Origin: Spirochaetota bacterium
Lineage (GTDB): Bacteria > Spirochaetota > UBA4802 > JAGODF01
DNA: 64,000 nucleotides
NCBI GenBank assembly: GCA_029974015.1
Contig: JARKUF010000017.1
Coordinates: forward strand, 16,206 to 80,205
Direction of reading: 5' to 3'
A model generated the notes under the pieces. That model searched no databases, was not told the origin of the DNA, and was given only the letters and a program-made list of their open reading frames with translations. Positions 1 to 64,000 of the stretch are shown one piece after another (positions within the stretch are counted from its first letter, which is position 1; each line of letters begins with the position of its first letter). The translations under genes were made by a program, and so were the position numbers.

Positions 1-475
1 ATTCGAGATATTTCTTGTAGGCATGCCCCGCCATCTGGGGGCGTTCCATTTTGAAATAATACTCGGCGAGCTTGAAAAGTTCTACTTCGGGATTGATCGA
101 CTCGCCCTCTCCAAGGACTTCCCGCACTGTCTTGCCTATGCGTCTAAGCTGGTTGCTGAAGACGCGAAGCATCTTCTTGACCACATTTATGTTTTGTAAA
201 ATCATCCTTTCGAAATCCGCCAGGGAGAGGGACAGGACCGTAGTGTCTCCCACCGTCTGTGCGGTTTCGTCTCGGGGGTACCGCCCCAGGGCGGACTTGA
301 CGCCGAAAAACTCCCCGGGTTTTACGTTTTCCTTCACCTCGACCCAGGTTTTGTCCTCCACCTTCTTCGTCGTGAGAATCACCCTTCCCCCTTTAAGGAT
401 GTAGATGTTCTCGCTTTTGTCGCCCTCCATGTAAACGATGGAGCCGCTCTTGTAAGACCTCGTTTGTATTGCCAT
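1..475 (-). CDS. cNMP-binding domain protein with TPR-like C-terminus (truncated by window edge)
   Basis: Not in the ORF track. Manual translation from ATG at 475: MAIQTRSYKSGSIVYMEGDKSENIYILKGGRV...PGEFFGVKSALGRYPRDETA..., a cNMP-fold pattern. AGGAG RBS at 481-485. Confidence 0.8.
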   Translation of the reverse strand, partial: MAIQTRSYKSGSIVYMEGDKSENIYILKGGRVILTTKKVEDKTWVEVKENVKPGEFFGVKSALGRYPRDETAQTVGDTTVLSLSLADFERMILQNINVVKKMLRVFSNQLRRIGKTVREVLGEGESINPEVELFKLAEYYFKMERPQMAGHAYKKYLE

Positions 476-512
476 CTATGCTCCTGCCAGCACCCGTTCC
501 GTAAATGAATGA

Positions 513-1751
513 TCACATATCGTATTCTACGGGCATGAAGGGGAACTCCTTCTTGAAGCCCACGGCCTTGCTGATTCTTCTCAGGAGGCCTTTCAGGTCG
601 CCCGTAATCAGCTTCACTACACCGTCGATGACGATTCGCTGATACTGCGTTTTCTGGGCAACGAAAATTTCTTCGAATTCCGGGTCACCGTACATCACCC
701 TGCCAGCAATGACGACGAGCTTCACGTCTCGAAGCTCGGCATTCACCACTGCCCCATAAGGGTTTGCTTCTCTTTTTTTTACAATGGTCAGGTCGGCGGT
801 AAAACCCTGCCTGATCCGCCCGTGTTTGTGCATTCTGAAGGCCTTGGCGGAATTGGATGTCACCATCTTTACCATCAGGTCATCGGGTATTTCCGAGCCG
901 TAGGTCCTTTTGAAATACGATTTGTCGAATTTCATCTCGTACAGCAAGTTCAGGCCTCCGGACATGGGCGAATCCGTGCCGATGCAGAGGTTAACCCCCT
1001 TTTCAATCATGTACTTTACGTTGGCGGTCTTGTTGAACATGAACATGTTGGAATCGCCGCACCATACCACAGAGGCATTTTTCTTTTTGATTAGATCTAT
1101 GTCGGCCTCGCTGAAAGCGATTCCATGTACTAGGACCGAATGTTCTCCAAGGCCTTTTTTCCGATCAAGGGTTTTGAGATCGTTGACAGTTTCAGAGTCG
1201 AACCCCTCCGCGATGTGGGTGATGAAAGGCATGTCGTTCTTGACGGCCTTCCGGTATTCCTCCTCCACACCCTCACCCCAGTTTAGGGCGAAAGAGGCGA
1301 TTGAATGCACAAGGGCGTAATTCCGAATGGCCTGGACCGGCAGGATGTCGAGGAAAGGTTCGTTTACGAAATGTGGGATGTGGTCCGACACCGTGGTGAC
1401 TCCTGAAACCAGGTTGCGGTATGCACCGAGGAGGTACAGGTCACGGTTTTCAATCTGTTGGCGTTCCTGGTAGACCGGCGCGCTTTTCAGGTCATTGTCC
1501 CAGGGGAGCCAGTTTTCATAGGGGCCGTTTCCCACTTTGGGGTAGTAGGTGCCGAGAAGATGGTCGTGGGCGTTGATGAGGCCCGGTGTCAGGACCGCGT
1601 CATGCACTTCGATTACCAGAGGCGCCTTGCTTTCACCCGGAAACACCTTTTCAATTTTATCGCCGCTGATGCTTAGAGAAGCGTTCTTTATCGTTTCATC
1701 GGGAGTGATTATCTCCGCTCCCGATATTCCCCATTTCTTCATCAGCACCAT
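513..1751 (-). CDS. Amidohydrolase family (metal-dependent deaminase-like) protein
   Basis: PGLINAHDH (HxH), THIAEG, VHG and IGTDS motifs; GFTADL C-terminal pattern. Confidence 0.85.
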   Translation of the reverse strand: MVLMKKWGISGAEIITPDETIKNASLSISGDKIEKVFPGESKAPLVIEVHDAVLTPGLINAHDHLLGTYYPKVGNGPYENWLPWDNDLKSAPVYQERQQIENRDLYLLGAYRNLVSGVTTVSDHIPHFVNEPFLDILPVQAIRNYALVHSIASFALNWGEGVEEEYRKAVKNDMPFITHIAEGFDSETVNDLKTLDRKKGLGEHSVLVHGIAFSEADIDLIKKKNASVVWCGDSNMFMFNKTANVKYMIEKGVNLCIGTDSPMSGGLNLLYEMKFDKSYFKRTYGSEIPDDLMVKMVTSNSAKAFRMHKHGRIRQGFTADLTIVKKREANPYGAVVNAELRDVKLVVIAGRVMYGDPEFEEIFVAQKTQYQRIVIDGVVKLITGDLKGLLRRISKAVGFKKEFPFMPVEYDM

Positions 1752-2092
1752 CCCGCTTTGAATTTGTTGTTCGATTGCTCAACAATGAAGGACATAATTC
1801 TGATTATGCACATTTTGACAAATCATAGTAAAAAGTGCACCCTGAGTCAAGCAAAATTACCGGAGGCCCATTGTACCAGCATAACCTTCGGGGTATCAGC
1901 ATATACTCGCTTATTAATTATCTTCGGAAGAAAAAAATCAAAATAACAGCAATTATTTCAATGGGCTGCTTCTTTCAAGCATATAACACGGGATTTATGC
2001 ATTTCGTATTATCATCGTATGGAAAAAATATTACTTTACCGCGTCGGGGGAGGTATATTTAATATGCATGTAGGACTTATGGGTACAAAGCC

Positions 2093-4153
2093 ATGAACAG
2101 GTTTTTCTCCATTAAGCTCAGCTTTTCCCTCCTGCCGGAATTCCTCCTCATTTCGGGGCTGGTGGTCCTGTATTTTTACCGTTACGAAGCCGGAGGGTGG
2201 TTTTTCCCCCTTACGGCATTAGCCGCAGGAACCTACGCGATTGTGAGGTTTTTCCTCTCAATTCTTACCCGCGCCAGGTTTTATTCAAGGATGCAAGACG
2301 TCCTTTCTACGATTAACGAGTTTAAGAAAGGGAAATTCAGCACCGCATCGAACTCCGGGCAAACAGGCAAAGGACCTTTCTCGTCGCTAATGAGCGAACT
2401 TTCAGTGATGGGAAAGCATCTTGAAAACATCCTCAGCACCCAGAAAACGGAAATCTCAAATCTGCGCGAACTGTACCATAACATAGTCCTTTCCATCAGT
2501 TCTTTCTTCATTGCCCTCGACGAGAAGGAAGAAATTATATTCGCGAATGAAAGCTTCTGCAAGAAGTTCCAGTACGAACTTGAGGACATCGTAGGGAAAA
2601 AAATTGATACCATTTTTATTTTCCTGACTTCAACCATCCGGGAAAGCATAAAGAGAGTGCTCCAGGGGCACGAGGCCGTGGTGCTTGAAAAGACCCATCT
2701 CGTGTCGGCAAACAAGATATCGATCATCGCGGACATAAAACTCACCACGATGGTGGTGAAGGGGCGGACGCAGGTTATTTTTGTCATAGACGACGTCACG
2801 GCAATCTGCAAAAAAGACTTCCAGATCAACCTCATAAGCCAGGTGTCGGAATCGATACAGCGGGACGATGAAATTGACAGCGTCCTGCACGCGATACTCA
2901 TCGGCGTTACTTCTGGATCGGGTCTGGGCTTCAACAGGGCTATGCTTTTTCTGGCCAATCCAAGGGACAAGGCCCTCAAGGGGAAAATGGCCGTGGGGCC
3001 CGACACAATGGAAGAGGCGATAAAAATATGGAGCTCCGTATCCGAATGCGGTGTCGACATCTACAGCCAGCTCAAGTCGTACAACGAGAATAAGGAAGGG
3101 GGCGGGAAGCTTATAGAGAAAGTGCAGACATCCTCATTCAGTTTGAAGGACGAGGCCAACATATTCGTAAGGGCCTTAAACTCCCAGGAACATATCCATG
3201 TCTATGACGCCTATAATGATGAGAGGGTCTCGGAGGAGATTCGAGGTTTCATGGAAGTTCGGGAGTTTGTCGTCACTCCCCTGGTATCGGTGAACAAATC
3301 CCTGGGCGTCATAGTCGCCGACAACAGGTTCAACCAGACGCCTATTGGATACGACAATATTGAGCTGCTTTCCATTTTTGCCTTCCAGGCGGCGCTTCTC
3401 ATCGAAAGCTATAACAATCTCCATATGATAAAAAAGGAAATGGGGAAAATTCGGGACCGCCAGGAAGCGATGGTTGAGTCGGAAAAACTCGCCGCCGTGG
3501 GGCGCATCGCCTCCCATATAGCCCATGAGATCCGCAATCCTCTGGTGACCATGGGGGGATACGCGCGGCGAATCGTCCAGCTCGCCAGGGATGTTCCCAA
3601 AACGGGTGAAAGCATCGCAAAGGCGGCTACGGTGGTGCTGAAGGAATCGGAGCGGCTGGAAAAGACACTTTCCAACGTCATGGACTTCTCCAGGGCCTCC
3701 CACTTTATCATGGAATTCAATAATATCAACGAGGTCATAAGCGACACCTACGAGCTGTTAAAAAACCTTTTCCAGGAACGAAGGCTTAAAGTTGACCTGA
3801 AACTGGACGATGGCATACCTCTGGTCAAATCCGACTTCAACCAGATGAAGCAGGTGATGCTGAACCTTTTCCAGAATGCCATAGACGCGACGCCCCCGGA
3901 GGGCACGGTGACGGTGGCCACTGGGGCCAATGGCGACAGGATTACCGTTTCAGTGAAAGATTCCGGATTGGGAATGGCCGATGACGATATTCACAGGATT
4001 TTCGAGCCCTTCTATTCCACAAAAGTAACCGGGGTGGGGCTGGGCCTTTCTATAGTGAAAAAGATAATTACGGACCATAACGGCGAAGTCTCCGTTACGT
4101 CGAAAAAAGACGGAGGTTCGGAGTTCCTCATCAACCTCCCCATACCAAAATGA
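2093..4153 (+). CDS. Membrane sensor histidine kinase (2 TM, PAS, GAF, HisKA, HATPase)
   Basis: H-box AHEIRNPL, N-box NLFQNAIDA, G1 DSGLG, F-box FEPFYSTK, G2 GVGLGL. GAF-like segment GLGFNRAMLFL. Confidence 0.92.
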   Translation: MNRFFSIKLSFSLLPEFLLISGLVVLYFYRYEAGGWFFPLTALAAGTYAIVRFFLSILTRARFYSRMQDVLSTINEFKKGKFSTASNSGQTGKGPFSSLMSELSVMGKHLENILSTQKTEISNLRELYHNIVLSISSFFIALDEKEEIIFANESFCKKFQYELEDIVGKKIDTIFIFLTSTIRESIKRVLQGHEAVVLEKTHLVSANKISIIADIKLTTMVVKGRTQVIFVIDDVTAICKKDFQINLISQVSESIQRDDEIDSVLHAILIGVTSGSGLGFNRAMLFLANPRDKALKGKMAVGPDTMEEAIKIWSSVSECGVDIYSQLKSYNENKEGGGKLIEKVQTSSFSLKDEANIFVRALNSQEHIHVYDAYNDERVSEEIRGFMEVREFVVTPLVSVNKSLGVIVADNRFNQTPIGYDNIELLSIFAFQAALLIESYNNLHMIKKEMGKIRDRQEAMVESEKLAAVGRIASHIAHEIRNPLVTMGGYARRIVQLARDVPKTGESIAKAATVVLKESERLEKTLSNVMDFSRASHFIMEFNNINEVISDTYELLKNLFQERRLKVDLKLDDGIPLVKSDFNQMKQVMLNLFQNAIDATPPEGTVTVATGANGDRITVSVKDSGLGMADDDIHRIFEPFYSTKVTGVGLGLSIVKKIITDHNGEVSVTSKKDGGSEFLINLPIPK

Positions 4154-4198
4154 GGAGGGGCGGCGCCTGGCCCGTTGTGAACGGGAAGGAAAAATTGC

Positions 4199-4227
4199 TT
4201 GAAAGCCTCTTTTTAGAAGTATAGCAT
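4199..4227 (+). promoter_or_regulatory. Putative sigma70 promoter for the RR-glgC operon
   Basis: TTGAAA-17 bp-TAGCAT upstream of the response regulator. Confidence 0.5.
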
Positions 4228-4315
4228 TTTAGCGCCGAAAAAGGAGTGCCGTATGTCCATGCGACATGGTTCGCTGGCAGTGTGCGTAAAAGATCATTTT
4301 TGGGAGGAGCACGCT

Positions 4316-4678
4316 ATGAGCAAAATACTGATCGTAGAGGACGAACAGCACCAGAGGGAATTGTATGCGATGGAGCTACAGGAGGAGGGCTACCAGGTGG
4401 ACCAGGCCTCGAACGGCAAGGAAGCTGTGGAGCTGGTGAAGAACAACAAATACGACCTGGTTGTCCTGGATATCCGCATGCCGGAGATGGACGGCATAGA
4501 GGCCCTCGGGAAGATACTCTCCCGTGACAAGAAGATCCCCATAATTATTTATACTGCTTATTCAAATTACAAGAGCAACTTCATGACATGGACGGCCGAC
4601 GCCTATATTACAAAGTCGTCGAACCTCGGGGAGCTTAAGGAAAAGATCGCTGAAATACTCGCATCGCGCTCAAAATGA
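4316..4678 (+). CDS. Single-domain response regulator
   Basis: MSKILIVEDE...DLVVLDIRMP...TAY...K receiver motifs. GGAGG RBS before ATG 4316, so the start was moved from 4253. Confidence 0.9.
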   Translation: MSKILIVEDEQHQRELYAMELQEEGYQVDQASNGKEAVELVKNNKYDLVVLDIRMPEMDGIEALGKILSRDKKIPIIIYTAYSNYKSNFMTWTADAYITKSSNLGELKEKIAEILASRSK

Positions 4679-5892
4679 TGGACGAAGCTTTGAAAAAAAC
4701 CCTGACTTTCATACTTGCCGGAGGGCAGGGAGAGCGACTTCATCCTCTCACCAGGGACCGCTCCAAACCGGCGGTCCCCTTCGGCGGGATATATCGCATT
4801 ATCGACTTTCCCCTGAGCAACTGCCTGAATTCGGATTTGGAGAAAATCATCGTCCTTACCCAGTACAAGTCCCTTTCCCTGGACAGGCATGTTAAAACCG
4901 CCTGGAACATGTTTCAGCGCGATCTGGGGGGGTTTATCGATGTGGCCCCGCCCCAGCAGCGGATCAATGCGGACTGGTACCGGGGCACCGCCGACGCCAT
5001 CTTCCAGAACATCTATATCATCGAGATGGAAAAGCCCGAATACGTCCTTATCCTTTCCGGGGACCATGTTTACAAGATGGACTACCGAAAGATGCTTAGG
5101 TACCATATAGAAAGCGATGCCGACCTCACCATAGCCGCCATTGAAACGCCCGCGTCGGAAGCGTCCCGATTTGGCGTTCTTGAGGTGGACCAGCATAACC
5201 GCGTTATAGGCTTTCAGGAAAAGCCTTCAAACCCCGGGACAATTCCGGGGAAAGAAGGAATGTCCTTCATCTCCATGGGGATTTACGCCTTCAAGACGGA
5301 CAGGCTCGTGAAATATCTTTCCGACGATCACAGGCTTGAAGGCACCAACGACTTTGGGAAAGACATCATCCCCCGCATATACGGCACCGACCGGGTCTTC
5401 ACCTACGATTATGTGGCCGCCGAGGGCGACCGGGCCTACTGGAAGGACATCGGAACCATCAGCTCGTATTTCGATTCGAACATGGACTTGGTTTCGGTGA
5501 CGCCGGAGCTGAACCTCTATGACCGGAAATGGCCCATCCGTACTTTCATGGAGCAATGGCCCCCGGGCAAGATGATTTTTGACGAGGGCGAACGGAGGGG
5601 CGTCGCCTTGAATTCCCTAATATCGAACGGGGCCATAGTGAGCGGCGGCCGGGTGAGCGGCTCCATCATATCTCCCGGGGTGAAGATCAACAGCTTTTCG
5701 GAGATCCGGAACTCGATTATCTTTCACAGGGTCACCATCGGCCGGCGCACGAAAATACGAAACGCCATCATCGACAAGTATGTGAACATACCCGAAGGTG
5801 AAGAGATTGGCTTTGATTTTGAAAGGGATTCCCAGCGCTTTACGATTTCCCCGGAAGGCATTGTAGTAATACCAAAGGATTTTGTCTTCTGA
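4675..5892 (+). CDS. glgC: Glucose-1-phosphate adenylyltransferase
   Basis: LAGGQGERL..LT..RSKPAVPFGG, WYRGTADA, LSGDHVYKMDY, DFGKDIIP; C-terminal left-handed beta-helix. Confidence 0.96.
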   Translation: MMDEALKKTLTFILAGGQGERLHPLTRDRSKPAVPFGGIYRIIDFPLSNCLNSDLEKIIVLTQYKSLSLDRHVKTAWNMFQRDLGGFIDVAPPQQRINADWYRGTADAIFQNIYIIEMEKPEYVLILSGDHVYKMDYRKMLRYHIESDADLTIAAIETPASEASRFGVLEVDQHNRVIGFQEKPSNPGTIPGKEGMSFISMGIYAFKTDRLVKYLSDDHRLEGTNDFGKDIIPRIYGTDRVFTYDYVAAEGDRAYWKDIGTISSYFDSNMDLVSVTPELNLYDRKWPIRTFMEQWPPGKMIFDEGERRGVALNSLISNGAIVSGGRVSGSIISPGVKINSFSEIRNSIIFHRVTIGRRTKIRNAIIDKYVNIPEGEEIGFDFERDSQRFTISPEGIVVIPKDFVF

Positions 5893-7475
5893 TGAAACTC
5901 ATACTCGTCGGGAACCTCCGGGGGGCCCATGCCGGGGCCTATGTTCTCCTCAAAGAAACGATTGCCGACGCGTACCTCTTCTGCGGGGACCTGCTCGACG
6001 GCCCCTTTTTTTCTGCCGGCAATAATGCGCTTCTCTCTTCCCTTGAGCAGAGGCTTGGTGATTACTGCGGAGAAAAGCTAAACCTGCCATCGGCGGCAAT
6101 GTCGGCCCGTTCAATTTCCGATGATCCCGCCGCTCCGCGGGAGATTATCGAAACGGCGAAAGAATATCTCCTCCTCGCGGAAAAGGGGGCCGGTATGGCG
6201 GCGCAGAAATACCGCGTCCTGGACAATATACTCTCCACCAAACCCTATGTCCCGGTCCTCATCGTCCCCGGGCCCGGTGACGGCAGCCTTGAAGGCACTC
6301 CCCTTGCCGAACGCGTCCTGGACGGCAATGGTCGGGAAATATCATCCATTGTTATGCATGGGTTTTCTCAGGCTTCCTCCGGGACAATCGGTAAAGGCCC
6401 TGTCAATGTTCCGGAAACGGACATCCTGGCCATTGCCCTAAATGGCGGGGACGGGCAAATATCCGCCTCCCATCTCCATGCTTTTGTGGATGACCAGCGG
6501 AAAGGACATCCGGGGGCGGGGTTTCTGTTCATCTCCGGTTCCGGCAGCGGGCATTCCGTCATTGTGGACAGACATACCGTCGAGCTGCGCAGTGCCGATT
6601 TCGGCGTCGGGCCTGAGGACGTGGAGGTCGATGGAGGGTATTTCTACCAGTACGAATGCGGGTATAAGGGGTCGGTCCACATTGTCTTAAAAAAACTTGC
6701 GGGGGAAAGGGTCATCGACATCGCGGAATATTTTGTGGATAAAGGCATGTTGCGCGAAAGCGTAGTCGATGCTGACCGTTATGCCGCCCTTGTGGAAGGC
6801 AGAAAATTCGGGATAGACTCCATCACCTACACCCATTCCCCGGAGCTTAAACTCTTCCGTGATATACGGAACTTTTTCCGCATCCACCAGACCCGGGAAA
6901 CGGAGAAGCGCGTGGAAACCCTCCAGAAGGCCATAGACTGCATGGAGGATGACCGCCATCTCATGGCCCTGGACCTCGTGGGTTCCACCAATGTGGGCCT
7001 TTCGGGAAAAAGCTCCGATGTGGATATGGTCCTTTACATCAGGGCCGGGGGCGGGGACGATGAAAAAAAACTGCATCAGGAATTTTCCCGAGTGGAGGAG
7101 CGTCTGCGGCGGGAGTTGAGGGAGGAAGTTGAATTCGAGGTGATAGACCGCATCGACCTGGACCGCGTGGAGGCGAGCATAAGTTCCAGGGACTTCGGGT
7201 GCGATTCCCTTCAGTTGTTCGCCACCTACCGTTCCGCATGCCGCCCCGTCAATTACCGGGTGCTGGCGCCACTTGAAGACCGGCTCAACCAGGATACCAT
7301 GTTTCGGCGCGAAGTGGAGGAGCTAATGCGTTCCTATCTGCGAATGTTCGCGAAGACTTCGGACAACAGCAAGTCTTTCGAGAAATACCTTACCCGTCTG
7401 AAAACTTCCGGGATAGCCGTGCCGGGGCCTTTGATGGAAAAGATACGGATTATGCTACAGCAGAAGAGGACGTAA
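5892..7475 (+). CDS. Degenerate metallophosphoesterase-like domain fused to a Pol-beta-type nucleotidyltransferase domain
   Basis: N-terminal GNLRG / CGDL / VPGPGD resemble the calcineurin-like DxH / GD / GNHD motifs. C-terminal LVGS...SDVDMV is a GS + DxD motif. TGATG overlap with glgC. Confidence 0.65.
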   Translation: MKLILVGNLRGAHAGAYVLLKETIADAYLFCGDLLDGPFFSAGNNALLSSLEQRLGDYCGEKLNLPSAAMSARSISDDPAAPREIIETAKEYLLLAEKGAGMAAQKYRVLDNILSTKPYVPVLIVPGPGDGSLEGTPLAERVLDGNGREISSIVMHGFSQASSGTIGKGPVNVPETDILAIALNGGDGQISASHLHAFVDDQRKGHPGAGFLFISGSGSGHSVIVDRHTVELRSADFGVGPEDVEVDGGYFYQYECGYKGSVHIVLKKLAGERVIDIAEYFVDKGMLRESVVDADRYAALVEGRKFGIDSITYTHSPELKLFRDIRNFFRIHQTRETEKRVETLQKAIDCMEDDRHLMALDLVGSTNVGLSGKSSDVDMVLYIRAGGGDDEKKLHQEFSRVEERLRRELREEVEFEVIDRIDLDRVEASISSRDFGCDSLQLFATYRSACRPVNYRVLAPLEDRLNQDTMFRREVEELMRSYLRMFAKTSDNSKSFEKYLTRLKTSGIAVPGPLMEKIRIMLQQKRT

Positions 7476-7481
7476 AAGGGC

Positions 7482-8999
7482 TCATCTCCTGTACATCGCC
7501 GCCAGGCGCTTCAATTTGTCCGCCATTTCCGGGGTGATTTCGTTCTCCCTGAGCTTCCACCGCCAGTTTCCCCCGGTGGTACCGGGGATGTTCATCCTGA
7601 ATTCCTGTCCGTATCCGAGTATGTCCTGGGCCGGCACAATGGCGAGGCGCGCCGTGGTCATATAGGCCGTCCTTATAAGTTGCCAGTGAAAATCGCTGAA
7701 CTTTTCGGACCCTATGTACTCGAGTATGTACTTTCTTCTCTCGTCGTCGTTCTCGATGCCGTAGAACCATCCGTTAATCGTGTTGTTATCATGGGTCCCC
7801 GTGTAGACCACGCAGTTGGATTTCTCCATATTATGAGGGAGATATTCATTATCGCTGTTCTCATCGAATGCGAACTGGAGGACCTTCATCCCCGGGATTC
7901 TCAGGCCGTCCCGTAATTCCCGAACCTCGTCCGTGATGACGCCCAGGTCCTCGGCGATGATGGGAATATCGCCCAGGTCTTTTCTCAGCCTCTCGAAGAA
8001 GGCAGTGCCCGGGCCCTTTATCCATTTTCCCTTCACGGCTGTCTTTTCCTTCGCGGGGATGGACCAGTACGATTCAAAGGCCCTGAAGTGGTCAATGCGA
8101 ACAACATCGACGAGGGAAAGGAGGCGCCGGAGCCGCTTTTTCCACCATTCGTAGGTTTTCTCAAGAAGAGCGCCATCCCTGTCGGCCCAGCGATAAAGTG
8201 GATTTCCCCAGCGCTGCCCCGTCTCGCTGAAGTAATCGGGAGGGACCCCGGCAACGGCGCTGGGCCTTTTGGTCTTTTCGTCAAGCTGGAGTATGTCGGG
8301 GTTTGTCCAGGCGTCGGCCCCCTCCAGATTGATGTAGATTGGAATATCGCCGATGAGGCGTATGCCCAGAGTGTTGCAATGTTTCCTCAGGGCGTTCCAC
8401 TGCTCGAAAAAAAGGAACTGGACGAAGCGATGGTAACTGGCCCTGTCTTTGAGGCGCATGTTCCATTTTTCAAGGGCGGCCGCATCACGCATTGCGGCCC
8501 CGCTGTCCCATTCGAGCCAGTTATTTGTGTCATAGTGTTCCGCCAGGGCCGAGAAGAGCGCATAGTCGCCAAGCCAGGAGCGCTCATCCTGGCAAAACTT
8601 CTCAAAGGCTTCGAGGTCTTCATCTTTGGCTGATGAGAAGAAGAGCTCATTTGCCCTTGAAAGCTCCCTTTCTTTGTGCAGGGTCACCCGGTCAAAATCG
8701 ATGAAATGGTCTTCGAGGAAATTTTCTTCATCGATGGGTCCGCCATGCCAGGGTTTCTTCGCCACTTCTTCGAGGCTGATGAAGTATGGATTTCCCGCGA
8801 AGGTCGAGGTGGACGCGTAAGGGGAATAATCGAACGCCGGGACAACCGGTCCCAGTGGAAGGACCTGCCAGTACGATTGCCCGGCGCGGACGAGGAGTTC
8901 CGCGAAGTCGCGGGCCTCTTTTCCTAAGGTGCCGATGCCGTATCGTCCGGGAAGGCTCGTGATGTGAAGCAGGGTCCCTGCCGATCTTTCAATTTTCAT
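7482..8999 (-). CDS. malQ: 4-alpha-glucanotransferase (GH77)
   Basis: LLHITSLPG, WQVLPLGP, GDIPIY, GVPPDYFSETGQRWGNP, RIDHFR, AEDLG, YTGTHDN. Confidence 0.96.
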   Translation of the reverse strand: MKIERSAGTLLHITSLPGRYGIGTLGKEARDFAELLVRAGQSYWQVLPLGPVVPAFDYSPYASTSTFAGNPYFISLEEVAKKPWHGGPIDEENFLEDHFIDFDRVTLHKERELSRANELFFSSAKDEDLEAFEKFCQDERSWLGDYALFSALAEHYDTNNWLEWDSGAAMRDAAALEKWNMRLKDRASYHRFVQFLFFEQWNALRKHCNTLGIRLIGDIPIYINLEGADAWTNPDILQLDEKTKRPSAVAGVPPDYFSETGQRWGNPLYRWADRDGALLEKTYEWWKKRLRRLLSLVDVVRIDHFRAFESYWSIPAKEKTAVKGKWIKGPGTAFFERLRKDLGDIPIIAEDLGVITDEVRELRDGLRIPGMKVLQFAFDENSDNEYLPHNMEKSNCVVYTGTHDNNTINGWFYGIENDDERRKYILEYIGSEKFSDFHWQLIRTAYMTTARLAIVPAQDILGYGQEFRMNIPGTTGGNWRWKLRENEITPEMADKLKRLAAMYRR

Positions 9000-11092
9000 C
9001 TCTCAATCCTCATACGTGAGTCAAGGGCGCAGGTCCCGGAGCCATCGGCCAACAGACGGAGCGGGTTCACATCGAGCTCCTTAATTTCCGGAAAGGCGGA
9101 TAAAAGCTGTGATACTCTGACAATGGCATCGACATATCCTTCGATGTCCGCCCGGGGCTTTCCCCTGAAGCCCTTCAGCATTTTGTAGGATTTCAATCGG
9201 GCGAGCTTTCTCCTTATGTCGTCGGGGCGTACAGGGCAGACCGCGCTTGCAATGTCTTCGAACACCTCTACATAGATGCCGCCGAAACCGAAGATTACAA
9301 CGGGGCCGAAGGAGATGTCGTATTTTCCGCCGATGAACATATCGTACCCTTCTCCCGCCATCCTCTGGACGCGTACGCCATCGAACCTTGCGCCCTTTTT
9401 GTACTTCGCAAGGTTTTCTTTGATTGTTTCGAAGGCGCGTTTCGCCTCCTCTGCGTCTTTCACTCCCACAACAACCCCGCCTGATTCTGTTTTATGGAGC
9501 GCGTCGGGAGATACGACCTTCATAACCACGGGGAAGCCGAAACCGCCAGCTATTGCGGCCGCCTCCCCGGGGCTTTTCGCTATCTTTGATTCGGCGGTTG
9601 AAAGGCCGCAGAGTTCCAGCACGTCCAGGGTTTCTTCCCCTAATATGTTGCCCTGCGTATCGAGCCATTTTTTTACAGCGGCAATGTCGATGCTTTCCGG
9701 CGGCCCTTCGGCCGGCTCATTTTTTTTGGCATGATAATCGCGCTGAAAAGCAAGTGCGCGCACCATTTCCTCGGGGCTGTTGAAGATGGGGAAGTTTACA
9801 TTCTGTTTCACCTGATGCATGTAGCCCGCCAGGCCATAGAGGCATATTCCCAGGGGTTTTCCCGAGGAGAGGATTGCTCCATAGGTTTCTTTTGAAAGGT
9901 CCGTGAGGAACATGTTGTAAAAGACGTTTTCCCCCTCGGGCATTTTGGGGCGCTGGCTTATAAAAACCGCGCCGTCCACGTTCTCATTGTGCATCACCGA
10001 TACCACCACATGGGCCACCATCTGCGGGTCGTAAATATCCCCCAGGTCCAGCGGGTTGGAGAACTTGATGACCCCGGCGTTCGCGAAATCCTGTAGGCTC
10101 CTGTAAAAATCCTCGCCCGGGTCGGCGAATTCGAAACCCGATTCTTCGCACAGGTCCGCCCCTATAACCGAGAACCCGCCGGCGGGGCTCATCACCATGA
10201 TGCGCTTCCCTTTCATGGGCGGGATCTGGAAGGCCTTCGCCACGGCCATAAAGTCGCTGTAGTTACGGATGCGGATGATGCCTGCGTCCTCAAAGGCGGC
10301 GTCGATGATGTCCTCGTCGTTTGAAAGGGCGTCGGTGTGGCTCATGGCGGCCTTCTTTCCGGCGCTGGTCGTGTTGGATTTGTAAACCACAACGGGCTTT
10401 CCGATTTTGCGGGCCATCGCGGCGAGGTCGCGGCCCCGGACCACGCTTTCAAGGTACATGCAGATGATGTCGGTCTCCGGGTCCTCGCCCAGGTATTTCA
10501 GGAAATCGACCTCGTCGAGGTCGAGCTTGTTTCCTATGCTGGCGAACTTTGCCATGCCGATGTGCTCGTCCATCATCAGGTTCCACATCATGAGCCCCAC
10601 GCCGCCGCTCTGGGTGATGATGGACATGCCCCCCTTGGGGGGCCGAAAGAGGGGAACGAAGGGAAGGCAGAGGCCGTTGGTGGTGTTTGCAACCATGATG
10701 CCGTTCGGCCCCACGAAGCGGATGCCGTGCCTGCGGGCTGTCCGGAGGAGGAGGTCGGATAGGAGCTTGCCTTCCCCGCCATACTCCGAAAATCCGCCGG
10801 TGGGGATGGCCATCCGCTTTATGCCGAAATTTCCGCAGGCGTCAACGTATTCCGGTACGAATTTTGCGGGGATGAGGCAGACCGCAAGGTCGGGCACTTC
10901 CGGGAGGTCCTCGATGTTTTTGTACATCTTGATCCCGTCCACATGCGAGTATTCGCTCCTGGGGTTGGTCCCGAAAATCCTTCCGCGGTATCCCCAGCGA
11001 AGGAGGTTTTCCAGAATCATCCTGGGGATATTGTTCGGTTTCGGTGAAAGCCCAATGATGACTATCGACTCGGGATAAAATATTTTTTCCAT
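8996..11092 (-). CDS. ADP-forming acetate/acyl-CoA ligase (fused alpha-beta)
   Basis: GPNG, SIGNKLD, SHT phospho-His motif; ATP-grasp domain VMKVVSPDALHKTESGGV, ELDVNPL. Start at 11092 with GGAGGT RBS. Confidence 0.9.
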   Translation of the reverse strand: MEKIFYPESIVIIGLSPKPNNIPRMILENLLRWGYRGRIFGTNPRSEYSHVDGIKMYKNIEDLPEVPDLAVCLIPAKFVPEYVDACGNFGIKRMAIPTGGFSEYGGEGKLLSDLLLRTARRHGIRFVGPNGIMVANTTNGLCLPFVPLFRPPKGGMSIITQSGGVGLMMWNLMMDEHIGMAKFASIGNKLDLDEVDFLKYLGEDPETDIICMYLESVVRGRDLAAMARKIGKPVVVYKSNTTSAGKKAAMSHTDALSNDEDIIDAAFEDAGIIRIRNYSDFMAVAKAFQIPPMKGKRIMVMSPAGGFSVIGADLCEESGFEFADPGEDFYRSLQDFANAGVIKFSNPLDLGDIYDPQMVAHVVVSVMHNENVDGAVFISQRPKMPEGENVFYNMFLTDLSKETYGAILSSGKPLGICLYGLAGYMHQVKQNVNFPIFNSPEEMVRALAFQRDYHAKKNEPAEGPPESIDIAAVKKWLDTQGNILGEETLDVLELCGLSTAESKIAKSPGEAAAIAGGFGFPVVMKVVSPDALHKTESGGVVVGVKDAEEAKRAFETIKENLAKYKKGARFDGVRVQRMAGEGYDMFIGGKYDISFGPVVIFGFGGIYVEVFEDIASAVCPVRPDDIRRKLARLKSYKMLKGFRGKPRADIEGYVDAIVRVSQLLSAFPEIKELDVNPLRLLADGSGTCALDSRMRIER

Positions 11093-11328
11093 GAGGACCT
11101 CCAGTCCAGTTTGTGGGGCGCGGACCGTTGCGGCCATGAGCAAACAATTTTTGTAGGATATGCCCTTTCCTTCCGTCCAGTCAACAAGAAATGGCGGAGT
11201 AAAGAGGGCCTTCAATCAAAAAAAATCCGCATCAAATAGTATTGACATTTTTCGCAATTCCGAACCATGATCCAATTGAGATGGAAAAAGCGCCATCGGC
11301 CGACTCAGTCGCAGGGACGAAGTAAGCG

Positions 11329-11874
11329 ATGAAAGACATCAAACGCTACAGCGAGAGGCTGAAAAAAATACTCACGAACGAAGAGCTTAGCATCTTCCGC
11401 AAAGACCGCTACAGCCTCATCGATTTCGGCTACGAGTATGTCGACATCGGCCAGTACCGTAAGGCCTTCGAGCTTTTCAACATCGGCGTGAAGATCAACG
11501 GCTACGACCCCGACATCTTCAACGGGATAGGCATATCCTTATGCGAAATGGGACGCTTCAGGTCCTCGGTGTGGTTCCTGGAAAAGGCGGTTCAGATATA
11601 CCCCGACGACGCCATCATCCTGGCGAACCTTGCGGGGGTATACTGGGAGATATGTGAATATGAAAAGGCCATCTATTACTACACCCGCTCCCTCAAACTT
11701 GACCCGGAAATCGGCGAGACGCACCTCAACATCATCAACCTCTATTACGAGATGGGAGACCTTTTCATGGCCTTCATCTCCTGCCTGGACTATCTGAAGA
11801 TCGCGCCGGATGACCAGCAGGCCCTGGAGCTCAGGGACGACATCATACTGAACCTGGGCATCTCCATGTTTTAA
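11329..11874 (+). CDS. TPR repeat protein
   Basis: Repeated TPR-like helix pairs (e.g. KAIYYYTRSLKLDP). Confidence 0.8.
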   Translation: MKDIKRYSERLKKILTNEELSIFRKDRYSLIDFGYEYVDIGQYRKAFELFNIGVKINGYDPDIFNGIGISLCEMGRFRSSVWFLEKAVQIYPDDAIILANLAGVYWEICEYEKAIYYYTRSLKLDPEIGETHLNIINLYYEMGDLFMAFISCLDYLKIAPDDQQALELRDDIILNLGISMF

Positions 11875-12306
11875 TCAACGCCCTTTAAACTCCTTCACCG
11901 ATTCATCGATAAGTTTTTCAAGGTCAAGCTTCCATCCTCCGCTCTCTTTTATGAGGCGGAAAACCATTTCGTTTCCGCGCAGGTTTTCAATGGGATGCCG
12001 CGCGTATCTGACCTTAATCGTCGCGGTGTTTTCCTGCTTTTTGTTTTCCAGAACGTCCCACACTGAACCGTCAGCGAAGAGCATGGAGAGGCCGTATCCT
12101 GCATCAGCTATGCCGGGCGATACGCGCTCCAGGGCGCCCAGAGACCTTCGGGTCCCCGATGTCATCCAAGGCTTTGCCTCCACATATTTGCCTTCGATGA
12201 AAAGGTTCTTCACCTTTAGAAGCGCCTCCAGGGGCTCGCTTTTGGGTTTTGAGCACGCAGGGAGGAGTGAAAGAAGCGCGAGGAATACCGGGACTGAATA
12301 TTTCAT
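11875..12306 (-). CDS. Putative lipoprotein
   Basis: Signal peptide with lipobox LLPAC; C-terminal LIKESGGWKL typical of NTF2-like lipoproteins; GAGGTG RBS. Confidence 0.7.
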   Translation of the reverse strand: MKYSVPVFLALLSLLPACSKPKSEPLEALLKVKNLFIEGKYVEAKPWMTSGTRRSLGALERVSPGIADAGYGLSMLFADGSVWDVLENKKQENTATIKVRYARHPIENLRGNEMVFRLIKESGGWKLDLEKLIDESVKEFKGR

Positions 12307-12360
12307 ACATCACCTCATGTAGTAATCATCCGGGAGGATATTTTGCAAATTTTGCGCTCC

Positions 12361-12395
12361 GGTTTTTCCGCCTTTTTATGCCGGTAGCTGCAATT
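12361..12395 (+). repeat. Internally deleted, degenerate copy of the intergenic element
   Basis: GGTTTTTCCGCC joined via a T run to TATGCCGGTAGCTGCAATT (consensus TTTGCCAGTAGTTACAATT). A palindrome-B-like sequence lies at 12503-12537. Confidence 0.4.
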
Positions 12396-12575
12396 CATTT
12401 GAGTTAGCCCGGAGACTACCCGGCATCAGGAAAAATAGCAAGAAGTAATTGACGATACCGGCGGGCCATGGTATCGGCTTTGTTTCATATACGATGTTTG
12501 CCATAGGGGGCCTCAATTTTGAAGGAAGCTCCCCTGTGGGCAGAAATATTTCCACAATCGTCAGGGGGATGATAT

Positions 12576-13355
12576 TTGGCCATGAACCATTGCAAGCGCG
12601 CCCTGGTTATTATATCCGTTTTTTTCGCACTGGCGGCCGTATTCTGTGAAGAAATGTCCAGGGAGCCTGTGGACCCGTATGGGGAAATTAAAACGCTCCT
12701 CTACGAACAGGAGCGGGCCGCGGAAGCCTTCGCCCTTGCCACGAAGGCCCTGGAAGGACGCCCCGCCGATGCTATGCTCCTGTATCACAGGGGCATGGCC
12801 GGAATGGCGCTGAAGCGGAATGCTGATGCACTTGAGGATTTTTCCGTTGCGCTGAAGCTTGACCCGAAAAACCCAATGGTTTACAACGGGCTGGGTAATA
12901 TTTTCTATCTGCAGTACCAGGACGCAATCGCGGAAAGGTACTGGGCCAGGGGGCTTGCGCTCGCCGGAGACCCGGCAACAAAGGCCCTCTTCTTAGGCAA
13001 TATGTCGCTCATTTCCGCGTCGAAAAAAAAGTATCCCGAGGCAGTCAAACTTCTGAACGAAGCGATTTCCCTTGCCAAGGATGGGCGCTATTACAACTTG
13101 CTGGGAAGAATATATCTGGCCCGGAAAGAGATGAAGAAGGCGCGCGAGGCCTGGACTGCGGCGGTAACGGATCCCGCGATTTCGTTTTCTCAGGCGAGTT
13201 TTCGCCACAACACGCTTTATCGGCTTGCACAGCTCCTCTCGGACCTGAAGGAGGGCCGGGAAGCTCTGAAGTATTGCGGCATGGCGCTGGACCTCTCGCC
13301 AGCGACGGGGGAGTATCAGACGCTGTTTATGAAGCTGAGTAATTCGGTGAAGTAA
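12576..13355 (+). CDS. Exported TPR repeat protein
   Basis: Hydrophobic N-terminus; TPR motifs (ALEDFSVALKLDPKNPMVYNGLG). Confidence 0.8.
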   Translation: MAMNHCKRALVIISVFFALAAVFCEEMSREPVDPYGEIKTLLYEQERAAEAFALATKALEGRPADAMLLYHRGMAGMALKRNADALEDFSVALKLDPKNPMVYNGLGNIFYLQYQDAIAERYWARGLALAGDPATKALFLGNMSLISASKKKYPEAVKLLNEAISLAKDGRYYNLLGRIYLARKEMKKAREAWTAAVTDPAISFSQASFRHNTLYRLAQLLSDLKEGREALKYCGMALDLSPATGEYQTLFMKLSNSVK

Positions 13356-13392
13356 TCTGCGGGGCGATTAACCTGTGGCAAATTTTACAAAC

Positions 13393-13431
13393 TATGAATA
13401 TCCGCCCGTTTTCAGCGGGCGGATATTCATA
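13393..13431. repeat. Hairpin-A variant between convergent genes; probable bidirectional terminator
   Basis: TATGAATATCCGCCCG-N7-CGGGCGGATATTCATA with perfect 16-bp arms; shares the CCGCCCG core with the repeat family. Confidence 0.7.
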
Positions 13432-13454
13432 TACAACATCACATCGGTCAAATG

Positions 13455-14096
13455 TTACAGCTTTTCAATTGCCTCAAGGACCTTCTCCATTGGGAGGGTT
13501 CCCAGGAGCTTTTCAGTTTCGTTTATCACGGTAAGGGGCACCGACTGGACACCGTATTTCACGGATTGGGGAACGAAGGTGGATGCCTCCACCATGTCGG
13601 CGCGTATGTTTTTATTTTCAAGGGCAAGCCTGTGGGCGGTGCTCACGGCACCGGGACAGTAGGGTCAACTAAGTGAGACGAACACCTGCAGGTGAACGTC
13701 TTTATTAATAGCGGCGATGCGCTTCATGATGGGCTCCGGGATGGCCTCCTTAACTCCTGAGGCCTCTATTAAGCTTTTCATGAAGGAATTAATTTCATAT
13801 CCTCCAGGCAGCCCGTAGAACTTCATTCCCGTGTCATTGTCCTTCTCGTCCAAAACCACGATGGCGGGGATCTTGTCCACCCTGTAGTATTCGGCCTTCT
13901 CTTTGTCCTTCACGATGTCGAATACCGTGAGGTTGAGCTTATCCGAGAGGCCGGCGATTTCCTCCACGAACAAACGTGTGTCGTGGCAGGAACCGCATTC
14001 GAATTCCTGGGTGAAGTAGACGAGATTGACCCTGCCCTTCATCCCTCCTAGTATTCCCTTGAGCTGGGAAGATACTTTTTCATCAAAGAGAGCCAT
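13455..14096 (-). CDS. Selenocysteine-containing protein disulfide oxidoreductase (PDO / AhpF N-terminal-domain-like, two thioredoxin folds), 213 aa, Sec144
   Basis: ORFs 13665-14180 and 13455-13646 are in the same frame, separated by one TGA (13665-13667). Read-through gives VFVSLS-U-PYC-PGAV at the second CPYC site. The first site is CGSC. GGAGG RBS before ATG 14096. Confidence 0.88.
13630..13659 (-). promoter_or_regulatory. Candidate bacterial SECIS element
   Basis: Hairpin CGGUGC-CGUGA-GCACCG (17 nt, GU in the loop) starts 11 nt after the UGA, with a lower CUGU/ACAG pairing. Confidence 0.7.
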
Positions 14097-14115
14097 GGCG
14101 CCTCCTAACAGTAAT

Positions 14116-15096
14116 TTATTTTCCCATGAGGATATACTCGCAGGCGGAAAGCGCCGCCTTCGCGCCTTCCCCCGCGGCAATGATGATCTGCTTGTACGGA
14201 ACGCTTGTCACGTCCCCGGCGGCGAAGATTCCCGGAGCTGATGTGCGGCAGGCGCAGTCCACGACGATTTCACCGCGTTCGTTTAAGTCCACGACGCCCT
14301 TCACCATCTCGCTATTGGGTATGAGCCCAATTTCGACGAAAACCCCCTGGACGTCCAGGTCCCGGGCCTTGCCGGTTTTTCTCTCCGCCACGGTGACGGC
14401 GGTGACGCCCTCGTCCCCTTTAACCTCCTTTACCTCATGTTCAAGGAGGATGTCCACATTGCCGTATTTTTCGATTTTGTCGATGAGGATGCCGTCCGCC
14501 GTGAGATGTTCAAGGAACTGCACGAGGGTCACATGCTCGGCAACTTTCGCCAGATCAATGGCCGCCTCAAGGCCCGAGTTTCCGCCCCCAACCACGGCCA
14601 CCCTCTTTCCGGCAAAAAAAGGAGCGTCGCAGATGGCACAGTACGCTACCCCCTTTCCGACGAGCCGGTCTTCCCCGGGCACGCCGAGCTTTCTCCACCT
14701 GTTTCCCGTCGATATGATAACGGTCTTCGCAAGGAAGGTTTCGCCGGAATCGATGGCCACCTTCTTGACGTCTCCCGTCTCGATTTTCAACACTCCGGCC
14801 CCCTCCCGGAAGCCGATTTCGAACTGTTTCACCTGCTCGGAAAAACGGTTCACCAGCTCACGGCCCTCGATGTACTTGTATCCGAGATAATTCTCAATGC
14901 CCGAGGTTTCCGACACCTGGCCGCCTATTTCTCTGGTCACAAACCCGGTCGATACGCCCTTGCGCATGCAGTACACTGCCGCCGTCATGGCGGCGGGGCC
15001 TCCCCCCGTAATAATTACATCGTAAATTCTCTCCGTTTCGAGGGGAACTGTTCGGTGGTCCGTTGTGAACGATCCCAGGTTCAGGTTAAAATCCAT
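14116..15096 (-). CDS. trxB: Thioredoxin reductase / AhpF C-terminal-like FAD disulfide reductase
   Basis: GGGPAA FAD motif, CAICD active site, GGGNSG NAD(P)H motif, TSAPGIFAAGD. Confidence 0.88.
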   Translation of the reverse strand: MDFNLNLGSFTTDHRTVPLETERIYDVIITGGGPAAMTAAVYCMRKGVSTGFVTREIGGQVSETSGIENYLGYKYIEGRELVNRFSEQVKQFEIGFREGAGVLKIETGDVKKVAIDSGETFLAKTVIISTGNRWRKLGVPGEDRLVGKGVAYCAICDAPFFAGKRVAVVGGGNSGLEAAIDLAKVAEHVTLVQFLEHLTADGILIDKIEKYGNVDILLEHEVKEVKGDEGVTAVTVAERKTGKARDLDVQGVFVEIGLIPNSEMVKGVVDLNERGEIVVDCACRTSAPGIFAAGDVTSVPYKQIIIAAGEGAKAALSACEYILMGK

Positions 15097-15282
15097 TTAC
15101 TGCCTCCTGGAATATATTTTAAAACATGGCTCCCGCTCTATTATCGAAAAAGGAAGGAGCACTTGTATGTATATAATTTGAAGGTTTTAATTCAATCATT
15201 TTTTCGTTGACCGGGACTTTGTTTTCACGCGTATTCAAATTCGATTCGAATATGCAAACCGGATTGTGAATGGAGAAGACCG

Positions 15283-15891
15283 ATGAAGCTGTTGGCCGCG
15301 ACCAGAAACAGAGGGAAACAGAGGGAGATAAGGGAGAAATTTTCATCGCTTCGAGAAATTGAAATCGTCACTCCCGACGATTTCGACGGCCTCCCCGATG
15401 TCGTGGAAGATGGGGCAACTTTTGAGGAGAACGCGCTGAAGAAAGCGAGGGAGCTTGCGCGGCTCACGGGGCTCCCCGCCATGGCCGACGACTCGGGCCT
15501 TGAGGTGGACGCCCTGGATGGGGAACCCGGCGTATTTTCCGCCCGCTACGCAGGAGAGGGCGCCTCGGATTTTGACCGGAACGTTTTCTTGTTGGAAAAG
15601 ATGAAAAATATTCCTCCCGGAAAGAGAAGCGCGCGCTTCGTCTGCGTCATAGCCATTGTATTGCCCGACGGCGTTGAAAAAACTGTTAGAGGGACCTGCG
15701 AGGGGGAAATAGCGATGAAGGCCAGGGGCGCTCACGGTTTCGGGTACGACCCCATCTTCCTCCTTCCGGACAGCGGAAAAACCATGGCGGAAATTCCCCT
15801 GGAAGAAAAAAACCTTCTGAGCCACCGCGCCAGGGCCCTGGAAATGGCCGCGGATTTTTTACGCGAAAGAATTCAAAAAGACGGCAGGTAA
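15283..15891 (+). CDS. rdgB: Non-canonical purine NTP pyrophosphatase (XTP/dITP diphosphatase)
   Basis: ATRNRGK, ENALKKA, ADDSGL, PGVFSAR, GFGYDPIF, KN..SHR. Confidence 0.95.
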   Translation: MKLLAATRNRGKQREIREKFSSLREIEIVTPDDFDGLPDVVEDGATFEENALKKARELARLTGLPAMADDSGLEVDALDGEPGVFSARYAGEGASDFDRNVFLLEKMKNIPPGKRSARFVCVIAIVLPDGVEKTVRGTCEGEIAMKARGAHGFGYDPIFLLPDSGKTMAEIPLEEKNLLSHRARALEMAADFLRERIQKDGR

Positions 15892-16020
15892 TTTTTTAAA
15901 AGGCCCTTGAACGCCTCCCTCGATTAAAACTGCTTGAATTTATTATGCCGACCTGTATCGTGCATATCGCCGTTGGCGATCTCCTTTACGGACCATGCTT
16001 TTTTACGGCATCCTGGCCTG

Positions 16021-17538
16021 ATGAAAAAAACTGTACTGACATTATTTATCTTCCTGCTTCTTCTCCAGGGAGCAAGGGCCGCCCGGGCGCCGATTCTGGG
16101 GACCGCCGGAATAGAGGCCACCAATCCCCGCACTCAGGCCCTGGCCCGGCTTGTGGAACTTCATCTGGGCAATATTCTGCGGTCGAACCTGGCCAATCCC
16201 GGCAACTCCTTCGAGACGATCAATCCTGAAACCCTGCAGGAGCAGCTTGCGCGATTCAACTGCCTCGAAGATACCTGCCTTCTCCGCTTCGCCGCCCGTG
16301 CGGGAATAAGCGTGCTTTTTCGCGGCTCCCTTGATGAGCGGACCGATTCCCTTGAACTGGAAATCCGCGCCCTGGGGGCCGAGGCCCCTTACTTCGGCAG
16401 GACCGTTTATCGATACAGGGCCTCCATCCCCACGAAGAACTTGCGGTTGAGCACGCGAGAATACAGCTACATCTTCGAAGAGCATGCGGCGCGCTTTGTC
16501 GGAGAATTCCTGAGGCGGTATCAGCGCCCGGTTTATTTCAGGATTCACGACAATTCTCCCGTCCTTGATACCGGTGAAGCGTTTCGGGGAGTTTTCACGG
16601 TGTACCGCAGCACCCCCGTGGGAAATCCTATACTGGGGTTGAAGCGTTATTGTCCCCTGGGGGCCGTAACGCTTGGGAGCGGGGCGCCCCATGCGCAATT
16701 CCGGCTCCCGATTCTCGATGGCGATTTTATTCTCGTGGGGCATCGGGACAGGGCCGCGGCCCTGGACGAGTTTTATTATGGCCGCAAGAGGGAAATAGTC
16801 CTGGCCCCCGGCAGCCTGAACGACAGCTTCAGCATGCTCCTCTTTACAGTTCCGGGAAGTCTCACCATGCCCCTGGCTTCGCCCATCCTGGGCTATTTCG
16901 CTGACCGGGATTATATGGGACTCGCCCTCTGGTCGCTTAACGCCCCGCCGTATCTTTATATGGAATACAGGGGCCTGAGCAGGCGGCCTCGGGCCCTGGA
17001 AAGGGAGAGGGAAAACATTTCCCGGGACGACATTGCCCGGTATCGCTTCAGCCTCTACATGCTCCTTTGCGGTAATATGGCCCTCTTCGTCGACGCGTTT
17101 GCGGGACGCTATCTTTATCTCGCATCGAATTACCAGGGAGTCCAGCCTTATATGGGTAATAGCTATACCGCTGCATATCTCTCGCTGGTAAGTGGAGGGG
17201 GAGGTCATTTTTATCGGGGGAGCCGCTGCTGGGGATATCTTTATTTCCACCTGAACAATATCCTGCTATATTACACCCTGAGGGAATTCTCCGCGGACAG
17301 GGTGTACGACCCGGTCTCAGGAAAATATATCGAGGGCGATATCGACCGGACCAGGGGTCGGATGTTTCTCGGCGCCTACTGCGTTCTCAAAAGCGTGGAG
17401 ATAATCCATTCCATACTAATGCGGGACCGCCTGCGAAACGGAACCGTGGAAGATGGGGGCGTCGATATCGTCCCCTTCGCAATGCACGACGGAGGCCGGG
17501 GCCTTCAAATCGGGGCGTCGTTTATTGTGAGGTTATAA
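16021..17538 (+). CDS. Exported/membrane hypothetical protein
   Basis: Signal peptide MKKTVLTLFIFLLLLQG; long ORF; C-terminal hydrophobic Gly-rich segments. Confidence 0.65.
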   Translation: MKKTVLTLFIFLLLLQGARAARAPILGTAGIEATNPRTQALARLVELHLGNILRSNLANPGNSFETINPETLQEQLARFNCLEDTCLLRFAARAGISVLFRGSLDERTDSLELEIRALGAEAPYFGRTVYRYRASIPTKNLRLSTREYSYIFEEHAARFVGEFLRRYQRPVYFRIHDNSPVLDTGEAFRGVFTVYRSTPVGNPILGLKRYCPLGAVTLGSGAPHAQFRLPILDGDFILVGHRDRAAALDEFYYGRKREIVLAPGSLNDSFSMLLFTVPGSLTMPLASPILGYFADRDYMGLALWSLNAPPYLYMEYRGLSRRPRALERERENISRDDIARYRFSLYMLLCGNMALFVDAFAGRYLYLASNYQGVQPYMGNSYTAAYLSLVSGGGGHFYRGSRCWGYLYFHLNNILLYYTLREFSADRVYDPVSGKYIEGDIDRTRGRMFLGAYCVLKSVEIIHSILMRDRLRNGTVEDGGVDIVPFAMHDGGRGLQIGASFIVRL

Positions 17539-17545
17539 TGTCAAA

Positions 17546-19051
17546 ATGAACTCGAACCCTGCTACATTCCGGCCGATACTCAAGGCCCTGGCCATGGCGG
17601 CTGCCGTATGCGCCGCCCCCGCTCTCTTAGGCGCTGAGGAAAATGTCGTGGAGGTTTATCCTCCTCGGGTGTTGGTCCTGGCGGAACCACAGACGAGCTC
17701 CCCCTTCATGGCCCTTGCCGAGGAATCTACGGGACAGCTCATCCGGGTTTTCAACCGCCTGGGAAGGTTTCTCCCTGAAGAAAAAAACCGCGTTCTCCGG
17801 GCTTTGTCCTCAATGCCCGGCGATTCGCTTAAGTCCCGGAGCGGGCCCGAGGACGCGGCGCGCCTCTTGAAATCGGACCTCCTGGTGGTCCTCTCTTTTT
17901 CCCAGACCTTTCGTACACACAATGCCGACATTAAAATTCGGGCCATTAACCCGGCCTATCGCCCACTGGAAAAAAACATCAGGGTCCGCAGCAGAATTCC
18001 CCTGAATATTCCACTCAAGCTCGCAAGGGAAGTGTCCCGGCTTCATGAAGGCCTGCCGGTGAAAGCCATTGTCATTGAAAGCGATGAGGACGGGAACGCC
18101 CTCATCAATGCCGGAGAATGGAACGGCCTCAAGAAGGGAGTGTATCATTCTGAAGGGAAGCGCCTGGAAATAATCCAGCCCGGGGAATATCATTCCATCA
18201 TCAGGGCCAATGGCCTGAAAGCCGGAGATTCTGTGACAATCGGGGCCGCTCCCGAAAGCGGCGCTGTGATTCGTGACATTGAGGGCCGCATCGTCAAAAA
18301 TACCATCATGGCCTACGGCCTATCATCGACCTTGCTGAAAAACCAGGATGATGAGGGGCGATTCGCCATTGCAACTTGTGCGATAAATCCGGGTGGAAGC
18401 CTGTGCCTGGGGGGCTATGGCTCTTTTCTTTCCACCTACTACATGGGATTCAGGGACCCGAAACCTTCGTTGCCGGGAATCCTCATCTCCACGGGAACGT
18501 ATTTTATGCAGCTTTCCCTCGTGCCATTTTTAACGGGTTTTAAAGGTAATTTTTTTCCATGGGTGGATGATGGCGATAAGTCCGCAAAGATGCGCCGCCT
18601 CCATATATTCCTCTGGTCCACCATACCCCTTACCTACACGGCCGCGTATTTTGACCAGCTTGCGCACCAGTTTCAAAGGACGGAGCATCTTCCGCCTTTT
18701 TTCATGTATAGGGACAATATGGCCCTGCTCCTTTCGGCGGTCTTTCCCGGCGGCGGCCTCTTCTACAAAGGGTATCGCGTATCCGGCTGGGCTTATTTCT
18801 TCTCGGAGCTGGGCCTCGCCGGCTATGCCTCATATGCATGGGATGAGGGAAATCGAGGGAAGTATGCTCTGGCGGGAGCAGGGGCGGTAAAACTCGTGGA
18901 GTTAATCAGCGCCTACTTAATGCCGTCTACCTATCGTTTTTTCAACATGGAACTGGAAAATGATATCAGGGAGCTTTCCCTGATACTGGAAATGAGGCAG
19001 TTCGATATTCATGAACCGGTGTACGATATCGGGGTCCTGCGGCATTTCTGA
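17546..19051 (+). CDS. Exported/membrane hypothetical protein, probably related to the upstream gene
   Basis: Signal peptide; LSAVFPGGGLFYKG..SGWAYF resembles LSLVSGGGGHFYRG..WGYLYF in the upstream protein. Confidence 0.65.
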   Translation: MNSNPATFRPILKALAMAAAVCAAPALLGAEENVVEVYPPRVLVLAEPQTSSPFMALAEESTGQLIRVFNRLGRFLPEEKNRVLRALSSMPGDSLKSRSGPEDAARLLKSDLLVVLSFSQTFRTHNADIKIRAINPAYRPLEKNIRVRSRIPLNIPLKLAREVSRLHEGLPVKAIVIESDEDGNALINAGEWNGLKKGVYHSEGKRLEIIQPGEYHSIIRANGLKAGDSVTIGAAPESGAVIRDIEGRIVKNTIMAYGLSSTLLKNQDDEGRFAIATCAINPGGSLCLGGYGSFLSTYYMGFRDPKPSLPGILISTGTYFMQLSLVPFLTGFKGNFFPWVDDGDKSAKMRRLHIFLWSTIPLTYTAAYFDQLAHQFQRTEHLPPFFMYRDNMALLLSAVFPGGGLFYKGYRVSGWAYFFSELGLAGYASYAWDEGNRGKYALAGAGAVKLVELISAYLMPSTYRFFNMELENDIRELSLILEMRQFDIHEPVYDIGVLRHF

Positions 19052-19188
19052 AGCATAATGTAAGAGTATTCACGATAATCATATAAGGCATGCGCGAAAA
19101 TATAACTGCTCCACAATAAGCTTGACCTCACGGATGAAGCGCCAAAGAGTGTATTTCCCATTAGCATTGCGCACAGGACAACCAGAGT

Positions 19189-20373
19189 ATGAAAGAAATG
19201 AACGAAGCCCCGATGAAAATACTCATCATCAACTATGAACACCCTCCTCTGGGAGGCGGGGGTGGAGTTTGCACCCAGACCGTGGCAAAGGCCCTGGTTG
19301 CCGTAGGCCACACTGTGCATATTCTCACTTCCGGAGCGAAGGGGCTGCCCTCCCGGGACGATGATGGGGGGGTTACTGTGTTCCGCGTTCCCGTCCTGGG
19401 GCGAAAGGACCTCGCCACGGCGAGCAATCTTTCCATGTTCACCTTCCCCCTCACCAGCATACCCAGGGGACTTCTCCTCTGCCTGAAGCACAGATACGAT
19501 GTAATCAACACCCATTTCTACGCCCCCTCGGGCCCCACGGGGATGATGCTCTCGCTCATCACCCGCATACCTAATGCCCTCTACATCCATGGCGCCGACG
19601 TTTATGACCCGACCCGATTGAACAAGACCCCGGCGGGGAAGGGGCTTTTAAGCGGACTTCTCCGGTTAAGCGCCAGGCTGCAAAGCCGCCTTGCCAGGAC
19701 CATCGCGTGCCAGTCCAGCAATACCAGGGAAAATATTATGGCCTATGTGGCGCCGAAAAAAGAGGTCACGGTGATACCGCTTCCCTTCGCGAAGCCCGGC
19801 CATCCAGACACCTCCCGGAAGGCCCTGGGCCTCGACCCGAAAAAGTATTACCTCCTCTCTGCCGGGAGGGTGGTGAAGCGGAAGGGGTATGATTTCCTCA
19901 TCCGCGCGATGACGGAGCTCGCCGCGAACATACAGCTTTTGATTCTCGGTGACGGCCCGGAACTTCCGGCATTAAAAGAACTCGCGGCAGACCTCGGCGT
20001 AGCAAATCGGGTCCACTTTCTCGGATATATTGAAGGTGATGAAGTTAAATTCAGCTATTACAAGGTTAGCGACATGTATGTCCTCTCCTCCCTCCATGAG
20101 GGTATGGGGATCGTTGTACAGGAAGCTATGGAATTTGGACTCCCTATCGTGGCAACCAACCACGGGGGGCAGGTGGATCTGGTGAAGTCCGGAGAAAACG
20201 GTATTCTCGTTCCGCCGGGAGACCCGGAAGCGTTGGCCGGGGCAATTCGGAAGGTCCATGGGAACAAGCGGTTAGCAGCGGCCTTCGGAAAAAAGAACCG
20301 CGAACTCATCAAGGGATACTACGCGCCGCGAATAGCCGATGAGTACCTTCGGCTCTTCAGGTCTATCCTCTGA
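19189..20373 (+). CDS. Glycosyltransferase family 4 (start may be 19213)
   Basis: NYEHPPLGGGG, GRVVKRKG, EGMGIVVQEAM (EX7E motif). Confidence 0.9.
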   Translation: MKEMNEAPMKILIINYEHPPLGGGGGVCTQTVAKALVAVGHTVHILTSGAKGLPSRDDDGGVTVFRVPVLGRKDLATASNLSMFTFPLTSIPRGLLLCLKHRYDVINTHFYAPSGPTGMMLSLITRIPNALYIHGADVYDPTRLNKTPAGKGLLSGLLRLSARLQSRLARTIACQSSNTRENIMAYVAPKKEVTVIPLPFAKPGHPDTSRKALGLDPKKYYLLSAGRVVKRKGYDFLIRAMTELAANIQLLILGDGPELPALKELAADLGVANRVHFLGYIEGDEVKFSYYKVSDMYVLSSLHEGMGIVVQEAMEFGLPIVATNHGGQVDLVKSGENGILVPPGDPEALAGAIRKVHGNKRLAAAFGKKNRELIKGYYAPRIADEYLRLFRSIL

Positions 20374-20455
20374 GTTGAACTGTGATATTTTTACTTGACG
20401 AATTGACAATGGTCACCCAAATAAGAACGGTCGCCTTTGAGGAGGACTATTCCGT

Positions 20456-20535
20456 AATTACGTTTTCCCGCCCGCCTCTGGCGTGCGGAAAAACGTAATT
20501 TATCTGACTGTCCTTAATTTTTATGAGGCCCCATA
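20456..20535. repeat. Intergenic element copy: hairpin A, right end and half of palindrome B
   Basis: AATTACGTTTTCCCGCCCGCC-TCT-GGCGTGCGGAAAAACGTAATT, then TGACTGTCCTTAA and TTTTTATGAGGCCCCATA. Confidence 0.8.
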
Positions 20536-20556
20536 TATTATCCCACGAGGAAGCGA

Positions 20557-21027
20557 GTGATGAAAAAAGGCGTTCTTTTGCTTCTTGCGCTTTGCATCTC
20601 GGGATGCACGAAAATTCCCGACAGGCTTTATAGCCCTACCGCGGTCATAAAGGCGGAGTTAAGGGGAAGCGAAATTTTTTATACTGTGTATCTGAAGGGC
20701 GATATTATCAACGACCAGACGGAGCTCGTGTTGAAGAAAATCCGCGGCACAGTGGCGCTGAAAAACTCCGACCAGACCGTCATTTCCCTTCCCTTCGAGC
20801 TGCCGGAACTTCTTCCCCTGCAGAAGCAGACGATTAATGCCGAGACGGGCGGTAACGAAAGGGAGATGGCGCCCATCTTCGCCCTTCTGAGGATAAGCCC
20901 CGACCAGCTCCGGGTTGATGACCAGGAGGCTTACACCGAAGAGATGCCGCTCAGCCAGAAGCTCATCGCGTTTGAAATTACGGCCTATGAGTCTGCAAAC
21001 ATATTCGATATCATCGAAGGTAAGTGA
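20557..21027 (+). CDS. Putative lipoprotein
   Basis: MKKGVLLLLALCISGC lipobox. Confidence 0.7.
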   Translation: MMKKGVLLLLALCISGCTKIPDRLYSPTAVIKAELRGSEIFYTVYLKGDIINDQTELVLKKIRGTVALKNSDQTVISLPFELPELLPLQKQTINAETGGNEREMAPIFALLRISPDQLRVDDQEAYTEEMPLSQKLIAFEITAYESANIFDIIEGK

Positions 21028-21028
21028 G

Positions 21029-21481
21029 ATGAAAATAAACGACACAAAGCTGTATCTTTTTTTCACCGTCATCACTCTGGTTGTTGCCCTTGCAGTCGGG
21101 GCCCCATCGTATTATTCGATACTCAAAGTGGAACCCGAGGCGAGGCGGCTTATGAATGCGCAAACCGACTTCAACATGAATTTCCGGAAGGCCTACGCCC
21201 TTCTTCGTGACCCCCAGATATTCGCACGATACGAAAACTTCGACCGGGACGCACGATGGATAAAGACTACGGTGATTCCCTATATGGACAATAAAATTTA
21301 TAATTCCCGGGACTTCATGCCGGATGAGAGGGTCTACTTAGACACTCTCCTTAAAAGGAGGGTACAGGGCTCCGAATTAGGGCGCAATACCGCGATATTT
21401 TTCCTGCTCCTCTCCCTGACAGGTTTGGCGTTTCTTATTTATGAGAGGAGAAAAGTCAGGGCAGAAGAAAACGTCGGCTGA
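21029..21481 (+). CDS. Hypothetical membrane protein (2 TM)
   Basis: ATG 1 nt after the upstream stop; N- and C-terminal hydrophobic helices. Confidence 0.65.
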   Translation: MKINDTKLYLFFTVITLVVALAVGAPSYYSILKVEPEARRLMNAQTDFNMNFRKAYALLRDPQIFARYENFDRDARWIKTTVIPYMDNKIYNSRDFMPDERVYLDTLLKRRVQGSELGRNTAIFFLLLSLTGLAFLIYERRKVRAEENVG

Positions 21482-22142
21482 AGTCGATATATCCCTCAGT
21501 TTCGAAAACCCCGCCCCCGCATACTCCCCGGGAGCTTAGAAGCGACGCATTGTGCGTCGCTTCGTCGTAATCGGCCTGGGCATCCTCCAGGAGAACTACC
21601 TCGTACCCCCTTTCCGAGGCGTCCCGGGCCGTCGTTTCCACGCACTGGCTTGTGGCCAGCCCCGTGAAAACAATCTCCTTCACATTCCATTCCCGAAAAA
21701 CGCGGTCTATCTCTGTTGAATTAAAAGCGCTGAAAGTGGTTTTTGTAAGGATGGTATCGCCTTGTAGCGGACTTATTTCATCGATAATATCCGACATTGC
21801 CTCGCTTTCCAGAGGGTACAATGATGGGTAACCCGCCTGGCGCCCCCGGAGCCAGGAATTGCGGAAAAACCTGTGTAGGTCTTTCCGCTCCGGGTCAGTT
21901 CCGCAGAGCCTCAGATAGACGGTCCTTCCCTGAAATTCGCGGAAAAAGGAAAGGAGCTTTTTAATGTTTGGGACAACAATTTCTTCACAGCGGCGGGTGA
22001 TATAGCCCATGCACCCGGGGTACAGGCCTTCAAAAAAACGGTAAAAGTCCGACCGGCGGTCGAGGTAATATTTTTGCATGTCGACGATCATGAGGACTGT
22101 CTGGCCAAGAGAAATGCTGTTTTTAAAATCTTTTCCGGGCAT
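21456..22142 (-). CDS. Isochorismatase-like cysteine hydrolase
   Basis: IVDMQ, K..FSAF, GLATSQCVETTARDA. Confidence 0.9.
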   Translation of the reverse strand: MPGKDFKNSISLGQTVLMIVDMQKYYLDRRSDFYRFFEGLYPGCMGYITRRCEEIVVPNIKKLLSFFREFQGRTVYLRLCGTDPERKDLHRFFRNSWLRGRQAGYPSLYPLESEAMSDIIDEISPLQGDTILTKTTFSAFNSTEIDRVFREWNVKEIVFTGLATSQCVETTARDASERGYEVVLLEDAQADYDEATHNASLLSSRGVCGGGVFETEGYIDFSRRFLLP

Positions 22143-22184
22143 TGGCTACCTCTCAGTCTTCGGAGATTCGGGTTTATGCACATT

Positions 22185-22234
22185 ACGTGAAAGTGAAGGC
22201 GCGCAAACGCTTGCGCGCCTTCACACTTTCACGT
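22185..22234. terminator. Long hairpin at the 3' end of the antiporter gene
   Basis: GTGAAGGCGCGCAA-ACGC-TTGCGCGCCTTCAC, extendable with a 2-nt bulge. Confidence 0.5.
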
Positions 22235-24232
22235 TTCACAAAAAGCCCCTTCGTTGAAAAGCTGCGCCTGCCCCGACATGTTGGCCCGGTTTCCCATTAT
22301 GACGAGCATATCGCCTGAGCGGAGGGATTCGTCTCCTCCCGGATTGGCAATGACGGCCCCGTCACGTTCCACGGCAAGCACCGTAACGCCGTACTTTGCC
22401 CTGAGGTCCAAGCCGCTCAGGGTTTTTCCATCGATGTACGATCCCGGGCATACGGAAATTCTCGATATCTCCTGATCGGGTATGTGCACCTTTAACGCAT
22501 TGATGGCGCCATCGCCAATTGAAAGGCTTCTGAACATCTCGTAGCCCTCAGAGCGAACCTCTCCCACAAGCTTTTCTATGTCCTGCCGCGGCACCATAAA
22601 CCTGGAAAGGACCCTGGAAAAAATTTCGATAGAGGTTTCATATTCCTCTGGGATCACCTCATCGGCCCCGAGGCCGTAGATGGTTTGTACGTCCTGAAAA
22701 AACCTGGTCCTGATGATGACGTAGAGTTCTTTGCTGAGGCCGCGGGCGGTCTTCGTGATTCTAAGGGTGGCGGCATGGTCGGCGATGGCCACTACCATGA
22801 CGCGGGCCGCATGGATTCCCGCGTGCTCCAGTACGGCCTCATGGGTGGCGTCGCCGAAAAAGATATTTTCCCCGGCCTCCTTCTCCCGCTTCACCGTATC
22901 GGCGTTCATCTCGATTATTACATAGTCAATGCCGGCGTAACGGGCCGCCCGCGCGACGTTTTTTCCATTGATTCCGTATCCAACGATGATGAGGTGTCCG
23001 TCGTAAACGCGGATCGCGTCGTCGTCTTTCACATCCAGCTTTCGGGGCTTTCCGAACATGGACAGTTTCATGAGCGCGCCTGCCAGATGCGGTGCCCCCA
23101 TCATAAGGAAGGGCGTAAGCCCCATGGTGACTACGACGACGATGAGGAACACCTGGTACTCAACTCCGGAAATGATTCGGTTGTCGAGGCCAAGCTTGGC
23201 GAGGACGAAGGGGAATTCGCCTACCTGGGCAAGATAAAGCCCCGTGAGAAGGGCCGTCCGAATGGGATAGCCCAGGACGAGGACCGAGATGCCGGTGGCG
23301 ACCGTCTTTATCAGAAGGACAATCAGAATAATCAGGGGTATCAGGAGCGGATAATGGGTGACGACCCTGACATCGACAAGCATGCCAACCGAAACGAAGA
23401 AAAGGCCGGTAAAGGCGTCCTTGAATGGGATGATGTTCCCGATGGCCTCATGGCTGTATTCCGAGGCAGATATTATTAGTCCCGCCATGAAGGCCCCGAG
23501 TGCCGGGGAAAGCCCCGCTGCGTGGGTGAGCCAGGCAGTTGCGAGGCAGATCACCGTAATCAGAAGAAGGAAAAGCTCACGGCTTCGGGTTTTCACCGTG
23601 AAATATAGAACTTTAGGAATGACCCACCGGGCCGCTGCAAGCATGACAGCCACAAGCCCTGCCGCCTTTGCCAGGACGAGCCATATCGATTGCCCCGTCG
23701 TCACGGGGGTGCTGGAAAGATACGGGACGACCACTATCAACGGCACCACCATGAGGTCCTGAAAGATGAGGATCCCTGCCGAAGTCATCCCCTGGGGGCT
23801 TCCCAGCTCCGCCTTCTCCTGGAGTAGCTTGAAAACGATGGCCGTACTGCTCAACACGGCGAGGAACCCCAGGAAAAGGGATTTTTCCATGGCAAAGCCC
23901 GCCCCGACTGCCAGAAGAAATACCGCGCCGGTGGTGACCACGAACTGGACCGTCCCCGCTACCAGGACGGTCCTCTTTATTTTCATGAGATTGGAAAGCG
24001 AAAACTCGATGCCGATGGTAAAAAGAAGTAGGACTACCCCGATTTCTGCGAGGACCTCGACTTCCTTTACTTTCTGGATGAGACCAAGGCCATAGGGCCC
24101 CAGGACAAGCCCGGTGATGAGGAACCCCAGAATTGAGGGGAGCTTAAGCCTGAGGAAAAAAAACAGCACAGGTATGGATACGGCGAAAATCAGGGTGATA
24201 TTAATCAATAGTACATTTTCCATGATGTCCAA
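22229..24232 (-). CDS. CPA2 (KefC-like) cation:proton antiporter with TrkA-N and TrkA-C domains
   Basis: AEIGVVLLLFTIGIEFS, LIFQDL, LAQVGEF, GYGING Rossmann motif, FGDAT; C-terminal RCK-C domain. Confidence 0.92.
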   Translation of the reverse strand: MDIMENVLLINITLIFAVSIPVLFFFLRLKLPSILGFLITGLVLGPYGLGLIQKVKEVEVLAEIGVVLLLFTIGIEFSLSNLMKIKRTVLVAGTVQFVVTTGAVFLLAVGAGFAMEKSLFLGFLAVLSSTAIVFKLLQEKAELGSPQGMTSAGILIFQDLMVVPLIVVVPYLSSTPVTTGQSIWLVLAKAAGLVAVMLAAARWVIPKVLYFTVKTRSRELFLLLITVICLATAWLTHAAGLSPALGAFMAGLIISASEYSHEAIGNIIPFKDAFTGLFFVSVGMLVDVRVVTHYPLLIPLIILIVLLIKTVATGISVLVLGYPIRTALLTGLYLAQVGEFPFVLAKLGLDNRIISGVEYQVFLIVVVVTMGLTPFLMMGAPHLAGALMKLSMFGKPRKLDVKDDDAIRVYDGHLIIVGYGINGKNVARAARYAGIDYVIIEMNADTVKREKEAGENIFFGDATHEAVLEHAGIHAARVMVVAIADHAATLRITKTARGLSKELYVIIRTRFFQDVQTIYGLGADEVIPEEYETSIEIFSRVLSRFMVPRQDIEKLVGEVRSEGYEMFRSLSIGDGAINALKVHIPDQEISRISVCPGSYIDGKTLSGLDLRAKYGVTVLAVERDGAVIANPGGDESLRSGDMLVIMGNRANMSGQAQLFNEGAFCET

Positions 24233-24407
24233 TTCCCATGCGGCAAACCTTTACGCGCTGTCATACTTGAAGATGCATGGCCAGTTTGACGCTTTTTGTA
24301 GATATGGATGAATGCCCTGGAAAATGCCGCGAAGGGCGGCATCCGCGACGTCCAGTGGAAGATAACCTTAATTAAGGAATTTGGATGAAAAATCTATAAT
24401 AAAATGA

Positions 24408-24436
24408 TTGATCTTTTTAAAAAATATCGCTATACT
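24408..24436 (+). promoter_or_regulatory. Putative sigma70 promoter upstream of the repeat and cheY-like gene
   Basis: TTGATC-17 bp-TATACT. Confidence 0.55.
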
Positions 24437-24443
24437 CTTTTTT

Positions 24444-24566
24444 TGAGGCCTCAAAAAAATAAATTTTTAGAGGCCCCATAAATTGTAACTGCTGACATAC
24501 TCAAGACTTAAGTTTTCCCGCCCGCCGAAGGCGGGCGGGAAAACCTGATTATTTGAGTTTGCCATA
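24444..24566 (-). repeat. Intergenic element copy (reverse): palindrome B, linker, hairpin A
   Basis: GAGGCCTCAAAAAAATAAATTTTTAGAGGCCCCATA, AATTGTAACTGCTGAC, GTTTTCCCGCCCGCC-GAA-GGCGGGCGGGAAAAC. Confidence 0.88.
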
Positions 24567-24642
24567 TATTGCCGGGGTATCCCCGGCAGTCTGAATTTCA
24601 TATATTTTTTTATCTAAACCCGGGTACAGTCAGGAGCGTATA

Positions 24643-24999
24643 ATGGCACGCGGAATGATCGTCGACGATTCCAAGTTCATGCGGAAAATCATCCACGACA
24701 CTCTCACTGAGGGGGGGCACCAGGTGATCGGGGAAGCCGACAATGGATACGATGCCCTCGATATGTACAAGAAGGAAAAACCTGACTTCGTGACGATGGA
24801 CATCACCATGCATGGCAAGGACGGCCTTATGGCGGTCTCGGAAATCCGCACTGTGGATCCAAAAGCAAAAATCGTTGTCGTATCCGCCCTGAGCGAAAAG
24901 ACCTTAAAACTCAACGACTCAACCATCCAGGCGGATGCCTATGTCGTGAAGCCTTTTCAAAAGGAAGAGCTCCTGGCAAAAATTAAAAGTATACTCTGA
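24643..24999 (+). CDS. CheY-like single-domain response regulator
   Basis: IVDDSKFMR, MDITM, SAL, KPF motifs; AGGAG RBS. Confidence 0.9.
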   Translation: MARGMIVDDSKFMRKIIHDTLTEGGHQVIGEADNGYDALDMYKKEKPDFVTMDITMHGKDGLMAVSEIRTVDPKAKIVVVSALSEKTLKLNDSTIQADAYVVKPFQKEELLAKIKSIL

Positions 25000-25143
25000 T
25001 TTCTTCCTCCGGGTTCAGGCATATCACGGTAAAAGCCTGACATTACAACGGGCGTGGTTGTTTCTGCGTTTCAAAATAGTATTGACACCGCGCTTCCCCT
25101 GTTCCTACTGTACATCGTTTCATCATTAACAAAAACCTGGCGA

Positions 25144-25253
25144 TATCTTATCAAGAGTGGCAGAGGGACAGGCCCCGTGAAGCCACGGCAACCGTCCGCG
25201 GAAGCGGAAAGAGGTGCCAATTCCTACGGAGGATTCCTCCGGGAGATGAGATA
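25144..25253 (+). ncRNA. SAM-I (S-box) riboswitch
   Basis: ATCTTATCAAGAGTGGCAGAGGGACAGGCCCCGTGAAGCCACGGCAACC...GGTGCCAATTCC...GATGAGAT matches the SAM-I consensus; directly upstream of metX. Confidence 0.93.
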
Positions 25254-25316
25254 GCAGTATTATACCGCTATCTTGTCGTATATGCTCGAAATTCAGATAC
25301 CGGTGTACTACACGCT

Positions 25317-26480
25317 ATGAAAGATACACGGCAGTCAACTGTCGGTTCCGTCGGGCTTGTGAAGACGCATTACTTCACCTTCGCAGAGCCCCCCGGCCAT
25401 CTGGCCCTCGTGTCGGGGAAGCGCCTATCCCCCGTGACCCTTGCCTACGAAACCTATGGCAAGCTTAACAGCGACGCTACCAACGCGGTCCTCATCCTCC
25501 ACGCCCTCTCGGGGACGGCCCACGCCGCCGGATATCATTCAACGAACGACCGCTATGCCGGATGGTGGGACCATTACATCGGCCCCGGGAAGGCCTTTGA
25601 CACCGATAAATATTTCATTATCTGTTCCAATGTGATTGGAGGCTGTAACGGCTCCACGGGGCCATCCTCCATAAACCCCGAAACGGGAAAGGAGTACGCC
25701 CTGGATTTTCCGGTCGTGACTATCAGGGACATGGTGAATGCCCAGTGGCGCCTCATCGGCCATCTCGGGATTTCAAAGCTGCTCGCCGTGAGCGGCGGGT
25801 CAATGGGGGGGATGCAGGCGCTCCAGTGGGCGATCAGCTTTCCGGAAATGGTCCAGTCGGTCATCGCGATCGCGACGGCGAGCTCCCTTTCCGCCCAGGG
25901 CATCGCTTTCAATGAGGTGGGGCGCCAGGCGATCTTTCGGGACCCGAACTTCAATAATGGCGATTACTACTCCGGAAATTCGCCCGTCTCGGGGCTTTCC
26001 CTGGCAAGGATGATAGCCCATATAACTTATCTCAGCGACAAGATCATGCATGAGAAGTTCGGGCGGCGGCTCCAGAACAAGGACCTTTTCAGCTTTAAAT
26101 TCGATACCGAATTCATGGTGGAAAATTATCTCCACGCCATGGGGCTTAAATTCGTAAGCCGTTTTGACGCTAATTCTTATCTCTACATCACCAAGGCGAT
26201 AGACTACTTTGACCTTAAATCGGAACACGAAGGACGGCTCACCTCCGCCTTTGAAGGCGTTTTATCGGACTTTCTGGTTATAGGATTTACCACGGACTGG
26301 CTGTATCCGAGCGCCCAGTCCCGCGAGATTGTCAACGCCCTCCGGGTGGCGGGAAAGAATGTCGTCTATACCGAGATCGAAACCGACAAGGGCCATGACG
26401 CTTTTCTTCTTCCCGATGACCGAATGGAAAGGGACATCGCCAACTTCCTGAAAAGGGAGTTTGAAAAGACAGGCCGTTGA
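25317..26480 (+). CDS. metX: Homoserine O-acetyltransferase
   Basis: HALSG, GGSMGGMQA nucleophile elbow, RFDANSYL, DWLYP, GHDAFL. Confidence 0.95.
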   Translation: MKDTRQSTVGSVGLVKTHYFTFAEPPGHLALVSGKRLSPVTLAYETYGKLNSDATNAVLILHALSGTAHAAGYHSTNDRYAGWWDHYIGPGKAFDTDKYFIICSNVIGGCNGSTGPSSINPETGKEYALDFPVVTIRDMVNAQWRLIGHLGISKLLAVSGGSMGGMQALQWAISFPEMVQSVIAIATASSLSAQGIAFNEVGRQAIFRDPNFNNGDYYSGNSPVSGLSLARMIAHITYLSDKIMHEKFGRRLQNKDLFSFKFDTEFMVENYLHAMGLKFVSRFDANSYLYITKAIDYFDLKSEHEGRLTSAFEGVLSDFLVIGFTTDWLYPSAQSREIVNALRVAGKNVVYTEIETDKGHDAFLLPDDRMERDIANFLKREFEKTGR

Positions 26481-26512
26481 TCCAAAAATATGCATAAAGG
26501 AGCACCCTGAAG

Positions 26513-27139
26513 TTGCAATACCCTGACTTAAAGAGGATCGCCTACGATCTAATCATCGAAGAAATCCCGGAGGGCTCAAGGGTCCTCGATCTGGGATGCG
26601 GCGATGGAAGTCTCCTTGTGGAACTCCAGAAGGCCAAAAATATCGAAGGATATGGAGTGGAAATATCCTCCGAAGGGGTGAGCTCCTGCGTTGAAAAGGG
26701 CCTCTACGTGTACCAGGGCGACGTGGACGACGGCCTCTCCGGCTACAGGGCGAATTCCTACGATTATGTGATTCTCAACCAGACGCTCCAATACACGAAG
26801 CGCCCCAGGTACGTCCTTGCGGAAACTTTGAGGATATGCCGAAGCGCAATCATAAGTTTTCCCAACTTCGCAAATAAAAAAAACAGAATACATCTTCTAT
26901 TCAGGGGGACCATGCCCGGAAACAGGCTCCTTCCCTATGACTGGCACTCCTCGCCGAACATGCACCACCTTTCAATTAAAGATTTTAGAAATTACTGTCG
27001 GGAGAACGGATACCCGGTGAAAAAAGAAGCCCATTTCAAGGTTGTCGGGGACACCGGTTCCCGCATTGTGGGGTTTGCCCCCAATTTTTGTGCCGAATTC
27101 GGTTTTTTTATACTTGATGGTGAAGGTTTTGTTTCGTAA
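26513..27139 (+). CDS. metW: Methionine biosynthesis protein MetW
   Basis: VLDLGCGDG, YDYVILNQTLQ, SFPNF, LPYDW.SPN; follows metX. Confidence 0.9.
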   Translation: MQYPDLKRIAYDLIIEEIPEGSRVLDLGCGDGSLLVELQKAKNIEGYGVEISSEGVSSCVEKGLYVYQGDVDDGLSGYRANSYDYVILNQTLQYTKRPRYVLAETLRICRSAIISFPNFANKKNRIHLLFRGTMPGNRLLPYDWHSSPNMHHLSIKDFRNYCRENGYPVKKEAHFKVVGDTGSRIVGFAPNFCAEFGFFILDGEGFVS

Positions 27140-27175
27140 TAAGTGTTTGCCAGGCCTGCGCGGAGGAACGTCGCC

Positions 27176-27625
27176 ATGAAAGCCGTTGTTGATTATACCG
27201 ACATTTCTTACATCACATGGATCAAATCGAAAAATAAGTTCAAGGCGATCGAGGAACTTGCGGGTATTTTCGAGGGTAGCGATATTTGTCCCAGTATCCC
27301 TGATCTCGTTGCGGCTCTCACGGAGCGAGAAAAGATCATGAGCACCGGCATCGGGTTCGGCATCGCGATTCCTCACGCGCGATTGCGGACAGTGAAGGAA
27401 ATGACCTTCGCCGTGGGCATATCGAAGAAGGGGATCGAATTCGACTCCATCGACAACAATCCCGTGCACCTGATTATCCTCGTGGCGGCAGGGGAAAAAC
27501 AGCACAAGGAATATCTGCGATTGCTTTCCAGCATTATGACCATTCTCAAGAAAGAAAAAGTCAAAGACCGTATTATCGCGGCGGAATCGCAGGAGGAAAT
27601 AATGGCCCTCCTCAGGGAACAGTGA
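27176..27625 (+). CDS. Stand-alone PTS EIIA (Ntr/Fru-type) protein
   Basis: EREKIMSTGIGFGIAIPHAR signature; GGAGG RBS before ATG 27176. Confidence 0.88.
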   Translation: MKAVVDYTDISYITWIKSKNKFKAIEELAGIFEGSDICPSIPDLVAALTEREKIMSTGIGFGIAIPHARLRTVKEMTFAVGISKKGIEFDSIDNNPVHLIILVAAGEKQHKEYLRLLSSIMTILKKEKVKDRIIAAESQEEIMALLREQ

Positions 27626-27654
27626 CCATAGAGCTATATTTGAGGAACACAGAC

Positions 27655-30120
27655 ATGGCGGAACGAGACTACAATTTCAAGGAAATTGAGAAGAAGTGGC
27701 AGGAGAAATGGGAAAAGGGCAATGTTTTCAAGACCCCCCGGGACCCTGGAAAAAAGAAATATTATCTCCTCGAAATGTTTCCCTACCCTTCGGGAAGGCT
27801 CCACATGGGCCATGTGCGCAACTACACCATCGGCGACCTCATGGCCCGTTTTATGGTCATGAAAGGTTACAATGTGCTTCATCCCATGGGCTGGGACGCC
27901 TTCGGCCTCCCGGCGGAGAACGCCGCCATCCAGAACAACATCCCTCCTTTCAAGTGGACGGGTGACAATATAGAACACATGAAGACCCAGTTCGACAGGC
28001 TCGGTTTTTCCTACGACTGGGACCGGGAGGTGGCCACCTACAAGCCCGACTACTATCGGTGGAACCAGTGGGTCTTCGTAAAAATGTTTGAAAAGGGGCT
28101 TGCCTACCGCAAGAACGCGCCTGTGAACTGGTGCCCCCGATGCAGTACGGTCCTGGCCAACGAGCAGGTGGAAAACGGGAAATGCTGGCGCTGTGAGTCC
28201 GACGTTACCCAGAAGGAGCTGAACCAGTGGTTTTTTAAAATCACCGCCTATGCCGAAGACCTCCTCAAGGGCCTGGAGTCCATAAGGGAAGGGTGGCCCG
28301 AGCGAGTTCTGGTGATGCAGAAAAACTGGATAGGCAAATCACACGGCACGCTCATCAATTTCAAACTTGAAACGGGGGAGGATTTCCCCATCTTCACTAC
28401 CAGGCCCGATACGGTCTACGGCGTAACGTACATGGTGATCGCCCCGGAACATCCCTTTCTGGACAGGATATCGGACCCGAAAGTCCGCGCCTTTATCGAC
28501 TGCCTGAAGTCGCAGTCCCTCATTGACCGCCTCTCCGAGGAAAAGGAGAAGGAGGGTATCGATACCGGAATCAAGGTGGTCAACCCTTTCAATGGCGACA
28601 GGGTGCCCCTCTATGTGGGGAACTTCGTCCTGATGGAGTACGGCACGGGGATGATTATGAGCGTTCCGGCCCATGACAGCCGCGACTTTGCCTTCGCGAA
28701 GAAGTATGGCATTCCGGTGAAGCTCGTCATCGACAATCCCGATGCGCCCATAGATGTGGACGCCATGGCCGACGCATACGTGGAGGACGGGATTAATGTG
28801 AACTCCGGGCCTTTTAACGGGCTTCGCAACCGTGAAACCATCGAAAAGATAGCCGACTACGCGGAGGAGAAGGGAATCGGCCGCCGCGAGGTGAACTATC
28901 GAATTAAGGACTGGCTCATCTCCCGCCAGCGTTACTGGGGTTGCCCCATACCGGCGGTCTACTGCGATAACTGCGGCATCCGCGTTGTCCCTGAGAAAGA
29001 CCTTCCTGTCCTGCTTCCCACCGATGTGGATTTTCGCGGGAGCTCCAAATCACCCATGCTTTCCATGGATAGCTTCGTGAACACCATCTGTCCCGATTGC
29101 GGCGGAAAGGCGAAACGCGAAACCGATACCATGGACACCTTCGTCGACTCCTCATGGTATTTCGCGAAATACGCCTCTCCCAAATCCGCGGCGATGTTCG
29201 ATGAAGAAGTGGATTACTGGATGCCTGTGGACCAGTATATTGGCGGCATAGAACACGCTGTGCTGCACCTGCTCTACGCCCGGTTTTTTACCATGGTCCT
29301 GAACGACCTGGGCCTTGTCAAATGCCGGGAGCCCTTCACCAGGCTCCTCACCCAGGGGATGGTAATCAAGGACGGAGCTAAGATGAGCAAATCCAAGGGG
29401 AACGTTGTGGACCCCGACGTCATTATGGACAGGTATGGCGCCGACACCGTGCGCCTCTTTATGCTCTTCGCTTCACCGCCCGACAAGGACCTCGAATGGT
29501 CCGACAAGGGGGTTGAGGGTTGCAACCGCTTCATCGGCAGGATATGGCGGGTCTTAGACAAATACCGTGAATACATAACCGAAGAAATGCCGGATGATGG
29601 GCCGCTCTCAGGCGGCCTCAAGGCCCTCAGGTCCGAGCTGCACCGGACGGTGAAGGCGGTGACGAAGGACATTTCTGAACGCCTCCAGTACAATACCGCC
29701 ATCGCGAAGATGATGGAGCTGGTGAACGTCCTTTATCAGGTCGACGAGAAAGAAATCTCTTCACCTCAGGGCCGCAGGATAATTTCGGAGCTTTTTTTCA
29801 AGCTCGTACCGATGCTCAATGTTTTCATCCCCCATGTGGCGGAGGAGATGTGGGAAATACTGGGCCGCACCGGCTATCTGTATAATCAGCCCTGGCCCGA
29901 TTTCATTGAGGCGCTGACTGCGCGTGATGAAATTGAGCTCGTGTTCCAGGTGAATGGGAAGATACGCTCAAGAGTCCAGGCCCCGGCGTCGATTTCTAAA
30001 GAAGAGATGGAAAAGATGGCCCTTGACGATGCACGGGTCAAGGGATTCATCGAAGGGAAAGAAATCGTGAAAAGAATCGTCGTCTCGGGTAAGCTCGTAA
30101 ACTTTGTGGTGAAAGGGTAG
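27655..30120 (+). CDS. leuS: Leucine--tRNA ligase
   Basis: MFPYPSGRLHMGH, WLISRQRYWG, GGIEHA, KMSKSKGN. Confidence 0.97.
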   Translation: MAERDYNFKEIEKKWQEKWEKGNVFKTPRDPGKKKYYLLEMFPYPSGRLHMGHVRNYTIGDLMARFMVMKGYNVLHPMGWDAFGLPAENAAIQNNIPPFKWTGDNIEHMKTQFDRLGFSYDWDREVATYKPDYYRWNQWVFVKMFEKGLAYRKNAPVNWCPRCSTVLANEQVENGKCWRCESDVTQKELNQWFFKITAYAEDLLKGLESIREGWPERVLVMQKNWIGKSHGTLINFKLETGEDFPIFTTRPDTVYGVTYMVIAPEHPFLDRISDPKVRAFIDCLKSQSLIDRLSEEKEKEGIDTGIKVVNPFNGDRVPLYVGNFVLMEYGTGMIMSVPAHDSRDFAFAKKYGIPVKLVIDNPDAPIDVDAMADAYVEDGINVNSGPFNGLRNRETIEKIADYAEEKGIGRREVNYRIKDWLISRQRYWGCPIPAVYCDNCGIRVVPEKDLPVLLPTDVDFRGSSKSPMLSMDSFVNTICPDCGGKAKRETDTMDTFVDSSWYFAKYASPKSAAMFDEEVDYWMPVDQYIGGIEHAVLHLLYARFFTMVLNDLGLVKCREPFTRLLTQGMVIKDGAKMSKSKGNVVDPDVIMDRYGADTVRLFMLFASPPDKDLEWSDKGVEGCNRFIGRIWRVLDKYREYITEEMPDDGPLSGGLKALRSELHRTVKAVTKDISERLQYNTAIAKMMELVNVLYQVDEKEISSPQGRRIISELFFKLVPMLNVFIPHVAEEMWEILGRTGYLYNQPWPDFIEALTARDEIELVFQVNGKIRSRVQAPASISKEEMEKMALDDARVKGFIEGKEIVKRIVVSGKLVNFVVKG

Positions 30121-30124
30121 AATA

Positions 30125-31717
30125 ATGGACAGATATTTTAATCAGCGTGAATCCCGAAGGGAATTTTTAAAAAAAGCGGCGCTCTTTGCCGGCGCTGTGG
30201 CGCTACCGGAGTTTTCCACGGGTTGTTCCTCCGTGTCGAGAATCGACCGGTTGAACATCGACTACTCCCGGGGGATAATCCTGAACAACTGCTCCATTGT
30301 GGACGTAAAGACCGGCTCCATCAGGAGAAACGCTTCGATAAGGATGTCCCATGGTAAAATTACGTTTTTAGGCGAACGCCTCGCTGACGAGGGCTCTGCC
30401 GATAATTTCGATGTCTTTGACGTATCTGGCAGGTATGTCATACCGGGCCTTATAAACGGGCACTGCCATTCCACAATGACCGGGGCCATTGGTTTCAATC
30501 TTTTCAACTCCTTTGCTTACCTTCGGCAGATCAAGCAAAACTATGTCCTCGCAGTGGAGTCCGGGGAGACCACTATCCGGGACATGGGAGCGCTCCCCAA
30601 TCTCCTTCATGACAATATTAACAGTATAGAGAGCGGGTCCCTGGCGGGCCCCAGAGTGGTCCATTGCAATGCCATTCTAAACATCGATGGAAGCCATCCC
30701 GAAATTCGGCCCACGGATTTAACGCTTTTAGCGGCGCCTGCGATGTTTTTCACCGGTGAGATCACGGTCAATTTCCGCACGACAAAGGAACTTTTAAAGA
30801 AGATGGCGGCAAACGCGGAACGGGGCGCTTCCTTTATCAAACTCACGGTGGACAACCGTTCCGTTATCTGCGGCCGCGGGGAAATCCCAATGTACAGCAG
30901 GGAACATCTCAGGGAGATTTTCAACTTCGCCGAACGCAGGAACCTTCCGGTAGCTTGCCATAATCATATGAAATTCGGTTACGACCGTATAATGGATTAT
31001 CCGGTCCATTCCCTGGAACATTTGATTTTAGATGATTACATGAGCGATGCGGACGTTCAGAAGCTGATCAGAAAAAATGTGGCAGTCGTTCCCACGTTCA
31101 TAGTCGCGCAGTGCCTGGCCTTCCAGGAAGTCTTCGGTGAACTTCCCCCGGAGTACGACACCGACTTTATCCGCAACGAGATGCGCATAAAGAACGACTA
31201 TCTACGCTTCATGGCGGGCAATTACTGCGATAATGCCATCCACACCAACAATATTTCCAATATCCGCCTTTTCCGGAACATGGACTGCCGGGAGCTCACG
31301 GATAGCGGCAGGTTCCTGCCCAACCCGGTACTCTACTTTGGAATGTTGAAATACGGCCTGGCCAATCTCAGGAAACTGCGCCAGGCGGGGGTCCTCATAG
31401 GCTGCGGCACCGATGCCGGAGTCCCCTTCAACTATTTCGGCACCCTCTGGATGGAAATGGAGATGCTCCACCGCGCCGGTTTCACCCACCAGGAAGCCCT
31501 CCGCTGCGCCACGCTGAACAATGCGAAGATATTAGGCATGGAAGGGCGGATAGGGGTCCTTGAACCCGGCGCCTTTGCCGACATGGTTGTTTTACGGGAC
31601 AATCCCTACGAAAAGATAGAGGCGTACCGGGAACCCCGGCTTGTCTTCAAAGGGGGGCGGCTTATGCACTCCCGGGACGAGCTTATCAGGGACAGGAACA
31701 CCATCAGGGTTGCCTGA
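30125..31717 (+). CDS. Tat-exported amidohydrolase family protein (prolidase-like), possible lipoprotein
   Basis: SRREFLK twin-arginine motif followed by FSTGC; PGLINGHCH, SLEH, GTDAG, GAFADMVV. Confidence 0.82.
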   Translation: MDRYFNQRESRREFLKKAALFAGAVALPEFSTGCSSVSRIDRLNIDYSRGIILNNCSIVDVKTGSIRRNASIRMSHGKITFLGERLADEGSADNFDVFDVSGRYVIPGLINGHCHSTMTGAIGFNLFNSFAYLRQIKQNYVLAVESGETTIRDMGALPNLLHDNINSIESGSLAGPRVVHCNAILNIDGSHPEIRPTDLTLLAAPAMFFTGEITVNFRTTKELLKKMAANAERGASFIKLTVDNRSVICGRGEIPMYSREHLREIFNFAERRNLPVACHNHMKFGYDRIMDYPVHSLEHLILDDYMSDADVQKLIRKNVAVVPTFIVAQCLAFQEVFGELPPEYDTDFIRNEMRIKNDYLRFMAGNYCDNAIHTNNISNIRLFRNMDCRELTDSGRFLPNPVLYFGMLKYGLANLRKLRQAGVLIGCGTDAGVPFNYFGTLWMEMEMLHRAGFTHQEALRCATLNNAKILGMEGRIGVLEPGAFADMVVLRDNPYEKIEAYREPRLVFKGGRLMHSRDELIRDRNTIRVA

Positions 31718-31758
31718 TTTCTTTTCTTACAGGGTGGTCCGAAGGCCCCGTTTTTTTC

Positions 31759-34700
31759 TTAGAATATGATGCTCTCGTATCCGCCCTTTCTCATTTCTTT
31801 CAAGAAATTTTTCTTCCAGTCTTTCCCAAGGTACTTTTCAGCAATGTGCACCATGAGATGTTTTACCCGTACCGGGAGCTCTCCCTCGAGGCGCGAGAGG
31901 CCCTGAACGCAGCTCGGGCATGTGGTCAAGAGGACGGCCCGCCTCTCGATGCCGAGGCGCTCAATTCCGGAGGCCTTCCTTTCCCGGAGGGTGTTGGAAA
32001 GCTCCGGCGTGGACAGGGCCAGAGTTCCGCCCTCTCCGCAGCAGTAGGGTAGGAGCTTTGCGTCCGCTCCGGTCAGGGAGGGGACCACCTCGCCGTATCC
32101 CAGGGTCTTCAGGGGTGTGTGGCATGGATCATGGTACAGTACCTTATACTTCGCGTCGTTTTGCGGCTTGTAGAGCCCTTCCTGGATAATGAACTCGCCG
32201 GCGTCCATGAGGACAGAGTCTGGGAAGATGTTCCCCATCTCATATTTTTCAAGCATCTCACGGCAGGTGCCGCAGGTTACCAGGACCCGCCCAATTTCCA
32301 TGTAGCTTATGATGTTGGCCATCCTGTGGAATTTTACGCGGTTGTCGTAGCTTTTAAGCTCCGCCTCATCGGTCTTTCCGTTGGCGAGGAAGGGATAGCC
32401 ACAGCAGAGGTATTCCGGAGGAAGGACCACCCTGACTCCCGCATGGAAAAGGAGCGCCACCGTGGCGATGCTGATATCCCCGAACATGCGTTCGGAACCG
32501 CATCCGGGGAAATACATCACGCTCGACTTCACCGGAAGCGCTTTGTTTTCAAAGGATATAAAGGTACTGCTCCCCCTTACGCCTGCAATCTCACGGAGGG
32601 TTTTTTGCCCTGCCTTCGGAAGCGGAGAGCGGAGATAGCCGCTTATTTTAGGCGCAAGCCTGGAGGTCAGCACGGTTATGGGGCCGTTCAGGCGGTAACC
32701 GATCCTCTGAAAAGTATAGCCCGCCCTGAGAAGGAGGAGCCTGAATATCTTGTTGAAAAAATATCCTTTCCGGCGCAGGTAAAAGAGGGTAAAGGCCGTT
32801 ACGGCCTTGAATTTCGATTTTCGCCGCTCCACCAGGAGGTCACGAATGTTCAGGGTTACGGCGCCGAAATCGATGTTCACCGGGCATGGGGCCTGGCACC
32901 TGTGACAGATGGTGCAGTGGTCGGAAATTTCCCTGAGCTTTTTGAAGTGCCGGAAGCTCAGGCTCACGGAAGTCTGGGCGTCGTATAGGACCGCTTCGAT
33001 GATGAGGGCCACGCCGAAAATTTTGTTCCTTGGATTGAAAAAAACATTCCCTTCCGGATAATGGGTGTTGCACACGAATTTGCATTTGCCGCACCGCACG
33101 CAGGACGCGATGGAGTTCGAAAGCTTTTCCAGGTCCGCCGCCTTAAGGATGAAAGCCTCGAGTTCCAGGAGGTTGAAAGAGGGAGTGTACACCCTGCTCA
33201 GCGGGAAGTCCGGCGTTAGTTTTCCGGGATTGAAAAGGTCCCCGGGGTCCGCCTCACGTTTGTAGTCGGCATACTCTTCGAGGACCTCGCGGTCGATAAA
33301 CCGGAGCTTTGTCAGTCCGATGCCGTGCTCCCCCGATATCACGCCGCCGAGGCGGACCGCCTCATTCATGACGGTACCTGCGGTTTCGTCGGCCTCCATC
33401 ATCATTAGATAGTCATTGGAATGGACCGGAATGTTGACGTGGACGTTCCCGTCCCCGGCGTGCATGTGGGTGGCGATGATGATTTTCCGCTTCGCTTCCG
33501 CTTCCACAATGCCTTGAAAGCCTTTTATCAATTCATCGTATCCCTTGAAGGACTGGACAAAATGCTCCACCACGTCCCTGTGAAACGCGATTTCAATGAG
33601 GCCTTCCTGGATCAGCTTGAAAACGCTACGGTGTTCGCCGGCAAACATGGACTGGTACCGGAAAATCTCGCGGGCCGGCACGTCCATATTGTCCGCATAC
33701 TGGGAGTAATCGTTTCTGATTTCCTTTGCCCTGGCGAGGAAGGAAAGTATCTTCTGGTATAAAAACTCGTCGTCCCCGCGGGCCGGGAAATTTTCCAGGT
33801 AACTTTCTGCCCTGGCCAGGACGTTTTCCCGGTTTTTCAGTTCTTTGATGATATTGAGTTTTTCGATGAAATCGGAAAATTCCGGCAGTTTCTCGATGGG
33901 GATGACGATGTCCTCGTTGAGTTTGAAGGCGTTGGTATGCCTGGCAATGGCCCCGAGGTTTTTTCTGTCCTTCCAGAAGGCCTCCCTGGCGGACTCCTCT
34001 TCGGCGATGAAGCCTTCGGCATTGTAGCCCTTCACATTTCGGAGGATCCCCCCGCAGGCCGCCGTCAGGGCCTCCGCGTCGTTCCCCTCCACGTCGATGA
34101 GGAGTACGGCCTTCGGAACGTCCTTTCGGTTCGACTTGTTCCGGTAATTTATGGCGGACACATATTTCTCGTCGAAATGTTCAAGGGCCGTCAGGAAGAC
34201 CAGGTCGTTTTTTTCAAAGTCCCTTAATATATCTACGATGGCACGGGAGGCATTCACGAGGTTTTTCCCGAAAAATTCAAGGCAGAGTGTTCTACAGAAC
34301 ATGAAAGGGCTATACAGGACGAAGGTCGCGTCTGATATGATGCCGTCACCGCCTTCCTTCTGTAGACCCGGGAGCCCTTTCAGCGCCTTGTTGGTGATGT
34401 CTTTCCCGAGGCCTTTTTTCCTAATTTCCACGCCGAGGAGGTTGATGGACTTTATCCGGCTTCCCATGGTGACGTCTTTCACGTCGAAGTACACCTCATC
34501 GTCGGGAAGTATTTTCCTGTGGGGATGGTTTCCGCGGGCCACCTCGATAATATGCCCGCGGGCGTCCACTATCCTGTAGGATAAGAGGTTGTCGATGGCG
34601 GTGCCCCAGATGACGCATTTCTTGCCGCCGGCGTTTTCGGCAATATTCCCCCCAATGGTGGAAGCCCAGGCCGATGTGGGGTCGGTGGCGAAGATATAGC

Positions 34701-35469
34701 CGCGGCGTCGGCAGTATTCGATCACCTCTTCGGTTACGGCGCCACACTCAACGTCGATGACGGGAACATGTTTACCGTTTAAAGCTTCGTGTCGTATTTC
34801 CCCGATCCGGTTAAGTTTCTCGGTGTTGACCACCAGGGTCTCTTTTTGCACAGGAACCGCTCCACCCGTGAGCCCCGTCCCTCCACCCCGGGGTATGATT
34901 TTTAACCCGATTTTGCGCGCGGTTTCGATGATTCCGGGCAGTTCTCCGATGGAATCGGGATAGACCACCGCCGATGGGAACTCGGCGCGCCAGTCCGAGG
35001 CGTCTGTGGCGTGGGATACTTTGTGAAAAGCCGACGATTGGATGTTAGCTCCCGAGGTGACTTTCCGCAGCGTACTAAAAATTTTTCTTCTCCGCTTTTT
35101 CTCCTCATCAAAGCTTTCGAAAAATTTTTTTTCAATGGCATAACAGCGCTCCAGGAGCTGTATCACAAGGGGGTTATTGTTGGCCCCTTCCCTGATTTTG
35201 CTCAGGCGGACGCGGTGGCTACGTTTGAGCTTCCTCAGCTTTTCAGGTTTTTCGAGGTAATCGTTGAAGATATAGGGGTTACGGTCGATTATGAAATAAT
35301 CGCCAATTACTTCGAAAAGGAGTTTGGCGCTGCGGCCTGTCACCCGCTCTTCGCGCAGAATGTTGAGAAGCTTCCAAATTTCATCGTCGAAATACTTGAG
35401 GATGATTTCGCGGTCGGAAAATGATGTATAATTATAAGGTATTTCCCTGAATTTTGTATCTTTTTTCAT
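31759..35469 (-). CDS. FAD-linked oxidoreductase with 4Fe-4S and cysteine-rich domains (DUF3683-type, GlcD/GlcF-like fusion)
   Basis: REIPYNYTSFSDREI N-terminus, PRGGGTGLTGG, HAGDGNVH, GEHGIG, CxxCxxCxxxC twice, CCG domains. Confidence 0.88.
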   Translation of the reverse strand: MKKDTKFREIPYNYTSFSDREIILKYFDDEIWKLLNILREERVTGRSAKLLFEVIGDYFIIDRNPYIFNDYLEKPEKLRKLKRSHRVRLSKIREGANNNPLVIQLLERCYAIEKKFFESFDEEKKRRRKIFSTLRKVTSGANIQSSAFHKVSHATDASDWRAEFPSAVVYPDSIGELPGIIETARKIGLKIIPRGGGTGLTGGAVPVQKETLVVNTEKLNRIGEIRHEALNGKHVPVIDVECGAVTEEVIEYCRRRGYIFATDPTSAWASTIGGNIAENAGGKKCVIWGTAIDNLLSYRIVDARGHIIEVARGNHPHRKILPDDEVYFDVKDVTMGSRIKSINLLGVEIRKKGLGKDITNKALKGLPGLQKEGGDGIISDATFVLYSPFMFCRTLCLEFFGKNLVNASRAIVDILRDFEKNDLVFLTALEHFDEKYVSAINYRNKSNRKDVPKAVLLIDVEGNDAEALTAACGGILRNVKGYNAEGFIAEEESAREAFWKDRKNLGAIARHTNAFKLNEDIVIPIEKLPEFSDFIEKLNIIKELKNRENVLARAESYLENFPARGDDEFLYQKILSFLARAKEIRNDYSQYADNMDVPAREIFRYQSMFAGEHRSVFKLIQEGLIEIAFHRDVVEHFVQSFKGYDELIKGFQGIVEAEAKRKIIIATHMHAGDGNVHVNIPVHSNDYLMMMEADETAGTVMNEAVRLGGVISGEHGIGLTKLRFIDREVLEEYADYKREADPGDLFNPGKLTPDFPLSRVYTPSFNLLELEAFILKAADLEKLSNSIASCVRCGKCKFVCNTHYPEGNVFFNPRNKIFGVALIIEAVLYDAQTSVSLSFRHFKKLREISDHCTICHRCQAPCPVNIDFGAVTLNIRDLLVERRKSKFKAVTAFTLFYLRRKGYFFNKIFRLLLLRAGYTFQRIGYRLNGPITVLTSRLAPKISGYLRSPLPKAGQKTLREIAGVRGSSTFISFENKALPVKSSVMYFPGCGSERMFGDISIATVALLFHAGVRVVLPPEYLCCGYPFLANGKTDEAELKSYDNRVKFHRMANIISYMEIGRVLVTCGTCREMLEKYEMGNIFPDSVLMDAGEFIIQEGLYKPQNDAKYKVLYHDPCHTPLKTLGYGEVVPSLTGADAKLLPYCCGEGGTLALSTPELSNTLRERKASGIERLGIERRAVLLTTCPSCVQGLSRLEGELPVRVKHLMVHIAEKYLGKDWKKNFLKEMRKGGYESIIF

Positions 35470-35871
35470 ACTTAAAAAGTCCTTTTTTTAAAACCGCCTG
35501 GATTAAACATCTCGACTTCCTGGGATTATCTCCAACTGGAGAATACAAGTTGGAAACGGCGCCCTTTCCAGGAGAATATCTGAACGCCAGCATATTATAA
35601 AAACGGTAACACGTTCCCCGTGCCACCGTAGAATTCAAGAAAATATTGCCATCTACGATATTTCACCTCGTAAAAACTGAATTTGGGGGATCAAAAAGAC
35701 GTGCGACATAACTCCCAGGAAGCGCCAAAAAAATTTGAAATCTCACTCAAATTTTGCTATTTTACACTCAATTTTGATATGCTGTCGCATGGGCTATTTT
35801 GTATGGGGACCCCCAAGCAAACTTTTTCTATATCTTCCAAGAAGCAGACCCAAGGTTTGAAAAAAGCCAAA

Positions 35872-36045
35872 TTCCAGAGTTTCCCGGCAGTTGCGATATC
35901 CGGGAATCTTAAAAAATTAAGGGCAGTCACAAAAAACCAGGTTGTCCCGCCCGCCGAAGGCGGGCGGGACAACCCAAGTCCAGAGTTTGTCAGTAGTTAC
36001 GATTCATGAGAACTTTAACAATATTATTTTAAGGGATTTTATAAT
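35872..36045 (+). repeat. Degenerate element interrupted at TTAA by a second copy
   Basis: CCAGAGTTTCCCGGCAGTTGCGATATCCGGGAATCTTAAAAAA-TTAA-GGGCAGTCACAAA...GGTTGTCCCGCCCGCCGAAGGCGGGCGGGACAACC...GTCAGTAGTTAC. Confidence 0.8.
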
Positions 36046-36099
36046 AAAAATATTGACAATTGGTTAAGGATATTCTCTTTCATCCACCCAATTGAACTA

Positions 36100-36291
36100 T
36101 AGGCAACCAGTGAAAATTAAGCTTTCTTGCCCGCCGAAGGTAGGCGGAAAACTATATAGCTAATGCCTATAAGCAACCTTAAATTGTTTGGTTTTCCCGT
36201 CCGCCGTCAGATGTTGGGAAAACCTAAGCGCTGAGTTTGCCGACAGTTACAATTTTGGGAACCTCTAAAATTTAATTTTTTGAGGTCCCCA
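36100..36291 (+). repeat. Two tandem element copies, the second with palindrome B
   Basis: Hairpin-A variants at 36121 and 36190; CTGAGTTTGCCGACAGTTACAATTTTGGGAACCTCTAAAATTTAATTTTTTGAGGTCCCCAA. Confidence 0.82.
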
Positions 36292-36314
36292 ATAAATAAA
36301 ATGTTCCTTTTTAA

Positions 36315-37586
36315 ATGGAGTTTCACATGTATTTCGATTTTATCTTTCTTTTTTCTTCCTTTGTTGTCATATTTTGTTCAGCCGTTTATCTCCTCGCCTA
36401 TCAGGAGAGGAAGGAAACAGAGAAGCTCTCGGGGGACAAATATCCGGGTGTATCCATTGTAGTTCCCATGTGGAACGAAGGGAAAACCATCGCCGCCACG
36501 CTTGATTCCCTCATCGATATGAAGAATGAATACAAAGGCGCCATGGAAATAATCGTCGTGGACGACTCTTCCATGGACAACAGTTATTCCATCGTCGAAG
36601 AATACACAGCCAAATACGAATACATTCGGCTTTTCATGAAGGACGGAGAAAAGGGCAAGAGCGAGAGCCTCAATCAGGGGTTCAAGGTCGCCAAATATGA
36701 ACTCGTTGGATGCGTCGATGCCGATTCGTATCCCGAGCCCTCGGCCCTTAACCATATTGCAAAGGAATTTCAGGACCCTGAAGTGGGGGCCGTCACGACA
36801 AAGCTTGTGGTAAACAATCCCAGCAATCTTGTCGAGTGGTTCCAGCATATTGAATATATATATTCAAACTTCATCCTCATGGCCATCGATTCTCTGGACG
36901 CGGTGTTTATCACTCGTGGCCCTCTCAGCCTCTACCGGAAAGACGTGATGTTGGAAATTGGGGGCTTCCTGCCGGCCCACAAGACCCCAACGGAGGACAT
37001 GGAAATCACCTTCCGTATTCGCAAGGCCGGCTACAGAATCAGGGGTTCCAAACAAGCCAAGGTTTACACTTCCGTCATGACTACCTGGAAGACACTCTTC
37101 TGGCAGAGAATGCGCTGGAACCGAGGGACCCTCATTAATTTTTGGATGCACCGCGACATGATGTTAGACTCGAAGTTCGGCATGTTTAGCCTCTTTGTGT
37201 TTCCCACTTCGACCCTCATGATCGCAATGATCGGAGTCATCGTCGTGTACATGGTATCGAAGACCATAGGCTTTTTCTACGATAACCTTGCGGCGCTGTA
37301 CTGGACCCTCCAATCGGGACAGGTCCCCGAACTGTCCAAGGTTTTTCAAACATTCATGAACGGTTCCTACTTCACCACACCGTACCATCTCCTCATCATG
37401 CTGGCGGTCTTCTCGATTTTCTTTATGGTGAACGGTTTCGGGTTCCTTGAAAGCCGTGAGCGTCTCGGATGGCGGTATTTCGCCGCCCTCATTGCGACCC
37501 CCTTTATCTACAACCCGGTCCTTCTTTTCTTCTGGGTATCGGCCTTCGTGCTTCAGACGGCAAGGTATGGCGTAAGGTGGAGATAA
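36315..37586 (+). CDS. Processive membrane glycosyltransferase family 2 (PgaC/IcaA-like)
   Basis: VVDDSS, DADS, TED and QRMRW (QxxRW) motifs; C-terminal TM helices. Confidence 0.9.
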   Translation: MEFHMYFDFIFLFSSFVVIFCSAVYLLAYQERKETEKLSGDKYPGVSIVVPMWNEGKTIAATLDSLIDMKNEYKGAMEIIVVDDSSMDNSYSIVEEYTAKYEYIRLFMKDGEKGKSESLNQGFKVAKYELVGCVDADSYPEPSALNHIAKEFQDPEVGAVTTKLVVNNPSNLVEWFQHIEYIYSNFILMAIDSLDAVFITRGPLSLYRKDVMLEIGGFLPAHKTPTEDMEITFRIRKAGYRIRGSKQAKVYTSVMTTWKTLFWQRMRWNRGTLINFWMHRDMMLDSKFGMFSLFVFPTSTLMIAMIGVIVVYMVSKTIGFFYDNLAALYWTLQSGQVPELSKVFQTFMNGSYFTTPYHLLIMLAVFSIFFMVNGFGFLESRERLGWRYFAALIATPFIYNPVLLFFWVSAFVLQTARYGVRWR

Positions 37587-38251
37587 TGAGTTCAAACAAG
37601 AAAAACCTCATATACAAGGGCCTGGCCATTGCTTTCAGCATAATGTTCTTTTCCCTTCTTTTCGCCCAGATGATCTACAACAAAAGGGTAAACCTTCTCG
37701 ATGAGGGAATCGACAATTTAAGGAACGAAATAAATGAGGATAAGCTTTTTCTCGCCTTTTCCGACCAGTTCTCGAGCGATGTTAGCATCTGCAAAAGCAT
37801 CGAGAAGTACATGGTCGGCCTGTCGAACAAGGTATTCCAGACCGGAAAACACATCGAAAGGGTGTACAAGGAAGACCAGGACCTGGAAAAGTTCAAAGCG
37901 ATCCAGAAGGAATGGGTGTATCTCAATATAGAGCTATGGCTCAAATTGGTCAAATTCAACAAGGTGTGTCCTAAAAACAGGAGTTACATTCTGTATTTTT
38001 ATCCCTACGACTGCAACGAATGCGCGCCGTATTCAAATACCCTCAACAAGCTTAATACTCAGTACGGCGACGATCTGTGGCTTTTTTCTATTCCCGCCGA
38101 GATCGACGTAAAGATGGTGGGGACAATCAGGAATTATTTCGGGGTAAAGGACCTTCCCGCCGTGGTTGTCAACGGGAAACTACTGGAGGGTGACAACATC
38201 CCCCAACTCATAGAGAAAACGCTCCAGAAAGTCCACCTGCAGAAGAAATAA
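37586..38251 (+). CDS. Membrane-anchored thioredoxin-fold protein
   Basis: N-terminal TM helix; ILYFYPYDCNEC (CxxC); cis-Pro motif LPAVVVNG; TAATG overlap with the GT2 gene. Confidence 0.72.
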   Translation: MSSNKKNLIYKGLAIAFSIMFFSLLFAQMIYNKRVNLLDEGIDNLRNEINEDKLFLAFSDQFSSDVSICKSIEKYMVGLSNKVFQTGKHIERVYKEDQDLEKFKAIQKEWVYLNIELWLKLVKFNKVCPKNRSYILYFYPYDCNECAPYSNTLNKLNTQYGDDLWLFSIPAEIDVKMVGTIRNYFGVKDLPAVVVNGKLLEGDNIPQLIEKTLQKVHLQKK

Positions 38252-38260
38252 CGGCAGTTT

Positions 38261-39319
38261 TCAATCTCCGACGTCGAAGAGGCCCTTCTGGTCGTTCCTC
38301 TCGATCTTCAAATTGAACTCCAATCCCAGATGTTCATAGGCAAGACGGGTCGCCACGCGGCCCCTCGGTGTTCTTTTTAGGAGCCCCGCCTGGACGAGGA
38401 AAGGTTCGTAGAAATCTTCAAGGGTGTCTATCTCCTCACCAACGGAGATGGCGATATTTTTCACGCCCACGGGCCCGCCATCAAATTTCTGGATGATGGT
38501 TAACATGATCGTACGGTCCATTTCATCAAGCCCAAGATTGTCGATGTCGAGTTTTTGAAGCGCGAACCGGGCGATATCGAGGTCGATCTTTTTCCCTCCC
38601 TGGACTACCGCAAAATCCGCCACGCGCTTAAGTAGCCTGTTGATTATTCTCGGTGTTCTCCTCGACCTCTCGGCGATTTCCCTCGCAGCCTCGGTCGTGA
38701 TTTCCACATTGAGAATTCCGGCTGTCCTCACGGCGATTTCCTGTAAATCGCCTGTTTCGTAGTAATTGAGACGCAGGGGAATTCCAAACCTGTCGCGCAG
38801 GGCCGCCGTGAGCAGTCCCGTCCTCGTCGTTGCGCCGATGAGCGTGAAGGGGGCCAGATTGATCTTAATCGATTTCGCCGCCATGCCCTGACCGATGATG
38901 ATATCGATGGAAAGGTCCTCCATGGCCGGGTACAGTATCTCCTCCACTGCCGGGGAAAGGCGATGTATTTCATCGATGAATAGCACGTCGTTTTCCTCAA
39001 GGGCCGTAAGGATGGAGGCAAGATCTCCCGTCTTGTCAATCACCGGCGCCGAGGTGGCCCTAATGTTCACACCGAGTTCGTTGGAGATGATGTGGGCGAG
39101 GGTGGTTTTTCCAAGGCCTGGAGGCCCTGCCAGGAGAACGTGGTCGAGGGGCTTGGACCGCATTTTCGAAGACTGAATGAAGACGGTGAGGTTTTCTACT
39201 ATTTTTCCCTGGCCTATGAATTCTGAAAGCCTTCTCGGGCGCAGGGATTTTTCAATATCATCCTCGCCGGTCTTTCGGGCGTCCACCAGTCTGGAAAGGT
39301 TTTCCGCGTCGGCAGTCAC
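38261..39319 (-). CDS. ruvB: Holliday junction branch migration helicase RuvB
   Basis: [40 protein letters not shown]; GTG start overlapping the upstream stop (GTGA). Confidence 0.96.
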
Positions 39320-39789
39320 TTCTTCGCCGTCTCCTCGAAGGCCTTGATTGCCTTGAGTATCTGTGAGGCAGATTTCAGGGTGAAAAGTTCTTCCCGTAAG
39401 GGATCGTTGTTCATAAGTTTGGCGATGTTCGCCAGGGTTTTGATATGCTGGGTAAGCTTGTTTTTCGGTACGATGAGAAGGATGGCTATGCGTACGGGAA
39501 GGCCGTCCACTGAATCGAAATCGATGCCATCGCGGCACATCGACATGATGATAACGATGTCGTTCACCAGGTCGGTGGAGCAGTGGGGTATCGCAACTCC
39601 TTTGCCAATTCCCGTGCTCATGGATTTTTCCCGCTCAATCAGTGCGGATTTCAAGAATTCCCGGTCCTTCGAGTCGACTTCCCCGTTTCGAACAGCGAGT
39701 TCGAGCATTTCATTGATAAGCTCCCACCGGTTTTTTGAACGGGGTTCGATGAGGATGTTTGCTTTCTTCAGGCTGTTTGTTAAAATCAT
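39316..39789 (-). CDS. Stand-alone PTS EIIA (Ntr/Fru-type) protein
   Basis: [19 protein letters not shown] signature. Confidence 0.88.
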
Positions 39790-39808
39790 AGATAGACCGG
39801 AAAAACCG

Positions 39809-40654
39809 TCAATGGATTCTGATAATCTCAGTATTCCTCGGGACGTCCAGTAAAAGGTCCTTTTGAGGGTTGATTTTATGGTTAAAATCGATATTTGTTA
39901 TTTTCACGCTGATCCTGTCACCGGTCCCCAAAGAGATAAATCGGATTGATTTATAGTAAAGAATATTACCGGACTTAACCGGATTTTCAAGGTAGAATTC
40001 CATCTTGTCCCTGGTTCCTCTGTGAAGCAGCATTATACCAATTGGGATATCGTCTTTGAGGGAGATTGTCTGGTACTGGTTTAAATTTTCAAGAATAATA
40101 AAATAGTCACCGCCTGAACCGATTTCCGGGCCAGTCTGTGCAATCCCTTGTTTCACAGTATAGCCCGCAATGAGGGGGATTTTGCCAATGGCAAGAGAAC
40201 TGATAAACCTGTAATCCACCGGAACGTCGACATAACTTTTTAAGTCGATCAGGTCGGAGTTGTCAAGGTAGAGTTTCTTTTCTACCGGCATATAAAATTT
40301 CAGAGACCTGTCTTCCTGGAGCACCACGGTCATGGGACTTTTGAATACGCTGTCAATGAAGGTTATCCTGGTTTTTTTCATTGAAGCGCTGTGTACCATT
40401 TCACCCATCGTTTTAAATTTTTTGTTTTTTCCCACCCTGCCTTCAACGACGAATCCAGCCTTGAATGCCGACGGGGCCCTCTCGTTTATTTTATCGATTT
40501 TTTTAATGAGGCTTTTTATCTTGTCACCCCCCACGTCTTTCTTGTCCCTGTCTCCCGCTACGGAGCGACCGGCACAGGATACCGCTATGGCGAGACAGGC
40601 CAGGAAAGAGGCGGTTATACCGGCGGTTGTTTTTAGAATGGTGATTTTTCTCAT
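39809..40654 (-). CDS. Putative lipoprotein, beta-rich (possibly LolA/LolB- or DUF4292-like)
   Basis: Lipobox IAVSC; beta-strand-rich composition; overlaps the TPR gene stop (ATGA-type coupling region). The family call is an inference. Confidence 0.6.
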   Translation of the reverse strand: MRKITILKTTAGITASFLACLAIAVSCAGRSVAGDRDKKDVGGDKIKSLIKKIDKINERAPSAFKAGFVVEGRVGKNKKFKTMGEMVHSASMKKTRITFIDSVFKSPMTVVLQEDRSLKFYMPVEKKLYLDNSDLIDLKSYVDVPVDYRFISSLAIGKIPLIAGYTVKQGIAQTGPEIGSGGDYFIILENLNQYQTISLKDDIPIGIMLLHRGTRDKMEFYLENPVKSGNILYYKSIRFISLGTGDRISVKITNIDFNHKINPQKDLLLDVPRNTEIIRIH

Positions 40655-42519
40655 TTAATTATTCCTCCGCCATGGGATTCGATTTTCCGCTGTAGTTCCG
40701 CTGATTTTTGCAGACGGTACGCTTTTTTCCAGTACATAATCGCGTCGTCCTTGCTTCCGGTCATAAGATATGTATCCCCGATATGATCATATACTACGGG
40801 ATCGGGGGCCCCTTCCCCGTCCAGCTTCCTTTCGGCTTCAAGGAGCTTTTCCAGGGCCTCCCGATAACGCCCCTGGCGGTAGTACGCCCAACCCAGGGAA
40901 TCCAAATAGGCGCCGTTTCCGGGCTCAAGCTCAAGGGCTTTCTCCACGAGCTTTACCGACTCTTCAAGGTTCATATTCCTGTCGGCAAAAAGATATCCCA
41001 GATAGTTGTAGACCCTGGAATTGGCGGGGTTCAGTTGGATGGCCCGTTTCAGGGAATCGATAGTCTGATGTATTTTGTTCTGTTTCTCCTGTACTGTGGC
41101 GAGGTAGAAGTAATAGAGATCGTCCTCCTTGAGGCGTATGGCTTTTTTCATGTTGATTTCGGCCTGACGGTACTTTTCAGTATACGTGTAGGTCAGCCCT
41201 TTGAGGAAGTAGGACTGGGAAAAACCAGGTTCTAGTTTGATGGCGTTATCGTAATACTTGATGGCTTCAGAGTAATTGTTTTTCTGAGAATAGAGGTATC
41301 CGATGTGTACCAGCACTTTGCTGTTTTCTTTGAGCTCATTGGACTTGAGGTAATTGAGGACCGCCATATCGAACATTTCTTTCTCTTCGTATACTTTTCC
41401 AAGGTAGGTGTATATTTCAGGTATGCGGTCTTTAATCGCTAATACTTTCTGAAACATTCGAAGAGACTCATCATAGAGGCCGACATTGTGAAACAGGATG
41501 CCGGAAGTGAAATACTCCGCCAATGCCTTTTCCGATTCGTTTTTTCGATGGTAGGTATTCCCTAATGCGACATGGGGCGATATATATCTGGGATACTTCC
41601 TTATGATGAATTTCAACATTTCATAGTTCTCTTCGTCACGGTGCTGCATCTCCATGAGGAGGGACCGCGCCAGCAGTCCCTCCGGGTCCATTTTTTCCGA
41701 CGCTTTTCTTAGATGCGGCAGTGCCTTGAGATCGTCCCGCAGATAGTACACCCTCCCCAGGTACCCATGGATGCGGGGATCATCATCGAAATTCTCGAGA
41801 TAGAATTCACAGTATTTTTGCACTTCGCCGATTCTGTGATAATCCATCAATAAACCCGCGAGGATATTGTACGCTGAGCTGTTTGTTCGGTTGTTCTCCG
41901 CCACGGTTTTAAAATGGTTGATCGACTTCTCATGTTCCCCTTTACGGTAATAAATGTATCCGGCATAATAATGGGAATATTCCAGGAAATATTCCTCCAC
42001 AGTCTGTTCCTTCGACAATTCGATTATTCGTTCGAAATGGTCCAGGGCCTTCTCCTGGTCCTTCAGCCTGGTGTAGTAAAGATTTCCCAGTGTGTAATGG
42101 GCGTTGACCTCGTCCGGGTATTTTTTTACCAGGGACTCAAGTATGCCCGTGGCCCCGCCATAATCCTTAAGCCGCATATATGCGTTGTAGGAAAGGTAAT
42201 ACGGCTTTTTAAAACTGTCGTCCTTTTCTATGGCAAGCCGGGCATACTTGTCGGCTTTCTCGAATTCGTTCTTGTAGAAATGACATCCCGCCATCTGGAA
42301 ATATACGCGGTGCATTTCTTTTTTTGAACCGAGGGCTTTCTCGAAATACTCAAGTGCAGTGTCATATTCTTTTAGGGATTTGTGGTACAGACCCATACTG
42401 TAGTCGTACCAGTCCCCGGCAATGGAATGGGCCTCGCCCTCGGCGGGAAAGCTTGACTGGGCGAAAAGAACTGCCGCCGGGAACATGGTGAGTACGAGCG
42501 AAAGAAGTACAATTTTCAT
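40651..42519 (-). CDS. Exported multi-TPR protein
   Basis: Signal peptide; many TPRs; C-terminal NYLGY...YLDSLGWAYYRQG motif. Confidence 0.88.
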   Translation of the reverse strand: MKIVLLSLVLTMFPAAVLFAQSSFPAEGEAHSIAGDWYDYSMGLYHKSLKEYDTALEYFEKALGSKKEMHRVYFQMAGCHFYKNEFEKADKYARLAIEKDDSFKKPYYLSYNAYMRLKDYGGATGILESLVKKYPDEVNAHYTLGNLYYTRLKDQEKALDHFERIIELSKEQTVEEYFLEYSHYYAGYIYYRKGEHEKSINHFKTVAENNRTNSSAYNILAGLLMDYHRIGEVQKYCEFYLENFDDDPRIHGYLGRVYYLRDDLKALPHLRKASEKMDPEGLLARSLLMEMQHRDEENYEMLKFIIRKYPRYISPHVALGNTYHRKNESEKALAEYFTSGILFHNVGLYDESLRMFQKVLAIKDRIPEIYTYLGKVYEEKEMFDMAVLNYLKSNELKENSKVLVHIGYLYSQKNNYSEAIKYYDNAIKLEPGFSQSYFLKGLTYTYTEKYRQAEINMKKAIRLKEDDLYYFYLATVQEKQNKIHQTIDSLKRAIQLNPANSRVYNYLGYLFADRNMNLEESVKLVEKALELEPGNGAYLDSLGWAYYRQGRYREALEKLLEAERKLDGEGAPDPVVYDHIGDTYLMTGSKDDAIMYWKKAYRLQKSAELQRKIESHGGGIIK

Positions 42520-42640
42520 TAGGTGTATCCAGCAGGTCGGAAAAGTCTGCTATGTGCGCATCTTTTACCGTCTTTTTAAATATTTGGGCCGCCTCATGAG
42601 GGCGGACCACTTCTCCAAAGGCAAGTAATATATGGCAACT

Positions 42641-42791
42641 TTTAAGGGCAGTCACAAAAACTTCGTTTTCCCGCCCGCCTTCTGCGGGCGGGAAAACCAA
42701 AGTCTTGATTATGACAGCAGTTATAATTTATGGGGCCTCGAAAAATATATTTTTTTGAGGTCTCACACGAGTATTTGTGACTGCCCTTAAA
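42641..42791 (+). mobile_element. MITE-like complete element with perfect 18-bp terminal inverted repeats including flanking TTAA
   Basis: TTTAAGGGCAGTCACAAA (42641-42658) is the exact reverse complement of TTTGTGACTGCCCTTAAA (42774-42791). Contains hairpin A (42665-42697) and palindrome B (about 42729-42765). No coding capacity. Confidence 0.78.
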
Positions 42792-42872
42792 TATTTAGAG
42801 GTACCCATATAATGATATCAGTAAATCGTCAATAATACAAATCAAATATGCAAACAACAACAAATAAAACTT

Positions 42873-42997
42873 CATGGGGCCTTTAAAAATTGAATTTTTC
42901 AAGGCCCCATTTATTGTGACAACTGACAAGTTCAGGACTTAGGTTGTCCCGCCCGCCGAAGACGGGCGGGACAACCTAAGTCCTGTGACTACCCTTG
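42873..42997 (-). repeat. Intergenic element copy (reverse)
   Basis: ATGGGGCCTTTAAAAATTGAATTTTTCAAGGCCCCAT; 53-bp hairpin at 42933-42985; ends in TGTGACTACCCTT. Confidence 0.88.
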
Positions 42998-43168
42998 ATA
43001 TGCACCATTTTCCCAATATCGAAAGCTTTCTTAAAGGGAAATGTCCTCCCGCGGATCGCTGTACCGTGCTTTATGGGGCAGGACTGTTAACCGTCACAGG
43101 GGCCTTGTTTCAAGGTCTTACACCGAAAACAAGTTGATTTTCATCCCGCCTTTTTTATACTATTCCAC

Positions 43169-44125
43169 ATGGGATTGGGGAAAACCATAGTGGTGAAACT
43201 GGCGTGTGTATTCATAATTGTAAAAAACCGCCTGATACGGACTTTTGCGAGAGTAAAGGGCTTTTTCTGCAATGATCTGCGCCAGGCTTTCAGGTATTTC
43301 GAATTACATAATGGCGAATTGTCCACATGCGCCATGGCTTTTTTTCTGTTGATATCGTTCATTCCCGTATCACTGGTCATTATATCCGCGATGAGTTTTT
43401 TTTACCCTTCGGAGAACCTTGCGGCAAGCTCCTACCTCACCCAGATAAAAAACCTCCTCCCATCCATTCAGATGGACAGGTTCATAGCGAACATCGACCG
43501 CATCGTGTACCAGAAGCGTTATCTTGCGTTTTTCTGGGTGCCGTTCCTCTTCTGGTGGGGAAGCCTCGTTTTCGACATAGTGGAGCGGGCCCTGGAGTTC
43601 GCCTTCCGGATAGGTCAGGGGAGGAAATACTGGAAAGCCAAAATACGTCATTTCCTCATCATAATCGGCATCAGCCTCCTGGCCGTCATCCTTACCCTCT
43701 TTTCAAACGTAATTGCCATAATAAAAAACGAATTCATATCCGAATTCATCGGGAAGAATCTGCAGGGGCTCACATTCTTCGGGGCAAATGTGGTCAAACT
43801 CATCCAGGCCCCATTCATACTGCCCGCTATCTTCACCCTTTCGGTAAACACCACCTTGATATTCCTTCTTTACAAGTTCGTGCCTCCCCGGAAGCTCGAC
43901 AACATGTCGATGTTCAAAGGGGCCCTTTTTGCTTCACTAAGCTACGAGTTGATCAAGCTTTTGTTTTCGTATTACATAACCGAAATAAATGACTACACCT
44001 CGATATTCGGTTCCCTGAGCGTCGTGGTGATACTCATGATCTGGATATGGTACACCTGCTTTCTTTTCGTCTTTGGGGCCGAGATGGCATGGGTATTTTA
44101 CGAAAACAGGCAGAGACTCCACTGA
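43169..44125 (+). CDS. YihY/BrkB family inner membrane protein
   Basis: AMAFFLLISFIP, LYKFVP, FGSLSVVVILMIWIWY..LFVFGAE; start uncertain. Confidence 0.88.
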   Translation: MGLGKTIVVKLACVFIIVKNRLIRTFARVKGFFCNDLRQAFRYFELHNGELSTCAMAFFLLISFIPVSLVIISAMSFFYPSENLAASSYLTQIKNLLPSIQMDRFIANIDRIVYQKRYLAFFWVPFLFWWGSLVFDIVERALEFAFRIGQGRKYWKAKIRHFLIIIGISLLAVILTLFSNVIAIIKNEFISEFIGKNLQGLTFFGANVVKLIQAPFILPAIFTLSVNTTLIFLLYKFVPPRKLDNMSMFKGALFASLSYELIKLLFSYYITEINDYTSIFGSLSVVVILMIWIWYTCFLFVFGAEMAWVFYENRQRLH

Positions 44126-44135
44126 GAAATGGGCC

Positions 44136-44933
44136 TCATCGGGGGCGGAACGCCGTGAGCCGAAAATCAACGAGTATTGATTCCGCGTAATCCCTCACCC
44201 GGATCATTGAGCCGTATCCCGTGTGCCGGGCGAAGTTTTCGAGGATTTTTTTTCTCTGCTCTCCTTGAAGATACAGCTTGTCAAAAAGGAGGGGGAGCTC
44301 CCACTCCGCGTTTTTTTCCTGGAGGAGTTCGTCGACGAAATCAATGATGGTGAAAAATACGAAGGCCCCTTCTTTAAGGAAAGAGTTCCTGTCCTTTTCT
44401 ATTTCGAGGTCGGTTACCCCTTGCCTTTCTAAAAGAAGGATATGGTCCTCAACTCTTTTGGGATTGCGTTTCCCCGTAGGCACAAACAGGTACGTAAGCT
44501 GTTCTTCGATTGTCAGGGCCTTACCCCGGTAGGGGCCTTTCCTGATGATGTAGGGGATGATGGGGTAAAGGTGCCGGGACAGTTCGACGCCTGCGCCAAT
44601 AAAAAGAGGAAGTTCGAGGCCCGCCCTCGGATGAAAAGGAAGCTCGGGATATTTCCGGATACGGGCGATGTTCTCTTCTATGATGCGGTCTACTTTCCTG
44701 GTGAAATCATTTTTCCTCTTTTTCTTATCATATTGAGTGCGGATTTTTTCAAAATTAGTGATTTCAGCGAGAATAAATCCTTCGAGGTTCATTCTGTTTC
44801 GCACCGCCATAGAAAGTCTGTCGTTGAAGGCATTAATGTCGAACCAGCGCGGGCTGAATTTTTTCGCTGATTCAAGATACTTTCCGCGAAGTTTTTCTAT
44901 GAGCACTTCAATTTCTTTTTGGGAAAGCGACAT
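44136..44933 (-). CDS. Hypothetical protein
   Basis: Long ORF with protein-like composition from MSLSQKEIE (44933). Confidence 0.65.
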   Translation of the reverse strand: MSLSQKEIEVLIEKLRGKYLESAKKFSPRWFDINAFNDRLSMAVRNRMNLEGFILAEITNFEKIRTQYDKKKRKNDFTRKVDRIIEENIARIRKYPELPFHPRAGLELPLFIGAGVELSRHLYPIIPYIIRKGPYRGKALTIEEQLTYLFVPTGKRNPKRVEDHILLLERQGVTDLEIEKDRNSFLKEGAFVFFTIIDFVDELLQEKNAEWELPLLFDKLYLQGEQRKKILENFARHTGYGSMIRVRDYAESILVDFRLTAFRPR

Positions 44934-45104
44934 AATGGTTCCTATTATACACGGTATGTTGAACCAGTGTATGGGGCAGCCCTGATGGATGCGGCTCAGG
45001 AATGGCCTAAAATTTTGCAAAATAGCCGTGTGGGTTGGCCACCAATGGAGAAGAGAAGGACCGGGAGAGTAAAAAATCAAGAAATAATTGAAGGCAATCT
45101 ATGA

Positions 45105-45325
45105 GGGTAACCTCAAAATTGTGTTTTTTAGGTTCCCATTTATTGTAACTACAGATATAATCAGGACTAAGGCATTCCCACCCGCCTTTGACGGGCGGGA
45201 ATATTAATTATCAGGTTTTAACCTGAAAATTGCTTGTACAAAAAACATCAAATTCTTGTACCCTTTGCATGAGGCATACTCAGAACAAGGGTATTTCCCG
45301 CCCGCCTTCGGCGGGCGGGAAAACC
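45105..45325. repeat. Two element copies upstream of purM
   Basis: Palindrome B + TTGTAACTAC + ATTCCCACCCGCC..GGGCGGGAAT (45105-45202); TTTCCCGCCCGCCTTCGGCGGGCGGGAAA (45294-45322). Confidence 0.82.
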
Positions 45326-45357
45326 ATCGTTCTAAGTTTAAATATTGTGAGGCAACC

Positions 45358-46392
45358 ATGGGCCTGACCTACAGGGACTCCGGCGTAGACATCGACAAAG
45401 GGAACAGCTTTGTAAGGAGAATTATTCCGGAAGTTAAATCCACCTTCTCCCCAAGGGTGCTGACGGGTATCGGCGGCTTCGGGGCCCTCTTTTCCGGGGC
45501 CTTCCCCGGGCTTAAGGACCCCGTTCTGGTCTCCGGCACCGATGGGGTCGGGACAAAGATACGTATCGCTCAGATGATGAAAGTCCACGACACTATTGGA
45601 ATTGACGCCGTGGCCATGTGCGTGAACGACATCCTGACCTCCGGCGCTTCACCTCTTTTCTTTCTCGATTACCTGGCCTGCGGGAAGCTTGTGGAGGACG
45701 TCCTGGTCGATGTGGTCAGGGGTATTGCGGAAGGGTGCCGTCAGGCGGGCTGCAGCCTCGTGGGAGGGGAAACCGCCGAACATCCCGGCATCATGGCCGA
45801 GGAAGATTACGATATCGCCGGCTTTGCCGTGGGGGTAGTGGACAGGGAAAAGATCATCACCGGAGAGGCCATCGCCGCGGGAGATGTCGTAATAGGGCTT
45901 CCCTCTTCGGGGATCCATTCCAACGGGTTTTCCCTTGTGAGGAAACTTTTTTTCGACATGAAAAAATATACGGTGAATACGGTCATTGACGAACTGGGCG
46001 GGCCTCTGGGAAGGGCGCTTCTTGTTCCGACGAGGATTTACTGCAAGAGCGTTTTGGAGTGCATAAACACCGTTGGAGGGATAAAGGGCCTGGTGCACAT
46101 TACCGGGGGCGGGTTTTACGAAAACATTCCGCGTATCCTCCCCGGGAGTACGGCGGTTAAGATAGAAAAAAAATCATTCATCGTACCGCCGGTGTTCAGG
46201 GTTATGCAGAAGGAAGGAGCTATTGAAGATAGGGAGATGTTCACCACGTTCAATATGGGCATTGGCCTTATGCTCTTTTGTGACAGGAAAAACGCCGACG
46301 CGGTGATGCGTTCACTTTCCGGTTCCGGTGAAAGCCCGGCCGTCATAGGGGAAGTTTTGGAGAGCGGAGGAGAGAGGGTTTCGCTGGTTTAA
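45358..46392 (+). CDS. purM: Phosphoribosylformylglycinamidine cyclo-ligase
   Basis: TYRDSGVDI, TDGVGTK, GGETAE, SSGIHSNGFSL, HITGGG, TFNMG; start moved to ATG 45358. Confidence 0.96.
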   Translation: MGLTYRDSGVDIDKGNSFVRRIIPEVKSTFSPRVLTGIGGFGALFSGAFPGLKDPVLVSGTDGVGTKIRIAQMMKVHDTIGIDAVAMCVNDILTSGASPLFFLDYLACGKLVEDVLVDVVRGIAEGCRQAGCSLVGGETAEHPGIMAEEDYDIAGFAVGVVDREKIITGEAIAAGDVVIGLPSSGIHSNGFSLVRKLFFDMKKYTVNTVIDELGGPLGRALLVPTRIYCKSVLECINTVGGIKGLVHITGGGFYENIPRILPGSTAVKIEKKSFIVPPVFRVMQKEGAIEDREMFTTFNMGIGLMLFCDRKNADAVMRSLSGSGESPAVIGEVLESGGERVSLV

Positions 46393-46428
46393 GGGGTGAA
46401 AATTCGGCTGTCCGCTGACTTTCTGCAC

Positions 46429-46510
46429 TTGTAACTGCTGGAAAATGAAGGAATCATGTTTTTCCGCCCGCCTTCGGCGGGCGGAAAAACATGATTCCTT
46501 TACTGCCCTT
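46429..46510 (-). repeat. Element copy with perfect 25-bp-arm palindrome
   Basis: AAGGAATCATGTTTTTCCGCCCGCC-TTC-GGCGGGCGGAAAAACATGATTCCTT (46448-46500), flanked by TTGTAACTGCTGG and ACTGCCCTT. Confidence 0.88.
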
Positions 46511-46717
46511 TTTTTATTGACAAAATCGGCATTGTTACCGAAGAATAGTTTGTATGAACCCCGGGGCAATGAAATTTGCGCTGTTCTGGCGAGTGTCGTT
46601 CCAAACACCTTTATTTTCATCATCCGCGCAGTTTACCTCGCATTTCACATGAGCATGCATCCTAATAAAATGCAGGCGCTTTTTTTCATGATACTTTCTG
46701 TATAAGGAGACGTTCCA

Positions 46718-48004
46718 ATGGAATCCAAACCGTACAATCCTTTCCATGTCGCACAGGCGCAGTTCGATAAAGTCGCCAAAATGCTCAATCTTGAAGATGG
46801 CGTCAGGGAGCTTTTAAGGGAGCCCCTGCGCGAGTACCAGTTTGTTATCCCGGTCCGCATGGACGGAGGCGGCGTCAAGATATTCAAAGGTTTTAGAGTC
46901 CAGCACAACGACGCCCGGGGGCCCGCGAAAGGGGGAATCCGGTTTCACCCTCATGAAACAATCGACACGGTCAGGGCGCTATCCATGTGGATGACGTGGA
47001 AGTGCTCTGTTGTGGATATTCCCCTCGGGGGAGGAAAGGGCGGGATAGTGTGCGACCCTCATCATCTCAGCGCCCGGGAACAGGAACAGTTATGCAGGGG
47101 CTGGGTCCGACAGATCGCGAAAAACGTCGGGCCGTTTCAAGACGTTCCCGCGCCGGACGTCATGTCGAATGCGCAGCACATGCTGTGGATGCTTGACGAA
47201 TTTGAAGTAATCCATAATGGCCGCTTCCCCGGTTTCATTACGGGGAAGCCCGTGGGATTGGGGGGGTCTCTCGGCCGCACCGAAGCGACGGGTTTTGGCG
47301 TTATCTTCACGTTGCGCGAGGCCCTCAAGGAGCACGGAGTCGATATAGCGAAAACAACGGCAAGCCTTCAGGGCTTTGGAAACGTGTCCCAGAACGCCTT
47401 TAAACTGTACGATGAGCTCGGAGGCAAGGTCATCGCCATTTCCTGCTGGGACCAGGCGGACAAGACCTCGTACACATTCAAAAAGAAAAGCGGGGCCGGT
47501 TTCCAGGAGCTTCTTGCAATCACCGACACATTCGGAGGAATCGACAAGAACAAGGCCAGGGACTGCGGATATGAGGTTTTGCCCGGGGAAGCCTGGATTG
47601 AACAGGAAGTGGACATCCTGATCCCGGCCGCGCTTGAAAACCAGATCAACAAGGACAATGCGGGTAAAATCAGTTCAAAGGTGAAGTTCATCGCCGAAGG
47701 CGCGAACGGCCCGACGACGCCGGAGGCTGATGAGGTCATCAAGAGCAAAGGCATCTTCGTGATACCGGATTTCCTCGCCAATGCCGGTGGCGTCACATGC
47801 AGCTACTTCGAACAGGTCCAGTGCAATATGAACTATTTCTGGGAAAAACGCGAAGTGCTCGAAAAGCTGGACCAGAAGATGACCTCGGCGTTCACCGCCG
47901 TCAGCGAGCTTTCCAAACAGAAATCCCTGTATATGCGTGACGCGGCGTATGTCATCGCAATAGACAGGGTCGCCCGTGCGGTGAAGGCGAGAAGCTGGGT
48001 CTAA
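46718..48004 (+). CDS. gdhA: Glu/Leu/Phe/Val dehydrogenase (glutamate dehydrogenase)
   Basis: GPAKGGIRFHP, GGGKGG, DVPAPD, GRTEATG, QGFGNV, EGANGP, PDFLANAGGV. Confidence 0.9.
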   Translation: MESKPYNPFHVAQAQFDKVAKMLNLEDGVRELLREPLREYQFVIPVRMDGGGVKIFKGFRVQHNDARGPAKGGIRFHPHETIDTVRALSMWMTWKCSVVDIPLGGGKGGIVCDPHHLSAREQEQLCRGWVRQIAKNVGPFQDVPAPDVMSNAQHMLWMLDEFEVIHNGRFPGFITGKPVGLGGSLGRTEATGFGVIFTLREALKEHGVDIAKTTASLQGFGNVSQNAFKLYDELGGKVIAISCWDQADKTSYTFKKKSGAGFQELLAITDTFGGIDKNKARDCGYEVLPGEAWIEQEVDILIPAALENQINKDNAGKISSKVKFIAEGANGPTTPEADEVIKSKGIFVIPDFLANAGGVTCSYFEQVQCNMNYFWEKREVLEKLDQKMTSAFTAVSELSKQKSLYMRDAAYVIAIDRVARAVKARSWV

Positions 48005-48027
48005 TATCCTACTACAGCTCCGACCTC

Positions 48028-48999
48028 TCATAACTTCACGCTTGCGAGCCACGGGCGGTTCTCAACATGCCACTCCACCGTGCGGCGGACCCCCTCATCG
48101 AAGGGAACTTCGGGTTTCCATCCGAGTATGCGCCCGGCCTTTGTTATGTCGGCCCAGGTGTCCATCATATCGGCCCTGTGAAAAGGCTTGCGGTCGATGA
48201 CGGCTTTCTTCCCCAGGCGCTCCTCCATCATCCCGATCATCGTCTTGATTGAGATGGGGTTTTTTCCGCCCCCCAGGTTTATGATCTCATAGCCGACTTC
48301 CTTCATGGCGAGGACGGTCCCCTCGGCGATATCGTCCACATAGGTGAAATCCCGTGTCTGGTTTCCGTCCCCAAAAAGCTCGATGGGGGTCCCCTCGTCT
48401 ATCCATTTGATGAACCTGAAGGGGCTCATGTCCGGACGCCCGGCGGGGCCGTAGACTGTGAAGTAGCGCACCACGGTCACATCGATGCCGTAAAGATGGT
48501 GGTAGGTGTAGGCCATCGCTTCGGCGGCCTTCTTGGAGGCGGCATATGGCGATATCGGGGTGTTCACGGGGAGGTCCTCCGTGAAGGGCATGGGCAGCCC
48601 GGCGTAGAGGCTGGACGTTGAAGCCAATACCATTTTCTTCACGTCATGGAAGCGCATGAGCTCTAAAAGGTTTAGCGTCCCATGCGCGTTGGTGGTCATG
48701 TAGACATGGGGGTTTTCCATGCTGTAGCGGACCCCGGCCCGGGCGGCAAGATTGATTACGGCGTCGATCCGGTTTTCGGCAAAGAGCTGTTCCATCACTG
48801 CCAGATTTTCAATATCGGCCTGATGGAAGGACCAGTGGTCCCGTCCGGTCAGGAGGTCCCGTCGATGCTCTTTGAGGCGGACGTCATAGTAGTCGTTCAT
48901 GTTATCGACACCGACCACACGGTGCCCTCGATTGAGGAGGAGCTCCGCCGTCTTGTAGCCCACAAATCCGGCGGCGCCGGTTAGCAAAATTGTTTGCAT
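48028..48999 (-). CDS. NAD-dependent epimerase (UDP-glucuronate 4-epimerase-like)
   Basis: TGAAGFVG, LAARAGVRYS, YAASK, YGPAGRPDM, RDFTYVDD. Confidence 0.9.
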   Translation of the reverse strand: MQTILLTGAAGFVGYKTAELLLNRGHRVVGVDNMNDYYDVRLKEHRRDLLTGRDHWSFHQADIENLAVMEQLFAENRIDAVINLAARAGVRYSMENPHVYMTTNAHGTLNLLELMRFHDVKKMVLASTSSLYAGLPMPFTEDLPVNTPISPYAASKKAAEAMAYTYHHLYGIDVTVVRYFTVYGPAGRPDMSPFRFIKWIDEGTPIELFGDGNQTRDFTYVDDIAEGTVLAMKEVGYEIINLGGGKNPISIKTMIGMMEERLGKKAVIDRKPFHRADMMDTWADITKAGRILGWKPEVPFDEGVRRTVEWHVENRPWLASVKL

Positions 49000-49174
49000 A
49001 GAAGTTTCCTCTTCAAAGCCCTCCCTTCAGAGGAGGGGCTTCGGGCGGCGGTTCCGGCCGCCCGGTACTGGATTTAACGACACGATGACAACTCGACCGT
49101 CAAGAACATTATCCCCGCAAAACCTCTTGATTATTTCATCGTCATGCCTTCACTTGCCGTCCATGTCGCCCATA

Positions 49175-50101
49175 ATGAAATATCTCATTTTTCAGGCCGT
49201 CATTATAGGCCCATTCGCTTCGGGATATTTTTTGAAACGCCGCTTTGGCGAACCCGCCGGGACGAGCCGGCGTATCGTGCGGGCAAACCTCGTTTTTGTT
49301 GAACCACTCATTGCGCTCTGGGCGATCTGGGGGCTCCCGATGAGGGCCGACCTCCTGGCACTCCCGCTGGGGGGACTTGCTCTGGTGCTTCTGGGGCTTG
49401 GATTCGGGGCTATCATCGCCCGAGCTATGGGCTTTTCGGTAAAAACCGGGGCCACTTTCATCATCAGCGCTTCGCTTGCAAACCACGGCTTCACCATGGG
49501 CGGGTTCATCTGCTATCTCATCCTCGATGAGCGGGGGCTTGGCTACTCATTCATCTTTATCTCATATTTTATGCTCTTTATATATCTTGTCATCTTTCCT
49601 TATGCCCGTCGAATTGCGCGGAGGGAGGGGAACGCGGTGTCTCTTCCATCTAATTTTTTCGACCTTCAGAACATGCCTCTCTTTGCCGTCATCCTTGCCC
49701 TCATCCTTGGGACGAGCGGGATATCCCGCCCGAACATAGCATTTCCTGTGGATATTTTACTGGTCCTTTCCGTGGCATCGTATTACTTTTCCCTGGGCTT
49801 GAACTTCAGGGTATCTGATATCGGGAAAACCCTGAGGGCCACAGCGGTACTCTCAGCGGAAAAATTCGTCCTTGTGCCGGCGGCGGCCATTCTTATCCTC
49901 CGATTCGTACAACTGCCGCGGGATATTACGCAGGTCATCGCGGTCCAGTCTTTCATGCCCGCCGCTATTTTCTCCGTCCTCGCATCGATCCTATACGGTC
50001 TCGACACCACTCTGGCTTCGGGCACCTTCGTCGCCACTACGATACTTTTTGTTACTCTTGTCCTTCCGCCTCTTCTTATGTTCCTCCCTGGACTTCTCTG
50101 A
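49175..50101 (+). CDS. AEC (auxin efflux carrier) family transporter
   Basis: About 10 TM helices; ANHGFTMG, K..LVP and MPAA motifs; start 49163 or 49175. Confidence 0.8.
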   Translation: MKYLIFQAVIIGPFASGYFLKRRFGEPAGTSRRIVRANLVFVEPLIALWAIWGLPMRADLLALPLGGLALVLLGLGFGAIIARAMGFSVKTGATFIISASLANHGFTMGGFICYLILDERGLGYSFIFISYFMLFIYLVIFPYARRIARREGNAVSLPSNFFDLQNMPLFAVILALILGTSGISRPNIAFPVDILLVLSVASYYFSLGLNFRVSDIGKTLRATAVLSAEKFVLVPAAAILILRFVQLPRDITQVIAVQSFMPAAIFSVLASILYGLDTTLASGTFVATTILFVTLVLPPLLMFLPGLL

Positions 50102-50211
50102 TCCGCTTCTTCCGGGTCTGTGTTGAATTTATATTGACTTCGTCTCGTGGTTATGATAACATATTCATATGATGGATCTCCAGGCCCTGACCATACTTGG
50201 AGAAGAAAACT

Positions 50212-50981
50212 ATGCGCCGGTTATCGATCATCTTGCTTTTACCTCTCGCTTTCACCGTCTGCAAGTCCCCATATGAGCTGGTTAGAACGGGTCCTGAACA
50301 CCCGGCCCTCCCGAAGGATGCGGAAGTAAAACTGGTGCCCTGGAACGATGTGGGCTCCTATGATCAACTGGCAATTATCGATGTGGGGGAATTCACCCTG
50401 AAAAAAGGCTGAAATACGCCAGGGAAGGGGCCCGCGCAGCCGGCGGGGACTGCATCGCGGCGAGGCTTACCGGTGATCCTACAAAGGACAACAAGACCGA
50501 GTACCTGGTCCAGAGCTTCATTGTATTGAAAAAGAAGGTCCATGGAGAAGGGGCCGTCGTGGCGGTTGAAACGCCGAAAGTTTCCGCGGCCAAGGACGAT
50601 ATAGCACCCATTACGGAAGGCGAAGATTTCGGTGCCATCGATTCCAAGGCCGATTATTCGAACTTGCCCAGAGCGAGTTACCGCAAGCTCCTTTCGGAAA
50701 CGCCGAGCATGCGGGGAGAGCAGTTCCGAGGCTCCCTTTATCCGGTGAAATATTTTCGCCTTCCCCCGGAACTGAAAAAACACTCCGAAGAAGGAAACCA
50801 GCTTCTGATGCTTTCGAGCCGCAAGGGTAGCGCCAGGGTGCTCCTGATGGTCCCCCCGGGGAAGCGCCGTGACATCCAGTCGCTGATACAGTCGAAAAAA
50901 CCTCTGGAGTTCGTCTACAAACCCGTCACGGTGTACCGGGCGAAGTACCCTGTTCTACAGTTCGTTGATGAAATCAGATAG
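50212..50981 (+). pseudogene. Lipoprotein gene split by a 1-nt frameshift at A6 (50401-50406)
   Basis: Lipobox LAFTVC. Frame 0 stops at 50410-50412. The -1 frame is open from 50406 (RLKYAREGARAAGGDCI...) into ORF 50526-50981. Promoter-like TTGACT-17-TAACAT at 50134-50162. Confidence 0.7.
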
Positions 50982-51160
50982 ATTTCAACGTCCCTGCAAG
51001 GTGCGGCGAAAGAGCGTTTCCGCGAGAGATTAATTTGGCCATGTTTGCTTTTCAATAACGCCCTTTCTCCGTTTTTTTCTTTACTAAAACCCGCTTAATT
51101 GTATAGGCTCATTATCCGGGAGACGCCTAGCCCGGCCCCAATTCCCAAAGGAGCCCCGAC

Positions 51161-54100
51161 GTGGAAAAGAGCACCGGCACCCTCAGCAGTCTCAGCAGGT
51201 ACACGCTGCGCGAGGAGCACCTCATCGCCGACAGGTCCATTAAGGAAGAGATAGCCGCCGCCTTCGCGGAAAACCGGTGTTTCGAATTCTTCCCCTCGAA
51301 AGCAGTGCTTGGCCGCATCCGCGGCGGCGCATCCGACGCGGACCTCGGGGACGACATCGACTCTCTCCGGGGCGCCATCATCGATACCGCCGTTAAGGAC
51401 GACGGGACCCTCAAGGGGAGGTTCCAGAGCGACACCCGCCTCCTGAGGCGGATTTCCACGGCGGTCCTCATCATCCACAGGGCAATGGCGGAGTCGGAAC
51501 AGCCCATGCCAGTGGACCGGCGCATTGTCCTGGTCAAGGAACGCCACGGCGTACCGACCCTTTTCCACAGGTCATCGGAAACGACGGTCATATCCCATGT
51601 GGGACAGGGGCCGGAGTGGCGGGAAATTCCCACGGTTTATCTGGGCCTAAATATCTTCGACGCCATTTACCAGGAAAGGAAGAAGAACGAAACGGCCCTC
51701 TACGATACGTTCAAGACCATTCTCATGATTGAGGAGAGGGCCATCCAGACAGGCTTTTCCCATACGGAAACGTTTTCGCCCGCCATATCCAGGGCGCTGA
51801 ATGTTTTCGTCGACGAGCTGATCCGCATTTCAACGCTGAAAGAAATCGAGGCCGCCGAAGTCCCGGAGGTGAAGAGGGTGCGCCCTTTCACGGAGCGCAA
51901 TCGGGAGAGCTTTGTGAAGATGCTCAACGCAAGGATCCGCGGCGACGAACTTAATTTCCACTATGGGAAGAATGTGAAGGCCATGGACTCCCTGGAGCGC
52001 CTGGCCCGCCGTTACAAGAAAGGGGGCGATCCGGCATCACTGAAGGAAGTGGTGCGCCTCCTCGTGGCCGCCTCGGGTCACGATCTACATGAAGTGCGCA
52101 ACCGCGCCAACATAGCCCTGGAGAGGGTATTCGCGCCAAAGGAATACGACGCTCCCCTGGCGGCCAAATTCATCAACCTGAAATCCGGAGACGAATACAG
52201 GTTTGAATTTGACCTGCCCCTCCACAAGCCCGGATACTTTCTGCGCCTATACCGAAACACCCTGGACCGCCAGCGGAAGTTCATCACCGAGGACGGCCTT
52301 TCCTATATTGATATGGAACTGGAATATGCGGAAGGGCCGAAAAAGTATGCCCTCTGCCATTGTTTCGACGAATACGGCCATTATGATTTCCTGGTTTTCA
52401 AGCGGAAAAGAAAGTCCAGCGAATGGGTCACCGCCCACGGGGCGAGCGGACGGGTCAACGTGGTCCCCGATGTAAGAGGGGAGATTATCCTGGAAATATT
52501 CACCGACATCCACGGACACACCGGCGTTTACTGGCGCGACAGGTCCGGTCATCCGGGGCTGGTGTACAATGAGAACGGAGAGGTGATCCGCCTGGGGCGC
52601 TTCTCCGATATCACTGCGCATCTGGAGGACCTGAAGGCACGATACCTCATCACCTCAATTTACATCCTGGGGATGCAAAAGCGCGGAACCAACCGCCAGG
52701 ATTGGGCCCCAGAAGCGTCCTCGCCATCTCCCTTTTCCCCAATGAGCCTCGTGGAGCCCGAGCCTTCCCTTGGAGGGGCCGATGAGTTTCGAAACCTGAT
52801 AACTCGCGCCCATGAGCTCGGTATAAAAATCATTGTGGACGTCGTGCCTCACCTTAACCGCACGAGCACGGAGGTGCCGGACAGCTATGCCGTCCTTTGC
52901 TACGATTACGAAGGCCGCCTCGGAAAGCGCGCATCCACGGACGGGAGGTTCGGGAGCTGGAACGACGGGATGCTTTTAAACTATCGGATGTTTGAGGTCT
53001 GGGAATGGCTCACCGGTTCCATTCTCCAGCTCATAGAGCAGTTCGATATCGACGGAATACGATTCGACTCGGCCCACGCGGTCCCAATAGCAATGAAGCG
53101 GAACAATTACCCCTTCATCTGGGAAGACCGCCGCACCGACGAAGAGATGCTTCTGGGAAACATCATCGTCAACGACCGCGAATACGGCCGCTTCATGACG
53201 ACGGGGTACTACGACTCGGCGTGCCGGGACATTATAGCCATCCCCCTCCATTATTTCATCATGCAGAACATCGAATCGATGCTAAGGGAGCGGGAAAAGA
53301 ATTTCTTCATATTCCTGGCGGAATGCTACTGGGGACATGAGCGTTTTCTCTCCCGCTGCGGGATTATCCCCTACAATTCATCGCTTTTTAAAATTTGCGA
53401 GAACATCATCCACGGTAAGACCGACGTACGGGAAATCTATCATTTTTACGATAACTATCTTCCCTCGTCGCTTCCGGAGGGCACCGAGCTTCTGGGGATT
53501 TTAGGCAATCACGACGAGAGGCGCGCCTTGAACACCTTCGGCCACAGGGGCCTCAGGGCCGCCGTGGGCCTCTCCATAATGATGAGCAATATCGTCATGG
53601 ATTATGAGGGGAGCGCCGAAGGGGAAGGTTGGAAGGTGTATCTGGACAACATTTTCGTCAACTGGAACAGTTTCGAGTACGCCGCCCACCGGAGCGTGGA
53701 ACGCTTTTACCGGGAGTGGTACGAGTTCCACCGGGAAAACCGCGGGAAGGGATATCTTGTGTGGGCCAACAATAACATGGTCGCCGCGGCGGTGAAGTTC
53801 GCCACTACGGGGGTGTGGCTTGCCGCGTTCAACTTCGCCAACGCGAACCAGTCCGTATCGATACAGTTCGACAATCCTGTCCTTCCCCTGAAAGATGACG
53901 ACCTCATCCGGGTGGTGGACCTCCTCTACTCCCCCATCACAGGCCATTATAGCTACTTCACCGGACGGGAGCTGAAGTCCTCGAAAATCAACACCGTGGT
54001 GTCCTACACGGAGAGGATAAAGCTCTTTAAACTGGAAATGCTTGAAAGCATTGAGGGCCATTATACCGAATTTTTGGCCGACTCCTTCTTCAGGCTTTGT

Positions 54101-56032
54101 TCTATTTCTAATATCGCGCATTTCCGTTCCAATTTTTCCTTCGGTGAAATAGCCGCGAACTTCTCCGATGGAGAGGCGATGAAAAAATACCTCTCTTCGG
54201 TCCTAATCCCCGAATTCTGGAAGGAGCACCGTTTTTTCCTGGAGCTGGGCCTCAAGCGCGCGTTCTTCCATCTGTTCCATAATGGCATGAAAGACGGGAA
54301 TGAGGTCCTGGAGTTTATCGACCTTTTAAGCGATGACGGCGATGAGTTCCTGGCCGCCCTGGGGGAGTCCCTGGCCTGGCACAGCCGGAGGGGTTCTCTT
54401 GTCTTCATGTCCGCCGAGGCTGAGCCTTTCTCCAAAAGCGGCGGCCTGGCCAATGTGGTCTACGAGCTTCCCCGGGAGCTCGCCGCCATGGGTGAGGACG
54501 TCTGCGTGATTACCGGTTACTACCGCGGCGGCGACGAAAAGGCCATTGGGAAAATGAGCGATGCGGTAAAACGCTACGGCGTGGCCCACACCGGGCGGAA
54601 TGTTCGCTTTAAAATAATGGACCACGATTACGAGGTGGGGGTCCACTACGGCGAGGTGGAGGGGGTTCGATACTACCTCCTGGACCACTACGAGTTTTTT
54701 GACGGGCTCTACTGGGGAATCACCTCCCAGGAAAAATTGCGGCGGCGTATCGCTTTCTCTCGGGCCTGTGCCGAGGTGATCTGCACTTTCGGATTACGTC
54801 CCCATTTTACCTTCACCAATGACGCCTACGCCGGGCTTTTCAACGGCATCGTTAAATGCGACCATGTATACTACTCCAATCCGAATTTCCAGCGGACTTC
54901 ATTTCTCCATATCATCCATAACGGGGGATGGCAATACTTCGATTCGTACCACCGTTTCGAAGGAGGTTTCGATCTTTTCAGCCTCTTCAATCTTCCCCAG
55001 TGGCGCGCTTCGGAGTTTCTCGACCCTGTGGAGGGGGACAAAATCAACTGCATGGCGGCGGGGATCCGCATGGCGGACCGCACCATCACCGTTAGCCCCA
55101 GCTATGCGCGGCAGATTGAATACGCCTGCGACGGGCTGGAGAGGATACTCTTCAATGTTATAGGGATCAGCAATGCCATAGGCCGGGACTTCAAGGACCG
55201 GATCGTTGATCGTTTTAACGCATCCAAATTCCGGGAGCGTAACTACGGGCCCCTCGTGGAGGCGATAAAGGCGGACGCCGCCCTTGAGGAAAAAATCGCA
55301 TCGAGGTTCCCTGAGATACTGAAGGGGCCCGCGGCCGTCGACGGGGTCCATGATCCGGTGCGCCGCACCGTCCTCACCCGCGCTCTGAACAAGATGCTTT
55401 TACAGATGGAGCGGGGCTTCACGGTGGACCCCGACATCCTCATCTTTTCGATGATACACCGCATTACGGAACAGAAGGGGTTTCAGCTTGTCCTCGAAGC
55501 GTCGAAGGGCCTTTTCGAGCACCTGGGGTATCAGGCGGTCATCGGCGGGGCCGTCTCTTCCGGGGACCGGCGTGGTGAGGAGATAGCCCATGGGCTTTAT
55601 CTTCTCTCGCAGTACTACGGGAAGGGGGTTTCGGTTAATTTCGGGTTCCAGGAGATAAGCATCCCCCTCTTTTCCTCGGACATTTTCTGCATGCCTTCGA
55701 TGAACGAACCCGGGGGGATCTCCCAGCTCGAGGCTTTTGCCGCGGGGTGCCTCGTTGTTGCCCGGGCAACAGGGGGACTCCGCGACACGGTTTTTCCAGT
55801 GCGGACAACAGACGACGGCGTGGAGGGGAACGGCTTTCTTTTTTCCGATTACTCGGCCTGGGCGTACTACGATGCCATGGAGCGGGCACATCGGTTTTTC
55901 CGCGACCATGACGACGAGACCGCGGCGAAGGCCCGTATCAATGCGGAAAATTCGGTCTATTTCTGGGACCGCCCGGCGCGCCGGTACATTCAGGAAATAT
56001 ACAGGATCAAAGAGATTATTCGGGTGATATAA
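51161..56032 (+). CDS. Fusion of an unassigned N-terminal region, a GH13 alpha-amylase-family domain and a GT5 glycogen/starch synthase
   Basis: GH13 motifs DGIRFDSAH (D636), FLAECYW (E721), GNHDE (D785). GT5 motifs PFSKSGGLANV (K1092), IIHN, HRITEQKG, NEPGGISQLEA, TGGLRDTV. Confidence 0.88.
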   Translation: MEKSTGTLSSLSRYTLREEHLIADRSIKEEIAAAFAENRCFEFFPSKAVLGRIRGGASDADLGDDIDSLRGAIIDTAVKDDGTLKGRFQSDTRLLRRISTAVLIIHRAMAESEQPMPVDRRIVLVKERHGVPTLFHRSSETTVISHVGQGPEWREIPTVYLGLNIFDAIYQERKKNETALYDTFKTILMIEERAIQTGFSHTETFSPAISRALNVFVDELIRISTLKEIEAAEVPEVKRVRPFTERNRESFVKMLNARIRGDELNFHYGKNVKAMDSLERLARRYKKGGDPASLKEVVRLLVAASGHDLHEVRNRANIALERVFAPKEYDAPLAAKFINLKSGDEYRFEFDLPLHKPGYFLRLYRNTLDRQRKFITEDGLSYIDMELEYAEGPKKYALCHCFDEYGHYDFLVFKRKRKSSEWVTAHGASGRVNVVPDVRGEIILEIFTDIHGHTGVYWRDRSGHPGLVYNENGEVIRLGRFSDITAHLEDLKARYLITSIYILGMQKRGTNRQDWAPEASSPSPFSPMSLVEPEPSLGGADEFRNLITRAHELGIKIIVDVVPHLNRTSTEVPDSYAVLCYDYEGRLGKRASTDGRFGSWNDGMLLNYRMFEVWEWLTGSILQLIEQFDIDGIRFDSAHAVPIAMKRNNYPFIWEDRRTDEEMLLGNIIVNDREYGRFMTTGYYDSACRDIIAIPLHYFIMQNIESMLREREKNFFIFLAECYWGHERFLSRCGIIPYNSSLFKICENIIHGKTDVREIYHFYDNYLPSSLPEGTELLGILGNHDERRALNTFGHRGLRAAVGLSIMMSNIVMDYEGSAEGEGWKVYLDNIFVNWNSFEYAAHRSVERFYREWYEFHRENRGKGYLVWANNNMVAAAVKFATTGVWLAAFNFANANQSVSIQFDNPVLPLKDDDLIRVVDLLYSPITGHYSYFTGRELKSSKINTVVSYTERIKLFKLEMLESIEGHYTEFLADSFFRLCSISNIAHFRSNFSFGEIAANFSDGEAMKKYLSSVLIPEFWKEHRFFLELGLKRAFFHLFHNGMKDGNEVLEFIDLLSDDGDEFLAALGESLAWHSRRGSLVFMSAEAEPFSKSGGLANVVYELPRELAAMGEDVCVITGYYRGGDEKAIGKMSDAVKRYGVAHTGRNVRFKIMDHDYEVGVHYGEVEGVRYYLLDHYEFFDGLYWGITSQEKLRRRIAFSRACAEVICTFGLRPHFTFTNDAYAGLFNGIVKCDHVYYSNPNFQRTSFLHIIHNGGWQYFDSYHRFEGGFDLFSLFNLPQWRASEFLDPVEGDKINCMAAGIRMADRTITVSPSYARQIEYACDGLERILFNVIGISNAIGRDFKDRIVDRFNASKFRERNYGPLVEAIKADAALEEKIASRFPEILKGPAAVDGVHDPVRRTVLTRALNKMLLQMERGFTVDPDILIFSMIHRITEQKGFQLVLEASKGLFEHLGYQAVIGGAVSSGDRRGEEIAHGLYLLSQYYGKGVSVNFGFQEISIPLFSSDIFCMPSMNEPGGISQLEAFAAGCLVVARATGGLRDTVFPVRTTDDGVEGNGFLFSDYSAWAYYDAMERAHRFFRDHDDETAAKARINAENSVYFWDRPARRYIQEIYRIKEIIRVI

Positions 56033-56033
56033 A

Positions 56034-56068
56034 GGGCCTGATATTTGTGGCTTATTAGAGGCCCACAT
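56034..56068. repeat. Solo degenerate palindrome B
   Basis: GGGCCTGATATTTGTGGCTTATTAGAGGCCCACAT resembles GGGGCCTC...TTAGAGGCCCCATA. Confidence 0.4.
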
Positions 56069-56262
56069 AATAAAAAAGCGGGATTGTTAAATCCCGCCCG
56101 CACAAGAGCCTTACCTATAGATGCCGCATGGTATCCAGGGAAGACCAGTGAGTGTAAATGATCACTATAATTATCGTCATAGCCGGGACAAACTTGAGTG
56201 TTTTCATGTCCGTTTCTTTTTATTTTTTCGGCGTGTCACGGCCCAATGGAGACTTCTGAACG

Positions 56263-56844
56263 ATGCGGCGCGGCGGTAAAAGGGTTTTTGTTGAGACAAT
56301 CATGGCGTTCTTTGCCATCGCCTGCGCCACTCCCGATGGGGGGGGTACGGTCTCGCGCATTGCCGGCGCCATCAATGGCGAACCGGTGGTTCCACGCCAT
56401 GCCAACAGCATCGTCATAGGCGATTTTGACGATGCCACGGCAAGGAAGGACATAGCCGGTAAAACGGCCATGAAAGTCCGGGAGCTTGTCAACCGCGATG
56501 GGAGGCTCGCCGTGGTCCCTGCGGGAGGCGACCTTGAGCTCTTCGTGGCCCTGACCTCGTTCCAGGTCCAGGTCCTGGAATTTGGGCCCCGTGGAATCCC
56601 CGTAAAGAAGAGGATGCGGCTCACGGGTTCGTTAAAACTCCTTGACGCGGCAAGGAACACCATTATCTTCCGCAACAATGCAGTGCAGTCCTTCATTGAA
56701 TATTCGGAGATTACCCCCCCCGTGACCCCTGAATACCTTGCCCTGGATTTGCTCGTCGAGAGGATGGCGGAGCGGATTAAAGCGCAGACTATCACGGGGT
56801 GGTACACGGAATACATGACGAAAGTGGAAAAAGGAAACAGGTAG
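56263..56844 (+). CDS. lptE: LPS assembly lipoprotein LptE-like
   Basis: Lipobox FAIAC; LptE-like size and pattern; immediately upstream of holA, a conserved synteny. Confidence 0.65.
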   Translation: MRRGGKRVFVETIMAFFAIACATPDGGGTVSRIAGAINGEPVVPRHANSIVIGDFDDATARKDIAGKTAMKVRELVNRDGRLAVVPAGGDLELFVALTSFQVQVLEFGPRGIPVKKRMRLTGSLKLLDAARNTIIFRNNAVQSFIEYSEITPPVTPEYLALDLLVERMAERIKAQTITGWYTEYMTKVEKGNR

Positions 56845-57888
56845 ATGGCCGCGCTCCAACAGATAAACGCGAAGGACTTCGCGCGGGGGCTCGGGAAGGG
56901 GCCTCTTCGCCGGGTCTACCTCTTTTTAGGGGAGGAGGAAAGGCTCAAGGAGAAGATGATAGAGAGCATGGCCGGGCTCCTCGAGAAAGGCACAGGGCCG
57001 GGTTCCGTCTCCGTGGCCCGTTTCCATGCCGAAAATAATGAGCTCGACGAGGCCCTCGGGTTCGCCCTGATGCAATCCATGTTCACCCCGAAGAAACTCG
57101 CCATTGTGTACGGCGTGGAAGCGGTCCAGGCGACAAAGCAAAACAAATCACTCTTTGAGGAACTGGTGACGGGACTCCCGGACTCGACGACCCTGGTCCT
57201 CGTTTCTTCCCAGAACAGTGTTCCCAAAACCGTCCCTGTCGGCGGCGACATGGCGGCAGTGAAATTCTGGCGTTATTTCGAAAGAGATATGGCCGCGTAT
57301 GTGCGGGACACAATAAGAAAATACGGCATGACAATTGACGAAGGGGCCGTGATGCTCCTCATGAAGCTCCTGGGGCGGGACCTCGGGAAGATAGACGAGG
57401 CCCTGGAGCGTCTGAAGTTTTCCGGCCATAGTCATATTACTCCGGGACTGGTCTCGCTTTTCATCACCGACGATCGCGAGGCCTCGATCTTCGAGTTTTT
57501 GGACGCGCTTTTCAGGAAATCTCCCGGCGCTTTTAACCTGCTGAAATCGCTTCTGGACGACGGGGTCCACGAGCTTGTGGTCCTCACCATGGTAAACCGC
57601 CAGTGCGAGTCCTTGGACGCGTTCCATCGACGTCTCGCCGAAGGCGCCGGGGCCGACGCTGCCATGGAGGGATTGGGCGTACAGGAGAGAAACCGCCAGG
57701 CCTTTCTGGACTACGCGGGAAAGTTCGGCCCTGCTGATGTCCGCCGGGCTTTTTCTGCGCTGTACGAGGCGGAGGACCGGCTAAAGGGGGGCCCACGCTC
57801 GAAGAGCATCATTGCCAATCCCCTGTTCGCCTTAGTATCGAAGATGGTATTTCCGCCGGGAAAGGAACTGGAGGCGGCGTTTCTGTAG
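56845..57888 (+). CDS. holA: DNA polymerase III subunit delta
   Basis: VYLFLGEEE, SMFTPKKL, LGRDLGKI..ALERL, SIFEFLDA, E.RLKG. Confidence 0.88.
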   Translation: MAALQQINAKDFARGLGKGPLRRVYLFLGEEERLKEKMIESMAGLLEKGTGPGSVSVARFHAENNELDEALGFALMQSMFTPKKLAIVYGVEAVQATKQNKSLFEELVTGLPDSTTLVLVSSQNSVPKTVPVGGDMAAVKFWRYFERDMAAYVRDTIRKYGMTIDEGAVMLLMKLLGRDLGKIDEALERLKFSGHSHITPGLVSLFITDDREASIFEFLDALFRKSPGAFNLLKSLLDDGVHELVVLTMVNRQCESLDAFHRRLAEGAGADAAMEGLGVQERNRQAFLDYAGKFGPADVRRAFSALYEAEDRLKGGPRSKSIIANPLFALVSKMVFPPGKELEAAFL

Positions 57889-57955
57889 CGGTTTCGTACA
57901 AAGGAGGGTTGGAGGCCCTGAGGTCCCTGGCCTATTCTAAAAAGCGAGGTGGGAT

Positions 57956-58543
57956 ATGCTGGTGGCGTGCGTGTCGGGGAGTCCCAGGAAGGGTGAAAAT
58001 TCCGAAAGGATCGTTGAGAAGGCCAGGGGATTTTTTACAGAAAACGGTTTTACATGTGAAACCATCCTGCTCAGCGGTACTACAATCACTCCCTGCATCA
58101 ACTGCAATTACTGCAAAACCAAACACCGGTGCGGTCAGGACGAGGAGGCCAACAGGGTAAATGACATACTGTCCGGGGCCGACGGGATCCTCCTCGTGTC
58201 TCCGGTGTATTTCGGCGGGATTTCCGGGCAGCTTAAATGCCTCATGGACAAGACTCTGCCGCTTCGGAGAGACGGTATGCGGCTTAAAGGGAAGATAGGC
58301 GCCGCCATAGCCGTGGGAAATTCCCGCAACGGCGGCCAGGAGCTTGCCGTGAAAGACGCCCATGCATGGATGCTCATCCACGGCATGGTGATTGTGGGGG
58401 ACAACAGCCATTTTGGAGGGACGGTCCGGAACCCCTTCGAGGAAGATGGCCCCGGCGGGGAGACCGTGAAAGGCACCCTGGAGGCAATGAAGTCCCTGCT
58501 CCTTCGCGTTGGGCCATCAGGAAAGGTCACCCGGGATGAATGA
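57956..58543 (+). CDS. Iron-sulfur flavoprotein (flavodoxin-like, Isf family)
   Basis: GSPRKGENS, CINCNYCKTKHRC cluster motif, SPVYFG, RNGGQE. Confidence 0.88.
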   Translation: MLVACVSGSPRKGENSERIVEKARGFFTENGFTCETILLSGTTITPCINCNYCKTKHRCGQDEEANRVNDILSGADGILLVSPVYFGGISGQLKCLMDKTLPLRRDGMRLKGKIGAAIAVGNSRNGGQELAVKDAHAWMLIHGMVIVGDNSHFGGTVRNPFEEDGPGGETVKGTLEAMKSLLLRVGPSGKVTRDE

Positions 58544-58570
58544 ACGAAGCGCCGATGACAGGGGAGGAGC

Positions 58571-59089
58571 ATGGACATGCTGAGCCGGAAGGTGGAGCGT
58601 CGTGAAATTGGGAGAGGGGAATACGGCCTTTTTGCCCGAGAGCCCATTTCGAAGGGCGAGTTCGTTTGGAGGGAAAACGAGGGCGCTGATTGCGTCTGCA
58701 TGGACCTCTCGGTGAAGGAAGCCCTGGCACTTCCGGAGGACCGGAAGAAGATATTCCTCCATTTCTGCTACCAGGTGGACGACGATATACTTTCGGGACA
58801 TCTGACCATGGAGGACATAATGAAAGACGAAGCGTTTTTCATGAACCATTCCTGCGACCCCACGGTCTGGTATGAAGGGGAGGACCTGGTGGCCAGGCGC
58901 GATATCGCCCCCGGCGATGAGATCACCTACGATTACGGCACGGATTTCAGCGCCTTCGACCGGGGTTTCAGGTGCCGCTGCGGCTCACCCCTGTGCCGGG
59001 GCGTCCTTCGTAAGGACGACTGGAAGCTCCTGAAAGACGTGTACGGCCCGGAACACCTCATCGGATACTTACGGAGAAAAACCTTATGA
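58571..59089 (+). CDS. SET domain protein with post-SET motif
   Basis: YGLFA, FMNHSCDP, EITYDYG, CRCGSPLCRG. Confidence 0.9.
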   Translation: MDMLSRKVERREIGRGEYGLFAREPISKGEFVWRENEGADCVCMDLSVKEALALPEDRKKIFLHFCYQVDDDILSGHLTMEDIMKDEAFFMNHSCDPTVWYEGEDLVARRDIAPGDEITYDYGTDFSAFDRGFRCRCGSPLCRGVLRKDDWKLLKDVYGPEHLIGYLRRKTL

Positions 59090-59391
59090 AACGGATACAT
59101 CTGGTGATTGGCGGGATTGTTCTTTTCGCGGCCCTCCTCGGGTATATCGCGGTGAGGCTCGCCATGCGGGACGCAGCAAGTACGGCGGATTTCGTGTTTA
59201 AGGTGTTCGGCTCCTTTATGGCTCTCCTCATCGCGTCGGTCGGCCCCTTCGGCATGATCGGCGTGGCATTGGTCCAAAGGAAGAAACTGAAGTTCAGCAC
59301 CTTCGCCATTTTCCTCTCCGCGGGGCTCGTGTCTTTTCTGCTGGTGGTGTACGTACTCAACGAACTTGAAGTGTTCGCGCTTTTTAGATAA
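59086..59391 (+). CDS. Small membrane protein (3 TM)
   Basis: ATGA overlap with the SET gene; hydrophobic helices. Confidence 0.6.
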   Translation: MKRIHLVIGGIVLFAALLGYIAVRLAMRDAASTADFVFKVFGSFMALLIASVGPFGMIGVALVQRKKLKFSTFAIFLSAGLVSFLLVVYVLNELEVFALFR

Positions 59392-59470
59392 CAGGGCGCC
59401 ATGCCGGAGACGTAATTTCTTTAGGGAAGCGTCCAAGATACGCCCGAGAGGCTCCTCGATTCATTCCTCC

Positions 59471-59499
59471 TTGACATTTCAGGGTAAAACAGGTATATT
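59471..59499 (+). promoter_or_regulatory. Putative sigma70 promoter
   Basis: TTGACA-17 bp-TATATT. Confidence 0.65.
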
Positions 59500-59539
59500 T
59501 ATAAGGAATTCCGTTTTTGTCTTGGAGAAACATTTAGTA

Positions 59540-59643
59540 TGTTTTCCCGGCCGCCTTCGTCAGGCGGGAAAACCGAAGTACTTAGTATGCCAGTAGTTAC
59601 ATTTTATGGGAACATCAAAATTTAATTTTCAGGGGTCCCCATA
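59540..59643 (+). repeat. Intergenic element copy (hairpin A, linker, palindrome B)
   Basis: GTTTTCCCGGCCGCCTTCGTCAGGCGGGAAAAC...TATGCCAGTAGTTACATTTTATGGGAACATCAAAATTTAATTTTCAGGGGTCCCCATA. Confidence 0.85.
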
Positions 59644-59681
59644 ATTTTTAAGTCTCCATAAAAATGAAAGAGAGGAGCGCC

Positions 59682-60257
59682 ATGGAACAGCAAAGGCCCG
59701 AAAATCCGGTCGTCGATAAGATAATCACCAACCATGTGATATACAGCATGACGGCGGGGGCGATCCCGCTGCCCCTGGTGGACATCACCGCCGTGGCAGT
59801 AATACAGTTAGACATGATAAAACAACTGGCAAACCACTACGAAGCTCCGTACGACCAGGATTCCGGAAAGTCCCTGATATCGTCCCTGGCGGGCGCAACC
59901 CTGGCCCGCATGGGGGCCAGCGCCGTGAAAGCGATCCCCGGGGTGGGGACCGCACTGGGCATCAGCACCCAGATAGCGCTTTCCGGGGCCTCGACCTATG
60001 CGCTGGGCAAGATATTCGACGCCCACTTCGCCCGGCGCGGATCTATCTTCGATCTGAACGTGGACGATGTGAAGGCTAAGTACGAAGACCTACTCGATAA
60101 AGGCAAGGACGTTGTGAAGGGCCTGAAAAAGGAGAAGAAGGGAGAAGATATTCCCGCGACCATCGCGAAGCTTAAGGAACTGAGGGATTCCGGCGCCATT
60201 TCAATGGAGGAGTTCGAGACGACGAAAAAGAAGCTCCTGGAAAAGATGGCGGGGTGA
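59682..60257 (+). CDS. DUF697/YcjF-like protein with C-terminal SHOCT domain
   Basis: AGAIPLPLVD..AV..IQ.DMI, KAIPGVG, ASTYALG; SHOCT motif LKELRDSGAISMEEFETTKKKLL. Confidence 0.8.
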   Translation: MEQQRPENPVVDKIITNHVIYSMTAGAIPLPLVDITAVAVIQLDMIKQLANHYEAPYDQDSGKSLISSLAGATLARMGASAVKAIPGVGTALGISTQIALSGASTYALGKIFDAHFARRGSIFDLNVDDVKAKYEDLLDKGKDVVKGLKKEKKGEDIPATIAKLKELRDSGAISMEEFETTKKKLLEKMAG

Positions 60258-60261
60258 GCCG

Positions 60262-60588
60262 CTAAATCATCTTTTCCTCGGAATCCTTGATATTGAAGAA
60301 ATCGATCATATCGGCGTGTTCAAAGGTACTGCGTATGTTCTCATTGATGCCAACCACCGAGAAGAGGACCTTGTTTTTGATAGTGTACTGGCGAATAACG
60401 ATGAGCGATCCCATCCCCTGGGAATCTATATAATCCACTTCCTTGAGGTTCAGGATGAGCCTCCGGGCCTTGAATTTGTCCACTTCCTTGATGACCTTCT
60501 TGTCGAAGTCGATGCCGCTCAGGGACGATATGTCTCCCCTGACATCGATGATGAGCGTGTTTTCCGATTTTCTGGTCGAAATGTCCAT
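60262..60588 (-). CDS. STAS domain anti-sigma factor antagonist
   Basis: LNLKEVDYIDSQGMGSL with the conserved phospho-Ser; start at ATG 60588. Confidence 0.88.
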   Translation of the reverse strand: MDISTRKSENTLIIDVRGDISSLSGIDFDKKVIKEVDKFKARRLILNLKEVDYIDSQGMGSLIVIRQYTIKNKVLFSVVGINENIRSTFEHADMIDFFNIKDSEEKMI

Positions 60589-60820
60589 ATTCAAATCCTC
60601 TGCCTTCCGTGTTGTCCCAAAAAATATTACTGACAGTTCAATTCCTCGTTCGATAAAGGCGGGCGAGAAAATATAGTTTTTATAACTGCCTCGATTTTTT
60701 AAATTGTATCCTCCTGTATATTTGCGAATTTCCCCGTGAAATTTCAAGTATAATTTTCACTATTTAAATAGCTATTCGTGAATCACGTATTTAGTGATTG
60801 AAGTCAATATTTAGGATCCC

Positions 60821-60857
60821 GGGTTACCCAGCCAGCCTTCGGTGGACGGACAACCCC
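60821..60857. repeat. Degenerate hairpin-A copy
   Basis: GGGTTACCCAGCCAGCCTTCGGTGGACGGACAACCCC versus GGTTGTCCCGCCCGCCTTCGGCGGGCGGGACAACC. Confidence 0.55.
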
Positions 60858-60894
60858 GAGCTTTGTAATTAACCGGGGTAATACGGCCCAGAGT

Positions 60895-61617
60895 TTATTG
60901 GATTTTCATACAGCAGTTTTTATATTTCATTCCGCTTCCGCAGGGGCAGGGGTCGTTTCTCCCCGTGTCCGGTATTTTTCCCTGGTTAATCAGCTCCAGA
61001 GCGTCCTTCCGGATAGCGTTGACCTTCGATGTGAGGGTTATGAGGATAGACACGGCCAAAACGAGGTCGTCTTTTGTTATATCGTCCCCTTTCAATTTTC
61101 CCGAAAGGGCCACCGCGTAGTTGAAAAGCGAGGCCGTTGACGGTTCGAAAGTCCTGTCAATGTATTCCTCCATCCCCCGGGGGGAACTCATGGGGACATT
61201 GAACCGCTTGACCATTCCCTTGAGGACTGCGACGAGCCATGTTACGCAAAGCTTTTTCGCGTCTTCTTCGCGCCCGTGAAGGACCAGAAGAGCGTCAGCA
61301 AGGTCGGAGAGCTTTTTTGCGGTCCTCTCGTTCTTCTTTTCTTTTTCAATGTCTTCCACAAGGGCGATGACGGATTGGTAAAAGGCGGTGTAAATCCGTG
61401 CGGGTCCTTTCGCGTCCTCCCTCGTTTCGAGGCCGTAGCGCAGGTTTAGCTCGCCAATTTTCACCGCCAGGTTGTATTTCCCCTCGGGATCGTGGAACAT
61501 GTAAAGGATGGAGAGCGTCTCCTCCAACAGGTCCAGGGAAAGCTCCATCCTGCTGAAGGCGTCGGCGAACCGCTGGAGCAGGTGGGGATGAAGGGGGCCG
61601 GTAAATTCTTCAGACAT
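60895..61617 (-). CDS. SEC-C motif protein
   Basis: C-terminal GRNDPCPCGSGMKYKNCC. Confidence 0.85.
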   Translation of the reverse strand: MSEEFTGPLHPHLLQRFADAFSRMELSLDLLEETLSILYMFHDPEGKYNLAVKIGELNLRYGLETREDAKGPARIYTAFYQSVIALVEDIEKEKKNERTAKKLSDLADALLVLHGREEDAKKLCVTWLVAVLKGMVKRFNVPMSSPRGMEEYIDRTFEPSTASLFNYAVALSGKLKGDDITKDDLVLAVSILITLTSKVNAIRKDALELINQGKIPDTGRNDPCPCGSGMKYKNCCMKIQ

Positions 61618-63109
61618 GGCCGCCGGAGCTCTCTGGCCGCAGGAGCGGGAAAAGGATCGTGTCTTTAATTGAGGCGGTGTTCACGAAGAGCATCACGACC
61701 CGGTCGATACCGATGCCCATGCCCCCTGCCGGGGGCATGCCGTATTCAAGGGCCGCTATGTAATCGTAGTCCATCATCTGGGCTTCCTCATCGCCGGCCT
61801 CACGCATTTTCACCTGCTCCTCGAAGCGCCGCCTCTGGTCGATGGGGTCGTTGAGCTCCGAGAAGGCGTTGCCGATTTCGCGCCCGGCGATGTACGGCTC
61901 AAAGCGCTCAACGAACTCGAGATTGTCGTCACGTGACTTCGCCAGGGGCGAAAGCTCCGTGGGGTAGTCCATGACGAAGGTGGGCTGAATGAGGTTTTTC
62001 TCCACCCGCTCCTCGAATACGAATTCGGCCACGCGCCACTTTGAAAGCTTGCCGTCTATTTTGATGCCGATGCTCCGGGCCGCTTCACGCGCTTCGTCAC
62101 CGGACGATAGGGTAGTGAAATCCAGGCCGGTGTATTTTTTAATCGCGTCGAGATAAGTAATCCTCGTCCATGGGGGCGTGAGGTCAATTTTTTCGTCCAG
62201 ATAATCGATCACGGTGTCCCCCAGGAGCTTTCGGGCGAGGGAGGATATCATGTCCTCGCAGATTTCCATCATCACATTGTAGTCGGCATAGGCTTCGTAG
62301 AGCTCCAGCATGGTGAACTCGGGATTGTGCCTGGTTGATATTCCCTCATTGCGGAAGTTACGGTTGAGCTCGAATACTTTTTCAAAGCCACCCACGAGGA
62401 GGCGCTTCAGGTAGAGCTCCGGCGCGATGCGGAGATAGAGCTTCATGTCCAGGGCATTGTGATGGGTGATAAAGGGGCGCGCGGCGGCCCCTCCCGGTAT
62501 CGCCTGCATCATGGGGGTCTCCACCTCAATGTAGCCCCTTGAGGAGAGGTACTCCCGGATGCCGGTGATGACCCGGCTTCGGAGGATGAAGTCCTTCCGA
62601 GTTTTAGGGGTGACGATGAGGTCCACGTATCTCTGGCGGTACCGGAGCTCCCGGTCCGCGAACTCGTCGAAGAGCTGGCCGTCCTTTTCCTTCACCGTGG
62701 GAAGGGGCCTGATACACTTTGCCAGGAGGGTGAAGTCCGCCACTTCTATGGTTATCTCCCCGGTCTTCGTGCGGAACGTTTTTCCGGAGACGCCGATGAT
62801 ATCTCCAAGGTCCAGGGACTTGAAGATTTCGTACTTGTCCGGGCCAAGGGCGTCCTGCTTGAAGTAAAGCTGGATGGTTCCTGTAATGTCCTCAATGTGG
62901 GTGAAGGAGGCCTTCCCCATCATCCGCCGGGAACGGATGCGTCCCGCTGCGCTGGCGGATACAGGTTTTTCATCGCTGTGTTTCGCAATGATGTCGGCGG
63001 TGTGGCTGTCCCTGGGAAATCGGATGGGATAGGGGTTTATATTCTTGGCCCGCAGATGCTCCACCTTTTCGATGCGCTGGCGCATTATGTCATTGAATTC
63101 TTCGCTCAT
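61610..63109 (-). CDS. lysS: Lysine--tRNA ligase (class II)
   Basis: RYRQRYVDL, GGAAARPF, LRIAPELYLKRL, FRNEG...HNPEF, YGMPPAGGMGIGIDR. Confidence 0.97.
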   Translation of the reverse strand: MSEEFNDIMRQRIEKVEHLRAKNINPYPIRFPRDSHTADIIAKHSDEKPVSASAAGRIRSRRMMGKASFTHIEDITGTIQLYFKQDALGPDKYEIFKSLDLGDIIGVSGKTFRTKTGEITIEVADFTLLAKCIRPLPTVKEKDGQLFDEFADRELRYRQRYVDLIVTPKTRKDFILRSRVITGIREYLSSRGYIEVETPMMQAIPGGAAARPFITHHNALDMKLYLRIAPELYLKRLLVGGFEKVFELNRNFRNEGISTRHNPEFTMLELYEAYADYNVMMEICEDMISSLARKLLGDTVIDYLDEKIDLTPPWTRITYLDAIKKYTGLDFTTLSSGDEAREAARSIGIKIDGKLSKWRVAEFVFEERVEKNLIQPTFVMDYPTELSPLAKSRDDNLEFVERFEPYIAGREIGNAFSELNDPIDQRRRFEEQVKMREAGDEEAQMMDYDYIAALEYGMPPAGGMGIGIDRVVMLFVNTASIKDTILFPLLRPESSGGHV

Positions 63110-63137
63110 GGGCAGGGAACTCCTTGGTTATAAGTAA

Positions 63138-63343
63138 TAAGGCAACCTATAATACTCAGGCTTTCCCGCCAGCCGAAGGCGGGCGAAAAAGTCTGAGTCC
63201 TGAGTATGCCAGTAGTTACATGCAATCTCTAATAATTAGGCTTTCCCGCCCGCCTTCGGCTGGCGGGAAAACCTAAGTCCTGAGTTTGCCGGTAGTTACA
63301 ATTTATGGGAACCTCAAAAATTTAATTTTTAGAGGCTCCCTTA
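63138..63343 (+). repeat. Two tandem element copies upstream of lysS
   Basis: Hairpin A at 63161 and 63241, each followed by GTCCTGAGT(A/T)TGCC(A/G)GTAGTTACA. The second ends with ATGGGAACCTCAAAAATTTAATTTTTAGAGGCTCCC. Confidence 0.88.
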
Positions 63344-63537
63344 AATTATTTCCTGGCCCGTGGAGTATCATTTTCGAGCATTGATATGTGTCAAACTAAT
63401 TTTGCCCGCGGGCCGGGGCCCGGCGTTACTGCGTTTTTTAAAGGTTAATGGTTTGACGTATTTTCCGTCGGCGGTGAAGCTTCAACGCGGTTGAGCGCGG
63501 GAAAACCGCATACCGAGATTAAACGGGGTAAATGCAA

Positions 63538-64000
63538 ATGAGCTACACCTTTGAAATGGGCCCCATTCGGCCCCCCAGCGAGGCGATGAGCATACTTCTC
63601 CGGGTGACGCGGAACTGCCCCTGGAACAAATGCGCTTTCTGCCACACCTACCGCGACGAGACTTTCTCCCGTAGGACCGTGGAAGAAGTTAAGGGCGATA
63701 TCGACTCCATGCGCGCCATAGCGGAGAGGCTCTCGGGGGCCCTGGAAGGGCGTGGGCCCTCCATGCCGACGGAGCGGGACGTGATTCATCGCGCCATGGG
63801 CCTCGACGACACGCCGATGGAATACTACCGTCAGGTCCTCTTCTGGATATATCATGGCATGAAATCGGCGTTCCTTCAGGACGCGAACTCTCCGGTGATT
63901 CCCGCAGGGGAGCTCGCCGATATCATCCGCCATTTAAAGAAGGCCTTTCCCTCCCTGGAGCGTATCACTTCCTATGCCCGGGCGAAGACCATCAGCAGAA
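63538..64000 (+). CDS. Radical SAM protein (truncated by window edge)
   Basis: Manual translation MSYTFEMGPIRPPSEAMSILLRVTRNCPWNKCAFC...FLQDANS; open to the end of the window. Confidence 0.85.
   Translation, partial: MSYTFEMGPIRPPSEAMSILLRVTRNCPWNKCAFCHTYRDETFSRRTVEEVKGDIDSMRAIAERLSGALEGRGPSMPTERDVIHRAMGLDDTPMEYYRQVLFWIYHGMKSAFLQDANSPVIPAGELADIIRHLKKAFPSLERITSYARAKTISR

Follow-up and report, generated by a model that had tools for sequence, protein, structure and literature searches.

A dense family of intergenic repeats in a Spirochaetota genome, very probably a MITE carrying the ends of an IS5-family insertion sequence

The window considered here, that is, the whole 64,000-nt stretch of contig JARKUF010000017.1 that was analysed, belongs to the draft genome of an uncultured Spirochaetota bacterium (G000; 3.26 Mb in 48 contigs, 93.9% complete). 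Between its genes, purM and lysS among them, lie recurrent units composed of a hairpin (A), a linker and a palindrome (B), which the initial annotation had placed at fifteen hairpin positions and in both orientations. The recurrence is real. Searched as a 15-mer with up to two mismatches, the arm of hairpin A has 21 matches in the window, where shuffles predict 0.41 and never exceed 2. With nhmmer, a profile HMM trained on copies in the genome finds 16 non-overlapping loci that take in all 15 of the named positions; the linker and palindrome B are present as claimed, and both orientations occur. The loci are as follows.

13377..13425, + strand: degenerate hairpin-A fragment, weak (nhmmer 17.2 bits, model 1-49)
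20455..20532, + strand: partial unit ending 25 nt 5' of the ORF start at 20557 (36.9 bits, model 13-94)
24447..24563, - strand: full-length unit with hairpin A, linker and palindrome B (119.8 bits, model 1-117)
35863..35919, + strand: fragment adjoining the next unit (27.3 bits, model 48-104)
35922..36038, + strand: near-full unit of a subfamily with the variant left arm GGGCAGTCACAAA (96.2 bits, model 1-117)
36102..36153, + strand: left half of a unit, not in the orthologous intergenic region of G001 (25.7 bits, model 1-52)
36173..36290, + strand: full-length unit 25 nt 5' of a glycosyltransferase ORF start at 36315 (92.6 bits, model 2-120)
42647..42764, + strand: full unit of the variant-arm subfamily (96.4 bits)
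42876..42982, - strand: unit without its outermost left end (87.2 bits, model 13-119)
45107..45203, - strand: unit without its left arm (69.1 bits, model 21-119)
45272..45327, - strand: hairpin-A core alone, just 5' of the real purM start (41.4 bits)
46427..46498, - strand: hairpin A with arms, without palindrome B (55.6 bits, model 12-83)
59535..59640, + strand: unit without its outer left end, 24 nt 5' of the ORF start at 59664 (90.8 bits, model 14-120)
60820..60916, + strand: degenerate, weak copy (21.4 bits)
63141..63220, + strand: hairpin A and linker, head-to-tail with the next unit (69.9 bits, model 1-80)
63222..63340, + strand: the best full-length copy of the window, 5' of lysS (130.8 bits, model 2-120)

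The unit at 36173..36290 is missing from the orthologous region of G001, a genome of the same genus; it is covered by an independent DNA contig (X6; 36048-36377, 0 differences) and partly spanned by a contig from an RNA library (X11; 36206-36447). Around the unit at 42647..42764, an 18-nt perfect inverted repeat (TTTAAGGGCAGTCACAAA and its complement) encloses the wider span 42636-42790. At purM, the family match starts at residue 37 of the crude ORF. As single-stranded DNA, the copy at 63222..63340 folds into two hairpins at -28 kcal/mol (z -5.7), with 0 of 200 shuffles as good. Position 12361, where the annotated span begins, resembles the decayed right half of a unit and does not pass the HMM at E 0.01. 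As annotated, the window is without a transposase: none of its 49 ORFs matches an NCBIfam transposase family, and the PF01609 and PF01797 matches of the genome are on other contigs.

The canonical unit is a non-coding consensus of 120 nt. Its left terminal repeat, GGCAACCTCTAATAATT, also supplies the outer arm of a hairpin that is long and imperfect and has a GC-rich core; 3' of this hairpin come a 16-nt linker and then a palindrome with the right terminal repeat, AATTTTTAGAGGTTCCC, as its outer arm. This second palindrome is built from an extra inward copy of the terminal repeat. When the right end is reverse-complemented (GGGAACCTCTAAAAATT) and set beside the left end (GGCAACCTCTAATAATT), the 17-nt terminal inverted repeats match at 15 of 17 positions. 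The initial annotation recognised palindrome B, for which the genome-wide consensus is GGGAACCTC and not GGGGCCTC. Taken alone, the short motif of palindrome B does not stand out statistically in the window (5 matches, 1.4 expected). Many copies are truncated or have recombined into mosaics with variant arms.

Throughout the genome, a second HMM model yields 1301 raw nhmmer hits that reduce to 691 non-overlapping loci, 244 of them full-length (model positions from 6 or lower to at least 114). By the first model there are 643 loci, which amount to 58.8 kb or 1.8% of the genome and are spread over 34 of the 48 contigs. The units occupy 450 of 2175 intergenic regions, about one in five, and account for about 15% of the DNA outside crude ORFs. 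The description of the family as always intergenic is nearly right: 588 of the 691 loci fall between crude ORFs of at least 90 aa and the remainder do not, although several of the latter are inside ORFs without a family match or 5' of a true start, as at purM. The proposed clustering in pairs and triples has to be split in two. Regions with one, two, three and at least four elements number 337, 92, 17 and 4, near the 348, 77, 18 and 7 expected from length-weighted random placement, but units are closely spaced, with 63 neighbouring pairs overlapping or less than 5 nt apart, and neighbours share an orientation more often (101) than they oppose each other (42). Identity to the consensus averages 84.6% (range 65-99%), and among 178 full copies the closest pair stands at 97.7%, with none at 98%. 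Most copies are now old and fixed.

Target-site duplications were examined at the 119 of 691 loci with exact model ends (1-120). The 4-nt flanks are identical at 42 of these copies (35%), where shuffles average 2.9 and reach 10 at most, and match at three of four positions at a further 27; only one copy has identical 5-nt flanks. The duplicated 4-mers are of 26 kinds and 85% A+T, TTAA being the most frequent (7). A share of 35% perfect duplications is about what is expected from a decay of 15% per site, and is not proof for each copy. In G033, a genome that carries the same family, 4-nt duplications are found at seven of ten exact-ended copies.

A partner for these ends is encoded in G001. Here, an intact 338-aa transposase scores 256.8 bits against NF033581, 'IS5 family transposase' (cut-off 140), 87.8 bits against PF01609 and 57.6 bits against PF05598. 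It sits in a 1265-bp insertion sequence (IS) with ends that match each other at 16 of 17 positions; the left one, GGGAACCTCTAAAAATT, is identical at 17 of 17 to the right end of the unit in reverse complement. TTAA is present on either side of the IS; because TTAA is palindromic, this one copy cannot fix the length of the duplication, which the copies of the short unit do. IS copies with matching ends are also present in G044, G060 and G017. In G000 itself, outside the window, a 3' remnant (G000:C34:133451-133778) retains the last 58 transposase residues, which are 87-91% identical to 339-aa IS5 transposases, and it terminates about 150 nt further on in AATTTTTAGAGGTTCCC, with the same spacing as in the G001 IS. 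Among the transposase types listed in the initial annotation as candidates for having the same ends, IS5 is the correct one. No intact cognate transposase was found at E 1e-20 in G000, G033, G068 or G071, all of which are draft assemblies; multi-copy IS often fail to assemble. Since the interior of the unit beyond about 17-19 nt at each end has no visible derivation from the IS, the unit is not a simple deletion derivative of it.

The distribution of the family is patchy. Across the order, 122 genomes include four with full-length, multi-copy matches (G000, G033, G068 and G071), which represent three families; the 10 other genomes of the family to which G000 belongs have no such match. A phylum-wide sample has matches in three of 401 genomes, all within this order. 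The consensus sequences of G000 and G033 agree at 118 of 120 positions, and for such near-identity between genomes of different families horizontal spread is the likeliest explanation. It is less likely, though conceivable, that the element crossed family boundaries within the order unaccompanied by its IS, for which some as yet unseen vehicle would be necessary; viral contigs and collections of plasmids and phages gave no match. That the repeat belongs to no described family, as was first suggested, holds as far as Rfam and those plasmid and phage collections go: the sole Rfam match in the window is a SAM riboswitch, and at 63100-63400 the best permissive matches score 18-20 bits against thresholds of 74-80. 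At the intergenic region 35470-36326, G000 has 856 nt with four units and the G001 ortholog 303 nt with none, and a conserved promoter-like block adjoins the insertion point. The comparison with G001 gave no exact empty site, its intergenic DNA being too diverged. No contig joint that skips a unit was seen in four public runs, and the contigs of three independent DNA runs have the same insertions wherever they cover them.

The repeat family is very probably a MITE carrying the ends of an IS5-family IS. The earlier proposal of a non-autonomous element mobilised in trans gains support, at the level of sequence, from the terminal inverted repeats and 4-bp duplications, the IS of G001, the remnant in G000 and the patchy distribution. 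In such a scheme, an IS5-type transposase would bind the two 17-nt ends of the unit, excise or copy it, and insert it at AT-rich sites by way of a 4-bp staggered cut that results in 4-bp direct repeats. The family was probably amplified to about 690 loci after the split from the nearest sampled congener. It is an ordinary kind of element at unusually high density and no new class of element.

The same hairpins could be read as REP/REPIN-type palindromes spread by a RAYT, as in proteobacterial BIME/REPIN systems. The genome has one RAYT gene (G000:C13:2499-3143; NF047646 86.4 bits, cut-off 80; PF01797 36.4 bits), hairpin A forms a GC-rich palindrome that recurs frequently between genes, and units are often side by side. 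REP palindromes have, according to an excerpt of PMC3733652, a GTAG or CGTC tetranucleotide at one end, and the consensus linker does contain GTAG (positions 72-75), but there it abuts neither stem. The unit nearest the RAYT gene is weak and 6 kb away, and the palindrome that flanks the gene is another one, GCGCGCAAGCGCTTGCGCGC, with 6-7 copies in the genome, three of which are located at the gene or within it; this speaks against HUH/RAYT, another of the transposase types put forward at the outset. The units also have inverted ends, which are those of an IS5 element, and 4-bp target duplications, and single-strand HUH transposition is not known to make such duplications. Spread by the RAYT is thus very improbable. 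An artefact of metagenome assembly or binning, whether by chimeric joins or contamination, has a probability close to nil. The genome is admittedly a draft of 48 contigs with three contig ends inside units, and public contig sets show inflated depth where units lie; however, units are embedded in long contigs amid housekeeping genes (leuS, lysS, ruvB, purM), contigs from three independent studies reproduce unit-flank junctions without difference (36048-36377 and 44789-45323 among them), and other genomes carry the same family with target duplications.

Turning to host function, the units could be mainly structures under selection, such as terminators, mRNA-stabilising hairpins, sRNA genes or protein-binding sites, with their transposon traits being secondary. 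In 178 copies, hairpin A pairs in 87.9% of cells against 82.1% in shuffles (largest 82.9%), and there are 194 double-change cells against 66 (largest 86), a compensatory excess that is not required of a purely selfish, neutrally decaying element. This covariation may instead stem from subfamilies that trace back to a small number of master copies, or from correction of one palindrome arm by the other. Many units are likely to be placed in 5' UTRs, given that for 50 of 308 start-facing ends the distance to the crudely called start codon is 10-30 nt, and one RNA-library contig runs from within a unit into the downstream gene, although the library may contain DNA. Against a host role, tandem intergenic regions have 150 loci along the gene direction and 133 against it, which amounts to no orientation bias, and convergent regions are not preferred, the shares per region type tracking the length shares. 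The two units scanned contain no terminator-like site, and the GC stem has its T run 5' and its A run 3' on both strands, which is opposite to the order in an intrinsic terminator. Neither the congener nor the 10 other genomes of the bacterial family contain the repeat, and hence no conserved function of the host relies on it. We consider a mainly host-functional element improbable. The narrower idea that hairpin A, in which compensatory changes on both arms are about three times those in shuffles, is kept by selection and not by descent alone, and that the element or some of its copies have perhaps been taken over by the host, is somewhat less improbable and remains unlikely. The remark that the element is perhaps domesticated accordingly finds one hint in the compensatory excess and no direct support, there being neither orientation bias nor terminator-like sites. 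If it were true, a 5'-UTR or mRNA-end structure could tune the expression or stability of hundreds of genes; alternatively, hairpin A could be bound by a nucleoid protein or one that acts on topology.

As a MITE with IS5-type ends, the family would explain a conspicuous feature of the genome, in which about one fifth of intergenic regions contain units and contigs break within them. An orphan repeat is paired with its IS across two genomes, G000 and G001, and the pairing illustrates that a MITE can persist once its transposase is gone, or can turn up in draft assemblies from which the transposase is missing. For annotation, the family marks about 690 places with likely spurious short ORFs and wrong start codons. 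The near-identical consensus across families may also serve as a marker of gene flow in this wastewater and digester spirochaete lineage.

Several known systems invite comparison. The Correia elements of Neisseria (CREE/NEMIS) are alike in their length of about 100-150 nt, inverted ends, hundreds of intergenic copies, 1-2% share of the genome, hairpin folding and frequent co-transcription with neighbouring genes. They duplicate TA and carry an IHF site, and no cognate transposase is known for them. The spirochaete family, set against Correia elements as known by description only, has a varied 4-bp duplication and a cognate IS5-type IS, and neither the initial annotation nor the present analysis noted a resemblance in sequence. 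REP, BIME and REPIN sequences resemble it as GC-rich intergenic palindromes of high copy number that are often adjacent, but REPs, as generally understood and in part as excerpted from PMC3733652, are 20-40 nt long, are not known to have target duplications and flank a RAYT gene. The spirochaete units, at 120 nt, are longer, they do have duplications, and the RAYT gene of the genome is not flanked by them. Members of the IS5 subgroup make 4-bp duplications. Likeness to the IS5 family extends to the G001 partner, with its 1265 bp, single DDE transposase and 17-nt ends starting with GG; the spirochaete unit differs in being without a transposase and in its target 4-mers, which are varied and AT-rich in place of a fixed YTAR-type site. 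IS5-related MITEs include Nezha of cyanobacteria and Chunjie of Geobacter. Another IS5-derived bacterial example, listed in ISfinder, is the IS1106 (IS5)-related MITE of Neisseria, as given in an excerpt of PMC11602168, the largest census of MITEs. With such elements the family has in common its small, non-coding form, terminal inverted repeats common with an autonomous IS, a short target duplication, hundreds of mostly intergenic copies and a patchy distribution, whereas its sequence, its host and its interior of a GC-cored hairpin plus a second palindrome are different. The highest total of conserved MITEs per genome in the excerpt of PMC11602168 is 468, of 161 kinds; the roughly 690 loci of this one spirochaete family exceed that figure, with the counting methods differing between the two.

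The hairpin repeats reported in the initial annotation form a real family. Within the window, the 15-nt arm of hairpin A is matched 21 times with at most two mismatches, against 0.41 expected, and a direct-repeat search grouped 13 hairpin copies as well as four to seven copies of longer units. The source genome (G000, with the window at C22:16206-80205) is a draft assembly of 3.26 Mb in 48 contigs and is 93.9% complete. A first HMM, built from eight window copies, gave 1155 matches in this genome that reduce to 643 non-overlapping loci covering 58.8 kb (1.8% of the genome), with 480 of the 643 lying entirely outside crudely called ORFs of at least 90 amino acids. When the model was rebuilt from 235 aligned full copies, it gave 1301 matches and 691 loci, 16 of which are inside the window and contain all 15 of the hairpin positions originally noted. 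The window genes are ordinary housekeeping genes, among them glgC, malQ, leuS, lysS, ruvB, purM, gdhA, metX/metW and holA, and their family matches bear out the earlier statement that no transposase is present there. Mechanically called ORFs or ORF starts at 13375-13662, 35683-36009 and 45256-45364 overlap units, have no family match and are likely spurious calls produced by the repeats.

The consensus unit is 120 nt long, begins with GGCAACCTCTAATAATT and ends with AATTTTTAGAGGTTCCC; these ends are inverted repeats with 15 of 17 positions in agreement. A long imperfect hairpin, which has hairpin A as its core, uses the left end as its outer arm. A 16-nt linker separates the long hairpin from palindrome B, the last part of the unit, where an inward copy of the terminal repeat is paired with the outward one. 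When folded as single-stranded DNA, the best real copy (window 63222-63340) forms precisely the long hairpin and palindrome B, at -28 kcal/mol and a z of -5.7. Taken over all loci, the family is a mosaic.

Structural classes of the 691 loci
Full length: 244
Left end plus hairpin A: 199
Hairpin core only: 98
Left half only: 62
A plus B without left end: 45
B side only: 29
Other classes: 14

A separate scan for hairpin cores with up to four mismatches found 587 in the genome versus 37 in the reversed genome, and the arms of hairpin A occur in at least three variants that combine as 124, 41 and 27 loci. At window 42636-42790, the arm variant GGGCAGTCACAAA encloses the copy in a perfect inverted repeat of its own, 18 nt long. 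Units of hairpin A alone were considered as a separate mobile form and rejected; by inspection they have no obvious 4-nt duplications, and they are read as truncated or recombined copies.

Target-site duplications are found at the ends of the unit. Of the 119 loci whose ends coincide with model positions 1 and 120, 42 have identical 4-nt flanks, compared with a shuffle mean of 2.9 and a largest shuffle value of 10. Three of the four flank positions match in a further 27 exact-ended copies, while 5-nt flanks match in one of the 119 and shifted boundaries give the expected sub-matches only. Among the 42 duplications there are 26 distinct 4-mers, of which TTAA is the most frequent (seven cases), and their A+T content is 85%. 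After a divergence of about 15% per site, roughly a quarter to half of the original duplications are expected to be intact; the observed 35% falls within that range and would therefore fit a duplication made at every insertion. For G033, another genome of the order, 4-nt duplications flank 7 of 10 exact-ended copies in a sample of the best-scoring 20 of 38 matches, which leans to well-kept copies.

A partner for the unit is found in the IS5 family. Searching the whole source genome with PF01609 yielded one weak match, G000:C34:133466-133603, which encodes the final 58 residues of a transposase reading frame; the DNA some 150 nt downstream terminates in the right end of the unit. This remnant is at most 91% identical to 339-residue proteins with PF05598 and PF01609, some of which are named IS5 family transposase. 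A search of the 122 genomes of the order with one of these proteins found an intact transposase in the same-genus genome G001 (338 residues, no stops, 81% identity). Its gene sits within a 1265-bp element whose left end, GGGAACCTCTAAAAATT, is the reverse complement of the unit's right end at 17 of 17 positions; the right end differs from the left at one position, and TTAA stands at both flanks. The protein matches NF033581 (IS5 family transposase) with 256.8 bits against a cut-off of 140, and also PF01609 and PF05598. Copies of the insertion sequence with the same ends occur in three other genomes: G044 (1263 bp), G060 and, as a pseudogene, G017. At E 1e-20, no cognate transposase was found in G000, G033, G068 or G071 except for the source-genome remnant, which has no second copy in G000 and none in G033. 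PF13546, an IS701-type DDE domain, has no match in the source genome, and small contigs of 1.5-4 kb were rejected on examination as copies of the partner. The search for a transposase bounded by the same ends led to an intact IS5-type element in G001. The main inference of the initial annotation, a non-autonomous element mobilised in trans, appears to be right on the basis of the inverted ends with target duplications, the shared IS5 ends, the remnant in the source genome and the patchy distribution among relatives.

Alternatively, the units could be REP elements spread by a REP-associated tyrosine transposase (RAYT), for which the genome has one gene:

G000:C13:2499-3143, reverse strand, outside the window: RAYT gene (locus L001), NF047646, 86.4 bits

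This gene, however, is flanked by another palindrome with six or seven genome copies, and the target duplications and IS5 ends of the units also speak against a REP origin, which is not supported. The RAYT-flanking palindrome, GCGCGCAAGCGCTTGCGCGC, is 20 nt long, has a third copy within the RAYT coding sequence, and is the sequence inside which contigs C21 and C47 start; it is a small second repeat family distinct from the MITE. A role of the units as terminators or small RNAs is likewise not supported. Between tandem genes the units are not biased in orientation (150 loci with the gene direction, 133 opposite). Of 588 intergenic loci, 283 lie in tandem, 231 in divergent and 74 in convergent regions, in line with the 52%, 33% and 15% of intergenic length that these region types make up. 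In addition, each strand has a T run on the 5' side of the GC stem, no terminator-like sites were found in 63100-63450, and the Rfam search proposed in the initial annotation returned no match for the units.

The family, read as an IS5-dependent MITE, has a patchy distribution. Among 41 genomes (the source and 40 relatives) searched at E 0.001, nine have some match; many full-length units occur only in G000 and G033, and the other seven have matches of 25-43 nt only, that of G001 being the end of its insertion sequence. At E 1e-12, the unit is present in four of 122 genomes order-wide (G000, G033, G068 and G071), across three families, and in none of the other 10 genomes of the source genome's family. 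A phylum-wide sample, with two candidates per genome scored, gave matches in 3 of 401 genomes, all within this order. The hairpin core has no exact match in viral contigs, and the unit has no blastn match in plasmid and phage collections. The consensus sequences of 178 source-genome copies and of 15 G033 copies are the same at 118 of 120 positions. Copies in the source genome are on average 84.6% identical to their own consensus (range 65-99%), and no pair among the 178 reaches 98% identity.

A metagenome scan gave 48 loci, 30 with the MITE; they were left out as independent counts because many are the same G033-like insertions across samples. A different repeat, found at 18 of the 48, has the exact GC hairpin core with other flanks (AATATTTCCC on the left and a recurring TATGCCGCCACAGGC on the right) and possibly represents a related family in another organism.

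Metagenome loci with the different repeat: L063, L064, L070, L076, L077, L081, L083, L087, L092, L094, L095, L098-L101, L105, L106 and others

Orthologous loci were compared, as suggested earlier, to look for empty sites. The intergenic region 35470-36326 is 856 nt long with four units in the source genome and 303 nt long with no unit in G001; the exact empty site was not recovered because the DNA is too diverged. Nested units were also sought as an internal test for empty sites; the one candidate is not a nested unit. Contigs of three independent DNA runs reproduced unit-flank junctions with 0 differences. Over 35000-47500, where covered, contigs of four public runs contain no joint that skips a unit, and the contig joints listed there connect one unit with another and are caused by the repeats. 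The window (36040-36100) and G001 (locus L013, about 5670-5760) share a conserved block upstream of a glycosyltransferase gene, namely ATTGACAATT followed by CTTTCATCC and CAATTG. This promoter-like block directly adjoins two units, and the two source-genome units between it and the glycosyltransferase start codon should belong to the 5' UTR. One RNA-library contig extends from a unit into its downstream gene, at most a weak hint of co-transcription.

The initial annotation also described clustering in pairs or triples. The number of units per intergenic region nearly follows random placement (337, 92, 17 and 4 regions with one, two, three and at least four units versus 348, 77, 18 and 7 expected); what stands is that 63 neighbour pairs overlap or are separated by less than 5 nt. 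Head-to-tail arrangements dominate among neighbouring pairs (101 versus 42). With respect to genes, 50 of the 308 gene-start-facing ends of full units genome-wide are 10-30 nt from the start codon of a crude ORF call, 31 of them in a small peak at 20-30 nt. Examples in the window are:

20532 to 20557: unit end to start codon
36290 to 36315: unit end to start codon
59640 to 59664: unit end to start codon

This spacing may reflect no more than how close to a ribosome-binding site an upstream insertion is tolerated.

Across the 19 base pairs of hairpin A in 178 full copies, 87.9% of cells are paired versus 82.1% in shuffles (largest 82.9%), and 194 cells carry double changes versus 66 (largest 86). 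Pair 17-55 is T-A 83 times and C-G 44 times; pair 25-47 is C-G 106 times and T-A 32 times. Palindrome B has a smaller excess of double changes (53 versus 30). Possible causes of this covariation are subfamily descent, correction between the palindrome arms, or selection for structure in transposition or by the host.

Several other elements were encountered. A contig-end repeat starting GGGAACGTCAAAA was considered as a related terminal repeat and rejected; it forms one end of a multi-copy group II intron (397-residue ORF with RVT_1 and GIIM domains). This intron breaks the assembly at no fewer than six contig ends, one of them the start of C22, the contig of the window. At least five other shared contig-end sequences in the source genome suggest further repeated elements. 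The window also has a SAM riboswitch directly upstream of metX and metW, and a long ORF for which NCBIfam, at E 1e-10, matches nothing in the first 1400 residues.

5' ends of C3, C5, C22 and C34, 3' ends of C33 and C4, and internal at C32:101789 (locus L057): group II intron copies
25145-25252, forward strand: SAM (S-box) riboswitch, 92.1 bits
25317-26480: metX
26513-27139: metW
51161-56032, forward strand: 1623-residue ORF, family match (GlgA, glycogen synthase) in the final ~220 residues only

Judged from its sequence features, the family is an apparently IS5-dependent MITE, very abundant, old and patchy within one order of uncultured spirochaetes. PMC11602168, which surveys conserved MITEs across 183,232 genomes, gives a mean of 145.4 conserved MITEs for genomes of Spirochaetes (Leptospira, Sediminispirochaeta and Treponema), so that the MITE richness of spirochaetes is already in print. 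In the same census, ISfinder-like MITEs make up only 1.6%, and the highest total given is 468, of 161 kinds, in a cyanobacterium. No published description of this family was found in titles and abstracts on spirochaete MITEs or IS5-family bacterial MITEs. Set against descriptions in the literature, the kind of MITE is already known and this family is probably new; with about 690 loci of one family, it stands at the high end of the totals seen in PMC11602168, although counting methods differ.

Follow-up and report, generated by a model that had tools for sequence, protein, structure and literature searches.

An IS5-derived MITE with a bias for the paired end repeats of a sister MITE family in a Spirochaetota draft genome

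The window analyzed here, a 64,000-nucleotide stretch of a Spirochaetota draft genome (contig JARKUF010000017.1, forward strand), contains a short element that is bounded by TTAA on both sides and appears to interrupt a palindrome. The earlier note on this DNA proposed that the element inserts into a palindrome which it carries itself, that each insertion delivers a new target, and that the resulting nesting explains why the copies are absent from genes. The locus raises three connected questions: what kind of element this is, what the interrupted palindrome represents, and whether the element prefers such palindromes as targets.

The element is a 141-bp repeat on the forward strand (42646-42786). 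A 4-bp duplication flanks it, with TTAA read directly at 42642-42645 and again, identically, at 42787-42790, which confirms the earlier delimitation (42641-42791) to within 1-2 bases. Its two T ends, GGGCAGTCACAAAAAC at 42646-42661 and the inverse at 42771-42786, form terminal inverted repeats with one mismatch. Between them lie a GC-rich hairpin (A, 42666-42696), a spacer containing a degenerate T-like word (S, 42697-42731) and an internal, AT-centered palindrome of the GGGGCCTC type (B, 42732-42764). Exact matches to GGGCAGTCACAA occur in the window at 42646-42657 (+), 42775-42786 (-) and 35921-35932 (+). With up to 2 mismatches there are 7 matches against 3.9 expected, an excess that is not significant by itself, so the case for the element rests on the exact matches and on genome-wide counts. 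An Rfam search of 42000-43300 returned no family near its gathering score, the best hit reaching 33.7 bits against a threshold of 230.

Excising the 141 bp in silico leaves an empty site of the form ...GGCAACTT-TTAA-ATATTTAGAGGTACCC. The right arm of this site (42791-42806, minus strand; reverse complement GGGTACCTCTAAATAT) is an H-type end-repeat half that adjoins the duplication in the usual register and shares 14 of 16 bases with the genome-wide half GGGAACCTCTAAAAAT. The left arm (42634-42641, plus strand) is a truncated GGCAAC-type half, whose likeness to the G-type end GGCAACCTCTAATAAT is confined to the first 8 bases of that end and which fails our automated criterion. Read as a bare palindrome, the empty site pairs at 12 of 16 positions, and equally good palindromy is present in 123 of 3628 AT-rich TTAA windows (3.4%). 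The expectation that excision would leave a B-like palindrome is borne out by the right arm, and by the left only in truncated form. The weight of the split-palindrome reading at 42646 is carried by the match to a repeat family, not by palindromy, and this copy is one of the weaker examples of nesting, with a good H half on its right and only GGCAACTT on its left.

The draft genome that holds the window (G000; 3.26 Mb in 48 contigs) contains 14 such copies, defined as T...T' pairs of 136-150 bp and referred to here as family III or T-type elements. Perfect 4-bp duplications flank 9 of the 14, against none in a shifted control, and consist of ATAA/TTAT (5), TTAA (2), TAAA (1) and CTAA (1); they are A/T-rich with a central TA. 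Ends and duplications together bear the mark of cut- or copy-and-paste transposition. All 14 copies lie outside long open frames. T ends are multicopy, with 68 in G000 at no more than 1 mismatch. Allowing up to 3 mismatches in 16 gives 197, about 31 of which are expected as noise from a reversed-genome control; TTAA precedes 57 of them, ATAA 18 and TTAT 14, and the sequence upstream of T ends as a whole has the consensus GGGAACCTCTAAAAATTAA. At no more than 1 mismatch, T ends were also found in 6 of the 40 relatives searched, with 1-12 matches each. Two of these relatives belong to the same order, G033 with 12 matches and G019 with 4; the same-genus genome G001, which is 76% complete, contained none.

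An insertion sequence with matching ends and a TTAA duplication, which the earlier note had suggested looking for, is present in G019. This 1301-bp element (L013:245-1545) has the ends GGGCGGTCACAAAAAC and GGGCGGTGATAAAAAC and the flanks TTAA/TTAA, and its left end is 15/16 identical to the T end. It encodes a single 351-aa ORF in which Pfam detects DUF772 (1.1e-21) and DDE_Tnp_1 (1.6e-26), and which scores 276.9 bits on the NCBIfam model NF033581, ‘IS5 family transposase’, with a cut-off of 140. Other copies of the insertion sequence in G019 are flanked by ATAA, ATAT, TTAA and TTAT, and the nearest named relative of the transposase among plasmid records is IS1168 of Bacteroides (49% identity). 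Insertions of the IS5 group duplicate 4 bp at YTAR-like sites. Judged by its sequence, the element at 42646-42786 is best described as a non-coding MITE derived from an IS5-family insertion sequence, and as an ordinary selfish repeat.

Searching G000 with the G019 transposase returned no intact copy, only a 50-aa C-terminal remnant at C34:133466-133615. This remnant is 55% identical to the homologue at L036 and is followed, about 145 bp on, by ...ATTTTTAGAGGTTCCC and then ATAA. No autonomous T-type copy came to light in G000: only ordinary, housekeeping-like ORFs, and no transposase, occupy the seven longer T...T intervals (835-3453 bp) and two near-matches, and a self-comparison of the genome revealed no repeat longer than 1170 bp resembling an insertion sequence. 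Because the assembly holds no intact transposase of this kind, we infer, from the matching ends, that the MITE of G000 was mobilized in trans by an IS5-type transposase. The G019-type transposase was also sought in G021, G036, G029 and G033, without a match at E <= 1e-10. In these genomes the repeat ends coincide with the ends of contigs, and the transposase elements are probably unassembled; in contigs of G021, G036 and G029 the H motif is concentrated at positions 2-17 or 63-98, as is seen for unassembled multicopy elements.

The identity of the palindrome follows from the commonest repeat of G000, which is not the T-type element. This repeat, family I, is about 120 bp long, has the layout G-A-S-B, and ends in GGCAACCTCTAATAAT (G) on one side and in the outer half of B, GGGAACCTCTAAAAAT (H), on the other. 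Our census of G000, which used 16-mers with no more than 3 mismatches paired within 220 bp, identified 132 distinct copies (G/H...G/H pairs of 111-135 bp); a looser half-site pattern was dropped, being as frequent in the reversed genome (7533 against 6356 matches). The 4-bp duplications are perfect in 44 of the 132 copies and agree at 3 or more of 4 bases in 75, compared with 2 in the control. Since family I copies bear their own duplications at these ends, the halves of B are transposon ends. Palindrome B is accordingly an H end facing an inverted second copy: it consists of two terminal inverted repeats of a second MITE family and is not a host target.

Strictly defined intact palindromes number 95 in G000. 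TTAA occupies the center in 51 of them, as had been noticed for several copies, and TTAA, ATAA or TTAT does so in 77; 76 directly precede an S module and hence form the end of a family I element. The window contains two examples of this abundant family on the plus strand, a 119-bp B-S-A-G' copy at 24445-24563 and a 120-bp G-A-S-B copy at 63221-63340, whose palindrome has a central TTAA and is the unsplit counterpart of the interrupted palindromes. For the bare 28-50-bp palindrome as a mobile unit, perfect duplications (7/69, versus 1 in the control) lend weak support.

Ends of the same kind recur beyond G000. G036 has an unrelated 111-bp MITE with the H...G' ends GGGAACCTCTAAAAAT...ATTATTAGAGGTAACC and the flanks ATAA/ATAA. 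Homologues of the G019 transposase, which come from many phyla (41-58% identity), have ends of the GGG.A.CTC.AAAAA type at 8 of the 20 loci examined. The homologue ends include GGGGGCCTCTAAAAAC / GGTAACCTCTAAAAAC at L036, GGGTACCTCGAAAAAT with the flanks TTAA/TTAA at L052, GGGCATCTCTAAAAAT at L057, and GGGCAGTTTGAA with the flanks TTAT/TTAT at L056. T, H and G thus represent a single type of end, GG(G/C).A..C.C.AA.AA, in three variants, and the halves of B are also the ends of related IS5-family insertion sequences. The halves do not qualify as REP sequences, the RAYT-associated extragenic palindromes of a host, since they terminate IS5-family elements and MITEs that bear duplications of their own. 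Nor is B simply a palindrome that the element carries, and the idea that the element targets its own palindrome is not supported: the halves belong to a different and far commoner MITE family, as well as to IS5-family elements.

Whether T-type elements nevertheless favor these ends was assessed with two-ended elements only. An end-repeat half (no more than 4 mismatches in 16) was counted as abutting when it ended 3-5 bases from the end of the 4-bp duplication. A half abuts 6 of the 14 family III copies, compared with 3/132 in family I and 2/33 in family II, a composite family described below. Any MITE module lies within 40 bp of the border in 8/14 copies of family III, 16/125 of family I and 6/33 of family II, the latter two figures being pairs before deduplication. 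As background we took all TTAA/ATAA/TTAT/TAAA/TTTA/CTAA/TTAG sites outside open frames of >=150 codons, of which 606 of 14205 (4.3%) are abutted by a half. The difference between families III and I is significant (Fisher test, p = 1.8e-5), as is that between 6/14 and the 4.3% background (binomial test, p = 1.3e-5). The enrichment over this simple null is about ten-fold, a figure that takes all the chosen tetranucleotides outside long open frames as equally available and would be inflated by an A-tract/T-tract preference even if the repeat itself went unrecognized. Nesting of T-type copies at B-type halves is above chance and is a real bias, which rests on a small sample of 6/14 copies in one draft genome of 48 contigs.

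The six abutting copies are diverse. They differ in their duplication (TTAA, ATAA, CTAA, TAAA/TTAA and others), in the end that is abutted, in the type of half and in orientation; T-type elements are adjoined by halves on the hairpin side as well as on the palindrome side, and both orientations and more than one register are represented. When looser partner ends are admitted, there are 18 T...T' pairs (17 loci) with duplications matching at 3 or more of 4 bases, and 7 of these rows (6 loci) abut a half. The clearest nested copy is a 95-bp deletion derivative at C33:4694-4788 in G000. On one side it is flanked by GGGAACCTCTAAAAA-TTAA and on the other by TTA(A)-ATTTTTAAAGTTTCC, beyond which come S, a decayed hairpin and G'. 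Excising it restores a canonical family I element, whose canonical B had been split exactly at its central TTAA. Together with the perfect duplications in 9 of the 14 copies, this locus upholds the earlier view of a transposed MITE with TTAA-type 4-bp duplications and nested copies. In G033, 1 of 13 T ends passes the abutting criterion, which was trained on G000; by eye only, three more can be added, namely both flanks of a full copy at L001:2026-2167 (TAAT/TAAT) and one L010 end, in a variant that is 1 nt shorter.

Two further parts of the original proposal are not supported by these counts. The palindrome variant that the element carries (GGGGCCTC type) is the abutting half in just 1 of 48 cases, which gives no support to the idea that each insertion delivers a new target. 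Family I copies lie outside long open frames in 116/132 cases yet nest in only 3, and nesting is not needed to explain absence from genes. The search for empty alleles also yielded none. Contigs of the public runs X2, X3, X4 and X5, which drop rare variants, show only filled junctions and no joint that skips 42646-42790. In G001 both flanking genes are syntenic, at 67-72% DNA identity; the spacer between them is occupied by another gene and lacks the repeat, which precludes a comparison of the site at base level. The sole ‘empty’ counterparts of the filled site are paralogous, unsplit copies of family I.

The bias could arise in more than one way. A possible, if rather doubtful, account is a generic preference for TTAA-like sites in bent AT-rich DNA, combined with the survival of harmless insertions; the center of B would merely be the commonest such site, and the repeat itself would go unrecognized. 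The A/T-rich duplications with their central TA are in keeping with this, as are the 8 of 14 family III copies without an abutting half, 5 of which have perfect duplications in unrelated DNA, and an enrichment that is about ten-fold and not absolute. The insertion sequence of G019, a genome without H-motif matches, also sits in ordinary DNA: 5 of 6 ends examined are flanked by plain AT-rich sequence, and the remaining one lies 8 bp outside a B-like palindrome and not in its center, so a palindrome is not required for insertion. However, families I and II share the same non-coding space and the same A/T-rich duplications, and selection for harmless sites should act alike on all three families, yet the first two rarely abut a half and seldom have any module within 40 bp. 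That families I and II hardly nest therefore argues against mere survival of harmless insertions.

A second concern is that the junctions might not represent independent insertions. An end-repeat half abuts 48 of 195 T ends genome-wide: 39 of the H type, 4 G, 4 T and 1 of the GGGGCC type. Two of the junctions reported earlier in the window were recovered. One comprises an H-type half, GGGAATCTTAAAAAAT, which with TAA gives TTAA (35902-35920, plus strand) and adjoins the T end at 35921 of a T-A-S-degenerate B element that lacks a second T end (35921-36047, plus strand); the original span was 35902-35933. The other, originally given as 20505-20535, extends over 20510-20532 and combines a degenerate T-type end (...GACTGTCC, with GTCC reaching 20513), TTAA at 20514-20517 and a GGGGCC-type half palindrome at 20518-20532. 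Close to the flagged element, a 119-bp B-S-A-T neighbor on the minus strand (42876-42994) has its palindrome at 42876-42908, its hairpin at about 42940-42978 and a T-like end at 42983-42994, and is without a T end on the palindrome side.

Many of these junctions trace back to a composite. Family II comprises 33 copies of 86-110 bp (the 96-bp type) with the structure H-TTAA-T-A-G', in which the order is fixed: the H half always stands beside T and the G' half always beside the hairpin. Outside H and G', duplications are perfect in 11/33 copies and match at 3 or more of 4 bases in 21, compared with 2 in the control. The 96-bp composite thus moves as a unit on its outer ends H and G'. The shorter T-A-G' segment (51-85 bp) was considered as a mobile unit of its own and rejected, with perfect duplications at only 2/32 of its T...G' borders. 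Because most half-TTAA-T junctions sit inside the composite, which has its own outer duplications, they are not independent insertions, and those of family II represent one ancestral event at most. To this extent B halves are part of a larger element, an outcome that the earlier note had named as contrary to its model. The idea of B as the preferred target is partly supported, by the excess of 6/14 over 3/132 and 4.3%, with the qualification that B is the paired ends of another family.

Family II presumably originated in two steps, the entry of a T-type element into a family I copy at its central TTAA and the subsequent loss of the DNA separating the two hairpins. Composites in which the insert has the opposite orientation, H-TTAA-T-B-S-A-G', at C19:36031 and C44:123255 fit this route of insertion followed by deletion, as does a 159-bp form at C27:52129-52287 with GTAT/GTAT outside.

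Carried to its limit, this history would dispense with targeting altogether: all half-TTAA-T junctions would go back to a single ancestral chimera, or to a few of them, multiplied afterwards by amplification or segmental duplication, and the association would be historical rather than mechanistic. The invariable order and orientation of the 33-copy composite and its own outer duplications, 11 of them perfect, point in this direction, as do the presence of the same H-TTAA-T-A-G' composite in G033 (L005) and the assignment of 15 of the 39 H-abutting T ends to a T-A-G architecture. We nevertheless regard this reading as unlikely, since full T...T' copies with perfect duplications (TTAA, ATAA, CTAA) abut H or G halves at either end, in both orientations and in varied registers, and since removal of the C33 copy restores an intact family I element.

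Least credible is an assembly artefact, in which unrelated copies of a repeat would have been joined when short reads of a repeat-rich metagenome bin were assembled. In its favor, the genome is a draft of 48 contigs and public contigs break within the GC hairpin of the element. Against it, contigs of the runs X2 and X3, from a study other than that of X1, match 42250-42671 and 42743-43150 with 0 differences, an X4 contig spans 42591-42728, also with 0 differences, both TTAA junctions are reproduced and therefore real, and perfect duplications in 9/14 copies would not be expected from misjoins.

For the observed ends, duplications, family structure, nesting excess and matching insertion sequence, the explanation that we lean towards, with guarded confidence, is that of an IS5-derived MITE which favors TTAA inside the end repeats of a sister family, and of a chimera that was re-amplified. 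A transposase supplied in trans would recognize the GGGCAGTCACAAAAAC ends and cut out or copy the element, which would insert at a 4-bp A/T-rich site (TTAA, ATAA/TTAT or CTAA) that is duplicated on insertion. B presents two terminal inverted repeats, GGGAACCTCTAAAAAT and the GGCAAC variant, face to face with TAA/TTAA between them, and the T-type element would prefer a TTAA-like tetranucleotide just inside an end repeat, which is the center of B. At least once, such an insertion would have given a chimera whose outer ends H and G' still worked, and this chimera would have been amplified as a 96-bp MITE with an internal, now passive T end.

We infer that the bias lies in how the T-type transposase chooses its targets. 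Such choice could operate through weak binding to the related end repeat, which shares 9-10 of 16 positions with the element's own end, or through the bent shape of an A-tract/TTAA/T-tract sequence; the scarcity of nested copies in the other two families does not discriminate between these models. A more elaborate version, which we put forward only tentatively and hold to be improbable as a whole, is inverted-repeat targeting across families: the T-type IS5 lineage would land on sister repeats of the H/G type, the sister transposase would spread the chimeras, and this hitch-hiking would generate modular MITE families (96-bp H-TTAA-T-A-G' and H-TTAA-T-B-S-A-G').

Several known systems bear on this explanation. 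The T-type element resembles IS5-derived bacterial MITEs in being short and non-coding, in its terminal inverted repeats and 4-bp duplication with a central TA, and in having ends 15/16 identical to those of a 1.3-kb element with DUF772 and DDE_Tnp_1 (NF033581). It differs from them in that the G000 assembly is without an intact partner, and in that the element holds an internal palindrome of sister-family ends and is over-represented beside such ends. Among plants, Jiang and Wessler (2001) reportedly described nested MITEs in maize and rice and used MITE-in-MITE insertions to infer insertion preference; those are eukaryotic Tourist/Stowaway elements, unlike the bacterial T-type MITE. Our full-text literature search, which left most subscription journals outside its coverage, found no paper on the nested-insertion preference of prokaryotic MITEs and none on spirochaete MITEs.

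Among insertion sequences that enter palindromes or other repeats, IS1397 belongs to the IS3 family and IS1111 to the IS110 family. IS1397, IS621 and IS1594 insert into REP sequences, IS621 and IS1594 being members of the IS110/IS492 family (PMC3184786); several Pseudomonas and Sinorhizobium elements, among them ISPsy8, ISPa11 and ISPpu9/10, insert into intergenic palindromes (PMC1525189); and IS1111 inserts into QMITE2 of Coxiella (PMC10969869). These systems share with ours the landing in a short, abundant intergenic palindrome, at harmless sites and with repeat clusters as a result. They are autonomous elements that target REP or an unrelated MITE, whereas here an IS5-type MITE enters the paired ends of a sister MITE and the chimera is remobilized.

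IS30 inverted-repeat targeting and the ‘targeted’ transposition of IS911 involve insertion next to inverted repeats (PMC9333248). The likeness lies in integration beside a terminal inverted repeat and not at a general target site, with abutted repeats as the outcome. IS30 uses its own inverted repeat as the target, inserts outside it, forms an active IR-IR junction and keeps a strict IRL-IRR orientation (PMC9333248). The T-type element differs on each point, using the repeat of a related but other family, inserting on the inner side, in both orientations and with a normal 4-bp duplication. Targeting of the element's own repeat, with an IR-IR junction, is not what we find, since the abutting halves are 39 H and 4 G and only 4/48 are T-type. 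The transposase family differs as well, being IS5 here versus IS30 or IS3 in the inverted-repeat-targeting systems. What is new is thus the bias for the paired ends of a sister family, together with the remobilized chimeras; the target-site behavior is of a known type, and no new kind of system is involved.

For this genome, the findings turn a mosaic of intergenic repeats into two related IS5-type lineages, with a tendency of the first to insert at the paired ends of the second. The IS5-family element of G019 supplies a candidate transposase family for the T-type MITE. Should the bias prove intrinsic to the transposase, it could offer a short DNA ‘landing pad’ for directing insertions. It would also represent a target-choice rule so far undescribed for the IS5 family, and would show how modular, chimeric MITEs arise in bacteria.

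The genome of a relative from the same order, G019, contains an IS5-family insertion sequence of 1301 bp (L013:245–1545) that has GGGCGGTCACAAAAAC-type ends and is flanked by a TTAA duplication. At least five full or partial copies of this element were identified in G019, two of which carry an in-frame TGA. In the genome of the window itself, we located an insertion-sequence remnant (L015:1501–1813, corresponding to C34:133466–133778) that retains the final ~50 codons of an IS5-type transposase. An H-type end (...ATTTTTAGAGGTTCCC), followed by ATAA, lies ~145 bp past these codons.

H-type ends also occur in other genomes. In G036, we identified a different MITE of ~111 bp (L020:5–115 and L027:2024–2134), flanked by ATAA duplications, which has an unrelated interior and the same H...G' end pair (G' being the inverted G-type end) as the most abundant MITE family of the window's genome. 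In G021, G036, and G029, many contig ends likewise carry the H motif, which suggests that these genomes harbor multicopy insertion sequences that were left unassembled.

In G033, units comprising the T-type end, GC hairpin, and spacer form a head-to-tail run (L010:790–1100), in which the palindrome of one unit is split at TTGA by the following unit and the final palindrome is intact. This arrangement could be the product of repeated insertion at a single spot or of unequal recombination.

Genome-wide, the loop of the GC hairpin is found both ways round among MITE copies, as GCC-TTCG-GGC and GCC-GAAG-GGC (for example, window positions 42666–42696 versus 35938–35968), and the stem flanks differ between copies through compensating changes.

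The syntenic spacer holds three MITE copies in the window's genome, whereas the same-genus relative G001 has an extra gene there, an open frame of ~230 codons on the minus strand (L016:1546–2235), whose sequence, judged by eye only, looked like that of a zinc metallopeptidase. In the window, a 112-codon open frame on the minus strand (42362–42700) connects the region of the upstream gene with the MITE, into which it extends. The frame is probably spurious, but MITE copies can lengthen small frames or create them.
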